Shown: piece by piece, positions 1 through 64,000 of the stretch
Layout of the letters: each line of letters starts with the position of its first letter
How positions within the stretch are numbered: the stretch's first letter is position 1
DNA from: Ginglymostoma cirratum
Lineage: Eukaryota
NCBI GenBank assembly: GCA_024137785.1
Contig: JAHRHZ010000058.1
Span: forward strand, 17,562,599 to 17,626,598
Direction of reading: 5' to 3'
Length of the DNA stretch: 64,000 nt
Position numbers and translations under genes: made by a program
The notes under the pieces: generated by a model
The model's input: the letters and a program-made list of their open reading frames with translations, nothing else
The model's database searches: none
Told to the model about the DNA's origin: nothing

Positions 1-99
1 AATATTGAGTTAGAAAATCATTATGTATTACGACATCATTTCTATAAAAACTTGCTGTATGTTTTTTATGAAATCTCTTTTGTACTTATTACATTTTAG

Positions 100-261
100 G
101 TTCTCCATTGCTGAATGACCGTACTGGACAAGTTCGTATTGTCTCTGGAGGACGACAGCTCCAAATCTCAAATGCTAAAACATCCGACAGTGCATCCTAC
201 ACTTGTGTGGCATCTAATATCGCTGGAAATAGCATAAAGGAATACACTGTGGAGGTTTATG
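100..261 (+). CDS. HMCN1: HMCN1 exon (Ig C-terminal half), phase 1-1
   Basis: ttttag|GTTCTCCA...GTTTATG|gtattc; encodes (G)SPLLNDRTGQVRIVSGGRQLQISNAKTSDSASYTCVASNIAGNSIKEYTVEVY; 162 nt. Confidence 0.93.
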
Positions 262-392
262 GTATTCACAAAACTTGGCCTTAGCTGATTTTTTTGTGAA
301 TGTAAAGTTACCTTCGCGTTGTTACTAACCCTATACCGGTTAATACGTGGGGACATTTCATCATTATTCTTGACCTTTACTAAAACATATTA

Positions 393-743
393 GGGGCACC
401 ATTGTGGCTCAGCGGTTAGCACTGCTGCCTCACAGTGCCTGGGTTCAATTGCACCCTCGGACAACTGTTTGCACATTCTCCCTGTGTCTGCATGGGTTTC
501 GGCTGGGTGCTCTGATTTCCTCCCACAATCCAAAGATGTGAAGTTTCAGTGCAGTAGCCATGCTAAATTGCCTGTAGTGTCCAGGGGTGTGTACTTTAGG
601 TGGATTAGCCATGGGAAATGCAGGGTTACATACGGAAAGGGTAGGAGAATGGGTCTGTGTGGGATGCTGTTCAGAGAGGTGGTTTAGACTTGTTGGGCTG
701 ATTGGCCTGTTTCCACGCTGTAGGAATTCTGTGATTCTATGAT
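393..743 (+). mobile_element. tRNA-derived V-SINE (HE1-like)
   Basis: A/B-box head gtggctcagcggttagcactgctgcctcacag...gggttcaatt; V-core cattctccctgtgtctgcatgggtttc...ctcccacaatccaaagatgtg; gattctat tail repeats. Confidence 0.85.
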
Positions 744-775
744 ATTGTGAAACAGCAAACCAGCAATAAAAATAT

Positions 776-985
776 CGAAGATACCACGAACTGCAAATGC
801 TAGAGTCAGAGTCAACACAGTATGGAGCTGGAGGGACACAGTTGGTCAGGCAGCATCAGAGCCGCAGGAAAGTCAATGTTTCGGGTTGGGACCCTTTTTG
901 TTCTGAAGAAGGGTCCCAACCTGAAACATCGACTTTCCTGCACCTCTGATGCTGCCTGACCTGCTGTTTTCCTCCAGCTCCACGA
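776..985. mobile_element. Palindromic mini-PLE (two inverted 3' tails + hammerhead)
   Basis: Arms such as ggtcaggcagcatcaga / tctgatgctgcctgacc are centred near 898. Candidate TSD CAATAAAAATAT (764-775) / CAATAACAATAT (986-997). Confidence 0.8.
900..933 (+). ncRNA. Minimal hammerhead ribozyme-like motif, third subfamily
   Basis: gtt-CTGAAGA-a-GGGT(CCCA)ACCT-GAAA-c-ATC^gac. Confidence 0.6.
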
Positions 986-2274
986 CAATAACAATATAGT
1001 CTGTGTGTATCGGATCTTTAATAGAACAATTGGATAGCCCACGTTGGCTTCAGCAACAGGCCTGAATGAACTTTTAATTCTTTTGCCTGCTTCTTGGGGA
1101 TATATAGCCTTGCTGCACCTTGGCTTTGACACCATACCAAATCTTGCCTCCGGGAAAGTGGCCCAGGGCCAGATGGAGCCAAGGAGCTGCCACACTGGCT
1201 AGCATCTGTCTGTATTCCAGGTCCCAACAGGGTTTCAAAATCCTTCATTTGATGCTATTCATGGAAAGAAATGCTGTAACACTATTATTATGATTTTTAA
1301 TCCGAATGGGGCATGTTAAAGTTTCTTTAGTCAGACAAGTACATGTTCCTTTCGATTACACTTATGCAGCATCTTTGTACAATTTTCACCCTGCAGGTGC
1401 TACCTTTGTCTTGTACTCTTAGTATTTTTGGGAACTAAAAAGAAATGAGTTAGCATGGTCAATATCCAGTTGGCCCCAATTAGAAAGCAAATACCTAAAA
1501 TTTTATGTTAATTTATGGAGGATCCTTAATAGCCAGGTAAGTATTGATATCAACCAATGTCATTCTAAACTAAGCTTATAAAGTCAGAGGTTCAACCTGT
1601 GGTCAACGCTAAATCACCTGATGTCTGCGAGGACAACAATACAGGCACTAGAATCAACTTCGGTGCGCGAGGGAAAAGATAGTTGCATCTCTAATTAGTG
1701 ATCATTGTGTGATAACCTTAATTTGACTTGAAAAACAGAGAAAAGATGCCAGGACACATATAACCCACAGGATTTATAACCTTTTAATATTTATACTAGA
1801 AGAACAGATGTTAGTGAGTGAGGTAGAGAGAAAAGAAGAGCCATTTATAGTTTCAATAGTTATTTAGAAAAGAAATATTCAGATATTATCAACTTGATCT
1901 TCATTAGCATGCAAGCATCCAAATAATATTTGGCATCTTTTTAATAAAATGAAGGGTAAGTCTGGAGTGTGGCCGTTCTGAAGTGAGAAACAATTTAAGC
2001 AATCTCTTTTAATTGCAGTACAGTAAATAACTCTCTTTCTCTCCATGTTTATCACAATTCGCAAAAATATCTAATGTAAATTTGCCACGTGAATCACACA
2101 TCAAGGGATTCAGGAGTGAACTATAATTTGAATCACATAGTTGTCCTTTTCACTCTTTAGCAATCAAAATGTTCAGAATGAAAAATTGACTTGCATAATG
2201 TGATTGAAACAGTGATAAAATTTTGTTCCCCTGTGAAATATTATTTAGTTGTTGAATTTTTTATTGCTTAACAG

Positions 2275-2556
2275 TCCGGCCAACTATTAGTAATAGTGGA
2301 AGTCGCCTGAATGAAGTCGCTGTTATTCGGGGGAATGACATTACCTTAGAGTGTAAGACCCAAGGAATTCCTCGTCCTGCACTGACATGGATGAAAGATG
2401 GCCGTCCTCTTGTGAATAGCAAAAGAGTGAGCATCCTGAATGATGGACAGCTACTACGGGTTCAGAATGCACAGATTTTTGACACTGGCCGCTATGTGTG
2501 TGTGGCTGAGAGTGTAGCAGGACAGGTTGATAAGAAATATGACCTCAACGTAAATG
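2275..2556 (+). CDS. HMCN1: HMCN1 exon (complete Ig domain), phase 1-1
   Basis: taacag|TCCGGCCA...GTAAATG|gtaagt; VRPTISNSGSRLNEVAVIRGNDITLECKTQGIPRPALTWMKDG...DTGRYVCVAESVAGQVDKKYDLNVN; 282 nt. Confidence 0.95.
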
Positions 2557-4200
2557 GTAAGTAGAAATTTAATGCATCTACTAGTTAAATTGAAGTGATC
2601 CTGTGGTCTGTATATTTAAAATATGATACATCAAAGTTTTTCAACATCGTGGAATGCACCGACATGGATTCCTAATTGCCACTACATGTTAGCTGTTTTC
2701 CTCAATGGTCATATCACTGATAATGAAATTTAGCAATAAAAATCTTTTATAAATTATTTCTTATTATTTTTCAAACAAAATTCCCACTGGCTTTTTGTTT
2801 TAAAACAACCAAAACTTTGTACATACATTTAGCCAGTTAGTTCCTAGCCTGAACCAATCCAAGGAACAATGGGAGCATTTATTTTGACGTTGAGAGTCTG
2901 GAATTTAGATACCTGAAAGATCTAAGTAATCCCCTATTTTGCCAATATTTCCAAACAATATTCAATACTACCTGAATAATGAGGAGCCATGTTTGCGTCT
3001 TTCTATCTGGAAGAAGGACCAATTTCAAGAAACATGAAAGTAACTTAACTTTTTTGACAGCATAGAGTGAATTCAGAATATAAGGGTCTGACTTGCTGCA
3101 TTGGCAATTGAAAAGTTTAAAGTGGCACTAATGGAAGACATGCATTTGGTTATGAATTATCCAAGTACTAGATTATTAGGGACAAATATTCTAGTTGGAG
3201 TTCAGGGAACTTTGTAGAATGTGATGAGAAGAATCAAATACAAACATTTCAATCATGGACATTTATTTACAGGTCTACATGTGTGGCAGTTGACCACATT
3301 CTAAACTTTGTCTGGCTAGAATGTTCTCATTTTATGATGTTGTGATCCCAGCTGATGTTAAGAGACAAGGCAGATTCCAGATTTTAACCTGGATTCATAG
3401 ATCTTTTTGTTTTAATTTTAATTAACAAGGCAGTCACACGGGGCTTTAGTACACAAACAGAGTCTTGTTACCCAAACGATGAAAACAAAGCTAAAACCAA
3501 GCCATCTGGATATAGAACACAATTAGAAAAATCTTAAAACGTCTGGCTAGAAAATGTTTCAACCTACATTCCAACACCATCAGTTTACAGTGCTTCAAAC
3601 CCAGAGAAATGACACCTGAACATTAAATATTGAGGTTTGATTTGACTGATTCTCCTCATTTTTAACCTGTGAACTGTGAAGGTGTTTCACATGAATATTC
3701 ACAAAACTGTGAGCTTAGACTTTCTCAGCTTCTAATCACCTATAGATTTCTAACCAAACACTCCTCGTCTAGAAATTACACCAACAAAAAATTTTCTACT
3801 GAAGTAACTTATTGCTTTAATTATTCAGGGGCAGGGTGGGGTCAGAGGTAAGAATATCTACTTTCTAGGAGTAGGATTATCCTTAACTTTCAGTCAGGCC
3901 CCTTCTGAACTGTTCTAAAACCTTTCGACCTCTGAGTTTTCTAAACTAAAAATCAATTGTTGATTATTCCAAACTGAAACAAGTTAATCGCCTTCAATGC
4001 TTGTCGGCCATAAATCATCCAAGTGTGAACAAATTTCCATTAACACTTCAGAGATCTGAAATCACTTGTTCTCTGACACATACTGAATTTGGTCACAGTT
4101 CCAGAAGGACTGTAAACACTTCACAAAAGTAACTGGCACCCAGGTGCCACTATTTTGAAAAATGATTTTATAATGTGCATGATATATGATATATATTTAT

Positions 4201-4202
<2 letters not shown>

Positions 4203-4250
<48 letters not shown>
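4203..4250. repeat. (TG)n microsatellite preceded by (AT)-rich repeats
   Basis: tgtgtgtg... with two tgtt interruptions. Confidence 0.95.
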
Positions 4251-4251
<1 letters not shown>

Positions 4252-5067
4252 CCCAATCTTTATCATGCTGTAAACAGAGAGAGAGAAAGACATAAAATCA
4301 AACACTTCTCAAAAATCAAGGCAAAAAATTTGGAAAGAGTCCTCCTGACTGCACTTATGTAATACATAGTCATTAGTTTTAGAGCAACATTTGAAATATA
4401 GTAATGTATGTCAATGATGATCATATGACTCTGACATCAACCATCAAGATTAAGGTAAGATATCAGACTAAGAATTGCACGTGAAGAGATCAGTCTTGGA
4501 TACCAGACCAAAGTGCTGTATGTAGAAATTTGCAACGTACAGATGTAAATAAGAGAGTATTACAGTATATCAGGGGTGGAAGAACCTTACTTAAAGAACC
4601 AGTCGCCTCTAGCAGAGTATATATGTAGACACCAACAGCACGGAGATAGACCTAACTATGTTAGGGAGCAGTATTAACATAAAATAAGACAACATTGTCC
4701 TACCATTTTATGTGAGATGTCTTTGTGATGCAAAGAAATCTGAAGAAAGGAAAACAAATTAGAGTATTAAATGTGAGAAATCTTTTTGACTCAGTAGTGT
4801 AGGAATAGTGAGTTATCAACGACCTCAGTTCAGTCCTGACCTTTGAGGTATTAATCAATTATTGGCATAATAATATGCAATGTACTTAACCTTTAAGGTT
4901 ATCTGGCAAAGCATTGAAGCATTCATTGGTGCTATTATTATTCACATTGAAACTATTTTATAGAGATAGAGTTTTTGTTTCATTTTGATTAATGGTCGAT
5001 TAATTGTAAAAATGTAATTGATTATCTATTTGTTTCCATCAGTTGATTTTCAAATCTTTTCTCTTAG

Positions 5068-5235
5068 TGCCACCAAGTATTAATGGAGCCCAGAGAGTAC
5101 CAGAGAACATCAGTGTCGTGGTTAACAATCCTGTGGTGTTGACCTGTGAAGCCTCTGGCATCCCTCTTCCATCGATCACTTGGTTGAAAAACGGACAGCC
5201 AATCAGCCTGAACAAGGCTTTCAGAATTCTCTCCG
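5068..5235 (+). CDS. HMCN1: HMCN1 exon (Ig N-half), phase 1-1
   Basis: tcttag|TGCCACCA...CTCTCCG|gtaagc; VPPSINGAQRVPENISVVVNNPVVLTCEASGIPLPSITWLKNGQPISLNKAFRILS; 168 nt. Confidence 0.95.
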
Positions 5236-5639
5236 GTAAGCATGATACAAGTGACTATCATTTACGTTTGTACTTTTACAAAAGAACGCTACAAAATTGT
5301 GTAAGCTGTGCCTTGCACAATAACTAAACAATTCAAGAATCTATTAATATACATATATCTAAGAGAGGATAATTGCCAGGGAACAGGAGCCATTTTGACT
5401 ATGATCAAAAGCATATAATGCTGTTTTTGGAGAACTCTAAATTTAACCTTTTTCTAACTTTTTTCCCAATTGCACTGTTGACATAACTGCAACTATAGTT
5501 TTTTTTTTCTTCTGTGGCATATTTTCTCCTCGTGAAAAGAAACATTGTTCCTACCTAATTGTTGATTTATTGGAAGTATTCGAACATTGACATATTTTAA
5601 GTTCAAACAAAATGGACGCATATGACAGATGCCAGATTC

Positions 5640-6890
5640 AGAATAGAAATAAGAATCAAAATTTTAAATGAAGTGAAAAATTTAAAAGAAATAAAAAGTG
5701 GAAGAAGGAATTGACTGCTGACATAAAAGAAAATCCTAAAGTCCTGTAAAGGACATATTTAAAAGGAAAAAGATGGTAAAAGGAGAGGAGTCTGGCTAAT
5801 TTAAGGCCCAAAAGGGACATTTTGCATGGAAGCAAGATATATGCCTGAGCTTTAACAGGAGGATCTTGCATTTGTGTTTACAAAAGAAGATGATGCTACC
5901 AAGGTCAGAGTGAAGGAGAGGTTAAAGCAGACTACTGCAGATGCTGGAATCTGTACTAAAAACAAGAAGTGCTGGAAATCGCGGCAGGTCACGCATGAGA
6001 GAGAGAGAGCAAGCTAACATTTTGAACCTAAATGACTCTTTATCAGAGATGATCAAGTGTCATCTAGACTTAGATTGCTTTCTGTCTCCATGGATGCTGC
6101 TTGTCCCACTGTGATTTCCAGCACTACTTGTTTTCAGTGAAAGAGAAGCTAGTCGAAACATCGGATGAATTAAAAATTGATAGAGGTACATTAGATAGGC
6201 TGAAGGTATTGGAGGAAGTAAGAGTGGGAAATGTGGAAGCAATGACCATGATCTTCCATTCCTCCTTAGTTACAGGAATGGCCACAAGAATGGGCAATTC
6301 CAATTGTTCAAAACATGGATGTGAAGATATGCCCAGCAACTATACGTCCATCAGTTTAAACTTGGTGGTAGGAAAGCTTTCAGGAATGATGATTTGAGAC
6401 AAAATTAAGAGTTATTTTGTCAACTGTGAATTAAGTTAGGCCAAACAAGTTTAGATTTGCTAAGGGGACTTCGTGTTTACCTAACTCAATGGAATTTTCC
6501 AAAGTAGGTTGATGAGAGACTAGGGGAAGGTATATGGTGGAATTCCCCAGTGGTCTGTTTCTGGACGACTGCTCTCCTTGATCTGTATTAATGACTTGAA
6601 CTTGGGTGTGTAGGGTGTAATTTTAAAGTTTGCAGATGATACAAAACTTGTAAGTATCAAAAAAATTGCAGAGAATAGTGATGGACTTCAAGAGGATGTC
6701 AACAGGCTGGTGGAATGGGCAAACACATGACAGATACAAGTTAACACAGCGAAGTGTGGTAGGAAGAATGGAGAAGTAATATAAAATAAAGGGTACAATT
6801 CTAAAGGTATTGCAGAAGCAGAGGGATCTAGGGGTACGTGTACAGAAGTCACTGAAGCTAGCAGAGCTGGTTGACCATACAGTTAGCAAG
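5640..6890 (+). mobile_element. Degenerate CR1-type LINE ORF2 fragment (internally deleted)
   Basis: NYRPVSL-like ccagcaactatacgtccatcagttt, SCLTNL-like tcgtgtttacctaactc, FADD-like aagtttgcagatgatacaaaac. Confidence 0.75.
5925..6135. mobile_element. Palindromic mini-PLE inserted into a CR1 fragment
   Basis: ctgcagatgctggaatc tail; arms aagtgctggaaatc / gatttccagcact; decayed hammerhead at centre. TSD AGTGAAGGAGAGGTTA (5909-5924) / AGTGAAAGAGAAGCTA (6136-6151), 13/16. Confidence 0.75.
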
Positions 6891-7469
6891 CCTGTCAGAT
6901 CTGCGATGTTCAGTTGTAAGACCTAAGTCAATTACAATTATACACATAGTCTGAGGATGCCAATCTAAAAGATCCTTTGGTCTTGATGAGTTACAAGATC
7001 ACTTCGGGTACATGTATGTTTTAGAATTTTCACAAAATTATTAAGTTTATTACGATAACCACGGAAGAATGATACTTAATGAGGCACTGGTTCCTTTAGT
7101 TCAGAGCACCAGCTGGCTGGGTGCGTGCCTCTCATTCTGTTGAATGAATTTGATGTTTTTGCATATCTAACCACTAGAAGTTACTGCTTGCTAGCTTCTT
7201 TCCTGTAAAGCATCCTGAATTCTGGCTTACCAATGCATGAGAACCACAAGATCAATCTTAGTTAGGTGAAGCAGTGTGTGCCTAATCAATGATTGGTTTC
7301 TTAAATGTGATGGCCATCTTACCACTATCATTTCCAACTAACTCCTGATAAGTTCCCTAAAATGTCAGTCATTTTATAGAAGTGTATTTTTCCTTACAGC
7401 TTATCTCTATTAATAGAATCGTAAACTTTGTAACCTGTTACAAAGATAAAGGGGCAGCATCAACATACT

Positions 7470-7715
7470 AAGTAAAAACCAAAAGAACTGTGGATGCTGT
7501 AAATCAGGAACAAGAACAGAAGTTGCTGGAAATGCTCAGCAGGTCTGGCAGCATCTGTGAAGAAAAAAATCAGAGTTGACGTTTCTGGTCGAGTGACCCT
7601 TTCTGAGAGGGGTCAGTCCTGAGGAAGGGACACTGGACCCAAAACGTTAACTCTGATTGTTTTTTCTTCATGGATGCTGCCAGACCTGCTGAGCTTTTCC
7701 AGCACCTTCTGTTTT
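7470..7715. mobile_element. Palindromic mini-PLE
   Basis: Arms gctcagcaggtctggcagcatc / gatgctgccagacctgctgagc; CTGAGGA...AAAACGTT decayed hammerhead. TSD AGCATCAACATACT (7456-7469) / AGCACCAAAATATT (7716-7729), 11/14. Confidence 0.8.
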
Positions 7716-8399
7716 AGCACCAAAATATTTGGAGGAAATGTAGTGTGACATCCTAATGATTAATATCACGCCAAACGTCGAATAGATTCATCTGAAGAAT
7801 TCCGGAGCTTTAATTAAAAGAACTATTTTTTCATGTGTAACTTCACAATAACTGCTGCTGCTTTTAACTAAAAAGTAACCTTCTTTGACACCTAAGTGTC
7901 ACCTTACCTAGAATCGCACCTTATCACTTTTGTACAGCCCGGATTGCCTTACAAAGTCATTGTTTAAAACTATTCACAGGTCTTCATTCCAAAGCAATAT
8001 ATACCCATTAAGCTGTTGTATGTTTTAACACTTTCTCTTTTGAACCAATAAAATTACAAAACCATTCCAGGACATGCAACCGTGTTGTCAAATAAAGAAA
8101 CTGGTTTATTTCAAAACATTTTCACATTTATAGGAGATCATATCATTGAATTTTCTCCAACACCAAGTTTATTAGCCAGGGTCATATGGCCATGTAGTCA
8201 ATCTCACCTTCAATACAGCTTGCAGCCACAGTCAAAGATCTACGTGCTTTTGACACCAGTTTCTTGTTCTTACAACAATTGAACAAAATATAATATTAAT
8301 TCCTCACCTACTTAAATGTTACATATAACAAAATAAAACTAATTATTGAAAAATCAACTCAATCCTACAAAGCCTGCAGAATGCTAAGCATTATACGTA

Positions 8400-8800
8400 G
8401 TGACACAGAGGACTAAATCAATATTATTGTGAACCTTTTACAAAGCATTGTTTGGTTTCAACTGGAATCCTATGTCTAATTCTGGTCACTACACTTAAGA
8501 AAAGATATGAAAGCTTTCAAGAGAGTGCAAAAAAGATGCAAAAGAATGGTTCCAGAGATGAAACACTTTGGTGAAGTGGATAGAATGGAGATGCTGAACT
8601 GTGCACCTCATAGAAATGAAACGTCAAGGACAGATCTGGTAAAGAGCCAGGAACCAGAGGAGGTAATTTGGTAATTGGAAAATTAAGCAATGATGACGTG
8701 ACATACTTTTTTCTCTGTACAGTGTGTGATTAGGATCTAGAATGCTCTGCCTGTACCTGTGGTGGAGGCAGATTCATTAGTGATTGGATTATCTTCAGGG
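8400..8800 (+). mobile_element. CR1 3' fragment
   Basis: ctggaatcctatgtctaattctggtcactacac...gagagtgcaaaaaagatgcaaaagaatggttccag (LEYCVQFW/ERVQRRFTRM-like). Confidence 0.65.
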
Positions 8801-9059
8801 AACAGAGTATATATATATGCAGTCCTTGCATCCTATAGTTAAATGGGTGGGGCAAAATCAATAGCACTATTTCCCTGTGCTAGTTGTGCAAGGGACTGCC
8901 ACTCATTACTTGGCTTCAACAGACACAACAAGCAATGTTCAGTACAGAATAGACATATGCCCTGGCTGCTCTCCACCCTGAAACTGTTGAATACCATCAC
9001 AATTTACTTTTCTATTTATCTTTGTACCATGAGTAAATTTGGCAACCATACCTCCCTCT

Positions 9060-9800
9060 GTCATTTACATAAATTGTAAACAGTTGAGGTTCCAGCATAA
9101 TCTCTGTGGCACACAACTCAATAAAACTTGCCAACCTGGAAAAGTCCCATTTAAGCTTACTCTTTGCTCACTGTTAGCCAGCCAGTCTTCTATCCATACT
9201 GATATGCTACTCTCTACATCACAAGCTTTTATCTTCCACAATAACCTTTGGTATGGGCACCTTATCAAATGCCTTCTGGAAATCTAAGTACTTCTACTGA
9301 TTCCCCTTTATCCACAGCATGTTACCTCCTCAAAGAACTTCAATAAATTGGTCAAACATGATTTCCCTATTAACAAACCATATTGACTCAGCCTGATTAC
9401 CTTGAACATTTCCAAGTGCCCTGCCATAATTTCTTTAATTATTCCTTCTAAAATATTCCCCATAACAAATGCTAAAGTAACTGGCCTATAGTTTCCTGCT
9501 TTCTGTCTCCTTTTTTTAAATAAAGGAGTTACATTGTCCAATCTAATGCAACTATCCCAAATGAAGGGAGCTTGGGGAAAATTAAAACCAATGCATTAAT
9601 TATTTAACTAGGCATTTAAAGCACCAGGATGAAGTCCATAAGGACTCAGGTACTTGTCAGACTATAGCTCCAACAACTTACTCTGCGCTACTTCTGTGGT
9701 GATTCCTCCCTTCCCTCCCTTCCATTTCTAAACTTATCATTGCTTCTGCAAAGTTACTTGCATCATCTTCATTATAGAGAATACAAAATACTCATTTGCC
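9060..9800 (-). mobile_element. CR1-type LINE RT fragment
   Basis: ORF 9308-9541: NVTPLFKK...GNYRPVTL...SQYG...GKSCLTNLLKFFEEVT; ORF 9065-9268: WIEDWL...QRV. Confidence 0.85.
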
Positions 9801-10479
9801 ATTTCCTTACTTTTCAAGGGGACAACTATTTTTATGTTCCTGGCTAACTTTGTAGAATGCTGATCCAAAGAAAAAGCAATTAAACATCAATCGTTCGCCA
9901 ATATGTTTAATTTTGAGACAGTACCAAGGAAATGTCCTTTCTTATCTATATTATAAATCCAGAATTTTGTACTGAATGCTATCTTTTCGAGTAGTGGACC
10001 ACTTCATTCAACTAAAACACTAATGGTACGTTTTTTCTTCATTCTTTCATGTTACCAAAATATGCTTTACAACCTACATAGCCTTGTTGCTATTACCACT
10101 GTCTAAAGGAAAGAATACATTCAGAAAAGATATACATTTAAACTGGACTACTTTAAGTACACTTATGAACAGGTGACTAGATGTGACTTGTATGTTAAAA
10201 TCAATTCCCCTCCTCTTGTTCATGTAAAAATGCATTTCGCTTAATCTCGGAGAATGTTTGCAAGCAGGTAAAAATGGCAGTCCATAAAATGTTCAGTGTG
10301 TAAGCAGTCAGATTTTTTTTTTAGGAATAGAAATTCAGGTGGAACGTGAACCCTTGCTCCCAGAGCACAAGCCCGTCAGCGCAGTACTAAGATGCCCACT
10401 CTTATTTGAGTACTTTGCTCTGAGAGCATTGCTTTTGCTTCCTGGGGTCTTCACTGTATCATGAGGGCTCTCCTTGTTT

Positions 10480-11200
10480 TTGTGGTAACTGGCTTAATTT
10501 TCACTCATTAAGCCTCCGACCAGCCAGCATTTCTCTGATCTCTTCTTCCTCTATGCAGTGAGTGCAGAGTATAGATGGTATCGTGCAGATGATCCCACTT
10601 TGACACAATGCTCTGGCCTTGAGGGTTGTTCTCCAAAAGAACCTGATTGAGGGTGTTGAGGATATCCTAGGACCTTTCTGGGTCAATGGTACAGCAAGGA
10701 CTGAGAATGACATTTCTTCTTGAGGTGGGATTTTTTCATTGGTCATCAGTAAGGCATGATCCTTGTGTTCCAGCTTGCAAGACAAAAGACTGGTGCCTTC
10801 TTTGTTGAATTAGTCTTGCGTAGATTAGTGACCCACCTATTGATGTTGAAGCAAGCAGGCAGTGGCAGAACAGGACTTAACAAATTGGGAATGCCCAACT
10901 TCAGGTGGGTGGGTCTCCTACCAACAGATGTAACCCTTGGTGCTTGTGTTCGTGCCTTATGCCAACTGAGTGAGCGCTCATCAGTGGTAACTGTTTCTTC
11001 ATCTGTCGTACTACTGTAAACCACCAAGTTTGAGTGTCCTTTCCAGGACACAGCCCGGGCAAGTAACTGTGGAGACCCCGAGTTGCCCAAGCATGCGGAT
11101 GACCCTTGTCAGCATTGCTATTGTGGTCCAAAGGAAAGGATGAAACCTGCAATTTTGGTATCAGCTCTGTTGCAGGAATTTCTAGAAAGCAGAACGACCG
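10480..11200 (-). mobile_element. RTE-like LINE 5' region (5'UTR + start of APE domain), degenerate
   Basis: ORF 10746-11090 ends ...KKAPVFCLASWNTR, typical of an APE N-terminus; downstream frames are broken. Confidence 0.5.
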
Positions 11201-11879
11201 ATGACAGATTATTGTCACTGGATTCTGTGCTCTGGGGCAATTCTCTGCCTTCAGCGTCTTCTCTCCTGTGATACCCATATTTACCCACAAATGGGGGATC
11301 TGGTTTGTAAGCATAAGGGAATAACAGTGCACCAGTGTGCCTGTATGCTACACAGCTGGGAGCCAGGCATCTTCTCAGTCTCCTGTATTTTAACTTGAGT
11401 TACCCAGTTAAATGTATATTGCCACAGGGAGGCTCTACATAGGACTTGCTGTTGACAAGTATGTATACTGGTGGGACTGATTATGCGCACAGTTTCTTTT
11501 CACATTAGCAATAAGTGAGAGCTGAAAGCAAAATGCGACAAGCAGACTAACCACTACACACCACACACTGTGCTAACATACTTGATGCATCTCATCAACT
11601 AGTGATACATTCAGTCCAGTGATTAACTGTATAAATACCTTTTTTTAAAAAATTAATAATTGTTATTAATTACAAATCAACCTCTATGGTCCAGGAAGTG
11701 AGCAATTGAAAGTGTAGTCTCATTCTTTCTGGATATGAATTGTTACTGAAAGTTTTAAATTTTATTTCTTGGTTTTTCTTTGCGTCTCTCACTGTAATCT
11801 TTCATTCTACCCACATATTTCTCTTCCTACAATTTGATAATGAAGTCACCCGCAACAATTAGTTGACAGTGCAAATAAA

Positions 11880-12910
11880 TGAATATTTTTCTGAATGGCA
11901 GGCAAATACTAGAGGGGTACTGCAGGGGTCAGTGCTTGGACCCTAGCAACTCACAATATATATTCATAATTTAGTTGAGGGAACTAAATATAATATCTTC
12001 AAGTTTGCCCAAGATACAAAGCTGAGTGGGAGGTTGAGCTATGAGGAGGATGCAGAGATGCTTCGGTGTGATTTGGACAAATTGAGAGAGTGGACAAATG
12101 CATGATCACTGAAGTATATGTGGATAAATGTGAGGTTATCTGCTATAGGAGCAAAGCAGGAGGGTAGATTATCTGAATGGTGAAAGATTGAGAAAAGGGG
12201 GAGGTGCAGCAAGACCTGGGCGTTCTTGTACACCAGTCACTGAAAGTAAATATGCACATTGTGGTAGGTAGTGAAGAAGACAAATGATATGTTGGCCTTC
12301 ATTGTGAGATAATTCAAGTACAGGAGCAGGAATATCTTGCTGCAATCGTACAGAGCCTTGTGAGACCACACCTGGAGTATTGTGTGCAGTTTTGGTCTCT
12401 TTCTCTGAAGAAGGATGTTCTTGCTATAGACGTGAGTGCAGCAAATGTTTACTAGACTGACTCTTGGGATAACGGGACTGATGTATGAAGAGAGACAGGT
12501 TTGGTTAGGGCTGTGTTGGCTGGAGGTTAGAAGTATGAGGGAGGATCCCATAGAAACAAATAAAATTCTAACATGAATAGACAGTGTAAATGCAGGAAGG
12601 ATATTTATGAAGACTGGAAAGTCCAGAAACAGGGGTTGAAAGATTACAGGGTAGGCCATTTAGGACTCGGATGAGGAGGAACTTTTTCACTCAGAGAATG
12701 TGAGCCTGTAAAATTCTTTATTACAGAAAGTGGTTGAGCCCAAATCATTGAATGTTTTCAGGAGTTAGATATAATTCTCAGGTCGAAAGGGATAAGAGAG
12801 TATCAGGAGAAAGCAGGAAAAGGGTACTGATTTTGGATGATCTGCCTTGGTCGTGTTGAATGGCAGAGCAGGTTCAAAGGGCAGAATGGCCTACTCCTGT
12901 TTCTATGTGT
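11880..12910 (+). mobile_element. CR1-type LINE 3' end
   Basis: ggggtactgcaggggtcagtgcttggaccc (GVPQGSVLGP), ctggagtattgtgtgcagttttgg, 3'UTR gcagaatggcctactcctgtttctatgt. Confidence 0.88.
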
Positions 12911-13684
12911 CTTGCTCTTTGAGTGTTGTTGAGAGTTGACATCAAGTCATGAGTGTAATAGAATTTTCTTAGATGCATGTCTAATGATAACAGTGCAGCA
13001 TCATTTTTTTTGCATATATTACTAGGTTTTCTATTACTCCAGCATAAGCAAACCATTTAACTGGTGTGTATTTTTAAGTATTATTTGCACAGAGCCCACA
13101 TCTGGTGAGGTGTTCCGCCAGATCAGCCCCTGGTGAGGTGTTCCGCTGGGCCAGAATATCTCCCAAGTAGTGAGTCTGTCACTACAATTTACAATTAGTC
13201 TTGCATTTAAACCTAACCTCTTCTGGATAACTTCGAGCATCAATTCAGTGCAAAATGAGCTCATCAGGTTTTTGTGAAACGTGCAAGAGGAAATATCAAG
13301 CACATAAAATATTACAGCTAATTAACTGACATGGTGAACACCACTTGTTGATACAGACCACTATATAAATAAGAACTGATATGGCCAAGTTTAATGGTGG
13401 TGACTTTATGTCTACATTATATATAGTAGAAGTGGTTCATTGTTTGTGCAAAGTGAATTATTTTAATGTTGTATTCCTTTGTGGCTATATGGCATAGAAT
13501 TTAACTGCTTTTTGGGATTAACTAAAATAATTACATTCCTAAATAACAATGTAATTGTTTGTTACTTTGACCCCAACTGAATTTTTCAAGAAGCTGTACA
13601 AACACTGTGCTGTATTGCAATTATTTTTATATCCTTTTTTAATTACCAACCTCATGTAACATTTGAACTTTAATTTTCCCACAG

Positions 13685-13798
13685 GAGGTTGGATACTGCG
13701 CTTGATGCATCCTGCAGTGGAAGACTCGGGGCAATACTCCTGTGTGGTTACAAATGCTGCAGGAGAAGACAGCAAGAGCTTTAACCTTGATGTCTTAG
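13685..13798 (+). CDS. HMCN1: HMCN1 exon (Ig C-half), phase 1-1
   Basis: ccacag|GAGGTTGG...GTCTTAG|gtatgg; GGWILRLMHPAVEDSGQYSCVVTNAAGEDSKSFNLDVL; 114 nt. Confidence 0.93.
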
Positions 13799-14909
13799 GT
13801 ATGGTATGATATATAGTGTTATGCAGTAAGAGCAGAAGTACTTCCAACATGTTTCTTTCCATTTTTATGGCACAGTGTTGGAACAAAGTCACAGTCAGAT
13901 TGCCATAATCATCTTTGACTATAAAAACTAAGCAGTTATTCTTTTCTTATAGTTTTTTTTAATCTTAATTTAGAAATATCAATTTCTTCCTTTTGAATAC
14001 TTTTTAAAAAACTCAATATTAATTCTTACTTATTGATAGTTGTAAATAAGCTGAACAATTAAGATGAAAGTAATATAATCAAATGGAGAGCAACTCCAGG
14101 ATCCTTTTCTAGATATCAAAAAGACACTTTCAGCTGGATTTTGCAAAAGCAGCAAAGGAATGGTACTCACTGCTTATTACATCTTGAGGATTACCCAGTG
14201 TGGCCTACACGACACTCTTAACCTCTTTCTGAACTGTCCTAACAACTCACTCCATTCAAAGCATAATTAGACATTGGCAACAAATGTTGACTTTGCCCAC
14301 ATCCCATAAGAAAATAAAGAATCACTGTACTTAGGTACGTGTGACTACAATAAATCAAATTAAAATCAAGAAAATAACGTTACATAGAGAGTTCTTGTAC
14401 TTTGAGCAGTGATTTGGGACTATTGGGAATTTTGATCCAGTTTAGTGGCCGCTCCAGGGAATCTATGATGGATGATCAGGACAAGAAAACAAGGAGGTCA
14501 TTCAAACAATCAAATTTGGCATTCATCACTGAAACATAGAGTTTTAACCAGGAATTATAATTTGGATTTAAATCGTGTGCAACAAAAACTAAGATTGGCA
14601 GAGCCAAGAGGGATTTAGAGTGAAGAATGAAAGAGATAGCAAAAGTAACATTAAAGTTTTTTTCAATCAATATCCAACACTGATTAAATTCTGAAAGAAT
14701 AAGACTTCCTCGTAAAATTAAACATTCAAGGTCAGTAGGTTGTTTGACAGTAATTTTGACTGACCACACCACTAAAAGCTAAAGTACTCATGAATGCACT
14801 AGCTCCAATTCTTCAACTACATTTAGAGGGTAAGTACTACACTTTTAAATTCTGCATTGAAATACATGTGTAGCCTATCAGTGAGGTTGTATTAGAGTGC
14901 ATTCTGCAA

Positions 14910-15142
14910 AATCTGGAATAAAAACAAAACTAGCCTAACGGCAACCATGTAACTGCTGCCGATTGTCATAAAAACCTTTGGGGAAGGAAATCTGCTGTCC
15001 TTATCTGGTTTGGTCTAGATGTGAGTCTAGACCCACAGCAATGTGGCTGACTTTTAACTGCCCTCTGGGCAATCCAGGATGAGCAAAAAAATGCTCACCT
15101 AGCCTGTGACATCCACATACCATGGATGAATTTTTTAAAAAA
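14910..15142 (+). mobile_element. 5'-truncated copy of the 56440-type SINE
   Basis: ggggaaggaaatctgctgtccttatctggtttggtctagatgtgagtctagacccacagcaatgtgg aligns to 56640-56705. Confidence 0.75.
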
Positions 15143-15789
15143 GTCTGTGGAAGCACAAAATAACTTATGCTTCTGCTTCTGGATTTCCATGTTCAATTAC
15201 ACAAACTTATTCTCTAGAAATTGTTTGTCCAATTTTATTTAATAATGGCAATTGTTGTTAATCTCACTGTGATTTTCAATGCAAAGTCCAGGATAATCAT
15301 TAACTGTGATACCATTCTGTTTTCTACCCAGCTCACCATTCTTCCTCTCCCACACATCATTCCATCAATCCACCCCTCCACATGACCATACTCTACTCCC
15401 CACAACATCTCACCATTCTCTGTCCCCATCCCAATCCAACACTGTTCTCCATCTCACCCTACCATTCTCAAACAACCTACTGCCAATAACACTCCTCACC
15501 ACCACTTTATTGCCAATCCCACCCCAGAACTGTTATTAGAACTTTGTGTTATGACAGAAAAAAAATAAATAAATGCATTGTGATGTAAAAGAAGGTAACC
15601 TAATTGCTCAAAAAGAAGATGAACTACCACATATACTCTGGCTTTTTTTAAATTTCCATAATTGATTACTGGAGCAGAGGTTGAACATTTAGAATGAGTG
15701 CTATTCTGACACTGGCAGATTAGCAGCAAATTCTCCAAGTCAGCTCTGTCTAGGGGATCATTATCGCTGTTCAAACGGTGCTGAATTAA

Positions 15790-16160
15790 TAGGACACTCA
15801 CCTCTCAGTAAAAAGATTATGCAAATTCTACCCTAGGATCTGCACACAAAAATCAATCCTGACACTCCACTGCACTAATGAGGGAGTGCTGCACTGTTGG
15901 AGGAGCAATTCTGTGAATTAGATGTTAAACTGAAGTCCCATCTGCCCCCTTAGATGAGCATACAAAATCTCTGGTGACCTGGCTGATATTTATCTGTTAA
16001 TGAGCATCACAAAAAGATAGGGTTTTATTATTTCATTTGGAACCTGACAAATTTGCTTCATTTATTTGCTACATTAATACAGTGACTACAATTTACAAGT
16101 ACTTCATTGACTTTGGGACATCCTGTGGTCACGAGAAGTACTATACAAGTGCAAATCTTT
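15790..16160 (+). mobile_element. Deu-domain SINE (SacSINE1/AmnSINE1-like)
   Basis: gagggagtgctgcactgttggagg...agatgttaaactgaagtccc Deu-like core; tail ttgggacatcctgtggtcacgagaagtactatacaagtgcaaatcttt. Confidence 0.65.
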
Positions 16161-16449
16161 TGAACAAAATCATGGTTGTCATGTACTTTGAAATACTGTA
16201 TTAATAGGGTGTACAACTGAAAATAAGACCTAATTAGCTTTAAACATTGTCAAGAACATCCTGATGTAGGTGCAACATTTGTCTGCAAAGTTGTATTTTT
16301 GAGTGAAATGTTGTTGGAAGTTGGAATTTATTCAGTCATTTTCCTCATTTGATTTAAATATCTATTTTTAGGCTTCATCTGTAATAGAGGTAAAGTGTTT
16401 TGGATTGGGTACATGATCATATTTAAATATACATGTTTTTATTAAATAG

Positions 16450-16536
16450 TACCGCCAAGCATCGTTAATGAAGATAAGATGGAAGATATGAAAATCAAGG
16501 AGAATCATAGTATTACCTTTACCTGTGATGTTTCAG
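16450..16536 (+). CDS. HMCN1: HMCN1 exon (Ig N-part), phase 1-1
   Basis: aaatag|TACCGCCA...GTTTCAG|gtaaaa; VPPSIVNEDKMEDMKIKENHSITFTCDVS; 87 nt. Confidence 0.92.
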
Positions 16537-18331
16537 GTAAAAGCACAGTAATAAATACCATGTAATTGTGAAATAGCTTACACTTCCTTCTTAAAATGTT
16601 ATTAGCAGTTGAGTGCTGTCATATGTCGCAGAAAAGGTTATTGATTGACAGCATATCATGACAACAAAGATGAGCACAGAAGACAACATTGCATGCCAAG
16701 CACCACATCTGTGTTACCTAGATCTAACATTGTGATACTGTTGACCTAAACTTTAGATTTTACTTTATCAATTTCCATTTGTAAATTGATAAAGTGATGA
16801 ATGTATGTGCTCCAGAGGACTCAATGTTAAATTTTAATACTTCTGATTCTCAGAGTGAAGATCTAAATTCAAAGATGCTCGAATCAAAATCCTATTTAGC
16901 TTTTCTTGTTAGCTCAATATATACATGACCAGATAATATGGTTTTACCCACTGGTGTGGTGCATAGACTGCGCTGAATTATTCATTCCTAGACAGGATGC
17001 TGGTAAAGTGCTATAGTTATTCCAGGCTCTCTTAGATGAGGCAGAGTGAAATGAACACATGGGTAGAATATCAGAGGGAAGACAGCGTGTTGCACAAATA
17101 CCAACTAGGGGTCTGGTCACTGAATGTTCAGTCTATCCAGCTGAGGCATTGAAGGAGAGGACCACAAGCAGTTCTGGAAGACCATTCACTGAAAGTCAAG
17201 GGAAAGTTGGTATAGACCACTGTTGTGGAGTGGAAGCTGGGAACCCCATTGTGGTGATTGGAGGCAGCATACTGGGATTCATAGATATTTACTGTTGTGA
17301 AGAGGAGATGCAATAGATCATTGAAGTGAAAGGAGTAATATGGGAGGGGCAGTCATTGATAGCACTATCCTGGCCTCCAGTGTGGAAGACAAAGGACTAC
17401 TGTATTTGGCATGTTTCCTCAATGTGCCTGGGACTCGAGGTGTGATGTAGGGAGATGAACATTTAGACAGATGGGTTGAGTGGATATTTGTGGAAGTTCA
17501 AAGCATATGGGGGATAGTGGGTGACAGCAAGTGAAGAAGTATGTTACTCACAATAGTGCAAGAGGTTCAGCATGAGGGCATGGAGAGAGAGAGAGTGTAA
17601 GGTAGCAGAGAAAAGATTGTGACACGTAATACTGGTGGAACAGAGAAGGTCATTTGCCATCCTACACTGCTGGACATTTGGCTGGACAGTTGAGATAATG
17701 ATGATTGAGATATCAAAATCTGACCAGGCTGGCAGGCTTTTGTGTCGTAGTCTCCTCTGCCAGCCCTAAAGGACATGGAAGGCTCTTCTCTCCACTACCC
17801 CATCCACTAGACCATCAGGGTCCCTATCATTAAAATGGACACCAATTTCACCTTTCATACCATGCCTGGAACAAACATCACCATACATGTAGGGCAGCTC
17901 CAGGTAAATGGTGCTTGACCAGGTGCACAATCGCTTTAAGAATTCCCAGGATATCCCAGCAGTGGCGAGGTTTTCTACCTACGGTGAGTCGGAGAATCGA
18001 ACTAGCATCAGCCAAGCAGAGTGCCAAAGAGGTATGGTTGATGAGATAGGTTTGGGATTATAGCATGAGGAAACTTGCTCGGCATTGTGGAGAAACACTG
18101 TCCATGAAACTCAATGAAAATGACACTTAGCCGATTGCTGGTAATATTCAGCCTAACTATTACTAATCCATCCAGTTTCACAGAAGACTACCTTTAATGC
18201 ATTTCTAATCAATGTTGTAATAATTTTCTTGTAAGAGTAAATGCTCCAGTTAGGGCAAAGAATCAAAGGTTTAATTAAGTTCTATGCTTAGCAAAGGATG
18301 TCATCGAATTTGTTTTCTCCTCTGTGAAAAG

Positions 18332-18523
18332 GTAACCCTGTCCCACAAATAAAATGGATGAAAGATGGTCAACCTCTAACTGAAGACCAGCAGCATCAGA
18401 TTCTATCCAGTGGGCGCTTTCTCCAGATTGAGAGTGCCCGTGTGTCTGATGCAGGTCGATATACCTGCATTGCCTCAAACACAGCTGGAGATAAGAACAA
18501 AAACTTCAACCTAAATGTTCTCG
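18332..18523 (+). CDS. HMCN1: HMCN1 exon (Ig C-part), phase 1-1
   Basis: gaaaag|GTAACCCT...GTTCTCG|gtacgt; GNPVPQIKWMKDGQPLTEDQQHQILSSGRFLQIESARVSDAGRYTCIASNTAGDKNKNFNLNVL; 192 nt. Confidence 0.94.
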
Positions 18524-19659
18524 GTACGTCTTCTGGGCTAACAATTTAAACCTACTGAATAATACAATTCGAGGTTCAAAGTACTAGAAAACTGTAAATG
18601 GTAACCTCCAAGAGCATAACGTTTTCGTAAGTGAGTGGTCTTGTTTTCGTCGGTTTTGCATATATGCCAGAAAATGTGGCTAGTCAAGTGATATTAAACC
18701 ATTATGACATGAACTCTCCCTTCTCAAGAAAAAGCAAATTACAGGCATCGGGCAAGTGCATCATTCTAGTATGAAACATTTGGGGTTTTTTTGGATCAAT
18801 TGAATGCTAGGACTAAAGGATTTGGAAACTTTACTTTGAACTGAATATTGATCTAAATGACCAATAAAATGACCTATAACCCTGGAAACCCTTAGGGCTG
18901 AGACCCCTTATTGTGTGCACAGTAGGGTTGTCAACTGTCTTGAAGTAGGAAAAGGATCTCCTAGATACTACTATTAGAAGCCTGAAACCTCCTTTGTTAT
19001 TTTGTACTGGTAGTGGCCCCTCTTCAACTATGTACTTCCTACCACCTTCAGCAATAGAATAGTTAGACATTGCCTTTTTCACCTGATCTTAGGTGGTCTC
19101 CCGGTTCTCAGAACTTCTTGCACAGTAGCTACTGGCACAAAGTCATGAGCAAAGATTTTCAACTGCAGGACAAATGTCATATGATGAAATCTCTGGGAAT
19201 TTATTCAATCAATTCTAACACAGGCCATAGAGTATCTGTTGTGCTAAGGAAAAGAAGCCTGTATGTTAACTGAAGGTGAAGCACATCAAATTTTCATTTG
19301 AATGTATTAGTCATTAGGTTTGTACTAGAAAAGTATGCCAGTTATTCAGTGCCCATTGAAAGTGCGTGCTATGGGAGCAATGATTTCTCTAGTTTGTGCT
19401 AAATTTTCATTACAACTATCCAGCTTAAATTTGCAGGAGCAAATTTGAGACTCAAATGATCATTCTTAAAAGCCTTGCTGACTTGCATGTCCTTGCAGCT
19501 GTTTTCTAGCTGCTGCCAGTGGAAAACCCAACCTTGTGACCTCAGGGTTCGTCCAATATCTCATGAGCAAAATGCTGGGAATAATACTCAAATTAGTTGA
19601 TCTTACATAAAAGATCCACAGCTGTAAAGAGTAGCAGTTCAGAAACCACTGTTCTGGCA

Positions 19660-20470
19660 CCTTATTGAGTCAATTGTGCATTTTGGGAGTCACTGGCTCT
19701 GCTGGCTATTATTACCAACCCTCGAGAAGGTGATGATGAATTGTCTTCTTGAACCACCACTGTCCATTTGGCATTGGTAAGACCACAACACTCATCCTCA
19801 CCATAATGGAGGCAATTCAAGGATTTCGAGCCAACGACACTGAAGGAAAGGCAATATATTTCAAAGTTAGAATGGTGTATGTCTTGGAAGGGAGGTTGCA
19901 AGTGGCGATCCCCATGTATTGACTGCCCTTGCCCTACTAAATGGTAGTGATCCTGTGTTTGGGAGTTCTGTCTGAGGAGCCTCAGTGAATTTCTGCAGTG
20001 CATGTTATAGGTAGTGTACACTGCTGCTATTGTTGGTGGTAGAGGGAATGGCTGGTACCACACCTACAAACAATCAAGTAGGCAACTTTGGCCTAGATAA
20101 TATCAAGCTACTTGAGTGTCATTGGGGTTGCCCTTATCCAGGAAAGTGGGAGGTTTTCCATCACACACCTGACTTGTGCATTGTAGATGGTGAGCAGGCA
20201 TTGTGGAGTCAGGAATTGACTTACTCACTGCAGGATTCCCATTCTTTGACATGCCCTAGTAGCTACAGTATTTTAATATTACTAAATCAGTATAGCTTAT
20301 GATGAATGGCAATCCCTAGGATGTTGATAGTGAGGTATTCAGCAATGATAATGCCATTGAATGTCAGGGGGAATTAGATTGTTTCTTGTTGGAGATGTTA
20401 ATTGCCTGGCATTTGTGTAGCACAAATGTTACTTGCCATTACTGAGATATTGTGCAGGTCTTTGTCCCTG
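19660..20470 (-). mobile_element. LINE (CR1/L2-clade, second family) 3' fragment
   Basis: Similar to 37430-38250 and 44220-45620; RT-like reverse-strand fragments. Confidence 0.7.
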
Positions 20471-20585
20471 CAGTATTACTCTTTGTTGTAAGACACTATT
20501 CATATTGATTCTAAATTTATAGCGAAGATAACTAAACGTTTAAATCAGCTTTATTACATATTTGCATTTGTATTTCGCTATCCAG

Positions 20586-20759
20586 TTTCTCCAAAAATTC
20601 CAGGTGTTGATGCAAAGGGAACTCCAGAGGATATTATTGTTGTTCTGAATAGCCCTGCCTCCCTTGTGTGTGAGGCACTGTCGTACCCTCCAGCAACCAT
20701 CACTTGGCTCAAAGATGGAGCACCTTTTGACTCTAACAAAAACGTCCAGATTCTTCCAG
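20586..20759 (+). CDS. HMCN1: HMCN1 exon (Ig N-half), phase 1-1
   Basis: atccag|TTTCTCCA...CTTCCAG|gtaagt; VSPKIPGVDAKGTPEDIIVVLNSPASLVCEALSYPPATITWLKDGAPFDSNKNVQILP; 174 nt. Confidence 0.95.
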
Positions 20760-20869
20760 GTAAGTACAAATTATTCTGTAACATCGTGACCAGGTTTCAT
20801 TCATAAATTACTTAAATATGGAAAAATATGCTAAAGGCTCTTAATCAGGCTCAAATTAATACAGACATA

Positions 20870-21240
20870 AGGAACAAGAAATCAGGATGAATGACAAAAA
20901 CTTGAGGGATACGTTTCAAAAAGGGTCAGTAGAGAGGAGAGAGATGTAGAAAGGTTTATGGAGGAAATACATGAATATACCTTATTAGCCCTACACAGTT
21001 GTAGGTACAGAGGCCATTAGTGGCGCAAAGAAAGGAGACAGTGTTCAAAATGCCAGAGTCAGACATCTGAATCTAGGAGAGAATTATGAGGTTGTAGGAG
21101 ATGACCAAAATGAGAAAGGGTAAGGCACGGAAGAAATCTAAACATGATTGACATTGTTAAATTTTGGAGGCATTTGGGAATTGGGAGACATTGTAGATCT
21201 GAGCAATTTCCATTGCTGGACAAGGGGCAGCTGCACAATT
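20870..21240 (-). mobile_element. L2-like 3' fragment
   Basis: Purine-rich agagaggagagagatgtagaaaggtttatggaggaaat..., typical of the reverse strand of L2 3' coding sequence. Confidence 0.4.
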
Positions 21241-21469
21241 GCCAGAATCTTACACTGCTCTGGGGGCAGATAGGCAGGAAGTATAAAATTAATGCAGTGC
21301 CACAAAATTGTTTTTGGAGCCTAGCCACCTTTCCCTACTCCTCCACAATTTCATTTGTAGCATTGGACAGTGGAACGATTGACAAGTAGCCAATTAATCA
21401 ACAGATGGAGATAACAAGCGTGGGGCTGGATGAACACAGCAGGTCAAGCAGCATCATAGGAGCAGGAAA

Positions 21470-21505
21470 ACTTGACGTTTCGGGCCTAGACCCTTCATCA
21501 GAAAT
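21470..21505 (-). ncRNA. Minimal type I hammerhead ribozyme (PLE-type)
   Basis: Reverse complement is identical to 23679-23714: atttCTGATGAagggtctaggcccGAAAcGTCaagt. Confidence 0.82.
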
Positions 21506-21773
21506 GGGGGAGGGGAAGAGGGTTCTGAAATAAATAGGGAGAGAGGGGGAGGCGGATAGAGGATGGATAGAGGAGAGGATAGGTGGAGAGGAGGCAGACA
21601 AGTCGAAGAGGCAGGGATGGAGCCAGTAAAGGTGAGTGTAGGTAGGGGGGTGGGGAGGAGATAGGTCAGTCCAGGCAGGACGGACAGGTCAAGGGGGCGG
21701 GATGATGTTAGTAGATAGGAGATGGGGGTGTGGCTTGAGGTGGGAGCAGGGGATAGGTGAGAGGAAAAATAGA

Positions 21774-22903
21774 TTAGGCAGGTGGAGATGAGCTGGGCTG
21801 GTTTTGGGATGCGGTTGAGGGAGGGGAGATTTTGAAGCTTGTGAAATCCACATTGATGCCATTGGGCTGCAGGGTTCCCAGGCTGAATATGATTTGCTGT
21901 TCCTGCAGCCTTCGGGTGGCATCACTGTGGCATTGCAGGAGGCCCAGGATGGACATGTCATCTGAGGAATGGGAGGGGGAGTTGAAATGGTTCGCGACTG
22001 GGAGGTGCAGTTGTTTGTTGCGAACTGAGCGCAGGTGTTCTGCAAAGCGGTCCCGAAGCCTCCGCTTGGTTTCCCCGATGTAGAGGAAGCCACAATGGGT
22101 ACAGCGGATGCAGTAGACCACATTGGCAGATGTGCAGGTGGACATCTGCCTGATGTGGAAAGTCTTCTTGGGGCCTGGGATTGGGGTGAGGGAGGAGGTG
22201 TGGGGGCAGGTGTAGCACTTCCTGCGGTTGCAGGGAAAAGTGCTGGGTGTGGTGCGGCTGGAGGGGAGTGTGGAGCGGACAAGGGAGTCGCGGAGGGAGT
22301 GGTCCCTCCAGAAGGCAGATAAGGGTGGGGAGGGAAAAATGTCTTTGGTGGTGGGGTCTGATTGCAGATGGCGGAAGTGTCGGAGGATGATGCGTTGGAT
22401 CCGGAGGTTGGTGGGATGGTATGTGAGGACGAGGGGGATTCCTTTTTGGTTATTATTGTGGGGACGGGGCGTGAGGGATGTGTTCCTGGAAATGCGGGAG
22501 ACACGGTCGAGGGCGTTCTCGACCACTGTTGGGGGGATGTTGCGGTCCTTGAAGAATGAGGACATTTGGAATGTATGGGAGTGGAATGTCTCATCCTGGG
22601 AGTAGATGCGGCGGAGGCAAAGGAATTGGGAATAGGGGATGGCATTTTTGCAGGAAGGTGGGTGGGAGGAGGTGTATTCCAGGTAGCTGTGGGAGTTAGT
22701 GGGCTTGAAGTGGACATCGGTTTCTAGGTGGTTACCCGAGATGGAGACAGAGAGGTCCAGGAAGGAGAGAGAAGTGTTGGAGATGGTCCAGGTGAACTTC
22801 AGGTTGGGGTGGAAGGCGTTGGTGAAGTGGATGAACTGTTCGAACTCCTCGTGGGAACACGAGGCGGCGCCGATGCAGTCATCAATGTAACGGAGGAAGA
22901 GGT
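21774..22903 (-). CDS. PLE ORF C-terminal part: RT (YIDD motif, thumb), Cys-rich linker, GIY-YIG endonuclease; 5'-truncated, no start
   Basis: Stop-free frame of about 376 codons: LFLRYIDDCI...SLSFLDL...VHFKPTNSHSYL...CNRRKCYTC...NVVYCIRCTHCGFLYIGETKRRLRDRFAEH...GTLQPNGINVDF. Confidence 0.9.
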
Positions 22904-23408
22904 GACTCCCTTGTCCGCTCCACACTCCCCTCCAGCCCCACCACACCCGGCACTTTTCCCTGCAACTGCAGGAAGTGCTACACCTGCCCCCACACCTCCT
23001 CCCTCACCCCAATCCCAGGCCCCAAGAAGACCTTCCACATCAGGCAGATTTTCACCTGCACATCTGCCAATGTGGTATACTGCATCCGCTGTACCCGTTG
23101 TGGCCTCCTCTACATCGGGGAAACCAAGCGGAGGCTTGGGGACCGCTTTGCAGAACACCTGCACTCAGTTCGCAACAAACAACTGCACCTCCCAGTCGCG
23201 AACCATTTCAACTCCCCCTCCCATTCCTCAGATGACATGTCCATCCTGGGCCTCCTGCGATGCCACCCGAAGGCTGCAGGAACAGCAAATCATATTCAGC
23301 CTGGGAACCCTGCAGCCCAATGGCATCAATGTGGATTTCACAAGCTTCAAAATCTCCCCTCCCCCAACCGCATCCCAAAACCAGCCCAGCTCATCTCCAC
23401 CTCCCTAA
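22904..23408 (+). pseudogene. Second, inverted copy of the PLE linker/GIY-YIG region with a frameshifting 11-nt deletion
   Basis: VYCIRCTRCGLLYIGETKRRLGDRFAEH is present. Near 23258 it reads cctcctgcgatgccaccc, whereas the other arm reads cctcctgcaatgccacagtgatgccaccc. Confidence 0.85.
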
Positions 23409-23678
23409 TCTGTTTTTCCTCTCACCTATCCCCTCCTCCCACCTCAAGCCACACCCCCATCTCCTATCTACTAACATCATCCCGCGCCCCCTTGACCTGT
23501 CCGTCCTCCCTGGACTGACCTATCTCCTCCCTACCCCCCTACCTACACTCACCTTTACTGGCTCCATCCCCGCCTCTTCGACTTGTCTGCCTCCTCTCCA
23601 CGTATCCTCTCCTCTATCCATCCTCTATCCGCCTCCCCCTCTCTCCCTATTTATTTCAGAACCCTCTTCCCCTCCCCC

Positions 23679-23714
23679 ATTTCTGATGAAGGGTCTAGGC
23701 CCGAAACGTCAAGT
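23679..23714 (+). ncRNA. Minimal type I hammerhead ribozyme (PLE-type)
   Basis: AUUU-CUGAUGA-A-GGGU(CUAG)GCCC-GAAA-C-GUC^AAGU. Full catalytic core, 4-bp stem II, 4-bp stem I, and a palindromic ACGU in place of stem III. Predicted cleavage after 23710. Confidence 0.82.
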
Positions 23715-25550
23715 TTTCCTGCTCCTGTGATGCTGCTTGACCTGCTGTGTTCATCCAGCCCCACGCTTGTTATCTCGGATTCTCCAGCATCTGCAGTACC
23801 TTTTATCCCCAGTCAACAGATGGAGGCCTTGTTCCATTCCTAACACACTTTTCCCACAGTCAACAGAGGGTGACATGAAGTCTGAAGGCTTTCAAATCTT
23901 ACTTTTCTAACTATTAATGGGAAAAAGAGGGAGAATACATCCTTTACATTTTCCTTGGCCTATCAGACGTCACTCCTAAAGTCTTTTGTTTCCTTCCATG
24001 TCATTGTATCCTAGACCCCATCCCCCCTGTGCCTGTTAGCCTGGCACCGCCAAACCTCTCTGAATATATTTCCCCATCTAGTTCCAGCAAAGATAACCAT
24101 CGGGGACTAGGTGCATGATTTGAGCCAGAGAACTGCTAGTCAGCTGTGCTCTGAGGTGACAGCTTTGTTTGTTACAGGTGGAAAAATGTTACCAAATATT
24201 TCCTTGATGAAGCAGATGCTTGATCCACTGCTCTTCACTCAGCTTCAGTTAGGAGAATTGCTTCTGAAGTTCCTAAGCAAATAAAATTTCCTGCTAAACC
24301 CCTTCTAAATCTCTCTCCCCATCCTGAGATAGCTTGTTTGCTGTACATGAGCTCTGTTCTTTCTCAAATTTGTTATTCAAAAGGAAATATCTAGTAGTTG
24401 CACTCGTGTTTCAGAGCAACTGATTTGTACTTAAACCTTGAAGTCAGCAAGAACTTTCTAAGTATCCTCCTTACAGATTTGTAAAACCTTATGAGAATTT
24501 ATACAAAGCACTAAACTCTTCTCTTGAAGCAATAGCTGAAAGAAATCAATGAGCAAACAATGTTTTAAGTATATAGTCATTTTAAAAATCACTGGTGGAG
24601 GTGGGTTTTTCCTGTTGGTGATCACGTGTTCAGCTTTGTAAATATAAGTTTGGAGAGTTGAGCTCAGCTGGTGTCAAAACAGTGTTGCATCCTGAAGATG
24701 GAGAAAATGAATCCAACCTCTTACCCACATATCTTTTCAAGTACGGCGATGAATTTAATGTTGGCAATAAATTTTTCTGTGTTCTGCCAGACCTTAAAGA
24801 TTGAGAATCAGGGAACCTTTTTGAATTACAGTTTTGGCAAGGATTTATGTGCATGCCAATGTCAGTGTTTGACTCCTTGGATGAAATGTGCCATTTTACA
24901 ATATCAAACTTAATTTGTTTGGCCAAAGCCCAGAAAAAGTCTGAATATTTGAACTCAGTGGAAATATTTTGCTTAAACACTATCATACAGCCAAACTATC
25001 CACATGGCATTCCTTCCAGAATACCAACAAATGGTCACTTGGACTGAAATCAAATGATAGATATGCCAAATGGTCTTTTATTGAATTAATTCTGGTGATG
25101 AGGAACGTCAGTCAGTTGGTAACTAAACTGGTGCACTTCAGGGTGACCATTAACAATTCTGAAAGATAGCAAACATAGCATGAAAGTTTATTTATTTTCA
25201 TTTTAATCAATGCATGTTTCACTATATAAGCAATTAGGAGAATGGTATATTTAGGTTGAGATGATTAGACTATTTTGCCTTTGCATATGATTTGACTATT
25301 ATGTTTTTGTATATAATTAGATTATGTTGTCTTTGTAATTCTATTTCATTTTATTGTGGTCATATATTTTATTACCATAATAATTGATATCTGACAAATA
25401 GCGCAACTGCTGTGTAATTCCTAGTTAAGACATATGACAACTTGCTTAAATGTGTAAGTGGAATGAAACTTCTAAACTATTAGAAAGTTTGATGTACTAC
25501 AAGAAAGCATGATTGATTTATTAATAAGTATCTAATTCCATACCCGTATT

Positions 25551-25657
25551 ATGCTGAGAAAATGCAATAAGTCTGGCAGCATCTGTGGAGAGAGAAAGAG
25601 AAGCCAGCACTCTCTGCTTTATTTCAGATTTCCAGCATCTGCAATATTTTGCTTTCA
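25551..25657. mobile_element. Internally deleted mini-PLE remnant
   Basis: gtctggcagcatctgtggagagag...tcagatttccagcatctgcaatattttgc matches the tails of the other copies. Confidence 0.6.
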
Positions 25658-27964
25658 TTTCCATATATTTGGATCAGAATAGAATTTTTAGATAATAAAA
25701 CATGACCAGCTTTTAAGTATTGTCCATTGGTTTTCTATTTGTGCTCTAATTAAAGCAGTTTAGAATTCAAAGTACCAACTTCTTCTTAAACTAAGCAATT
25801 GTAATCATTATGTTGAGTAGCAGGGTTGGAAAAGGTGAGTTGATCCAGTACAGAGAGTAGGAAAGGAACTGACCCAAGGAGAAACCAGGGAGCTGCAACA
25901 TTTGGTCTCTGTGGAGCTCCGGACACAGACCACTACCAGCAGCAGAGCTGAGCACTGGGGAAACTGAGCTGTTAGCAATAACATCCTTTCACAATGGTGA
26001 CCAGTCGCATTGATAAAATGGAAAAGCAGAGCTCTCTGATAGTTTAATTGTTGTTGACAATGCAAGAAGATGAAGGAGGGAATATGGAATATATCCGGGA
26101 CATGTCACATGAAATACGTCCATCCAAAGTTAGTGATGCTCTTGTGTAGATCAAATAAAACATGACATAAGCAATAGAATCTCTCACCACCCAAGACGTA
26201 ATGTCAATTCCCCTGGAGATATCAAAGGAGGGTTGGAGTTTGGATAAAGATGCACTGATGGCAATGTAATCTGGAGGGTGTTTACATGAAAAGGATTACT
26301 TTTCTCATAGAATTTCTCCCTGTCCATACTTTCCACACGTGAAAAGAAGGTGAAAACGAGAATATTTGAGCTTTTTTGAGAAAATTGCCAGGATATTGAG
26401 ACTTTAATGAGAAGCAAGGCTGACAACTCTACTTCACATCCTCAACAAGCTGAAGCAAAGCACCTCTCAGCCACAACTATTCATCAGCCAACTAAGTCCA
26501 GGGTCTACCTCAGGTGTAGCTCCTTTGTTTACACAACCAACTTAACAAAATTCTGGAAACCAGTTGTGGGTTGATCCTATTTCTCTTTTTTTTTTATGCA
26601 GTCCTCTCTGTCTATAATCTAGGAGCTTTTATATTCATCGCAGTTGTCAGGTTCCCAAAGAAATGTTGAGCAGCGCTGTTAAGATAGAGAGGTTTGGCAA
26701 AAGGGTGGGTCAACAGGTAGCAGAGGCCACAAGTTGAAAGGTCAGCAACAACAGGCTGGGTCAGGGAGAAAGGAACCCACTCCAAAATGGTACTGACCGG
26801 GTCATGTAGCCATACACGAGACCATCAATAAATAACTTTAAAAAGAAACTTGGAACACTAAACGAGAATACTGTCCCCATTAACTGACTGGCTGTAAAGT
26901 AAAACAACATTAATCAGACACTATTAAATAGGGGCCTACTATTCTGTTGTCCAACAAGAATCATCAACGTTAGTTATGTGCTTATTAATTGATATCTAGC
27001 CTCAATGGCATTTTAGGAGAGGGACTTGCACTTTTTCACTACCTGTCAGATGCCAGCTAATCCAACTGGATAGATTTGCCAACAGTGCACTCTTACAGTA
27101 TATGTCTAATTGGTGCAACAATGTGGTTGGTGGGCCCCATGATCAAAAATAAGCAGCAAAGATGCTTCTTAGAAAAATCTGACATAACCATTTGAATAGG
27201 CTGAACAGCCATTATCAGAAACAGTTAAATTTAAAAGCAAATGTAACTCTTCCCAACACATTTTGTAATAAAGAGCTGAGGTCTTGAGACTTTTCTCACT
27301 ATAGCTGAGTTAACATCACCAGAAACTGCCAAAGCGCTCAGAATGGAGTTATATATGGAACAGCAACTAAGTCATGAAGGTCTAACAGCTCTATTTATAC
27401 TTATGCATCAATTCCTTTGATTGTGCGGGTATTAATATAGATTTATATAATACAGTGTGGTGATATTTTTGACAGAATAACAGCATAATGGTCCAGATCT
27501 TCAAGTTAGAGTAGTGACAGACATTCATCTGTTTTCACTATTGAACTCTGGAATCAGAGAAAATCCCAATGTGCACCCATTCAAACTTCCAGAAAGCAGA
27601 AGTACAATATCTTCTCCCTTCCATTGATACCTCCAACAATATAATTCTTCTTATGGAATTGACTCTGCCATTGAGACTTGAGATAGATGCACTCAATTTG
27701 CCTAAATTTCTTTAACAGAATTCCTAGAACTTATGGACCAGAACTGATTTACAGCAGATGTTGTCAGAAGAAGATTTTTTTAAAAATACAGAACGTGTTT
27801 GAAAGCAAATTTCTGAACAATACCTACTTCACAGTCACACCAATTCTGCATTCCAAAGTTTATCATCCCAGGTTACACTGAGATCTTTAGTTGCTAATTT
27901 GATACTGCCATCTGTCATTGAATTTCATTGCAGTAAAGCAAGCATTCAGTTTAATATTAAATAG

Positions 27965-28775
27965 GGTTCAAAGGAATGGCAGATGGAGTTTAATTTAGAT
28001 AAATGTGAGGTGCTGCATTTTGGAAAGGCAAATCAGGGCAGGACTCATACATTTAAAGGTCCTGGGGAATGTTGCTGAAAAAAGAGACCTTGGAGTGCAG
28101 GTTCATATTTCCTTGAAAGTAGAGTTGCATGTAGACAAGATAGTGAAGGCAGCATTTGCTATGCTTACCTATATTGGTGAGTGCCTATACTGAGTATAGG
28201 AGTTGGGAGGTCATGTTCCGTCTGTACAGGACATTGGTTCGGCCACTTTTGGAATATTCTGGTCTCCATCCTATAGGAAGGATGTTGTGAAACTTGAAAG
28301 GCTTCAGAAAAGATTTACGAGGATGTTGCCAGAGTTGGAGGGTTCAAACTGTAGGGTAGGGCTGAATAGGCTGGGGCTATTTCTTCTGGAGCATCGGAGG
28401 CTGAAGGGTGACCTTAGAGGTTTATAAAATCATGAGGGACATGGATAGGGTAAATAGGCAAGGTCTTTTCCTTGGAGTGGAGCGTTCAAAACTAGAGGGC
28501 ATGGGTTTAAGGTGAGAGGGGAAAGATATAAAAGGGATGTAAGGGGCAACTTTTTCACACAGAGGGTGGTGTGTAAATAGAATGAACTGCCAGAGGAAGT
28601 GGTCGAGGCTGGTACAATTACAACGTTTAAAAGGCATCAGGTTGGGTATATGAATAGGAAGGGTTTAGAGGAATATGGGCCAAATTCTGGTGAATGGAAC
28701 TAGATATCTAGTTGGCATGGACAAGTTGGACCGAAGTGTCTGTTTCCATGCTATATTTCTCTATGCCTCTATGAC
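27965..28775 (+). mobile_element. CR1/HER1-type LINE 3' end
   Basis: ORF 28203-28427 FWSPSYRKDVVKLERLQKRFTRMLP...LEHRRLKGDL; tail ctctatgcctctatgactcta. Confidence 0.9.
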
Positions 28776-29340
28776 TCTAATAAATTACGCAGATGTAGAG
28801 ATGAAGTACACAGATTTTAGTATTTCATCTTTTGAGGTGGATAGATGTTTCAGTTGCAAATTTATTTCATTCTGAATATTCTTCAGAACTAACATTGTGG
28901 TTGCTAGGATTATTGATGCTGTTTCACTTCAATGAAAATTAATTCATTGTACTAGAGTATTGATGACATAAAATAGTTATGTCAGTTGTCAAAGGACTTT
29001 AAGATATGTGATCTATAATGGAATAGTCTATTCATTTCATTCAGTAAATTATTAATTTAAATTCATGCCAAAGTTTAGTACATATCCGATAGATCTTTCC
29101 AGTTATAATACTGAAAGTACTTTTTTTTGCTATTTTACCACAGTTACACAGTTCTTTGTGGCATCTTTTGTTCTTTACTATGATCTCATCAAACCTGCCA
29201 AGCACCAATTGTAAAAGAGATATAATGCTGACTGGACACTATGTGGGGGCAGGGATCATGAATTGGGGAAGACATTAAAGCTTAAAATGTGGAATGGTGA
29301 ACATTGGATTAAAGCACTCACTACACACCTCTTTTCTTAG

Positions 29341-29790
29341 AGGTAAAAAGAACTGTAGATGCTGGAGTCAGAGACAACACAGTATGGAGCTGGAAGAACA
29401 CAGCAGGTCAGGCAGCATCAGAGGAGTAGGAAAGGTGATGTTTCGAGTCAGGATCCTTCTTCCGAAATGGGGAGGGGGAAGGGACCTGGGAATAAATAGA
29501 GAGAGGAGGGGTGGGGCTGGGGAAGGTAGGTGCGTTGGTGATAATGAGTGCGGGTAGGGAGTGGTGGGAATTGGTCAGAGGAATGGGTGGGGCGAATAGT
29601 TGGGAGAGAAGATGGACAGTTGGTGTCAGGTCAAGGAGGCAGGGATGAGAGGGAGAGTTGGACATGGGTTAAGGCCAGGGGTGGGGAAATTTTAAAACTG
29701 GTGAATTCCATGTTTAGGCCATCGGGCTTGTAGTTTCCCAAGGCAAAATATGAGATGTTGCTCCTCCATTTTGCAGGTGGTGTCAGTATG
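29341..29790 (-). mobile_element. 5'-truncated PLE 3' end (related subfamily, includes ORF C-terminus and decayed hammerhead)
   Basis: Colinear with 21408-21925 (aataaatag.gagagg..., ggggaaattttaaaactggtgaattccatgtttaggccatcggg); hammerhead reverse complement atttcggaagaaggatcctgactcgaaacatc. Confidence 0.8.
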
Positions 29791-31019
29791 ATTTTCTTAA
29801 TTTCTCAGATGTTTACCCTGCCATTTTGTCACAGATCTTGCAGTTAATCTTAAATGAACAGCAGCAGCTGTATTATGCACTTATACTTGCCGCAGATTTT
29901 TCATTGAAATATATGATGTTGAGAAAGGCTTTTGTGTGTTGCCCTCTCCAGGGATTTGTATGAACAGAATATGTATCTTTAGCCAATCAGATTGAAGAAT
30001 CCTGAATGGTAACAAGCAGAGTCTGATTCAGGGTGTCTAAAGCAAGATCTTGAATTCAATGTCACCTATGTACAGAAACCAAATTAGAGAGGGAAAGAAA
30101 GATAAAAGAGACAGAAAGAAAGCATTTTTAAAGTTTCCCTCGATAATTAAAAAAAAAGGAATGTGATTCCATGGTTGTAAAAGTCAATTTTCAGTACCAG
30201 GATAATTATTTGATGATAATTAATCATACTATTCCAAAATATACTTACACTGGAATAGACATGCATTAACCATTTTTAGCATGTTGAGTGAGCGTCTTGG
30301 TAAGATGCAGGTATATAACTCAGCTTCCGAAGCAGCCTAATCAGATAACAACTTCCTGATTTCTACATTTAATTATTCATGAGTAGTCATTGTAAGTTAC
30401 TGTCAGATTAACTCTTTAAAGATGCTGAATAATGAAAGCCTCACAATATCCAGCCATTACGTTGGAAAATTAGAGGACCGGCTACATGTGACCATGATCA
30501 TCCATATATCTCCATGAATGCTGTGCCTTATGATAGGGTACAGTCCTTGGGTTCTATAGCCCTCTCGTATCTTATTCCAGCAACCATTTTCTCTGTAGAT
30601 ACAGTGACAGTGAGCACCAGCAGGCTGTTCAATAGCAGGGCATTTCAAAGTTGAATTCCATCTATATGGTCAACAGCAACACATGAACACTTTCCAGTGA
30701 GAATCACGAAATATAAGTCAGAAATCTGAACCCTAATAGAGTTTGCCTGTTCCAATTCCATGTAGATCTTCTAAAGATGTAAATGGTTTTGCTTTCTAGC
30801 TAATTAAAAAAAGATGTTCTAGTCTTCATGAATAAAGAGCAGCAGTGGATAGTCTTTACTCATTGCAGATCGTCGCAATCCTTATTATCCAATTTAACAA
30901 TAATATCTCAATCTTCTTGATGGTACAGAACAATTTATATGCTTAATGTATATGTTAGATCAATATGGTGTTAGGAATATAGTTACATTTCCATTGCATA
31001 TAGTATTGCAATCAAAATT

Positions 31020-32615
31020 CAGAGCTATGTAGGAAATTGGCAACAGGACCTCCAAAGTAGTAATCTCCCTATGCAACAAAGAAGTGAGTAGAGGAACAGG
31101 AGGATAAGTCACATCAATGCATGGCTAGATAGATGGTTCAGGAAGCAAGGCTTAAGATTGATGAGATGTTAGAACCAGCTGTGAGGAAGTTTTGTCCTAT
31201 ACAGGCCAGATGGTTTGCTCCTGATCTGAGCTGGTACTGAGTTCTTCATGAAGCATTTTGCTAGTGCTATTGGGGAGGGCTTAACTAACTTGACAGGGGT
31301 GTAGGAAAGTATCAGAGTGGAATACTAAGGTGCATGAATTACTGGGAGAGATAAAACACATTAGATTAGAAAATAGTGAATGAAAATGTTGCGTCAGAGT
31401 AAGGAAGAAAGTAATAAAACATAGATCAAAATCAATATACATGTATGTGTATGTACAGTGTGTGGTAAATAAAGATTGGTGAGTTGCAGATGCAGATTGT
31501 CACATGGAAATAGTATGTTGTGGCTATAACATAGACTTGGCTCAAGGAAGTCTGGATAGGTTGTTGCAATTGTTTTCTAGATACAAGTTGTTTACGCAAG
31601 ATCGGAAAGCACAAAAGGGAAGAGGTGTGGAGAAACATTAGTGAATAACGGTACTACACTATTATCGTAGGGGGTGCAGGAGCAGTGAGTCCTGTCTGTA
31701 GATGTGCATAAACAATTAAACATGGCATGACAGGTTGCAAGAGTAGTTAATGCATAAAGTTTCCTGGACTTTCTAAAGGAGCATAGATTAAAAGAGCAAG
31801 GAGGTTGCTTTTTGTGAGAGTCCCTTCAAGCCCAAAATGGTCTAATACGGATTAGGATACCCATCTTTCTGATCTAACTAAAAGAGTCAGGTTGACTACA
31901 TAGCTACAGACACTGTTAGGAGTACACTAGCCCAAGTTCTGTCTCCCATAAACTCCTCTTTTACCTTGAACAAGTAACCTTGATATCATCTCAATGTGTG
32001 ATTTTTATTGTTCTCAATCGATAATTAACTCTTTCAGACCATTTCAAACGTATGCACAGCAGTTAATTGTATTCTAGACAAACATGTATAAACATTAGTT
32101 CGACCTCAGCCGGACTTTGCATCCAGTTCTGGGCACTGCATTTTAGGAAGAATATGAAGACATTTGAGAAAGTGAGAAAGAGATTTATTAGAATTACTCC
32201 AAGGATGAGGGATTTCTCATATGTAGATGTTTGGAGAGCTGGCGCTGTTTTCCTTTGAGAAGAAAAGGCTGAAAGGAGATCTGATAGAAGTATTCAAAAT
32301 ACTGAGAAATCTGGACAGATTAAATAAGGAGAAAGTGTTCCACCTCATGATATTGGATTGAGAATGAGAAGGCACAGTGAAGTAAGAAACTACACCAGTG
32401 CTTAGCATACATTGCCACAAAGTATTCTGGAAGTACGTTCAATTGAAGCATTCAAAAACTGAATTGGATGGTTATTTGAAAGAACCACTGTGCAAGGTTA
32501 CAGGGAGAAGTCACAGGAATAGCACTAAGTGAGATGCTCATTTGGAGAGTAAATGCAGAAATAAAGGGCTGAATGGCTTCCTGTTGTGCTGTAATAATGT
32601 TTGTGATTCTATATT
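31020..32615 (+). mobile_element. Fragmented CR1 (ORF1 esterase-like, APE start and RT 3' pieces) with unrelated insert at about 31807-32078
   Basis: aatgcatggctagatagatggttcagg (NAWL.RW ORF1-like); gtggctataacatagacttggctc (VAITETWL-like); CIQFWALHFRK...KRFIRI. Confidence 0.7.
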
Positions 32616-34931
32616 ATGTGCACCGTAATATGCAAAATTCCAGCAGAATTTAATGTTTTTCTATGAATTTCAACATGTCATAAGTAAAGATAACTAAGAG
32701 GAAATGAATTAAAAATAATAAGCAGACTTAATGTAGATTGTGATTGCAAAGGTTTTATAAATACAAAATTAACATACTCAATCAAGGCTACAATTTTGGG
32801 GAGAAAGACCAATGTGAGTAGGAGATAAATAGAATAGACTCTAGACAAAAGCAATGTATCTCATTGAAAACAGAATGAAGCGTAAAGACTCCTTTTTCTC
32901 CCCCCATGGAGGATAATGGTTTTTGTGCGATTGTGAATGTGGATGATTTTCTGTGGCATACAATAGGTCAGAGCCTAATATTGTACATGAGATAGGATGA
33001 AGTTATTGCAGTTTTACTTGATTACTTCAGAGTCATGACACTACTTTGTGGAGTTGGTGAGTTTGTTCAATTAAATATTATATTTTTCATAATGTATGGT
33101 AACTTATCTATTCACACATGCAACATTCATTCGTATGCTGCAAATTCTAATTTTTGATCAGTTTTTGATCACCATCAAACTGTTTACCTGGATTAATTTT
33201 TGCTTTAAAATGCAGTGGAAATAAATCATCTATATTGCGTGCACACAAAAAAAACCTGTCTCTTGCTTCAAAACTTTATCCATATTTCAACACCAGCATG
33301 TGATTATCAGACCAAGATTCTAAAGCTCAAAACTTCACTCAAACTTTAATAAACAGTTCTGAAGCATAATATTCAATTTAAGGTGGGAGTGATTTATACT
33401 TTGGGAAATTATAAGCCTGGTATGCTCAATCTTCAAAATCTTAAATGAAGAACTTACTGATTATCTTTTGCTCAAGAAGTTTTTATTATGGTTTGAAAGT
33501 ATTGATAGATTACTAGTGGATATCCAGTGCAAATTAGAAATACCATAAAACAATTTTTAGTGAACTGAAAGGTTGACAAATTAAAATATCTTTAATTCTT
33601 TGTCTTTTTTGAACCAAAGTGATACTGGAACTGACATAAGAGCAGTCAGCAAAGAAATCCCATACCTGACTTGGACCTAAGCTAAGTCAAACATTGTGTT
33701 TAATTAAATACTCAATTATAAAATCTGTTCCAAAGGTTCTGGTCTAAAGCAGAATTGTAAATGCTAAGAAAATGAGAAGATTAACATGGGCAAAGTTTGT
33801 GTTCCGTTGACCTCAGAAGATAATGGATAATTAACAAACTGCAACCAGGATTTCCCTTTTCTTACCTTAAGTATTGAGGCAGGTGTGTTTAAGAGTGAGA
33901 CACTCCCTACCCCCACCAATGAGAGACCCTATCAGATCATATAACAATCAGGCACTTCAGCCAACAGTTTTTGGGAGAGTGATACCCTAGTCTGTCTGAG
34001 AATTGAACATTCAAAAAACAGTAGCAGCTGGGAGCAACATTGCTGGTTTGGAGGCCCAGGGTAGTGGCTGTACAGTACAACAGAACCCGGGAGCAGTGGG
34101 AAGGTAAATTTTAGGGGGAGGATCGTGGGGCTGTTGGCACAGGGAGAAAGAATGCATCAGAATCAGAATAAAGGCAGAGGGATGGCAATCATCATCCACC
34201 TTCCTCTCATCCAAGCCCCCGATCACCCAAATTGACCCCATCACTATTATCCCAGTGTACAGACTGTCACATTGTAGCAGTCAGAGAGGCCTCCGACCAC
34301 TTTTCTCAACTGTCAGGAACAAAGTTAATGGGGGCCAGTAAGGAGCAGAGGCTTTTAATTGGTGGCAGGTCTGGAAGGTTGACCATCAGCTTTACGATCC
34401 TGAAGTAATTTCTGAAGTGGCAGAAAGAGGACAGATATCTCCCTGTTGCCCACCTGTCTGATTATCTGCCTTTCCTAACACCTTTCCTGCCACTTCCTAG
34501 GAGTGTAAAATCTTGATCTTGGTGTGTTATAAAATCTAAGATGTTTTGAGGTTCTGTTTATGAAAGCTGAGAATGAAAACGTTGCAAAGGGTATACAGTT
34601 AGAAGAGTCGACAAAAGGAAGAGGAACATCATATGTTTTGTGGCACAAGTAACATTCTTAATTAAGCTCGGTTGATTGAAGAAAGCTACCAAACAAGTAG
34701 TATCATTATCATTTTAAACCACGATTATTTCACCTGCTTATGTTTGCATCATATTACATAACAATATTATCAACATGCAGGATTTCAAATTAATTTGCAC
34801 TTCATGTATAGAAGATGGGGGTTCAGATCCCAGTTTGGCTAATATTAAGATTTTTCATATCTTTCTTCAAAAGTTTCAGTAATGTGATAAATTTAACTAG
34901 CTCTGTTTCTACTTTCCGTTTTCATCTTCAG

Positions 34932-35045
34932 GAGGCCGAACACTTCAAATTCTGAATGCTAAAGAGAAGGATTCAGGAAGATATACCTGTATTGCTACAA
35001 ATGAAGCTGGAGAAACACTTAAGCATTATGAAGTAAAAGTATACA
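34932..35045 (+). CDS. HMCN1: HMCN1 exon (Ig C-half), phase 1-1
   Basis: cttcag|GAGGCCGA...GTATACA|gtaagt; GGRTLQILNAKEKDSGRYTCIATNEAGETLKHYEVKVY; 114 nt. Confidence 0.95.
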
Positions 35046-35187
35046 GTAAGTGCTTTCAGTTTAGTTTAGTTATTCTGAAACTCTGTGAAATGCCCTGTGG
35101 AATAGTTTCATTTAGTAAGTCTGTTAATGGAGAATTTTGCTGTGATTTTACCAGGGAACTTAGAATGTAATTTTATTTTATTCCTAG

Positions 35188-35333
35188 TCCCGCCTACCAT
35201 CAATAAAGATGATGTGCCAGGTTTTGGTTTGTCACCTAAAGAAATTAAGATCAAAGTAAACAGCAGCTTGACTCTACAATGTGAATCTCATGCAATTCCA
35301 GCAGCTACCCTTCGCTGGTATAAAGACGGACAG
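35188..35333 (+). CDS. HMCN1: HMCN1 exon (Ig N-half), phase 1-0
   Basis: tcctag|TCCCGCCT...GGACAG|gtctgt; [49 protein letters not shown]; 146 nt. Confidence 0.94.
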
Positions 35334-36314
35334 GTCTGTTGATTCCTTCATGAATAATATTGAATGAACATTTGAAGTTGCATTGTTGTGTTGTGTGAAA
35401 TGATGATTCTGATCGAATTTACATTCTCAAACTTTTACTATTCATGTGTCACATTGAAAACTAACAGCTAATAAAACTATACCAATTTAACAAATTCCAA
35501 CAGACGATAGTTGATAAGAGCAAATCTGCCTAAAGTTCAAATTAAAAAGCAATAATTGTGATTGCATATAATGTCCCAAATAAATATATTGCTTTCATTT
35601 TCTGAATAATTTCAAAAAGCTCTGAGAAATTAGACTAGCTGACTGAGAACTGTTCTATGACTTTTAAGACAGTATGGAATAGTTCTCTAAACAGCAACTT
35701 AAAAGTCACTCAGAGCCAATGAATACTAATAGTTCTGTGATAATATCAAATTGGGCTCCTGGCCACCCTTACAACACTTGTTTAGCTAGGGGTCATCACT
35801 GCATGGAGAGTTCGGACCAGAATTCCAACTGCCAAGATTTCCAATGCCTTTTCTCAGATATTAAATCATAGCAGTGCTGCAGAATAAGTATCCAAATGGT
35901 TAAAAGAGCTTACTGCCACCTTCTTCATGATGCTCCAGGAGGACAGTTAGGGAAACGGAAGGTAAATCACTGAGACTCTGGTCTTGGACATCTGTACTAT
36001 AAGATCCATATGTAGAGTCAGCTGTAATCCCAGGAGCACTGTGAAATCTTGGTTGATAATTGACCAGCTGTCCAAATTGCTCTTTGTTAACCACCACAAT
36101 CTCAACAGATTTTGGGTAGGATTGCAAAGGGAAATCCAAGTCATGAAGTAACAAAATATGTAGATAAATGCAGGGGAAATAGGATAAATATTGGAAGCAG
36201 GTGAAGATATAAGGCTACATCCGAGTTGAAAACGAAGCAATGATATAAGTTTTGGATTCAACCAGCAGAGTCACCATGAGATGGAGTGTGGTCTCCTGTG
36301 TTGTAAGCATGTAA

Positions 36315-36820
36315 TAGAACAAAGAAAACTTACAGCCCAGGAACAGGCCCTTCGGCCCTCCAAGCCTGTGCCGATCCAAATCCACTGTCTAAACCTATCG
36401 CCCAATTCCTAAGGATCTGTATCCCTCTGCTCCCCACCTACTCATGCATCTCTCCAGACGCACCTTAAATGAATCTACCATGCCTGCCTCTACTACCTCT
36501 GCTGGCAATGCGTTCCAGGCACCTACCCCCCTCTGTGTAAAGTACTTTCCGTGTGTATCCCCCTTAAACTTTTCTCCTCTCACCTTGAACGCGTGACCCC
36601 TCGTTATTGAATCCCTCACCCTGGGAAAAAGCTTATCTCTATCAACCCTGTCTATACCCTTCATGATTTTGAAGACCTCAATCAGGTCCCCCCTCAATCT
36701 CCTTTTTTCTAATGAAAACAATCCTAACCTACTCAACCTCTCTTCATAGCTAGCACCTTCCATACCAGGCAACATCCTCGTAAACCTTCTCTGTACCCTC
36801 TCCAAAGCTTCCACATCCAA
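36315..36820 (-). mobile_element. Young CR1-type LINE 3' end
   Basis: Uninterrupted ORF 36395-36820: DVEALERVQRRFTRMLPGM...RRLRGDLIEVFKIMKG...TRGH.FK...FTQR.V.AWNALP. Confidence 0.9.
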
Positions 36821-36953
36821 TAATGTTGATTACATTAGGTTATTGCCAGAGATCTATTATTCTTTAAACTTAAACTACAGTTTCTTACGATTAATAATGA
36901 AGATTGATGTCTTTGTATTTTCATGAGAAGAAAACAACTCTTTATATTTCTAG

Positions 36954-37104
36954 CCTCTCCAGAAAGATGATCATATTACTATCACAGCAAATGGACATAT
37001 CATTCAGATCAAGAATACGCAGCTTTCAGATACAGGACGATATACTTGTGTTGCCACCAACATCGCTGGAGAGGATGAAAAAGACTATGATGTGAATGTT
37101 CAAG
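36954..37104 (+). CDS. HMCN1: HMCN1 exon (Ig C-half), phase 0-1
   Basis: ttctag|CCTCTCCA...GTTCAAG|gttgga; [50 protein letters not shown]; 151 nt. Confidence 0.94.
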
Positions 37105-37262
37105 GTTGGATTGCATTACCTATTTTCTGTAATGTTTTTATGATACAATTTGGGATAATCTAGTTATACCTCTTGCCCCTGCTAACTACACTGCTAACAA
37201 GGAAGTTAATAGAATCTCCGCCAGTATGAGTCATATCTGAAAACAGTAGGTAAGAAATTAAT

Positions 37263-37360
37263 GAGATAACAAGCATGGGGCTGGATGAGCACAGCAGGTC
37301 AAGCAGCATCATAGGAGCAGGAAAACTTGACGTTTCGGGCCTAAACCCTTCATCAGAAAT
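37263..37360 (-). mobile_element. About 95-bp solo PLE tail (hammerhead-only insertion), same young subfamily as 21408-23812
   Basis: Near-identical to 21408-21505. TSD AGAAATTAAT at 37253-37262 and 37355-37364, the latter overlapping the element end. Confidence 0.88.
37325..37360 (-). ncRNA. Minimal hammerhead ribozyme, intact core
   Basis: Reverse complement atttCTGATGAagggtttaggcccGAAAcGTCaagt; differs from the 23679 motif only in loop II. Confidence 0.8.
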
Positions 37361-37429
37361 TAATATTCAATTAACAAAACAGTGCTGTAGTTTAGCCTGG
37401 CTATAGACAGATGAAAGGTCTGGCTGTCT

Positions 37430-38690
37430 TACAGGATGTGGATTTTGCTGGCTTGGCCAGCATTCATTGCTCATCCCTAATTCCCCTTGAAAAGTTGGCG
37501 GTGAGCTACCTCCGTGAACCACTGCAGTCAATGTCATGCAGATACACACGCAGTGATGTTAAAAAGGGAGATTTAAGATTATGATGCAGCCAGCAATGAA
37601 ACAGTAGTGATAGAGATACAAATCAGGACGGTGTGTGTCTTGGAGGGGAATTTTCAACGTTGGCATTCCCATGCATCTGCAGTGTTTGTCCTTCTAGGTA
37701 ACAAAGGTCACGCTTTTGGAAGGTGTTCTTGAAGAAGACTTGAAGAGTTTCTGCAGTGCATTCTGTCAGTAGTACACACTGTGTATGAATGATAGAAGGA
37801 GTGAATGTTGTAGGTTGATGGGGCATCAAACATGCAGATTGCTTTGTCTGAATGGTGTAAACTTCCTTGAGCCTTGTCCGAGTTTCACTCATCCGGACAA
37901 ATGTACTGTATTCCTTTACGTTCTCGCCTCATGCCTGGTAAATGGTGGATAGGTTTTGGGGAGAAAAGAGGTGAGTTATTCACTAGAGAGTTCCTGGCAT
38001 CTAGCCTGCTGTTGTGTTTATATGACTGGTTCAATTCAGTCTCTGGTAATGGTAAACCCAAGATGTTAATGGTGGGCTTTTCAGCAATGCTAATACCATT
38101 CAGTGTCAAGGGGTGACAATCAATTCCTGGAGCTTGTATGGTGTGGATTGGAAGTTATATACCACAGATTTGTCTAGGTGTGGACATTAATCATGTCTCG
38201 CTGTGTGTGAACATGATCTGCTTCAGTACCTGATCTGTCGCAAATGGTGCAGAACACATGGTGGCTCAGTAGTTAGCACCACTGCCACACAGTGCCAAGG
38301 ACCTGGGTTTGATTCCACCCTCGGCCGACTGTCTGTGTGGAGTTTGCATGTTCTCCCCGTGTCTGTGTGGGTTTCCTCTGGGTGCTTCAGTTTCTTCCCA
38401 CAGTCCAAAGATGTGCAGGCTAGGTGGATTGGACATGCTAAATTGCCTGTAGTGTTCAGGAATGTGTAACTTAGGTGGGTTATAGGAGGATGGGTTTGGG
38501 TGGGATGCTTTGAGGGTCGGTATGGACTTGTTGGGCCGAAGGGCCTGTTTACACACTGTAGGGATTCTATAATTCTATGTTCAGCAAATATCCCCACTTC
38601 CGATGATATGACGAAGGGAAGGTCATTGATGAAGTAGTTGAAGATGCATGAGACAAAGACACTGTTCTAAGGAACTCATGCAGGTATCTA
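37430..38690 (-). mobile_element. LINE (second family) 3' fragment interrupted by V-SINE
   Basis: ggccagcattcattgctcatccctaattccccttgaa tail; homologous to 19660-20470 and 44220-45620. Confidence 0.7.
38256..38580 (+). mobile_element. V-SINE (HE1-like) nested in a LINE fragment
   Basis: Same head, core and tail as 393-743; LINE sequence resumes on both sides. Confidence 0.85.
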
Positions 38691-38977
38691 GTTCTCTCAG
38701 ATGTCACGTGCTTTTACTATTGCATAAAACATAAAAAGACTAATTTGAATTGTTTTGTTTCCTATCGATTCAGATTTGTTTTATGTCTGTCTAATTATTT
38801 TCTGCATATTGTTAGACAGCAGACACTAGCATTACTTTTGCATCTATTAGATGCTGGATTTATTCTATATTTACTCATGGTATGCATTTTATCATACAAT
38901 AATTGAATTCTTATGATGTGCAAGTTTTTTTTAAAAAACTTTGTCTCTCCTGACTATACTTTTAATCATTTATTTAG

Positions 38978-39184
38978 TTCCACCAAGTTTTGTGAAGCCG
39001 ATACATGTTCATGATACAAAGGGTGGTGCACTGGAAGGAAGCAGAAGTGTTGACTTTAAGGATGTAGCCATGAACAACCCCATCTCCCTGTACTGTGAGA
39101 CCAATGCCGTTCCACCGCCATCTCTCACTTGGTATAAAGATGGAAAATTGTTGACATCCAATGACAAGGTGTTGATTCTGCCAG
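38978..39184 (+). CDS. HMCN1: HMCN1 exon (Ig N-half with extended loop), phase 1-1
   Basis: atttag|TTCCACCA...CTGCCAG|gtatga; VPPSFVKPIHVHDTKGGALEGSRSVDFKDVAMNNPISLYCETNAVPPPSLTWYKDGKLLTSNDKVLILP; 207 nt. Confidence 0.95.
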
Positions 39185-39479
39185 GTATGAACAAGTTTTG
39201 CTGCCACAGATGAAACGTAATTGTTTGTCATGGGAAGTGACTAACAGCTACAGTTATTTCAACTCTGCAGGGTTACCTCTTGTACAATAGATTATTGGGT
39301 TATGCTTTATCCATGCTGGAAGTTGATTTTGTTTTGACATCCAGTGACATAATTATTGCTTTAACCTCATAGTTGAATGAGTAGATGCAGGAAGATTAGC
39401 TGGAGTAGCAAAATCAAAAATAAGAGAAAATGCTATAGAAAGGACATGAAGATTTGCTTGGTGATGCAATCACTTACAT

Positions 39480-39790
39480 TCATCTGAGCTGGCAGACAGA
39501 GCCTCAGCTGAGTTGTCTTCCAAAAGATAGTTCCTCTGACTATGCAGCATTCCATCTGTACTGAAATGATTTTTGTGCTTGAGTCCTAGAGTAGGTCTTG
39601 AATGTAGGTCTTCCGGCTCAGAGGAGAAAGTGCTACCAGTAGAGCCATGGCCAATGTAAAAAGAAGATAATGAAAGAAATAAGAAAGATTTGTATATACA
39701 TTGGCTCCTTTTATAACCTCAATGCACATGAAAGTGCTTTGCAGTTAATGAAGTATTTTTGATACGTAAGTTACTGCTGTAACAAACTAG
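39480..39790 (-). mobile_element. Deu-SINE (SacSINE1-like) fragments
   Basis: Reverse complement gives tRNA-like head gccatggctctactggtagcactttctcctctgagcc...; tail piece at 39680-39790. Confidence 0.55.
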
Positions 39791-39796
39791 CATAGT

Positions 39797-40143
39797 GGTA
39801 CGGTGGCTCACTGGTTAGCACTGCTGCCTCACAGCACCAGGGACCTGGTTCAATTCCAACTTCAGCGACTGTCTGCGTGGAGTTTGCTTATTTTCCCCGT
39901 GTCTGCACAGATTTCCACTGGGTGCTCCAGTTTCCTCTCATTGTCCAAAGATGTGCATGTTAGGTGGATTAGCCATGCTAAATTGCCCATAGTGGCCAGG
40001 AATGCACAGGCTAAGTGGATTAGCCATGGGAAATGCGGGTTACAGAGACAAGTTAGGGGGATGAGTTTGGAAGGGATGCAGTTCAGAGGATTGGTGGGCC
40101 AAATGGCCTGTTTCCATCCTGTAGGGATTCTACTTTGCTATGA
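39797..40143 (+). mobile_element. V-SINE (HE1-like)
   Basis: cggtggctcactggttagcactgctgcctcacagcaccagggacctggttcaattcc...gtagggattcta. Confidence 0.85.
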
Positions 40144-41167
40144 AAAGATCAATAATTAAAAGAACAAATGATTTTTATTACAGGATGTATATTTGTTAGC
40201 TCACTAAGTTGAAAGACCTATAAAATCTAATTAATTAATCTATAATAGGCATTCCTTAAAGGATATAATCTCAAAGAATGAAACAACATGTAAATATAAA
40301 TATCTGAGATAGTAAAAAAGTTAGAAGCCTGCACAACTAAAAATTTTTTTTTACAAACTGGGAAAGGAAAGAAGTTGCATGTATGGAAGGCCTGAAATGA
40401 AGAGAGACAAATGCTGAAATGCAGGAGTAAGTTTGTTGATCTGGAGAAAGAATAAGCAAGCAAACCACTGGGAGACCATATTCACAAGTGCTTAAGGCTG
40501 AGTTCTGCCAAGCACATTTTCCTTCTCTGCTTTCTGTATACAATACTCCCTACTTTTTCCACACTGTTATCCCCAACTTTCTTGCATCAATCCAGGCCAT
40601 CATTTCATTAGGAAATTCATAGGGTCTGCTCATCTGTCAGTTGAGAGTTCATCCAGTGACAGTGCAATACTTCCTCCCATCAGTTCAGCTGGTTGCATTG
40701 TGATAGTCTGAAGATTACAGATAAATATGATGACATAATTTAGATACTTTATGCCATAACACACTGGATATGAGGGGTTTACAATAATGTTATTGGTCTC
40801 CACATTGATAAAGTAGCGAGTGATTCCTGAGGAAAGCAGCCTATCACTGCTGAATCCAGCTAACTTGCCTCCTGAATTCTGTTTTATTTCAGACCCTATT
40901 TGGGCTAATTTCCCAAATACAACACCCAAACAGTAACCTTAAATGAATCGGGGGCGTGGGGCGTGGGACATTAACAACTAAATATCATGAATGTACTCCA
41001 GAATCCTCAAAATATGAGCAGGAGATCCAGAAGTATTTATACAACATGAGTTGATGCCCCAGTTATAACACACAAATTCCTTTTAGGGTTCCTGGATTAG
41101 ATTACAAACAATATGTTCTTAAAGTCTAAGCATCCAATTATATTAATTTGCATTCATTATGTATTAG

Positions 41168-41281
41168 GAGGGCGTGTGTTACAAATACCCAGAGCACAAA
41201 TAGAGGATGCTGGGAGGTATACATGTGTGGCTACAAATGAAGCAGGCGAGGATTCTATTCAGTATGAACTGAGAGTTATGA
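41168..41281 (+). CDS. HMCN1: HMCN1 exon (Ig C-half), phase 1-1
   Basis: tattag|GAGGGCGT...GTTATGA|gtgagt; [38 protein letters not shown]; 114 nt. Confidence 0.95.
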
Positions 41282-41732
41282 GTGAGTATCAAAGGCTCAA
41301 CCAGGTAATGGATTTTGTTGCACAATAATGCTGAAGTTTATTAATTACAGATCTTAAAAAGTTATTGAATCTCTGCTTTTCGATCACTCCCCGCCCAAAA
41401 ACCACAATTTAAAAATCAACAACCCCAATTCTGTGCCTGAGTAAATTGTACTTTGCAATGTATTAAACAAAGCTTATTGATACCAACCAGAATGCTACTC
41501 TTCTCCTTATCATTAAAAATTCAAACTGCATGCCCGGAATTTGGTTAGCCCTGCTTTTCTCCCATTATTGTATCAACTGAACTGCTGCCTAATGAACTGA
41601 CAGCAACTCGTTTATTATGCAAAGCATGACAAAGTGGTGATTTTTCATTGCTGTAGTTTGGTATTACTAACAAAAAAAGTTCAAAAAGATATTGCTAAGA
41701 AATTGCTCACATTCTTGTACTTTTCCACCTAG

Positions 41733-41920
41733 CTCCTCCGACCATTAAAGGAGCTGATAGTGATTTACCAGAAGAAGTTATTGTGCTGATAAACAAGACT
41801 ACAATATTGGACTGTATGGTTAGTGGAACTCCCACTCCCAAAATCTCCTGGTTAAAGGATGGCCAGCCATTGAAAGCAGACAACACCCATAAAGTCCTGT
41901 CCAATGGACGAACCCTGCAG
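41733..41920 (+). CDS. HMCN1: HMCN1 exon (Ig N-part), phase 1-0
   Basis: acctag|CTCCTCCG...CTGCAG|gtgtgg; TPPTIKGADSDLPEEVIVLINKTTILDCMVSGTPTPKISWLKDGQPLKADNTHKVLSNGRTLQ; 188 nt. Confidence 0.94.
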
Positions 41921-42846
41921 GTGTGGACCCCAAGATTATCAATGCTTATGTTTATAGAGTCTTTGTTAATGCTTATGTTTATTATTTTTAATTATCAAGA
42001 GTTCAGTTAACATTTTTCCTATCAAAATATTTCACTATGTTTTAAGTACTTTGCAAAACCAGCCTATTAAAGAGATTGTATCAGCTCATAGAGTATTTTT
42101 AACATGTTCAGTTACTTGGTCTGTTAGCAACTGACAGATGGTAAGTCTGAACTGCTTAAAACAGTGCCACATATAATGTCAGTGAATGTTTGAATCTAAA
42201 GATAATCTGAAGTTACTTTTCACCACATGAAAGATGACCACTTGAAGTCAATACAAGAACATTTCATAATCATGATTTTGCCAACTCTGTTACTGAAAGT
42301 CAACCAGTTTAAAGTAGTAGATGTGAGTCTGATGATAAGGCAATAAAATGGATTATAATATTTGTTTGTAAAGGCGTACAGCATTAGTCTGAATTATTTT
42401 ATATTCCTTTGTGAGGAACTGATTCTTACAGGTCAGCATGGAGCAATTCTGCTGGCTTGACCTCTTCAAACTTGGAGCAACAGTAGAGTTTCACATTTGG
42501 ACTATGTCTCCCTAGGCTCGGAAAAATAAGCCAAGTTTATGGAAAGGGAGTGGATGCCAGGCCATAGATAGAACAGACTTAGCCAAAGTGTGATCAATTT
42601 GTTCACTGCCCACAGTGCCTTGTAAAGTTTCTTTAGTATGAGCCAATTGTTTCCCATCAGGAAGGGGAAACATGAAGGAGAAAAATGTTAGAAAGTATCA
42701 AATATCACATACAAATTGCTGAAATTTACTTTATATTTCAGGGAATAACATTAACTTGTAAACCAAAACAGTGTTTAAATTGTGTGACAGGACATTCCTG
42801 AGTCATTGTAAAAGTTATTAAGATTCAACTGTTAATTTCCCAACAG

Positions 42847-42943
42847 ATTCTCAATGCTCAAATTTCAGATACAGGCAGATATGTTTGTGTTGCAGAAAAT
42901 ATAGCTGGAAACACAGAAAAATATTTCAACTTGAATGTCCATG
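42847..42943 (+). CDS. HMCN1: HMCN1 exon (Ig C-part), phase 0-1
   Basis: caacag|ATTCTCAA...GTCCATG|gtgagt; ILNAQISDTGRYVCVAENIAGNTEKYFNLNVH; 97 nt. Confidence 0.95.
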
Positions 42944-43169
42944 GTGAGTGACAACAGTTTTATGCAACATATTAGGAAAATAATAAAGTCCAAGAAATAC
43001 ACTTTGAAAATGTTCTATAATGCAATGGCTTGAACACTATACAAAACAACAAAAGAAGAAAATACTAAATTTGCCCTGACTGAATGTCATATTCCGATCT
43101 TACATGTATTATTTATTGTTGTCGTGGGGAAAAATATTTTTCAAGAAAAATAAATGTTGTGTTTTACAG

Positions 43170-43331
43170 TGCCTCCCATTATTATGGGCACCAACCCAGA
43201 GAATATAACTGTTGTTATAAACAACTTCATATCTTTGATGTGTGAAGCCACAGCGTTTCCACCACCCAGTCTTAGTTGGCTTAAGGATGGGAAACCTCTG
43301 CAGTCCAACACCAACATTATTATTTTGCCAG
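43170..43331 (+). CDS. HMCN1: HMCN1 exon (Ig N-half), phase 1-1
   Basis: ttacag|TGCCTCCC...TTGCCAG|gtaaga; VPPIIMGTNPENITVVINNFISLMCEATAFPPPSLSWLKDGKPLQSNTNIIILP; 162 nt. Confidence 0.95.
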
Positions 43332-44219
43332 GTAAGAAACAGGTTCATTTTGTAGTTTATCTCAAATCTTCACTTGAGAGACACGATTAATCCTGATGGG
43401 TGAGTACCAGAAAAGTGCACTCACTGATGTTTTGTTGTCTACCACTCAAAACAATATACTACATGTTCTTGAAAATTCGGTTCACTTCATCTTTATGCTG
43501 GATTTTCTGTTGCTGCTTGAGTGAGAATGGACGTGAGGAATTTAAGTGGTGTCTCCAGAACAGAGTGGGATTTTCAATCTGTTTTCCAGAGAAGGCTGAA
43601 ATATCTAGTGCATGTTCATGCATACACCTGTAAGGATTACCACAGAGAAAAAGGAGCCTTGTTTCTACTTGTGTTTTTTTGCTAAGTTGGAGGAATCAAT
43701 TCATGTCTGCTGGGAACAGCTTAGCTCAGTTTGACATTGGAGGTCACTTTTTGTTGTCTTTATCTCTCTGGTCGTCTGTCTGCTTTCCACAGCCAAGCAG
43801 CAACAGTTCCCAACATGGCAACTGCTTGGTTTTTCACCTGGTACCAGCCATGCATTTTTCTGCCCCCTGAAGGCACTCAATACTTCTAATTGGGCACTGA
43901 GTTCAGCTGCTGCAAAAACGATGCTGTTCAAGTGTGGAGTCAGAACCTGGATTTTATCTCAATGTCAGGCTCCTGACTTTGCTTTGAAAAACCAGCCTTT
44001 TGATATCTGTATAAACTCAGCCCCACTTAAAAATTGTAAAATGCACACACTTATTCTTCAGGATCAGGTCAGTGTTGTCTGCTTGAAACTTGGGAGCTCA
44101 CTTACTTATCAGGTTAATAAATTTAAAACGTAATCTATAAGGTACATCATTACTCATATCTAACAGTTTTGATGGATGTTGCAAAACTTAGAATGACTTC
44201 CATTCTATTTTAATTTCAC

Positions 44220-45620
44220 TCTTGGCATGTGGGTATCTCTGGCTGAGCCAGCATTTATTGTCTGTCTTAGATGCCCTTGATCGGATGATGGCAAGCTGTC
44301 ATTTTGAGGTACTGCAATCTATTTGATTTGATTTAGTGACAATGATGCCATCATAGAAGAAATGCCATGATTTTGACACACCAGCAGTGTTTTCAAGTCA
44401 GGATGGTAAAGGGTTTGGAGAGTAAGTTGCCCCCAAATGGTAGTGTTCCTGTGTATCTACACCCTTTTCTTCCAGATGGTAATGGTCCTGGATTTGGAAG
44501 GAGTTATCTAAGGACGCTTGTAGAACTTCTGCGATGCCTCTTGTAGATACTACTGAGCAGTGGTGCCAGTCAAGAGAGCTGCTTTGTCCTGAATGGTATA
44601 AAGTTTCTTGAGTATTATCAAAGCTGCACTTACCAAGGCAAATGGAAAGTATTCCAGCACACCCCTGTCTTGTGCCTCATAGATGGTGGTGAGTTGACTA
44701 CAGGCTTGACTTCTTGTGCACTTGTTGACACAGTATTTATATGCTAGACCAGTTCAGTTTCTGGTCAATAGTAGCCCCCAGCATATTGATAGTGGGGGTT
44801 TTGGTAATGAAGGAGGGAAGATCCTTGATGAAGCAGCTGAAGATGATTGGGCCTCAGACATTTCTCTGAAGAACTCCTGTAGAGTCCTGGAGCTGAGATG
44901 ACAATTTCAGTAACCACTATCAGCTTCCTTTGTGACAGATAAGAATCCAACCTGTGAGTAGTTTCCCCCCTTGCCCATTGAATTTAGTTTTGATAGAGGT
45001 CCTTGAGGCCATATGGATAAATACAGCCTTGATGAGGAAGCACAGTCACTCTCACCCTATCTCTAGAATTCAATACTTTACAGACTTGGCACAAATGTGG
45101 ACTATTGAGGTTAAGATTTGATTGGCCTGGGCAGAACCCAAACAAGTCTCAGTGAGCAGATTATTGGAAACAAAGTGTTGTTTCATAACATTGTTGATGA
45201 CACCTTATATCACTGTTGATGATTGAGAGGAGACTGACGGGGTGGTAATTGCCCACGTTGGATGTATTCTGCTTTTTGTGTACAGGACATTCCTAGGTAA
45301 TTTTCCACAGTGTCAGATAAATGCCACTGTTGTACCTCAACTGGAACAGCTTGGCTAGGGTCTTGGCAAGTTCTGGAGCAGACATCTTTCAGTACTACTG
45401 CCATAATGCTGTCAGGGCCCTTTGCAATATCCACTGCTCCTAGATATTGTTTGTCATACTGTGGACTGAGTGGAATTGGCTGAAGACTGGCACTTATGAT
45501 GCAAGGAACCGCTGGAGGAAGCTGAGATGGATCATCCACATGGCACTTCCGGCTGAAGATTGTTGTGAATGCTTCAGCCTTATCTTTTGCACTGGAGTGC
45601 TGGAGTTAGCTATCATTGAG
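44220..45620 (-). mobile_element. LINE (second family) RT/3' fragment
   Basis: Reverse-strand RT remnants (KGPDSIMAVVLK; SYLSQRKLIVV) and the same 3' tail as 37430. Confidence 0.75.
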
Positions 45621-46068
45621 GAGGGTGCCAGGATCTCCATTTCCCTTCAGCTAGCACTTCCTATTCTTTTTCCCTTTATATTGCCAACCCTCACTGGGAA
45701 AAGTTCATGAACACGGTTGATTGCCTAAGCTATTCTGTCTATATTTTGCATGGAAATGCCTGTCTTCTTTGTTTAACTAGAGTGGGAGGAAGACTCCCCT
45801 TACATTTGTTACCCAGTTAATTGATTGCAAAAGTCATTATTTAAAGATGATCCAGTAAATATTGCCATATATTCAGTGTAAGCAGCTTGACTGGGAGAGG
45901 ATAAACTATGTTTTGCTGCTCTCTGCTCAGAAGCAAAATCCAGTCCCTATAAATAAAAGTTATATTGTGTTCCAAAATGAAGAATATACATTGATAAGAA
46001 ACTGAAGGGAGCAAGTGGAAAAGAAGCAATAGCAGATAAAAGGATACAGAACAAAACAGTAAACAAAA

Positions 46069-46160
46069 TTACAGGGTAGTAGGGTGGGTCTGGGTGGGGT
46101 GCTCTTTGGAAGGTCGGTGTGGACTTGGTGGACTGAATAGCCTGCTTGCACACTGTGGAA
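46069..46160 (+). mobile_element. V-SINE/HER1 3' tail fragment
   Basis: gggtgggtctgggtggggtgctctttggaaggtcggtgtggacttggtggactgaatagcctg matches the tails of the full copies. Confidence 0.7.
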
Positions 46161-48104
46161 ATGAAATGTTACTGGTGGAGATTATAGTCTGATTATGTTG
46201 TTTCATGAAAACTATGATCTGGATTTTATGGGATGACAGCCAGGCTCCCTGCCTTTGCTCAGCTAAAATGTCAGTGAGGAGACAGACAGACAGACAGACA
46301 CTGCCCATGGGAAGAATGGCTGTCCACTATCATTTAACACAATTGGATGCTAATGGGCTAGAGGTAGGATTTCCACTCCTCAGGGACAGAAGTCCTACCT
46401 CAGAATAAATAGACAGCCAATCTGTAGTGCCAGAAGCACCCTGCAGGAGTTGAAGCTAATGCAGGGATTAAGACAATCTCCATTAAGGCACATTGTCTAA
46501 GGAGCTGGATACCGAGATAAGCAGCATGGTGAGGTTGGTCTCGTTGAGTTTACCCTCGCAGGCTTCAGTAAAGAGGGTGGTGAGCGTGGGTATGAGAGGC
46601 TGACATAGGCAGTGGTCAAAAGAAGAATGGGGTCGGGGTACTTACAATGGGCACACAGAAGCTACAAAGGAGGGCCCTTGCCCCAACCATGTCTTGCCCC
46701 AACCTTCCATAAGCTGAGCTCTGCCAGCTAAAATTACTGCACTGTCAGTTTGGTGTGCCCCTCCATACCCCAAACACTGTGGGGTAAAGTACTGTTAAAT
46801 ATGGGATGAAGCTTGTGAGTCACCACCACTTAAGAGAAGGCCAAAGATTGAACTGTATGAATCACTACCTTCTACAGTGAAGCAACATAAAATCCAGCTA
46901 ATATTAAGTTGGATGAGGCTGTGGTATGGAGCAGATTACTGCTAAAAATCAACTAAAGTGGACATAGACTATCCCGTGTCATTGATCTTAAAATACCTTT
47001 GCTATTCTGGCAGCTACATTATAGAATTCCTGCCAGCTTTGTCTCATTCCTATGAATTTTCACAGCTGTGTTTCTGTATTCAGTAGCAGAGGGTAAACCA
47101 ACTGTAATCACAATACCGTACCACATAGCTCATGCTGGACTGATAGTAGCAAGTTTGGATTCAACAAAGTGGTTCAAAGCCAAATCACCTCTCTTCAAAT
47201 GAGACTAATCAATTGCGTGTTTTGGTCACAAATGGGAATTTTAGATCTAATGTTGTTGTGGTGCTATTTGTCTCATAAGTTTGCAGTTGAGTTTGTCCTC
47301 CTGGTAGCAGTGGTCCAGAGCAAAAGACAGAACTTCCACGCTCCACTTTGGCCTAGTTTCCAATTCCTGTGTATAGTAGGTTCCCAATAGATTTGCAAGC
47401 ATCATTGCATTCCAGCTTGTGTTGGCTGCTGGAAATTATACATAGCTAGAATTGAGATTTCTTTCCACTAGACTTATTTCCATTTCTGGTGTTACATTAA
47501 ATCCCTCACTAGGCAGTGTCAGAGTGACAGTGATTAGTTGCAGACCATCCACTTATTTATTTCAGTGGAGAGGGGAACAGAAGGTAGAATGGAAATGTAA
47601 TGGACAAATGTCAGCCTTCTCCGGCAGCATCATTATATTTTTTAAAAATGGCTTGACTTGCCGACTTTTCCATCCATCACTTGAGAGTAACACATGGAAT
47701 TCATTCACATCTGAACATTTATAAAGTAATGTCAGATTTTTAAAGACAGATTTAACTTATTTTGCTTTAAAATGGTTATTATTATAGGGTTTTTATTTAC
47801 GTTCTGCTTGTACATAAAAAGAACTCTGATCTCAGATACTTTCATTAAAGTGGAGGTCAAATATAGCTAGGCACTTTCAAAAGTCTGAAAATAACACATG
47901 TTGCTTGGAAAGAGGAAATGTTTGAAGGACAAAGTTTTAAAAAATACCAGTGCAACTTGTATTTCCACTCATTTTACGATCAAAATAAAATGTAAGATCA
48001 GCAGGTGAGATGAAATCGAGATCAGAGTATAAAAATAAAAGAAATGAGAACATACCATTCGGCTCATCTAACCAATATCCTTCATATTATGTAATCCATT
48101 CTAT

Positions 48105-48311
48105 AGCAGCACCTGTGAAGAAAAAAATCAGAGTTAACGTTTCAGGTCCGGTGACCACTCCTCAGAACTGTTTTGAAAAAGGGTCACCAGACGCAAAGTG
48201 TTAACTCTGATTTTTTTTCTTCATAGATGCTGCCAGACCTGCTGAGCTTTTTCCAGCAACTTGTTTTTGTTCCTGATTTGTGGCATTCGCAGTTCTTTCG
48301 GTTTTTATTTA
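48105..48311. mobile_element. Palindromic mini-PLE (same subfamily as 7470-7715, opposite orientation)
   Basis: Arms gaagaaaaaaatcagagttaac / gttaactctgattttttttcttc. Perfect 14-bp TSD GTAATCCATTCTAT (48091-48104, 48312-48325). Confidence 0.88.
48132..48169 (-). ncRNA. Minimal hammerhead ribozyme, second subfamily
   Basis: Reverse complement agtt-CTGAGGA-gt-GGTC(ACCG)GACC-t-GAAA-c-GTT^aact; perfect stem I AGUU/AACU. Confidence 0.7.
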
Positions 48312-48780
48312 GTAATCCATTCTATCTTCATTGGTCCCATTCTCCACTCTCCAAGAAAAATTCTCCAATATTTTCAATATTAAAATAAACCAACTTGGGT
48401 AATTTTATTATACATCCTGGCCAGGTTGATATATTTCCATGGTCTTCAGAACTCAAGAAACATGAAATTGATAATTTGCATAACTAATTACTCAAGTAAA
48501 GAAATTGAATATAGCAACTAATCAAAATGGAATGGCTGTAATATGACAACAATGGGTCTGAATAATGCAAACATGCTGAGTAGAGGACAGTATCAGTTTC
48601 TAAACAAATACTTTGTTGCAGAATTAACAATATTCTGCACTTTAACTTCTTAGAGTTTGTAAATAGAAGCAGACTTTGAAAATGATGTTTTGACACAACT
48701 GCAGAATTTATTCAGTGTTTTCACTTGGATTAATAGAACAATATTTTTTTGATTCTGAAATCTAGTTATCTTTCTCACAG

Positions 48781-48894
48781 GAGGGCGAACTGTCCAGTTG
48801 CCTCGGGCTAAGCAGTCAGATGGAGGAAAATATGCATGCTTAGCCATGAATCAAGCAGGAGAAGCTGAAAAGCAGATTTACCTCACTGTTTATG
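48781..48894 (+). CDS. HMCN1: HMCN1 exon (Ig C-half), phase 1-1
   Basis: tcacag|GAGGGCGA...GTTTATG|gttggt; GGRTVQLPRAKQSDGGKYACLAMNQAGEAEKQIYLTVY; 114 nt. Confidence 0.94.
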
Positions 48895-49149
48895 GTTGGT
48901 ATATATGATTTCAGAATTTAGGATATAGGGACCGAGGAGATAAAAGTTAGTGCAGCAATAATTTATAAAGTTTTCATTAGAAACATATGAAAACTGTTTC
49001 TACTGTTTTACCTCTATTTTGCAAAAATCTCTATAGGTATGTGAAGATAAAAATGATTAGTGCTCAAATGTATGTACCTTATAGTCAGAAACAGAGTAAG
49101 TTATAGTGGGAACAAAGAGACGGCAGACCAACTAAATACATGCTTTGGT

Positions 49150-51000
49150 CTGCCTTCACAAAGCAGTATGCAAATAACATCTCAAAAATGTTGGAGATCA
49201 CAGAATCTAGTGAGAGGGAGGATCTGAAGGAAATCAGTATTAGTAGGGAATTAGTGTTGGGAAACATATGGGACTAAAAACTGATAAGGACCTGATAATC
49301 TGCATCTCCAGAGTATTTAAGAAAGTGACCTTAGAAATAGATGAAGTGGTGGTCATCTTTCAAGATTCTATAGACTTGGGAACAGTTCCTATGAATTGGA
49401 GCATAGCTGATGTAACCCCCTTATTTAAAAAAAGGAGGTAGAAAGAAAACGGAGTTATGGACTGGTTAGCCTAACATCAGCAGTGGGGAAATTGCTGGAG
49501 CCCATTTTTAAAAACTTAATAGCAGAATACTTGCAAAACAGTGACAGGATTGGATAAAGTCAGCATAGATTTTGCAAATGGGAAGTCATGTTTGGCAAAT
49601 GTACTGGAACTCTGTGAGGTTGTAATGCATCGAGTTGATAAGGGGGAGCCAGTGTATGCAGTTTACTTGTACTGTCAGAATGTAAAAGGAAAGCAAATGA
49701 CGTTGGGGATAATGTACAGACATAGATTCAGAGCTAGCTGGCAAACAGGAAAGAAAGAACAGGAATAAATGGTTCTTTTTCAAGTGGTAGGCAGTGACTA
49801 GAAGAGTATCACAAGGATCTGTGCTTGAACCCCAGCTATTCACAATATATATCAATGATTTAGATAAGGGAACTAAGCGTAAAGGTAAAGTCAGCATAGG
49901 ACCAGAGAACCACAGGACTGTTCTGTCACTAGAGAGAGATGGCTGGTGGTAGTTTAACCTGAATATCATCATGTCTTGGTGACTGGCATGTTCAAGAAGG
50001 TGGGACCTTTATAGTGAACTCAGATGCAAACTAGCTGTCAAGCTGACTGACCCCCAAACTAACTATACTACCTCCACGTTTGTAGACAACACAAAGCTGG
50101 TCTGAAGGGTGAGCTGTTAGGATGATGCAGAGATACTTCAATGTGATTTGGACAAGCTGAGAGAGTGGGCAAATACATGGCTGATGAATTACAATGTAGA
50201 TAAATGTGTGGTCATCCACTTTGGTAGCAAAAACTGGGGGACAGACTATCATCTGAAATGGCAATAGTTGGGAAAAATGGGGATGCAGTGAGATCTGGTT
50301 GTCCTAGTACAACCATTGCTGAGAGTAAACATGCAGGTGCAGCAAGTGGTGAAGAAGGCAAATGGTATGTTGGCCTTCATAGCAAGATGTTTCAAGTACA
50401 GGAATGTCTTGTTGGGCTTGTACAAGGCCTCAGAGACACCACACCTGGAGAATTGTGTGTAGTTTTAGTCTCCCTATCTGAGGAAGGATGTTCTGGTAAT
50501 GAAGGGAGTGCAATGAAGACTTTCAAGACTGATTTCTGAGATAGCAGGATTAATGTAAGAAGTGGGACTGGATTGGTTAGGATCATGTTCACTGGAGTTT
50601 AGAAGAATGAGGGGTAGCAGGGGGAAATCTCAAGGAAACCCATAAAATTGTAACAGGACCAAACATGGTAGACACAGGAGAGATCTTCCCAATGACCTGG
50701 GAGTCCAGAACAAGGGGTCACAGTCTAAGGATATGTAGTAGGCCAATTAGAACTGAGATTATTAGAAATTTCTTCACTGGAAGAGTAGTGAGCCTGTGGA
50801 ATTCTCTATCACAGACAGCAATTGAGGTGAAAACATTGAATGTTTTCAAGAAGGAGCGAGATGTAGCTTTTAGAACTAAAGTGATCAAAGTGTAGCGGGA
50901 GAAAACAAGGAACAGGCTGATCAGCCACAATCATACTGAATGGGAGAGCAGAATCTATGGGCCAAAAGGCCAACTCCTGCTCCTGTTTTCTATTTCTATT
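49150..51000 (+). mobile_element. CR1-type LINE RT to 3' end (about 1.7 kb plus nested SINE)
   Basis: gatgtaacccccttatttaaaaaaaggagg (VTPLFKKG), GKSCLANV, ESRTRGHSLRI...NFFTGRVVSLWNSL, tail ggccaactcctgctcctgttttctat. Confidence 0.88.
49881..50056 (-). mobile_element. Short SINE-like insertion splitting a CR1 RT region
   Basis: Interrupts the CR1 sequence between ...aatgatttagataagggaactaa and ...tttgtagacaacacaaagctgg (FADD region). Confidence 0.55.
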
Positions 51001-51603
51001 TGCAGGAGACTATAACCCATACAAAATAACAGTTGAGAATAGAATGGATTATGTAAGATATGTATTATTATGGTATGGGATAGTTAAACATTGTGTTTCA
51101 GATCATTATTTCTGCAAACTCCTTCAGGCCAGATATATGAATAAATGAATTTGTTTTTTCACAAAATGTTATTTGGTACTGTATCATGATTTTCTGATCC
51201 ATTCCAATCAGAAACTTGCAAAGATTAGGAGTTAAAGAAATTTCAAATGGCACAGATACTTTGGCAATGTGGTCACTGAGCTTATTTAATACATTTCTAC
51301 AGGCTGACATTGAGTATCATGTGCACTTGAAAGAAGTACTGAAAGGGAAACTCTTAAATAGAAGTTCCTCCTTAAGAAATGGTTTTATTGCCTGCACCTT
51401 ATGCCACCATCTTTCTCCTGCCCCTCTCAACACCCTTACCAAACTTAAATTCAGCAGTAAAGGCACGTGGTTGGTGGGCAGCTTACTGCAATTCTGCCTG
51501 TCTGCTTGTCAACGAATCAGATATGGTTGAGGTGGTCAGGAAGGTGAAGGTCAGCAGGCTGTTTCCTAACAATTTGTTAGATAGGCAAGAAGGAAGAGGG
51601 GAA

Positions 51604-51742
51604 GAGATCACAAGCGTGGGGCTGGATGAACAGGCCCGAAACGTCAAGTTTTCCTGCTCCTATGATGCTGCTTGACCTGCTGTGTTCATCCAGCCCCATG
51701 CTTGTGATCTCGGATTCTCCAGCGTCTGCAGTACCTTTTATC
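51604..51742. mobile_element. 139-bp inverted mini-PLE, same young subfamily as 21408-23812
   Basis: Short inverted arm gagatcacaagcgtggggctggatgaaca followed by a sense tail ending gcagtaccttttatc. Perfect 14-bp TSD AAGGAAGAGGGGAA (51590-51603, 51743-51756). Confidence 0.9.
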
Positions 51743-52189
51743 AAGGAAGAGGGGAACGTCATTTGAGGGGCTGTGCCTTTGTATGCATCAGGGACATCCC
51801 CACTCATCCTTGGGGGATCCTGCAGACCTTCTGTGCAAAATTCACTGTATGACTCTCATATTGATTAGAGTTTAACATGTTTAAATTGTCAATTAAATTG
51901 ACAACTGTAAAACCTCGTTGTGAATTTATCAGCAAATCTGTCAGATTAGTTTTAAAATCTTCCCTCTTTTATTTTGCTGTCCTCCTATTTTGCAGGCTTT
52001 GAAGCCTAAGTTTATCATCACCAATCATTATTCTTCATTTAGCTTATCCTTCCTACAATTATTTTCAACCTACTTATCCTGGCAATGACATAAAATCCCC
52101 AATAGAAATAATTGTCAACCATATGTTTTATCTGCAATGACATTTTGTTAAATGCGTCTGAATTGGTAATCAATAAGTTTCAAATATAG

Positions 52190-53215
52190 CCATACAGTTG
52201 TACAGAATGAAAGCAGACCCTTTGGTCCAACTCATCCATGCCAACCAGATATCCTAAATAAATCTAGTCCCATTTGCCTGCATTTGGCCCAAATCCTTCT
52301 AAACCTTCCCTATTCATATACTCATCCAGATGCCTTTTAAATGTTATAATTGTACCAGCCTCCTCCATTTCCTCTGGCAGTTCATTTCAGACACGTACCA
52401 CCTTCTGTGTGAAGCATTTGCCCCTTAGGTCCCTTTTAAATCTTTTCCCTCTCACCTTAAACATGTGTCATCTAGTTTTGGACTCTGCTGCCTCAGGAGA
52501 AAGGCCTTGTCTATTCACCTTATCCATACCCCTCATGATTTTATAAACCTCTAAGGTCACCCCTCGGCCTTCAGCGTTCCGGGGAAAATAGCCCCAGCCT
52601 GTTTAGCCTCTCCCTGTAGCTCAAACAGTCCTCCCCTGGCAACATCCTCATAAATCTTTTCTGAACCCTTTCAAGTTTCATAACATCCTTCCTATAGCAG
52701 GAAGACCAGAATTGTATGCAGTATTCCAAAAGTGGCCAAAGCAATGTCCTGTACAGCTGCAACATGACCTCCCAACTCTTATACTTATTGCACTGACCAA
52801 TAAAGGCAAGCATACCAAACAGCTTCTTCACTATCCTGTCTACCCAGAACTCTAATTTCAAGGAACTATGAACCTGCACTCCAAGGTCCGTTTGTTCAAC
52901 AACACTCTCCAGGGCCTTACCATTAAGTGTATAAGTCCTGCCCTGATTTGCCTTCGCAAAATGCAACACCTCACATTTATCTAAACTAAATTCCATCTGT
53001 CACTCCTCAGCCCATTGGCCCATCTGATCAAGATCCCATCATAATCTGAAGTAACCTCCTTCACTGTCCACTACACCTCCAATTTTGGTGTCATCTGCAG
53101 ATTTACTAACCACACCTCCTATGTTCACACCCCAGTCATTTGTATAAATCTCAAAATGCAATGAACCCAGCACTAATTCTTGCAGCACACCACTGGTCAC
53201 AAGCCTCCAGTCTGA
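52190..53215 (-). mobile_element. CR1/HER1-type LINE 3' end
   Basis: ORF 52571-52996 KCEVLHF...DLGVQV...LEYCIQFWS...ERVQKRF; same family as 27965-28775. Confidence 0.9.
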
Positions 53216-53362
53216 AATATAATAACTAGTTTCAATTGCAGTGGTTATGAAGACAGAATCCTAATTGATGAATGCCTGTCACAAAATCTAGAAATTTGGT
53301 TAGCATTTTGTTAATCATGTTGAAAAAGTGACATTTTTGCCAATATTTATGCCCATTTCTGA

Positions 53363-53492
53363 TGTTCTGAAGAAGTCATACCAGACTCAAAACATTAACT
53401 TTGTTTGTCTCTCTTCAGATGTTGCCAGACCTGCTGAATTTCTCCAGCATTCTCTGTTTCAGATTTTCAGCATTCACAAGAATTTTGTCTTT
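53363..53492 (+). mobile_element. Mini-PLE tail with decayed hammerhead
   Basis: gttCTGAAGAagtcataccagactcAAAAcattaac...gatgttgccagacctgctgaatttctccagcattc. Confidence 0.7.
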
Positions 53493-55129
53493 AATTGAGT
53501 CATTAATCACATTTCTCAAACAAAATTATAAGTATTGATGCATGATATGAATAAGTATGCACCCAGTTTGTAATAGTTAGTTGAACTCATTGTAACCTTG
53601 CATTAAGAGTGAGAATTTGGATGGGTTCAGATGTATATTTTTCAGATTAATAACTGGATATAGAAAGTAATTTTTGAAACATTGAACAAAGTAATTGAAC
53701 CATTAGATTTTAAATTATAGTTTGATTTTCACACATTAGGCCCCGTATAAGCATTATAATGAGAAATATCCAACAAGCCAGATTTAGATAGCAGAGAGAG
53801 CAGCTTCTGGTTTTAATAGCAGCCTCTAATGTAATATAAATCTTTTGGCCGTGGGAATGAGGATAATGAAGTGAAATGAGAGCTGCTCTTTTTACAAACT
53901 GTTGACAATCTGCTTGCGACTGGCTCAACTCCAATTTTGATCAGGAAGCCAATCCCAATTTAAATAAACAAATACAGATTGTTGACTAAATTATTCAGGT
54001 TGAAATGTTTATTCCAAGTAAGAAAAACTAGATGTATGCTGGAGGCGATTTTCTCGTATATACCTCTGGTCAGAAATGACAGTAATGAAAACCACATTTT
54101 AGGAAATTGTAGATGTACATATTGTAATTTTTAATTTTCATGCTTGTTATTTTCAACATGAACATAAAATGTGTTTGGCTTAAAAAGTATCACTGTGAAC
54201 AATCTGTTACTAACTAACATAATTCTTCCAAATGACAAAATGAAAGGACTACATTAATATTCATTTAGATTATTTTGTGCTTTAAAGAGCCCCTTTCATC
54301 CATCATAATAGAAAAATACACCGAGAATTCAACCTACCATGAAATAATTGTACCTGTCACTTGTTTTCAAGATGTAAAATTGGCATGTTTAATCAGAATA
54401 TAGCAACAACCTCAGCATTTGACCCTCTGCAAAGCCATGTAATTTGTCAAAATGTATTTCTTAAAATATCTTAAATCATTCTACTTAAGAAAATAAAAGC
54501 TCTTAGTACTATCGTCAGTAATTTCCATTCTGACTATCCAGCCAGTCCTGCCTCTCCACACCAATCTTGAACCCAAACAAATCAAGTAACAGTGTAAAGG
54601 GCAAGTTTAAAAAAAATGCCCATTTCAATATTCCATACTTCAGTTGCAATTGATAAATTCAAATTTTCTCAAAGGAATGTTTTCCCCTTTGCACAAAATC
54701 TGAAATTTCTCACTTTCCTTTATCTATTCTTCCTACAACCTTGATTTCTAATGAGACAGATTCAACTACTTGCTTTTTCCTTCCGCAATGCACATGCCCA
54801 GAACTGTTTCTTTCAAATCTGACCTCTTTCTCTACCGGCAGCAGGATAATTAGGACTGCATGCTCTAAATTCTAACTGCCATGGTTTTGATTCTCAATTT
54901 GAAAAAAATGCTCTCCATCTATCAAATTGCTCAACCAGTCCCTCACTTTTTATCTTTATCCTTACGCCCAGCCACATTAACCTTGCCAATATCAGTTCTT
55001 CTCGTTGTGTCACCCTCCCTCCAAATACAAAACTAGCAAACACGAAAGCGCCCTGTTGCACAAACAACTCAGCCAACCACCATCAAGTTTGGTTTTCTGA
55101 TAATAGGTTCTACCCAACCTCACTCTCCC

Positions 55130-55420
55130 CTACCAAAACTATCTCCTACTGCGGGATCATCCTGGAGAGCAAAGATAACCACAGGCTCCTTTTCTATACA
55201 ACTAACTATTCTCCCTTCTCTCTCCACTTTTACCACTGACAGCAATTGTAGAGAGCTTATGGATTTCTTTGTTGCCAGTGAAGGTAAAGACCACTGAATT
55301 CAGCAGTCTCTGTTGCTTTTCATCATCCTTGTTCACCAAGTCAAATCTTCCCCAATTTTCCTCCGTTCCTAGACTTGAATTTCTGTTAGTTTAAATCTCT
55401 TCTATCTATCTTCAAGCATC
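55130..55420 (+). mobile_element. L2-like ORF2 fragment
   Basis: gatcatcctggagagcaaagataaccacaggctccttttct...gagcttatggatttctttgtt, resembling L2 pre-RT sequence. Confidence 0.4.
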
Positions 55421-56097
55421 ATAAAAAGTAGGACAGTGAAAGCTGTTTCTCGAGGGTGGAGGTACTGATATCCTTCATGATGGAGAGAATTCAGGGCTAG
55501 AGATAACACACTGTCTTTGTCAGCTTCAATCTGATTGTGGCTGATGCTAGAGTCACCATTTATCTAGATTTCAACTTCATCTGAATATAGCCTATTATGT
55601 ACACTGCCCCTCCATTTGTCCTATTCTTCATGGTTAAATCTTCAACCTTACGAGCCCCGCATTTTGAAATGTCTTCCATAAACTTTTTGATTTTCCTTTT
55701 TCCTCTGTGAGGTGAGTTGGGACATATTTTCTGCTAAATGTCAGGAAATCATAGTTTTGCTTGTACTCCTATCCAACATACAGGCTTTTTAAACCAAAAC
55801 TTAGAATTGTTTAATTGGCACTTAAAGGCTTCTCTTTGCTTTGCTCCTGTGGTTGCGTAAATATGTTGTGTCCTCCTATATGATGCTCAGTAAAAGAGTG
55901 AAGCATGTTGCTATTATCACATCCCTTTGGGAAGCCTGCTCAAAATGGCTTACTTCCAAATCTTCGGATTCTGCTTTAAGCAATGATATGATTGACAGCC
56001 AATCTGAAATTCCTTGTATTTTATTTTGCTTTTGGAGTAAAAATGCAATGTGGCTTGAGTCACATTTACAGTCTTCAATACTGTACTTCTTACACAG

Positions 56098-56300
56098 TTC
56101 CTCCGACCATTAAGGATCGGGCAGGGGATTCTCCTCAAGTAATCAGTATTCGCACTGGAAACACAGTCATAATGGAATGTGAATCAAATGCTGTACCACC
56201 ACCTGTCATCACCTGGTTTAAGAATGGACGGCCAGTCACAGAATCCAACAATATTCGTACTCTTGCCGGTGGGCAAATGCTGGAGATCACAGGGGCAGAG
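56098..56300 (+). CDS. HMCN1: HMCN1 exon (Ig N-part), phase 1-0
   Basis: acacag|TTCCTCCG...GCAGAG|gtaaga; VPPTIKDRAGDSPQVISIRTGNTVIMECESNAVPPPVITWFKNGRPVTESNNIRTLAGGQMLEITGAE; 203 nt. Confidence 0.95.
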
Positions 56301-56439
56301 GTAAGACTTTTCAAAGCAAAAAGTACAAGTGAAAGCCGATGATGCAATAATCCTATAAACATGTTACAGATATAGTTCCAAAATTCAGATATGCAGTCCC
56401 ATCATTTCATCACTATAGTTGCCCTTTTCTCATCAAACT

Positions 56440-56782
56440 GGGGAGGCAATGGCCCAGTAGTATTATCACTTGGCTGTTAATCCAAAGACCAAACAACATT
56501 CTGGGGACTTAGGTTCGAATCCCATCATGGCAGATGGTGGAATTTGAATTCAATAAATATCTGGAATTTAGAATCTAATGATGACCGTGAATCCATTGTC
56601 GATTGTCAGAAAAACCTACCTGGTTCACTAATGTCCTTTAGGGAAGGAAACTGTCATCCTTACCTGGTCTGGTCTACATGTGACTCCGGACCCACAGCAA
56701 AGTGGTTAACTCTTAACTGCTCTCTGAGCAATTAGAGATGGGCAATAATATTGCCTTATCCCGTGAATGAATTTTAAAAAAA
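56440..56782 (+). mobile_element. tRNA-derived SINE (second family)
   Basis: Head ggaggcaatggcccagtagt...ggttcgaatccc (B box), body, and tail aattagagatgggcaataa...tgaatgaattttaaaaaaa; related 5'-truncated copy at 14910-15142. Confidence 0.8.
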
Positions 56783-57304
56783 GCTATTCCACAGCGCATG
56801 TGCAGAATTTTGCTCCTGGCTATGCCACATGACGTATTTTGGTGAATGCGTTAGTATACCCACAGGGACTGTTTGCCTGAAGTATGCAGAGTAGTTTAGT
56901 CGTGATGTCAGTTGATATATAAACACGGAATAAGCTGCCAGAAGGAGAAAGGAGAGGAGCTCTGAGTAATTGTCCTAAATTACCTGAGCACAGAACAATG
57001 TGGTTGTTGTCTCTGCTTTACTCAGCCTGGTTAGGATGGTAAAGCCAGTGTCTTTGAAGGTGACCACGGTGAAGAGCTTTTATATATCTGGCTAATTTCT
57101 TTGTTCCAGTGGCAATTTCTCATCTCACATTTTTAGATATTTGAGTTGACCAGGCATGTTTAAACCATTCCTATTCTGGCATTGAATTGCCCATTTCAAT
57201 TCAGTCCAGCTTCAGTCAAGGTATAATCCTTTCAAAGTGACTTCAGGATGAGCTTTTTATTAATTCTCCATACTTAACAAAAGACTACAGAAACAACATC
57301 TGAA

Positions 57305-57865
57305 CAAGGAACAAGAGTAGTCCTTTCAGCCCGAAGAGCCTGCTCTACAATTCAATAAGATCATGGCCAATCTGATTTTAACCTCAACTCTCTCTATTCT
57401 TGTATAACCCTGATAATCTTTCATCCGCTTGATAATCAAGAATCTACCTCTGCCTTAAAAATGTCTAAAGATTCTTCATCCACTGTCTTTTGAGGAAGGG
57501 AATTCAAAAGCTTCTCAAAACTCAAAGAAAAAATGGTTTTCTCATCTCTATCATAAATTGATGACCCCCTTAATTTTAAACTATGGCCCATTTCTCCCAC
57601 AAGAGAAAGCATCCTTTTGACATCCAAATCAGGATCTTGTTGGTTTCAATTATGTTACCTTTGACTGTTCTAAAAATGCAAAGGATACAAGCTTAGTCTG
57701 GTCCAGCCTTTGCTCATAAGGTAATCCATTCATTCCATGTATTAATCTAGTAGACATTCTCTGAACCGTTTCCAACCCATTAAGATCCTTCTGTAAGTAC
57801 AGTAACCAGTTCTGCAATAAGTACTCCAGATATGGTCTCACAAAAGCCCTGTATAGCTGAAGCTA
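57305..57865 (-). mobile_element. CR1-type LINE 3' end
   Basis: ORFs 57650-57841 (RPYLEY...LETVQRMSTRLI.GM.GL.YEQRL) and 57436-57627 (GHSLKL...NSLPQ). Confidence 0.8.
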
Positions 57866-57949
57866 TTGCAAAATTTGTAATAGTTTCACACTTAAAGACA
57901 AACATTTCACCTGTGAGCCATTAATGCCAGCGGAAATCAAACATTCTCA

Positions 57950-58070
57950 TCACTCAACCTGAAACATTAATTCTGATTTCTCTCCACAGTTGCTGCCAGA
58001 CCCGCTGAGGTTTTCCTGCAATTTCTGTTTTTGTTTCTGATTTACAGCATCTGCAGTTCTTTCAGTTTTT
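57950..58070 (+). mobile_element. Mini-PLE tail fragment
   Basis: cctgaaacattaattctgatttctctccacagttgctgccagacccgctgagg...tttacagcatctgcagttcttt. Confidence 0.7.
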
Positions 58071-58243
58071 AAATTAGGAAAGAATTCAGAATAGATCTGA
58101 AAGTAGTTGTACTAACATTGAAAAGAGGTGAATTCAAATTATGAATTTCGCTGGACAGGTACAAAACAAAGACATTTAGCCTTCTTTGTTTATCCATCTA
58201 TAAAACTAACAGACCTCATCACAATATCCAACTATTTTGCAAA

Positions 58244-58461
58244 TTGAAGTAGAAAATGCTGGAAATACTCAGCTAGCCTGGCAGCAATTGCGGGGAGAGA
58301 AACAGTTTTAATGTTTCAGATTGATGAACTGATAAAAGGTTATTCGCCTGAAACATTAATTCTGTTTCTTTCTCCCACAGATGCTGCCAAATTGATTTGA
58401 GTATTTCCAGCATTTTCTGTTTTCACTTCAGATTTCCAGCATCTGCTGTACTTTGTTCTTG
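58244..58461. mobile_element. Palindromic mini-PLE (older)
   Basis: Arms agaaaatgctggaaatactca / tgagtatttccagcattttct; central decayed hammerhead CTGATAA...CCTGAAACATT. Confidence 0.75.
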
Positions 58462-58932
58462 TCTTAGAAATGGTTCTCGCAATTTCTACCCGATGCTTTC
58501 CTAATGAATTGCACGTGTTGATGTTAGCTCTAAATTGTCTTTTCACCAGATTGAAGCTATTACCCAAATTCACTTTATTATGTGTTATATTTAATATCTT
58601 AACATACTCCTAAACAATCTCGCTCTCTTGTTTATTTGCAAAAGTAAGTAATTCAATTTTTCTGTCCAGAATATTTAAATTTAAGTAGTATCAGTAAGCC
58701 TTAAAAATATTCAGTTTATATTTCTGGATTGTCAGAACAAATGGGAAACTGAACAGTAAGAAATAAACTAGTACTTAGCAATGTATATTTACCTTTATTT
58801 TGCAAAGAATTAAATTGATATTGATGTGAACTTGATTGGTAACAAATTATGATTATTAAATCTCAAAATTGCATTACTTCCACTTTATTTGTGAAGATAT
58901 CCAAAATAAATTGTGTTTTTTTTTCACTGTAG

Positions 58933-59014
58933 GTTTCAGACACAGGACAGTATGTCTGTAAAGCTATAAACATTGCTGGACAAGTGGATAAGAATTTCCA
59001 CCTGAATGTACATG
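58933..59014 (+). CDS. HMCN1: HMCN1 exon (Ig C-part), phase 0-1
   Basis: ctgtag|GTTTCAGA...GTACATG|gtaagc; VSDTGQYVCKAINIAGQVDKNFHLNVH; 82 nt. Confidence 0.94.
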
Positions 59015-59995
59015 GTAAGCTGGATTTTTATTACAAACATAATAATTGTGGGGAGATGTTTTTGTTTCTGCACTTGGGCTAACTAATTAAATGCAATTTT
59101 TTCAAAGATGAAAATATAACCACAAACGTGACAATGGGCACAACTTAAAGCACTTCTTTGAGCAGAGTTTGAAGTCAGTGGTGTGCTTTAATTGGATTAA
59201 AGAGTACAAGGTGGGGATTCTGCCATCTTCTCACCTCTGCCTTGATTATGTCCAGCATGGGAAGTCTCACGGGTGATCTTCCTATCTTGATGACAATTGA
59301 AATGCCAATGACTCACTTAAGGCCCTCATACCCCCATACCAGGTATTCAACCAGAGGCAGGTGGTGCAGTCACGATTTGTGGAGCCCAAAAAAGCAAACC
59401 CTGTCTTGTTTGAGTGTGGGATCCCAAGAAGAAAATTCAAAGGTGTTCTGTGTCTGACTGAGGAGCCTGATATTGCGAAAGGCACACACTCACTGGGAAC
59501 AGCACCTGTTTACTTTCCAAAACTAACTTCATTTCTTGGCCCCTCAAATTTAATGTACTTGCCAATGTACTTAAAGATGTGGACAGATTTGTGCAGGTGT
59601 TGATTTGCTCAATGTCCATTGCATTTTTCACTGGTCTTCCCACCTTTGTGTTAAAAATCCACAAGTAATCCAAATAGCTTCAGATCCTCATCCACTCCAA
59701 CTCCTAAGTACTCTGGCCTTGCCAAATCCCCACTCCCATGCAAACGTTTCTTCTCTGGAACTCCCTCATTGTATCAATTACGTACCACCTCCTACTTGGC
59801 TTTGAAAGCCTGTTAAGTACTCTCCTCTTGCATTGTGTTTTGTCCTCCTTCTATAAAGAATGAATTTACAGGGCAGGTCAAAGTATTTCACATCTAGCTA
59901 ACTACTTTTGAAGTGTTGTCATTTTTGTAATCCATGTAAATGCAAACAATGAGATTTCATAAACCACAATTAGCTAACTAAGCTAATAATAAGCT

Positions 59996-60280
59996 AGGGA
60001 GGAAGCAATCTCTTTGAAAAGCTCACAGGGAGAGGAATATGTGCTTGATGGTGATATTATGCAATAGATGGTAGAAATAGATGATGATTATTGAATTGGT
60101 ATGCTGAGGTGACCCTAATGTGGTTCCGGGACAGAGAGGAAGAAATGAGAAGAGAACTAGTGCAAATAGTGGGTGTTGTCGAGGGCTTTGTAAACCAAAG
60201 TGGAGGGGCATCTTCAGTTGTCGGGCAAGGAAGGCTTATTAGAAGCAGTGGTACGTAAGGTGATAAGATCAGAACAATTT
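59996..60280 (-). mobile_element. Old, diverged PLE ORF fragment (RT thumb/linker)
   Basis: Colinear by eye with about 22290-22610 (agatggtagaaat/agatggcggaagt; gtcgagggc shared). Confidence 0.55.
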
Positions 60281-61059
60281 AACGACATCACTGCACACAG
60301 AATGCGGTGTTGTCATCAGTGCATGTGCAAACAATTCCAACGACGTGTTCTGTTATGGCCAGGTGATGTCACTCATCACGGCTGCACGTGCAATGGTGGA
60401 TAATGACTATACTAAAATTACAGTGACAAACTGTGCATCTGACAATGCATACTTTTGAGTGTAACAGGGCCTCCAGCAGCAAGTGGCAATGAGGAAGGAG
60501 GGCATCAAGCAGGGTGGCTTGAGTAATCAAGTGGGCCTTCAGGAAAGAGCCTCTTTGGCAGAATGAAGTCTCAGAAAAAGAGAGGCAGACAAATAATTCC
60601 TCAACATGCTGTGAACTTCAGGCTTAGTTCCATGTAAGCGCCCTGCCTCCGAATATAACTTTAATTTCCGTTGATGTTTATAAATACCTGACCAATAAAA
60701 TAAGGAATTCTGCTTTATGATCTTTAGTCTACCTTAACACTTAACTCTCATGTTACACCTGTGTGCAGTGAAAACAAGGGTTTGAAGATCATCACAAAGA
60801 AATCTTCAATCATAGGTAAATTTGTTACTTGGGCTCCTTTGGAATAAATTGGAGCTAGGGACAGTACTCTAGGGATTGGTGATGTGGCTGTGCAAGTAAA
60901 TGAAACACAAGAAGGGCATAACCTCTTAAAAGTGGGTATTCCCGGAAGAGAAATATTAGTGAATGAAACACATGTGGATGAAGCTTGAAATAAGGATAAT
61001 GTAGAAAACAGTTCTCACACATGGAAGGGTGCACAGTTAAACTGTAAGAGTAATGTTGC

Positions 61060-61282
61060 TTTTTGGTGAGAGCACCAGGTAAATTTTCCTTGTCCTCTTC
61101 AAAGTGTCATGGAATCTTGTATATTTACCTGAATGTGTAGGTTTAATGTCTAATGCAAAAGACATCAGCAAATGGTTTAACATTTCTTCACTGAACTGTC
61201 AGCCCCAATTATATTTGTCACATTTCTGAAATGAGTCTAGAGCCTTCTGATTTAGAAATCAGTATGCTACCATTGAGCTAAT
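61060..61282 (-). mobile_element. Deu-SINE (SacSINE1-like) remnant
   Basis: ctcttcaaagtgtcatggaatctt...gtttaatgtctaatgcaaaagac...tgctaccattgagcta resembles the reverse complement of 15790-16160. Confidence 0.5.
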
Positions 61283-61766
61283 CTCCCATTTAATCCCTCA
61301 CTTCCTTCAGTTTAGCATTTGCTCATTACCCAGAGGTATTTCTGTATATGTAAGTTGTTGACAAGATGGTCACATTTTTAACTGCATCAGTATCTTGGAT
61401 ATAATAAATGTCTTCTGTATGTAATGTTCACAGTATTCTAGTAAAATTATGAAACAAGCTGTAAAAAATTTAAAAGTCCAGACCTAACTCCTGGGATCTG
61501 TTGGATTTTTCTTTTGCTAGCATCTCAAAGAGCAATGGGGAAAAAAAAAGTGGCTCACTGTCAAGACCCGGAGAATGGAAACATTCTGCTGTTTGCAAAA
61601 GTGTGGCAATTCATAGCCATTATTGCATTTTAATAAGAAGGTTTTAATCTACATATTAGACTTCATGAACTTCTATTTAAAATTAATAAATTGTGATTTA
61701 TTTCTGACATTTAAAAGGGTATTGCCAGTGGAGCATTTTCGGTATTTTTTCCTTCTGTATTTTGAT

Positions 61767-63162
61767 TGCTGCTGGCGGGAATATACAGACTATTGTTTTT
61801 TGTTGCTACACACATTTTCACTATGATGTCATTCATGAATGAATGGATAATGTTTCTGCAGTGCAACACATCAGAGCATAAGATGACACACCGTTCTGTC
61901 TTGCTTCCTTCCCTAAAACATTTGAATGTATATTTTGAAACAACCATTGCTGAGATGACCTAATGTCTTAATAAGTGCATGCACTGATTCCAATAGACTA
62001 GCAAATCCAGATTTAAACACTGTTCTAGACCAATTTAGCTGATCTCTAATCTTCCTAGCCTGAAGAGATTAAAACAAACTAGCTCATGCTGTACTGTTAA
62101 GTATCTGTGTAACTGAGACCAAGCTAGAGTTGAATTTGATTGTTATGGCTCAATAGTTGAATATTCTGATGGTAACCACTCTATGGATGTATAAGTATTT
62201 GCACTTGGGTAAAATATATGGAAACATGTTGAAAAACCAGCAACCTGAGGTGAGCAAGAGATAGCATTGTGCAACATGCTGATGGACATTAGGGACATTG
62301 GGCTAAATCTCTTGATCTCAGCATCATCAGAAGACCAGACATTTGACTGAAGATGCATGATGGAGCCTTGTGAAAGTCTAGGCGTGTGGATCAATGTGGA
62401 AATTACCCAAGAAGTTTTAGCTTTTGATGGGCAATTCCCTTGCTTCCCAATATCCTCTGCGACTGTGGACAGTTCTGCTGTAATTATCTAACATTTCCTG
62501 TACAGCTACTCCATAATTGACCAATACTCCCCAACTCATCTTCGACACCACCCAATTATCCGTAGCCACCTGACTAACCCTTGAACCATCAAGAGTACCG
62601 TTTTGATTTGACTCGTCAGACCTCCCAATCTGAATTGCCACCTTTCCCAATCCACCCACTCACCCATTCACAGACATTTAAACTGGACCTGCAGATTTAC
62701 CACATAAGCAGCTAATGGTGTAAAAACGGGCCATGTCCAGTTGAAATAACTGCACGGAGACAGTATCCTGTCACCAAGTCACCCTTTATTTACACATGCA
62801 TGGTACATGTACTCTGACGAGCTTTAGCCATCATAAAACTCTTTAGAGCCAGACCCTAGATTGACTAGAAACCCTGCCACTTTTGTTTGTACTTGTCAAC
62901 CAAGACTCCCTTATTGAGGATGTTAACCTATGCCAGTTAGGGAGTTCATACTCAAGATCCACCTGGCCAACCTTGTTCCAATCATTACACCAGTCTCCCC
63001 CTCGACTCCATTCATTTCAATAGACTTCCTGAGAGGGACAAACTGTGTATTTCTTCCAAGTCCATCGCTGCTGGTGGGAATATACAGCCCATTGTTTTTT
63101 GTGGCTACTCATATTTTCATTGTGATGTCATCCATGAATGGATGGATAATGTTTCTGCAGTG
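61767..63162 (+). repeat. About 96-bp diverged direct repeat (61767-61863 and 63067-63162)
   Basis: gctgctgg.gggaatatacag...ttgttttttgt.gctac.ca.attttca..tgatgtcat.catgaatg.atggataatgtttctgcagtg occurs twice. Confidence 0.85.
62742..62989 (-). mobile_element. Probable solo LTR (248 bp)
   Basis: TG...CA termini (TGAAAT / ATTACA, imperfect inverted ends), 5-bp TSD CCAGT (62737-62741, 62990-62994), minus-strand AATAAA at 62785-62790. Confidence 0.6.
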
Positions 63163-63398
63163 GCATGTCTAAATATAGACTGCATTCACAAGAAATGTAT
63201 AGCTGGTCACATGTTTTTATTTTGATTGCCTCTCTTAAATGTGCACAAGCTAAGAAGCCTAATATAGGAAGAAGCACTGCAAATCTTGGCCACTTTTCCA
63301 TGCAGCCAGACAACATGGCCAATTTCATCTTAGCCTAAAGTGTCTGCCAGGAAAAACATGAAGTTATACATCACTCAATTGTTCTATTTCTCATGCAG

Positions 63399-63530
63399 TC
63401 CCACCCAGCATTGAAGGCTTGGCAGAGGAAAAAATCAATGAGGTCATTAACAACCCTGTCACTTTTGCATGTGATGCTACTGGCATTCCTCCACCAACAT
63501 TAACTTGGCTGAAGAACGGGAGGACTATTG
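63399..63530 (+). CDS. HMCN1: HMCN1 exon (Ig N-half), phase 1-1
   Basis: atgcag|TCCCACCC...ACTATTG|gtaagc; VPPSIEGLAEEKINEVINNPVTFACDATGIPPPTLTWLKNGRTI; 132 nt. Confidence 0.94.
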
Positions 63531-64000
63531 GTAAGCTACTGCTACTGTTGTATTGGATCAAATTTGGAAGGATGTTTTTGCTTCCATCAGGCTGGGTAAG
63601 TAATGCCCCCCAGTGGTCTAACTGAAAATACCAGCACAAATTGTCTGGATAAAAAGAATTTTCGCTTTTGGTATCACCCTTCTCTTAGTAGAAGGTTTCA
63701 TTTAATTCCATTTAATCAAAATCATAGCACCTGCAGATTTTATTTCATTGACTCTTTTCTGCTTTTCAAATTTTATCTGCAAAGTAAATAGCAAAATGCA
63801 TATAATCAATTCTGAGAGTTAGTTATAATGCTGTATTGATTAATGAGGTTGCCATTAGGTGTACAGATGGCTGTTTGTTGCTCAAGTGGTACAACTGAGG
63901 TCAGAGTCTTAATTTTCACGTTGGTGTCCAAAATGTCACCTCATATGAGTTGTACTGCACCAATGAAGTAAAAGGTTGTTCTGCTCTTTTGCTATAGCTC

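What the first reader, a model, noticed from the sequence alone, without database searches (positions are those of the whole stretch)
776..58461. A dispersed family of tiny hammerhead-ribozyme 'fold-back' retroelements (mini-PLEs) with 10-16-bp TSDs
Seen in sequence: about 11 short inserts (776, 5925, 7470, 25551, 29341, 37263, 48105, 51604, 53363, 57950, 58244) made of a hammerhead motif (CUGANGA...GAAAC-NUH, intact or decayed) plus a conserved tail (...GCUGCC/UUGACCUGCUG...CCAGCAUCUGCAG...). Several are palindromes of two inverted tails, and several have clear TSDs (perfect 14-bp at 48105 and 51604, 10-bp at 37263). They look like MITEs, but their sequence is the 3' end of the Penelope-like element at 21408-23812. 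Established: PLEs carry minimal type I hammerheads in their terminal repeats. Inference: these are either extreme 5'-truncated double-primed insertions or an independently amplifying non-autonomous ribozyme retroelement class (retrozyme-like). At roughly one copy per 6 kb here they could be very abundant in this genome and easily mis-annotated as DNA-transposon MITEs or SINEs.
Basis: partly seen in the sequence, partly recalled or inferred. Interest (0 to 1): 0.85.

Follow-up and report, generated by a model that had tools for sequence, protein, structure and literature searches.

The report
Short fold-back Penelope retrotransposon insertions
These short hairpin-shaped repeats in shark introns are truncated insertions of known Penelope-type jumping genes, and their one unusual trait is that most of them stop at the front edge of the element's ribozyme.

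Summary
The repeats are real. A profile search finds 12 insertions (20 arms) and none in a reversed control. Ten are 98-248 bp, 29341 is a 450-bp truncated copy reaching a GIY-YIG ORF, and the 2.4-kb element is itself two truncated copies head-to-head. The ORF is an elasmobranch Neptune-type PLE (84% to whale shark). All 8 two-armed insertions pair one arm carrying the ~31-nt tail with one lacking it. That is published PLE architecture (Craig 2021; Frangieh 2024; Cervera 2014 reported opposite-strand hammerhead pairs), not MITE TIRs. TSDs are 7-14 bp, in 8-9 of 12. Only 4 of 20 arms keep a hammerhead. No two junctions are identical, so independent double-primed insertions fit best; there are no tandem units, so these are not retrozymes. 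One feature I did not find in print: 11 of 20 arm 5' ends fall within 10 nt of the ribozyme's 5' edge, in all five sequence groups, and none at its cleavage site. This suggests a defined short RNA template or an RT stop.

The parts
776..985 (.). Fold-back, group B: tailed arm on minus (776-899), untailed arm on plus (900-982); TSD 764-775/986-997 (12 bp, 1 mismatch); near-intact hammerhead 899-934 (+)
5921..6138 (.). Fold-back, group E (old; arms 66-80% alike): tailed arm minus 5921-6049, untailed arm plus 6052-6138; TSD 5909-5919/6136-6146 (11 bp, 1 mismatch)
7468..7715 (.). Fold-back, group C: tailed arm minus 7468-7609, untailed arm plus 7613-7715; possible TSD 7456-7467/7716-7727 (12 bp, 2 mismatches, p 0.06)
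21408..22899 (-). Long insertion, untailed arm (group A): 5'-truncated Neptune-type PLE copy from the YIDD region of RT through the CX4CxxC linker and GIY-YIG to the 3' UTR and an intact minimal hammerhead (21470-21505)
22905..23812 (+). Long insertion, tailed arm (group A): shorter 5'-truncated copy, 96% identical to the other arm; intact hammerhead 23679-23714; 31-nt tail 23777-23807 plus 5 unassigned nt; TSD 21398-21410/23813-23825 (13 bp perfect, 3 nt shared with the element end)
25546..25657 (.). Small asymmetric fold-back, group D, no hammerhead: untailed arm minus 25546-25600 (holds sequence absent from the other arm), tailed arm plus 25602-25657; TSD 7 bp 25536-25542/25659-25665
29341..29790 (-). 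Ordinary 450-bp 5'-truncated PLE copy, group B, tailed, with C-rich 3' UTR and the last ~37 codons of a GIY-YIG ORF; TSD 8 bp 29332-29339/29792-29799
37263..37360 (-). Solo untailed copy, group A, 98 bp, intact hammerhead 37325-37360; 5' end at the start of helix I; TSD 10 bp 37253-37262/37355-37364 with 6-nt microhomology
48105..48312 (.). Fold-back, group C: short untailed arm minus 48105-48169 (outer end ~45 nt short of the group-A site), tailed arm plus 48170-48312; perfect 14-bp TSD 48091-48104/48312-48325
51604..51742 (.). Asymmetric fold-back, group A: 29-nt untailed arm minus 51604-51632, tailed arm plus 51632-51742 starting inside helix II (no CUGANGA); perfect 14-bp TSD 51590-51603/51743-51756
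53364..53494 (+). Solo tailed copy, group D-like, decayed hammerhead, 5' end at helix I; no TSD found
57950..58076 (+). Solo tailed copy, group C/D, starts inside helix II (or at the core with a 7-nt deletion; ambiguous); no TSD found
58245..58465 (.). Fold-back, group D: untailed arm minus 58245-58331 (starts at helix II), tailed arm plus 58330-58465; no TSD found

Best explanation
Each insert is a separate, dead integration product of several age-stratified elasmobranch PLE families. The PLE RT/GIY-YIG protein nicks both target strands 7-14 bp apart (inferred from the TSDs). It primes reverse transcription at one or both nicks. When both are used, one cDNA starts at the distal start site (with the ~31-nt tail) and the other at the proximal site (no tail); two start sites and cutting/extension of both strands are shown in vitro for the anole PLE, and inferred here. 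The two cDNA ends are joined head-to-head, often with short microhomology, giving an inverted pair of any length from 112 bp to 2.4 kb. Solo copies are single-primed events. Most cDNAs end within 10 nt of the 5' edge of the uncleaved hammerhead (shown), and this is what makes near-symmetrical ~200-250-bp MITE look-alikes. The most likely cause of that boundary (inferred, about 0.5 within this model) is run-off at the 5' end of the RNA, when RT starts at the copy of the start sites near the transcript's 5' end or on a short pLTR-only transcript. The alternative is an RT stop on leaving the ribozyme in long mRNA.
For: Homology to an RT-thumb/GIY-YIG ORF in groups A and B. 8 of 8 two-armed insertions have exactly one tail (0.5^8 = 0.004 by my arithmetic if arms were independent), as in Craig 2021 Fig. 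2 and the two RT start sites of Frangieh 2024. In group A the untailed end is the same nucleotide in 3 of 3 arms, including the solo copy 37263, so it is a priming site. In the long element and in 25551 the untailed arm holds sequence absent from the tailed arm, so it is not a snap-back copy. TSDs vary in length. No shared junction among 8. 5' ends: 11 of the 14 arms that reach the core stop at offsets -6 to +3 from C3; binomial P 1.6e-9 with a hazard inflated from short arms only, and 7 of 9 per insertion, P 2e-6, or 3e-5 after x15 for window choice. 0 of 20 arms start at the cleavage site (about +28; read), matching Frangieh's result that uncleaved RNA is the template.
Against: Only three same-group pairs of two-armed insertions exist, so the junction test is weak. 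7470 and 48105 (group C) have junctions only about 4 nt apart. In the older groups the untailed outer ends scatter about 1-45 nt short of the group-A site, as 5' truncation of a palindromic template would also give. None of the 12 C/D/E arms extends beyond -6, against 3 of 8 A/B arms (Fisher p 0.049), and no ORF-bearing parent for C/D/E was found. In Drosophila Penelope the transcription start lies 46 nt before an intron that ends at the hammerhead, so run-off there would end further upstream than here. 5' offsets were set by eye (+/-2 nt), and group labels are approximate. Hammerhead covariation across groups did not beat the shuffle control (69 of 500).
Confidence: 0.68

Rival explanations
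1. Groups C/D/E are dedicated non-autonomous ~130-nt PLE-SINEs (hammerhead to tail), with their own master loci and a 5' end at helix I. They are mobilised in trans by PLE protein and inserted singly or as head-to-head pairs made de novo.
For: 0 of 12 C/D/E arms pass offset -6, against 3 of 8 A/B arms (p 0.049). No parent ORF was found. The sharp 5' boundary looks like a full-length end. Non-autonomous PLE derivatives are described (MRC1 in Craig 2021; retrozymes in Li 2026).
Against: The same boundary occurs in groups A (37263) and B (776), which have long ORF-bearing copies. The sample is one window. The protein search was a weak 47-aa query.
Confidence: 0.2
2. The whole palindrome is the amplifying unit: a fold-back master is transcribed, RT starts at the tail and copies through the loop into the inverted arm.
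For: Four near-symmetric junctions at the same position (776, 5925, 7470, 48105). Untailed outer ends vary in the older groups.
Against: The four belong to three or four groups and none is identical. The solo untailed copy and the exact group-A end show independent priming. Asymmetric pairs (51604, 25551, 58244, the long element) need de novo joining. By inference, a 100-bp RNA hairpin would mask the sequence the protein binds.
Confidence: 0.08
3. MITEs of a DNA transposon.
For: Inverted arms and small size.
Against: Arms are asymmetric (tail on one side only), TSDs are 7-14 bp and variable, solo arms exist, and the sequence is a PLE terminus.
Confidence: 0.01
4. Monomers of non-LTR retrozymes made from self-cleaved circular RNA.
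For: Type I minimal hammerhead and PLE kinship. Li 2026 reports retrozymes in the one chondrichthyan sampled, and dispersed monomers in Xenopus.
Against: No tandem units, no hammerhead-to-hammerhead unit, no end at the cleavage site, and the inverted tailed/untailed pairing is unexplained.
Confidence: 0.03

Closest known systems
EN+ Penelope-like elements, Neptune (or Nematis) type, with inverted 5'-truncated copies and one-sided tail (Craig et al. 2021, PMC8557442, Fig. 2)
   Same: C-terminal GIY-YIG, CX2-5CxxC linker, hammerhead near the 3' end, strong 5' truncation, adjacent inverted copy, 30-40-nt tail on one end, variable TSD.
   Different: No tandem pLTR or full ORF in the window; insertions are not in microsatellites; the 5' ends cluster sharply at the hammerhead edge, which I did not see described.
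Poseidon_Ac of the green anole (Frangieh et al. 2024, PMC11167929)
   Same: Two internal RT start sites defining the tail, both strands cut and extended, uncleaved RNA used; start sites about 100-140 nt downstream of the hammerhead.
   Different: Different clade (no linker Zn-finger in Penelope/Poseidon). Whether the shark ORF starts at the hammerhead is unknown; the ATG inside the group-A core is closed after 14 codons.
Dispersed min-HHRs of metazoan PLEs (Cervera and de la Pena 2014, PMC4209133)
   Same: Extra base after A9, 4-5-bp helix I, palindromic 15.2-16.2 pair with no helix III loop; solo motifs, and dual motifs 100-700 bp apart on opposite strands, read by the authors as truncated PLEs.
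   Different: Their dual motifs were in Schistosoma and further apart; here the cores nearly touch. Helix II here is 4-5 bp, not 7-8. No shark was named in the parts I read.
Animal non-LTR retrozymes (Li, Clavereau, Pollet 2026, bioRxiv 10.64898/2026.07.22.740005)
   Same: Non-coding, pLTR-derived, type I hammerhead, dispersed monomers exist.
   Different: Retrozymes are defined by direct tandem units, each with a hammerhead; these inserts are solo or inverted, carry TSDs and end at PLE priming sites.
MITEs
   Same: Short, non-coding, inverted arms.
   Different: No symmetric TIRs, no fixed TSD, retroelement origin.

Membership tests
EN+ PLE insertion | Linked to an RT + C-terminal GIY-YIG ORF | tested here: met
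   Groups A and B: Pfam GIY-YIG, RT-bearing homologues, 29341 tblastn. Groups C/D/E are linked only by terminus homology (47-68% to group A).
EN+ PLE insertion | Minimal type I hammerhead in the terminal repeat | tested here: met
   4 of 20 arms pass, 0 in 40 shuffles; the others are decayed or truncated. Cleavage activity was not tested.
EN+ PLE insertion | 30-40-nt tail on one end; inverted 5'-truncated copy | tested here: met
   31-nt tail in group A; 8 of 8 two-armed insertions have one tail.
EN+ PLE insertion | Variable-length TSD | tested here: met
   7-14 bp in 8 of 12, 1 borderline, 3 absent.
EN+ PLE insertion | Partial-tandem pLTR-ORF-pLTR master copy | not testable with these tools
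   None in the window; no shark genome was available (on prokaryotic genomes, found nothing).
Neptune/Nematis clade | CX2-5CxxC linker upstream of GIY-YIG | tested here: met
   CX4CxxC in the window ORF and in 9 of 11 homologues checked (absent in P0003 and P0005); definition.
Neptune/Nematis clade | Placement in an RT phylogeny with reference clades | not tested
   No labelled references were at hand, and the ORF lacks most of RT.
Non-LTR retrozyme | Direct tandem units, each with a hammerhead | tested here: not met
   No such array in the window; the copies are solo or inverted.
Non-LTR retrozyme | Unit bounded by self-cleavage; circular RNA | tested here: not met
   0 of 20 5' ends at the cleavage site; circular RNA itself is not testable here.
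MITE | Symmetric TIRs and fixed short TSD | tested here: not met
tRNA-SINE | tRNA-derived Pol III head | tested here: inconclusive
   ARAGORN found 0 genes, but it does not detect decayed SINE heads; the arms consist wholly of PLE terminus.
Independently amplifying non-autonomous PLE | Shared junctions or diagnostic mutations among short copies, absent from long copies | tested here: inconclusive
   No identical junction among 8, but only 3 same-group pairs.

The most novel reading that the evidence does not exclude
Shark genomes carry abundant non-autonomous ~130-nt ribozyme-headed PLE-SINEs (or run-off copies of the mRNA 5' end) whose RNA begins at hammerhead helix I. A dimeric PLE protein inserts two such RNAs at once, head-to-head, and so mass-produces MITE look-alike hairpins. 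The copies would then map the RNA's 5' end and both RT start sites at nucleotide resolution in thousands of events.
Probability: 0.3. Interest if true: 0.65.

Novelty: new member of a known kind. Interest (0 to 1): 0.38.

Why it matters
How PLEs make inverted repeats and one-sided tails is still open (Craig 2021 and Frangieh 2024 both say so). Very short two-armed insertions show both priming sites, the junction and the TSD within 250 bp. This window has 10 such short copies in 64 kb, and the family covers 7.1% of it. If that density is typical, a shark genome is a large natural dataset for testing two-RNA double priming and for finding what fixes the 5' end at the ribozyme. In practice, these hairpins can be mislabelled as MITEs or miRNA precursors (one scores E 2.5e-12 to a miRNA model, below its gathering cut-off). 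The architecture itself is known, so a specialist would be only moderately surprised.

Tried and rejected
Rfam scan: no hammerhead family hit. A DNA pattern scan and a protein-based locus scan of prokaryotic genome contigs for stray shark DNA found nothing, so no outside loci were obtained. tblastn of 123, then 264, fetched proteins against the termini, to see whether the ORF starts at the hammerhead or whether C/D/E have parents: only a zebra-shark gene model running into a group-A-like terminus (P0005, E 0.005); the rest were chance-level. A protein search with the open frame of a group-C arm gave no hit (weak test). PDB sequence search gave nothing significant. Folding of the terminus: z -0.39, no unusual stability; the monomer MFE forms helix II but not the hammerhead fold, and two copies pair through the palindromic helix II rather than the active dimer fold. 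Hammerhead covariation: 77% of cells paired against 19-46% for slid controls, but not above shuffles. Cleavage-defined 5' ends: rejected (0 of 20). Snap-back second-strand copying as the general mechanism: rejected for the long element and 25551. Annealing of cDNA ends through the short palindrome around CUGA in group C: fits the centre of only 1 of 4 symmetric junctions (5925; my reading). An excised-intron origin was considered because tails end in acceptor-like sequence, and dropped because group A has neither end.


Full report
Setting. The window has short plus-strand exons encoding Ig I-set domains (5 of 5 tested); by recall, untested, the host looks hemicentin-like. The ORF remnant at 21774-22900 (minus strand) has a GIY-YIG domain. 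Its best named homologues are from whale shark (84%) and zebra shark (80%), then rays and bamboo shark. A full-length relative carries Pfam RT (P0001, 44%). So the host is an elasmobranch, probably a carpet shark (inference). The CX4CxxC linker before GIY-YIG marks the Neptune/Nematis type as defined in Craig 2021.

Observation. blastn and a profile built from 17 arms recover the 11 listed sites and the long element, nothing else in 64 kb, and nothing in the reversed window. There are 12 insertions with 20 arms, 4572 bp or 7.1% of the window. Ten are 98-248 bp. 29341 is 450 bp and reaches the end of a GIY-YIG ORF. The long element is not a master: it is two 5'-truncated copies joined head-to-head (1492 and 903 bp, 96% identical) with a 13-bp TSD. 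The copies fall into about five groups. A (long element, 37263, 51604) is 96-99% identical. B (776, 29341) is about 72-81% like A. C, D and E are 47-68% like A over the core. Arm-to-arm identity runs from 97% to about 66-80%, so these are several waves of different age.

TSDs. Perfect 14 bp at 48105 and 51604, 13 bp at the long element, 10 bp at 37263, 8 bp at 29341 and 7 bp at 25551. There are 12 and 11 bp with one mismatch at 776 and 5925, 12 bp with two mismatches at 7470 (p 0.06), and none at 53363, 57950 and 58244 (null of 1500 random pairs). The boundaries were curated, so those p-values flatter. Under the wider null (11 loci, 29341 left out), five loci scored 9 or more, a level reached by 4 of 300 random pairs.

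Hammerhead. A descriptor for the minimal type I motif is met by 4 of 20 arms and by none of 40 shuffled windows. The intact motif has the traits listed by Cervera and de la Pena 2014: an extra base after A9, a 4-bp helix I and a palindromic helix III stub that needs a dimer. Among the 11 listed inserts only 37263 is intact and 776 nearly so; 51604 and 25551 lack CUGANGA. Pairing across 12 aligned arms (11 distinct) is 77%, against 19-46% for slid controls, but covariation does not beat shuffles.

Architecture. Every two-armed insertion (8 of 8) joins one arm that carries the tail (31 nt in group A) to one that does not. In group A the untailed end is the same nucleotide in 3 of 3 arms, one of which is a solo copy with its own TSD, so it is a priming site. 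In the long element and in 25551 the untailed arm has sequence the tailed arm lacks, so two cDNAs were primed separately. This is the published picture. Craig 2021 (passages) describes an inverted 5'-truncated copy and a 30-40-bp tail often at one end only. Frangieh 2024 (main-text parts 1-2 of 4) shows a PLE protein, predicted to be a dimer, that cuts and extends both strands, starts RT at two internal sites bounding the tail, and uses uncleaved RNA; its supplementary PDFs gave only figure lettering, so its Fig. S2 on genomic ends could bear on my claim below. Cervera 2014 (parts 1-2 of 4) reports dual hammerheads 100-700 bp apart on opposite strands and solo motifs as probably truncated PLEs. 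The TE curation guide (PMC8969392, passages) lists inverted pLTRs and short extensions as PLE peculiarities.

Independent events or an amplifying unit? No two of the 8 junctions are the same, and the three group-A insertions have three different structures. But only three same-group pairs exist, the group-C pair differs by about 4 nt at the junction, and the untailed outer ends of older groups scatter 1-45 nt. There are no tandem units, so the retrozyme definition used by Li, Clavereau and Pollet 2026 (parts 1-3 of 5; supplements closed) is not met. MITE is rejected.

The remaining anomaly. Of 20 arm 5' ends, 11 lie at -6 to +3 from C3 of the hammerhead core, 3 inside helix II, 3 further downstream and 3 hundreds of bases upstream. 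None is at the cleavage site. Of 14 arms that reach the core, 11 stop in that 10-nt window (binomial P 1.6e-9 with a hazard taken from short arms only; per insertion 7 of 9, P 2e-6, or 3e-5 after x15; offsets by eye, +/-2 nt). It occurs in all five groups, so it is not one master. For fold-backs the boundary is fixed by the junction itself; for solo copies the upstream DNA is not the C-rich PLE UTR. I infer either run-off at an RNA 5' end (priming at the start sites near the front of the transcript, or a short pLTR-only RNA) or an RT stop on leaving the ribozyme. For the first: in Drosophila Penelope an intron ends at helix I, both long copies here have an acceptor-like motif 22-24 nt upstream of the core, and two group-C arms read CAG just before it. 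Against it: Penelope's first exon is 46 nt (Schostak 2008, passages), longer than the few bases kept here. None of 12 C/D/E arms extends upstream, against 3 of 8 A/B arms (p 0.049), which keeps open that C/D/E are dedicated short elements. I did not find this boundary, or shark mini-PLEs, in ten full-text searches (other papers seen as listings only, and PMC6155905 and PMC4350176 as passages). The library lacks most subscription papers, and Dfam/Repbase were not available.

Verdict. The finding is real. It is mostly known PLE insertion architecture in new host families, with one specific and testable surplus, the fixed 5' boundary. Interest 0.38.

Noticed in passing
window 23640-23659 (+), its mirror in the minus arm, and 29486-29510 (-): A polypyrimidine tract plus acceptor-like AG lies 22-24 nt upstream of the hammerhead core in both long copies (groups A and B); possibly the 3' end of a pLTR intron, as in Drosophila Penelope.
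   Followed up: partly
window 7468, 48312, 58076, 58465: Tailed ends of four group C/D copies all finish in a T-rich run plus TTAG, acceptor-like; the group-A tail does not.
   Followed up: no
window 7570-7660: The two arms of 7470 differ in the helix II loop: one matches 57950, the other matches 48105. This could mean two different source RNAs; it rests on one site only.
   Followed up: partly
window 21408-22289 vs 22905-23776: The arms of the long element differ at 20 of 869 sites (8 transversions) plus an 11-nt and a 2-nt indel, but at only 1 site in the terminal ~165 nt; not significant by my estimate.
   Followed up: partly
window 2256-2564, 5022-5327, 20492-20806, 41699-42010, 55992-56342 (+): Exons of a many-Ig-domain gene (I-set hits); hemicentin-like by recall. 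All insertions appear to be intronic.
   Followed up: no
window 36395-36829, 52571-52999, 45210-45605, 10746-11108 (-): Open frames that look like CR1/L2-type LINE fragments by recall; no Pfam hit.
   Followed up: no
window 445-855, 38223-38666, 39791-40159: Related SINE-like repeats, resembling the shark HE1 type by recall; not tested.
   Followed up: no
window 825-980: The fold-back scores E 2.5e-12 to the miRNA model MIR8670, below its gathering cut-off: a risk of false miRNA annotation.
   Followed up: yes
proteins P0007, P0023, P0100, P0105: Several named ray and skate gene models include PLE-derived sequence, suggesting exonisation or misannotation.
   Followed up: no

Follow-up and report, generated by a model that had tools for sequence, protein, structure and literature searches.

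A decayed head-to-head Penelope-like insertion flanked by a 13-bp target-site duplication in a shark intron

The unit at 21398-23825 of the 64-kb window (the whole stretch of DNA analysed) comprises two 5'-truncated copies of a Penelope-like element (PLE), arranged head-to-head, joined at 22903/22904 and with their 3' ends pointing outward. With a probability of roughly 0.9, it results from one insertion of a C-terminal-endonuclease PLE (Neptune/Nematis type) into an intron, later than the divergence of a related species, and has decayed neutrally since. Priming of cDNA synthesis from both target strands, with both arms drawn from one source, is the route that we favour for its architecture, at somewhat better than even odds.

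The paired parts of the arms lie in inverted orientation at 21408-22289 and 22904-23776, with 614 nt in between, and alignment of the arms reproduced the inverted dimer, its arm coordinates and its spacer as given in the initial annotation. In full, the left arm (21411-22903, minus strand) is 1493 nt long and runs from just before the YIDD motif of the reverse transcriptase (RT) to a tail-less 3' end. The right arm (22904-23812, plus strand), of 909 nt, begins just upstream of the cysteine linker. The arm-versus-arm alignment has 881 columns, 868 of them ungapped, and contains 20 substitutions (2.3%). It confirms the several substitutions and the 11-nt deletion noticed originally and adds a 2-nt insertion; the deletion (~23259), which shifts the frame of the right arm, and the insertion (~23483-23484) are both on the right-arm side. 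Each arm also has private sequence. The 614-nt spacer (22290-22903, minus strand) is the 5' part of the left arm and is missing from the right arm, and a tail of 36 nt (23777-23812, plus strand), the final 5 nt of which are missing from the tail of a copy at 51.7 kb, extends the right arm past the shared end. The left arm has no tail. The outer arm ends are discrete sites 36 nt apart that recur in other copies, the tail-less end in those at 51.6 and 37.3 kb. At the central junction (22903/22904), the assembly sequence contains no palindrome (fold z -0.84), no inserted bases and about 1 nt of microhomology, which may have extended to 3 nt if one CpG has since decayed.

The whole unit is bracketed by a 13-mer, TCAACAGATGGAG, which occurs exactly twice in the 64-kb window (at 21398 and 23813) and not on the minus strand. 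The two copies (21398-21410 and 23813-23825, both plus strand) scored 13.5 in a search for target-site duplications (TSDs), in which none of 600 random position pairs scored at least 12. The 13-bp TSD proposed earlier is thus an exact repeat that stands above the random control. The last 3 nt of the left copy (GAG, 21408-21410) are counted twice, as the end of the TSD and as the tail-less 3' end of the element. The insertion site lies within a GT..AG intron of ~14.2 kb (20760-34931, plus strand), situated between two exons of one Ig domain, which it splits. The host gene has many Ig-domain exons on the plus strand and, from this exon pattern, is one that we take to be hemicentin-like.

The right flank is present in public runs from several samples of a related organism (A), at a share of up to 0.31. 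Contigs of four public runs were aligned to 22290-25800, a stretch that has the left flank outside it. Two contigs of organism A, from different samples and at single-copy depth, both match 23813-24161, starting precisely with base 1 of the 13-mer: X2 record 30 (1364 nt, depth 10.7) has 998 upstream letters off the element, and X1 record 6 (971 nt, depth 14.5) has 605. Contigs that enter at this base, with upstream letters off the element, give the picture expected of an empty site. The check for an empty orthologous site with one 13-mer, which the initial annotation had put forward, is therefore borne out in part, in that the right flank and the edge of the 13-mer are apparently empty in organism A; from this picture we infer the join of the single 13-mer to the left flank. 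For organisms B and C (X11 and X13), no contig among those listed spanned the TSD. Opposite-strand joints from 22292-22312 to 22902-22904 were rejected as evidence of inversion, as they arise from aligning just one arm.

Together, the exact 13-mer and the apparent empty site in the related species support the original claim that the unit integrated in one event, with a genuine TSD. Two independent insertions, a product of ectopic recombination or an assembly artefact could be imagined instead, given that the family is very abundant and the structure is known from the assembly alone. All of these are highly improbable, however. The unit as a whole lies between copies of one exact 13-bp repeat, which also agrees with the apparent empty site, and five of the eight head-to-head pairs in the window have flanking repeats above control; moreover, the arms are separated by 20 sites and two indels, so that neither can be a mirror copy created by the assembler.

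The minus-strand frame (21774-22901 with its stop) contains 375 sense codons, read from 22901 to 21777, in agreement with the ~376 stop-free codons first reported, and begins LFLRYIDD. This ORF remnant covers the end of the RT core (YIDD), the thumb region, a CX4CxxC linker and, at the C terminus, the GIY-YIG endonuclease, all within one frame; longer relatives have PF00078. The endonuclease is matched by Pfam PF01541 (E 3e-06; 27.9 bits versus a cut-off of 22.6). A CCHH motif is formed by cysteines located between the GIY and YIG halves (VVY-CIRCTHC-GFLYIG) together with the later H289 and H305. The linker (C224-x4-C229-x2-C232, aa 224-232; 22206-22232, minus strand) is of the Neptune/Nematis type as defined by Craig et al. 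(2021; PMC8557442). In that account, canonical PLEs are characterised by the CCHH motif, Neptune and Nematis have the CX2-5CxxC linker, and the Penelope/Poseidon clade is described as devoid of the linker zinc finger; the CX4CxxC linker found here rules out membership of that clade. YIDD, C-x4-C-x2-C and the PF01541 match uphold the PLE identity and Neptune-type linker that had been proposed. The insertion features of a canonical PLE are also present, namely a 30-40-bp tail at one end, an inverted 5'-truncated copy and a TSD. Judged by these motifs, the element is a canonical PLE with a C-terminal endonuclease (EN+), of the Neptune/Nematis type. The linker is common to both clades, and Neptune is the likely one of the two, on the basis of host range and not of an RT tree. 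Nematis is found mainly in nematodes. Neptune occurs in fishes (PMC4209133).

The closest of 199 protein matches were P0013 from the whale shark (Rhincodon typus; 89%) and P0014 from the zebra shark (Stegostoma tigrinum; 84%), so that the host is probably a carpet shark. A search for longer proteins returned 12 relatives with 31-47% identity, none named as shark and 11 of them without a source name, and says little about full-length copies in sharks. As relatives reach 700-900 aa, the 375-aa frame is just the C-terminal part of the ORF and cannot encode a working RT.

Each arm contains a minimal hammerhead-ribozyme motif in its terminal module, detected by pattern scan at 23683-23710 (plus strand) in the right arm and as a mirror copy at 21501 to 21474 (minus strand) in the left arm. 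The motif consists of CUGAUGA, one extra A, stem II and GAAAC-GUC. Its core, the extra base after A9, the G10.1-C11.1 pair and the palindromic CG are features of the minimal hammerheads of PLEs (PMC4209133). Rfam, searched over 21300-23900 with E up to 5, returned no hammerhead and only two chance lncRNA matches, and when the hammerhead region was folded, its stability did not stand out (z 0.74 and 0.61).

The insertion had initially been described as young, and its family as recently or still active. This does not agree with the distances observed: the arms differ at 20 of 868 positions (2.3%; five changes are CpG-type), and the flank differs between the species, here and organism A, at 60 of 2023 positions (3.0%). 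The ratio of arm to flank divergence is 0.78 (Poisson 95% range 0.44-1.25), or 0.58 (0.30-0.98) once CpG-type changes are left out. On the assumption that the arms started out alike, the age of the insertion would be about one half to three quarters of that of the species split, an estimate that gene conversion between the arms or changes that are not clock-like could shift. C<->G changes make up six of the eight transversions between the arms; in the 40 listed flank changes, the figure is 4 of 18 (p 0.026 without correction for GC content), and some arm differences may thus not be clock-like. With the one rate that has been measured in a shark, 7e-10 per base per generation (interval 1.4-14.1e-10; PMC10587355), even the upper bound would put the age at several million generations, a rough figure given that the rate comes from another species.

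The pattern of changes points to neutral decay of the arms. Among 13 coding differences, 11 are non-synonymous, against a neutral expectation of 73-76% (p 0.53-0.75); these 13 reject any dN/dS up to 0.3 (P <=0.008) and leave one of ~0.5 borderline (P 0.04-0.07). Judged against relatives, each arm has replacements of its own. At 20 of the 317 positions on which the whale-shark and zebra-shark proteins concur, the left frame has another residue, and 11 of these departures fall in the 614-nt spacer, so that the partnerless part is equally decayed. Its replacements at conserved sites include D69N, C100Y, F122I and R154G, where five further aligned relatives mostly or all keep the other residue. 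A currently active element should have near-zero divergence between copies, intact conserved residues and polymorphic presence; here the arms are 2.3% apart, and conserved residues (D69N, C100Y and R154G) have been replaced. In simulated decay at 1.15-2%, no stop arose in 59-73% of cases and about 27% were free of indels. A stop-free frame is thus frequent by chance at such decay, so that the open frame testifies neither to youth nor to function. On this evidence, the copy appears to be old and decaying, not freshly active.

These data also bear on whether dual priming might have used two template RNAs that had already diverged, from two subfamilies, in which case the insertion could be very recent. 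Arms 2.3% apart beside a perfect TSD, and the many variants of the family in related species, could be taken in this sense. However, a perfect pair of 13-mers is expected anyway at such divergence. Furthermore, purifying selection would be visible in active templates, whereas most of the differences are non-synonymous and one is a deletion that shifts the frame, and decay is no less advanced where the left arm has no partner (11 of 20 departures in the spacer). Decayed, non-autonomous templates mobilised in trans would escape the argument from purifying selection, but use of two subfamilies is improbable overall. The initial annotation had offered two template RNAs or divergence after insertion; the latter explains the data, and the former are not needed.

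According to the favoured mechanism, dual priming from one source, the element protein, probably as a dimer, would nick both target strands 13 nt apart. The 3' end of the top strand (...GAG), nicked after the 13-mer, would prime the left-arm cDNA (1493 nt) at the tail-less start site, and the 3' end of the bottom strand, nicked before the 13-mer, would prime the right-arm cDNA (909 nt) at the tail start site. With little microhomology, the 5'-truncated ends of the two unfinished cDNAs would then be joined, and the 13-mer would be copied by fill-in, yielding the TSD. Both arms would come from one source RNA or source locus and would be alike at birth, their differences being acquired later. A common source is indicated by I337 and S340, which are found in both arms in place of the L and R of the two closest relatives. 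With two RT start sites bounding the tail, dual priming would explain the one-sided tail directly. In vitro work on a lizard PLE has reported nicking and extension of both strands and RT initiation at two sites that delimit the tail, and the protein is predicted to be dimeric (Frangieh et al., 2024; PMC11167929). By analogy, these data fit the mechanism, although they come from a Poseidon-clade element, another clade than the one studied here. Together with the tail geometry, they support priming from both target strands, as suggested originally, as a plausible mechanism. The later steps are, in the words of the same source, 'yet to be validated' (PMC11167929).

The inverted structure might instead stem from self-priming, whereby antisense RNA or a free cDNA containing the tail would fold back and be copied into a hairpin, which would lose one tail by trimming and enter a 13-nt staggered cut as a unit. 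We regard this as unlikely, albeit a serious contender. Self-priming has been proposed for head-to-head PLE structures (PMC3846280, Discussion), it predicts arms that are alike at birth, which fits the variants common to both, and a self-primed hairpin trimmed on integration would have an identical final structure. However, the proposal rests on junction palindromes, and none is found here, where the junction has a fold z of -0.84 and 1-3 nt of microhomology. It also requires extra trimming that happens to land on the usual tail-less end, an end that two RT start sites give directly. Fold-back of a target-anchored cDNA is excluded, since the left arm has no tail and each arm holds sequence missing in the other.

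A profile search of the 64-kb window with the 3' module gave 17 hits (E up to 10), which were read as 12 loci. Eight of these are head-to-head pairs (at about 0.8, 5.9, 7.5, 21.4, 25.6, 48.1, 51.6 and 58.3 kb) and four are single (29.3, 37.3, 53.4 and 58.0 kb); the head-to-head architecture, a known one, is the rule in this window. Flanking repeats of 11-14 bp above control accompany five of the eight pairs, with no more than 0.8% of random pairs scoring as high, and the TSD search gave nothing above control for the remaining three (7.5, 25.6 and 58.3 kb). The tail is one-sided in six pairs clearly by score and in the other two by reading of the alignment. The mini-dimer at 51.6 kb belongs to the same subfamily as the 21.4-kb unit and has an exact 14-bp TSD; its arms have in common one variant that is missing from three other young copies. 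In organism A, the family matched 84,794 (X2) and 131,630 (X1) contigs, with many variants.

Dimers this common in the window, and PLE transcripts that can be multimeric (PMC11167929), might suggest that the whole unit was retrotransposed from an existing inverted master copy. This is very improbable, as the window's dimers differ among themselves in junction and arm length and both outer ends of the unit lie at standard element ends. A tentative generalization, to which we give slightly less than even odds, is that the usual PLE integration product in this shark lineage is an asymmetric head-to-head dimer, formed when a dimeric complex primes both strands with a 10-14-nt stagger, one per RT start site. 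If true, asymmetric dual priming would account for one-tailed dimers and supersede the self-priming model, and shark genomes would hold enough such units for a statistical decision.

Taken singly, the locus is of little import, since its architecture is already on record and the copy is dead. It is useful as a clean test case: the long arms, exact TSD and apparent empty ortholog allow target-anchored fold-back to be ruled out and neutral decay of the arms to be shown. The density of dimers (8 in 64 kb) suggests that shark genomes can be used to test how inverted structures form. In the pre-mRNA, an 870-nt, 96%-identical inverted repeat would form long dsRNA, possibly a substrate for editing or small RNAs. 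A literature search for shark PLE dimers found no paper, most subscription journals being outside that search.

In L1 twin priming, both target strands also prime and the inversion is flanked by a TSD, the two segments being non-overlapping parts of one RNA; in contrast, both shark arms contain the same 3' end. Inverted terminal structures are known from PLEs, as the initial annotation had it (PMC8557442; PMC3846280), and an adjacent inverted 5'-truncated copy with a one-sided tail is typical of them (Craig et al., 2021; PMC8557442). The dimer is therefore not special, and such pairing is found at 8 of the 12 loci in the window. The canonical EN+ PLE insertion resembles the shark unit in its inverted 5'-truncated neighbour copy, in the inverted repeats around the unit, in a 30-40-bp tail at one end and in the hammerhead of the end module (PMC8557442). 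However, the shark unit has neither a full-length copy nor a partial tandem, and both its arms are truncated inside the ORF. Pen2a, Pen2 and Pen3a of Adineta vaga are alike in their head-to-head structure and in the empty-site check (Arkhipova et al., 2013; PMC3846280). Their TSDs are 8-10 bp long, against 10-14 bp in the shark window, and their tail of 31 bp is optional; their junctions are often palindromic, unlike the shark junction at 22903/22904. The closest proteins, P0013 (Rhincodon typus) and P0014 (Stegostoma tigrinum), are uncharacterised and belong to the same element family over the whole 375-aa query, as other copies rather than PLEs named as such by their source. In PAc, the Poseidon of Anolis studied in vitro (Frangieh et al., 2024; PMC11167929), two RT start sites likewise define the tail, and both strands are nicked and extended as proposed for the shark unit. 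PAc differs in belonging to the Poseidon clade, described as being without the CX2-5CxxC linker (PMC8557442), which the shark element has.

The head-to-head arrangement of the main Penelope-like element (PLE) insertion (21398-23825) recurs within its own subfamily at 51590-51756, where a tail-less arm of 28 nt and a tailed arm of 111 nt form a mini-dimer, the tail being a segment beyond the tail-less 3' end that, in the main insertion, is 36 nt long and present on the right arm alone. This mini-dimer has an exact 14-bp target site duplication (TSD), and its two arms share one variant that is missing from the other young copies. Older head-to-head dimers of related PLE end modules, each with the tail on one arm, lie at 764-997 (12-bp flanking repeat, one mismatch), 5909-6146 (11 bp, one mismatch) and 48091-48325 (14 bp, exact). 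At the older head-to-head pairs 7481-7715, 25553-25660 and 58250-58456, the flanking-repeat search found no TSD above the control of 600 random position pairs. Contigs from organism A, the related species with an apparent empty site for the main insertion, extend across the 25553-25660 pair too, which is therefore older than the species split.

Single copies are present as well. The subfamily of the main insertion contributes a tail-less copy of 98 nt (37253-37364) with an AT-rich 10-bp TSD and a 5' end directly upstream of the hammerhead core. Older 3' fragments lie at 29342-29800, which retains a small remnant of the end of the ORF (29679-29747 by tblastn), 53353-53480 and 57958-58075. By eye, short arms tend to start just 5' of the hammerhead core (790-990, 7560-7660, 37340-37365, 48130-48200 and 53355-53375). 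Within the hammerhead region (23676-23711), joints that lead from 23711 backwards to 23676-23680 occur in several organism A contigs.

Between the arms of the main insertion (21582-22255 versus 22938-23602), six of eight transversions are C<->G, against 4/18 among the listed flank changes (p 0.026 before adjusting for GC, 56% versus 37%). At least 16 Ig-domain exons lie on the plus strand within 2350-63500, belonging to a host gene that we take, from the exon pattern, to be hemicentin-like.
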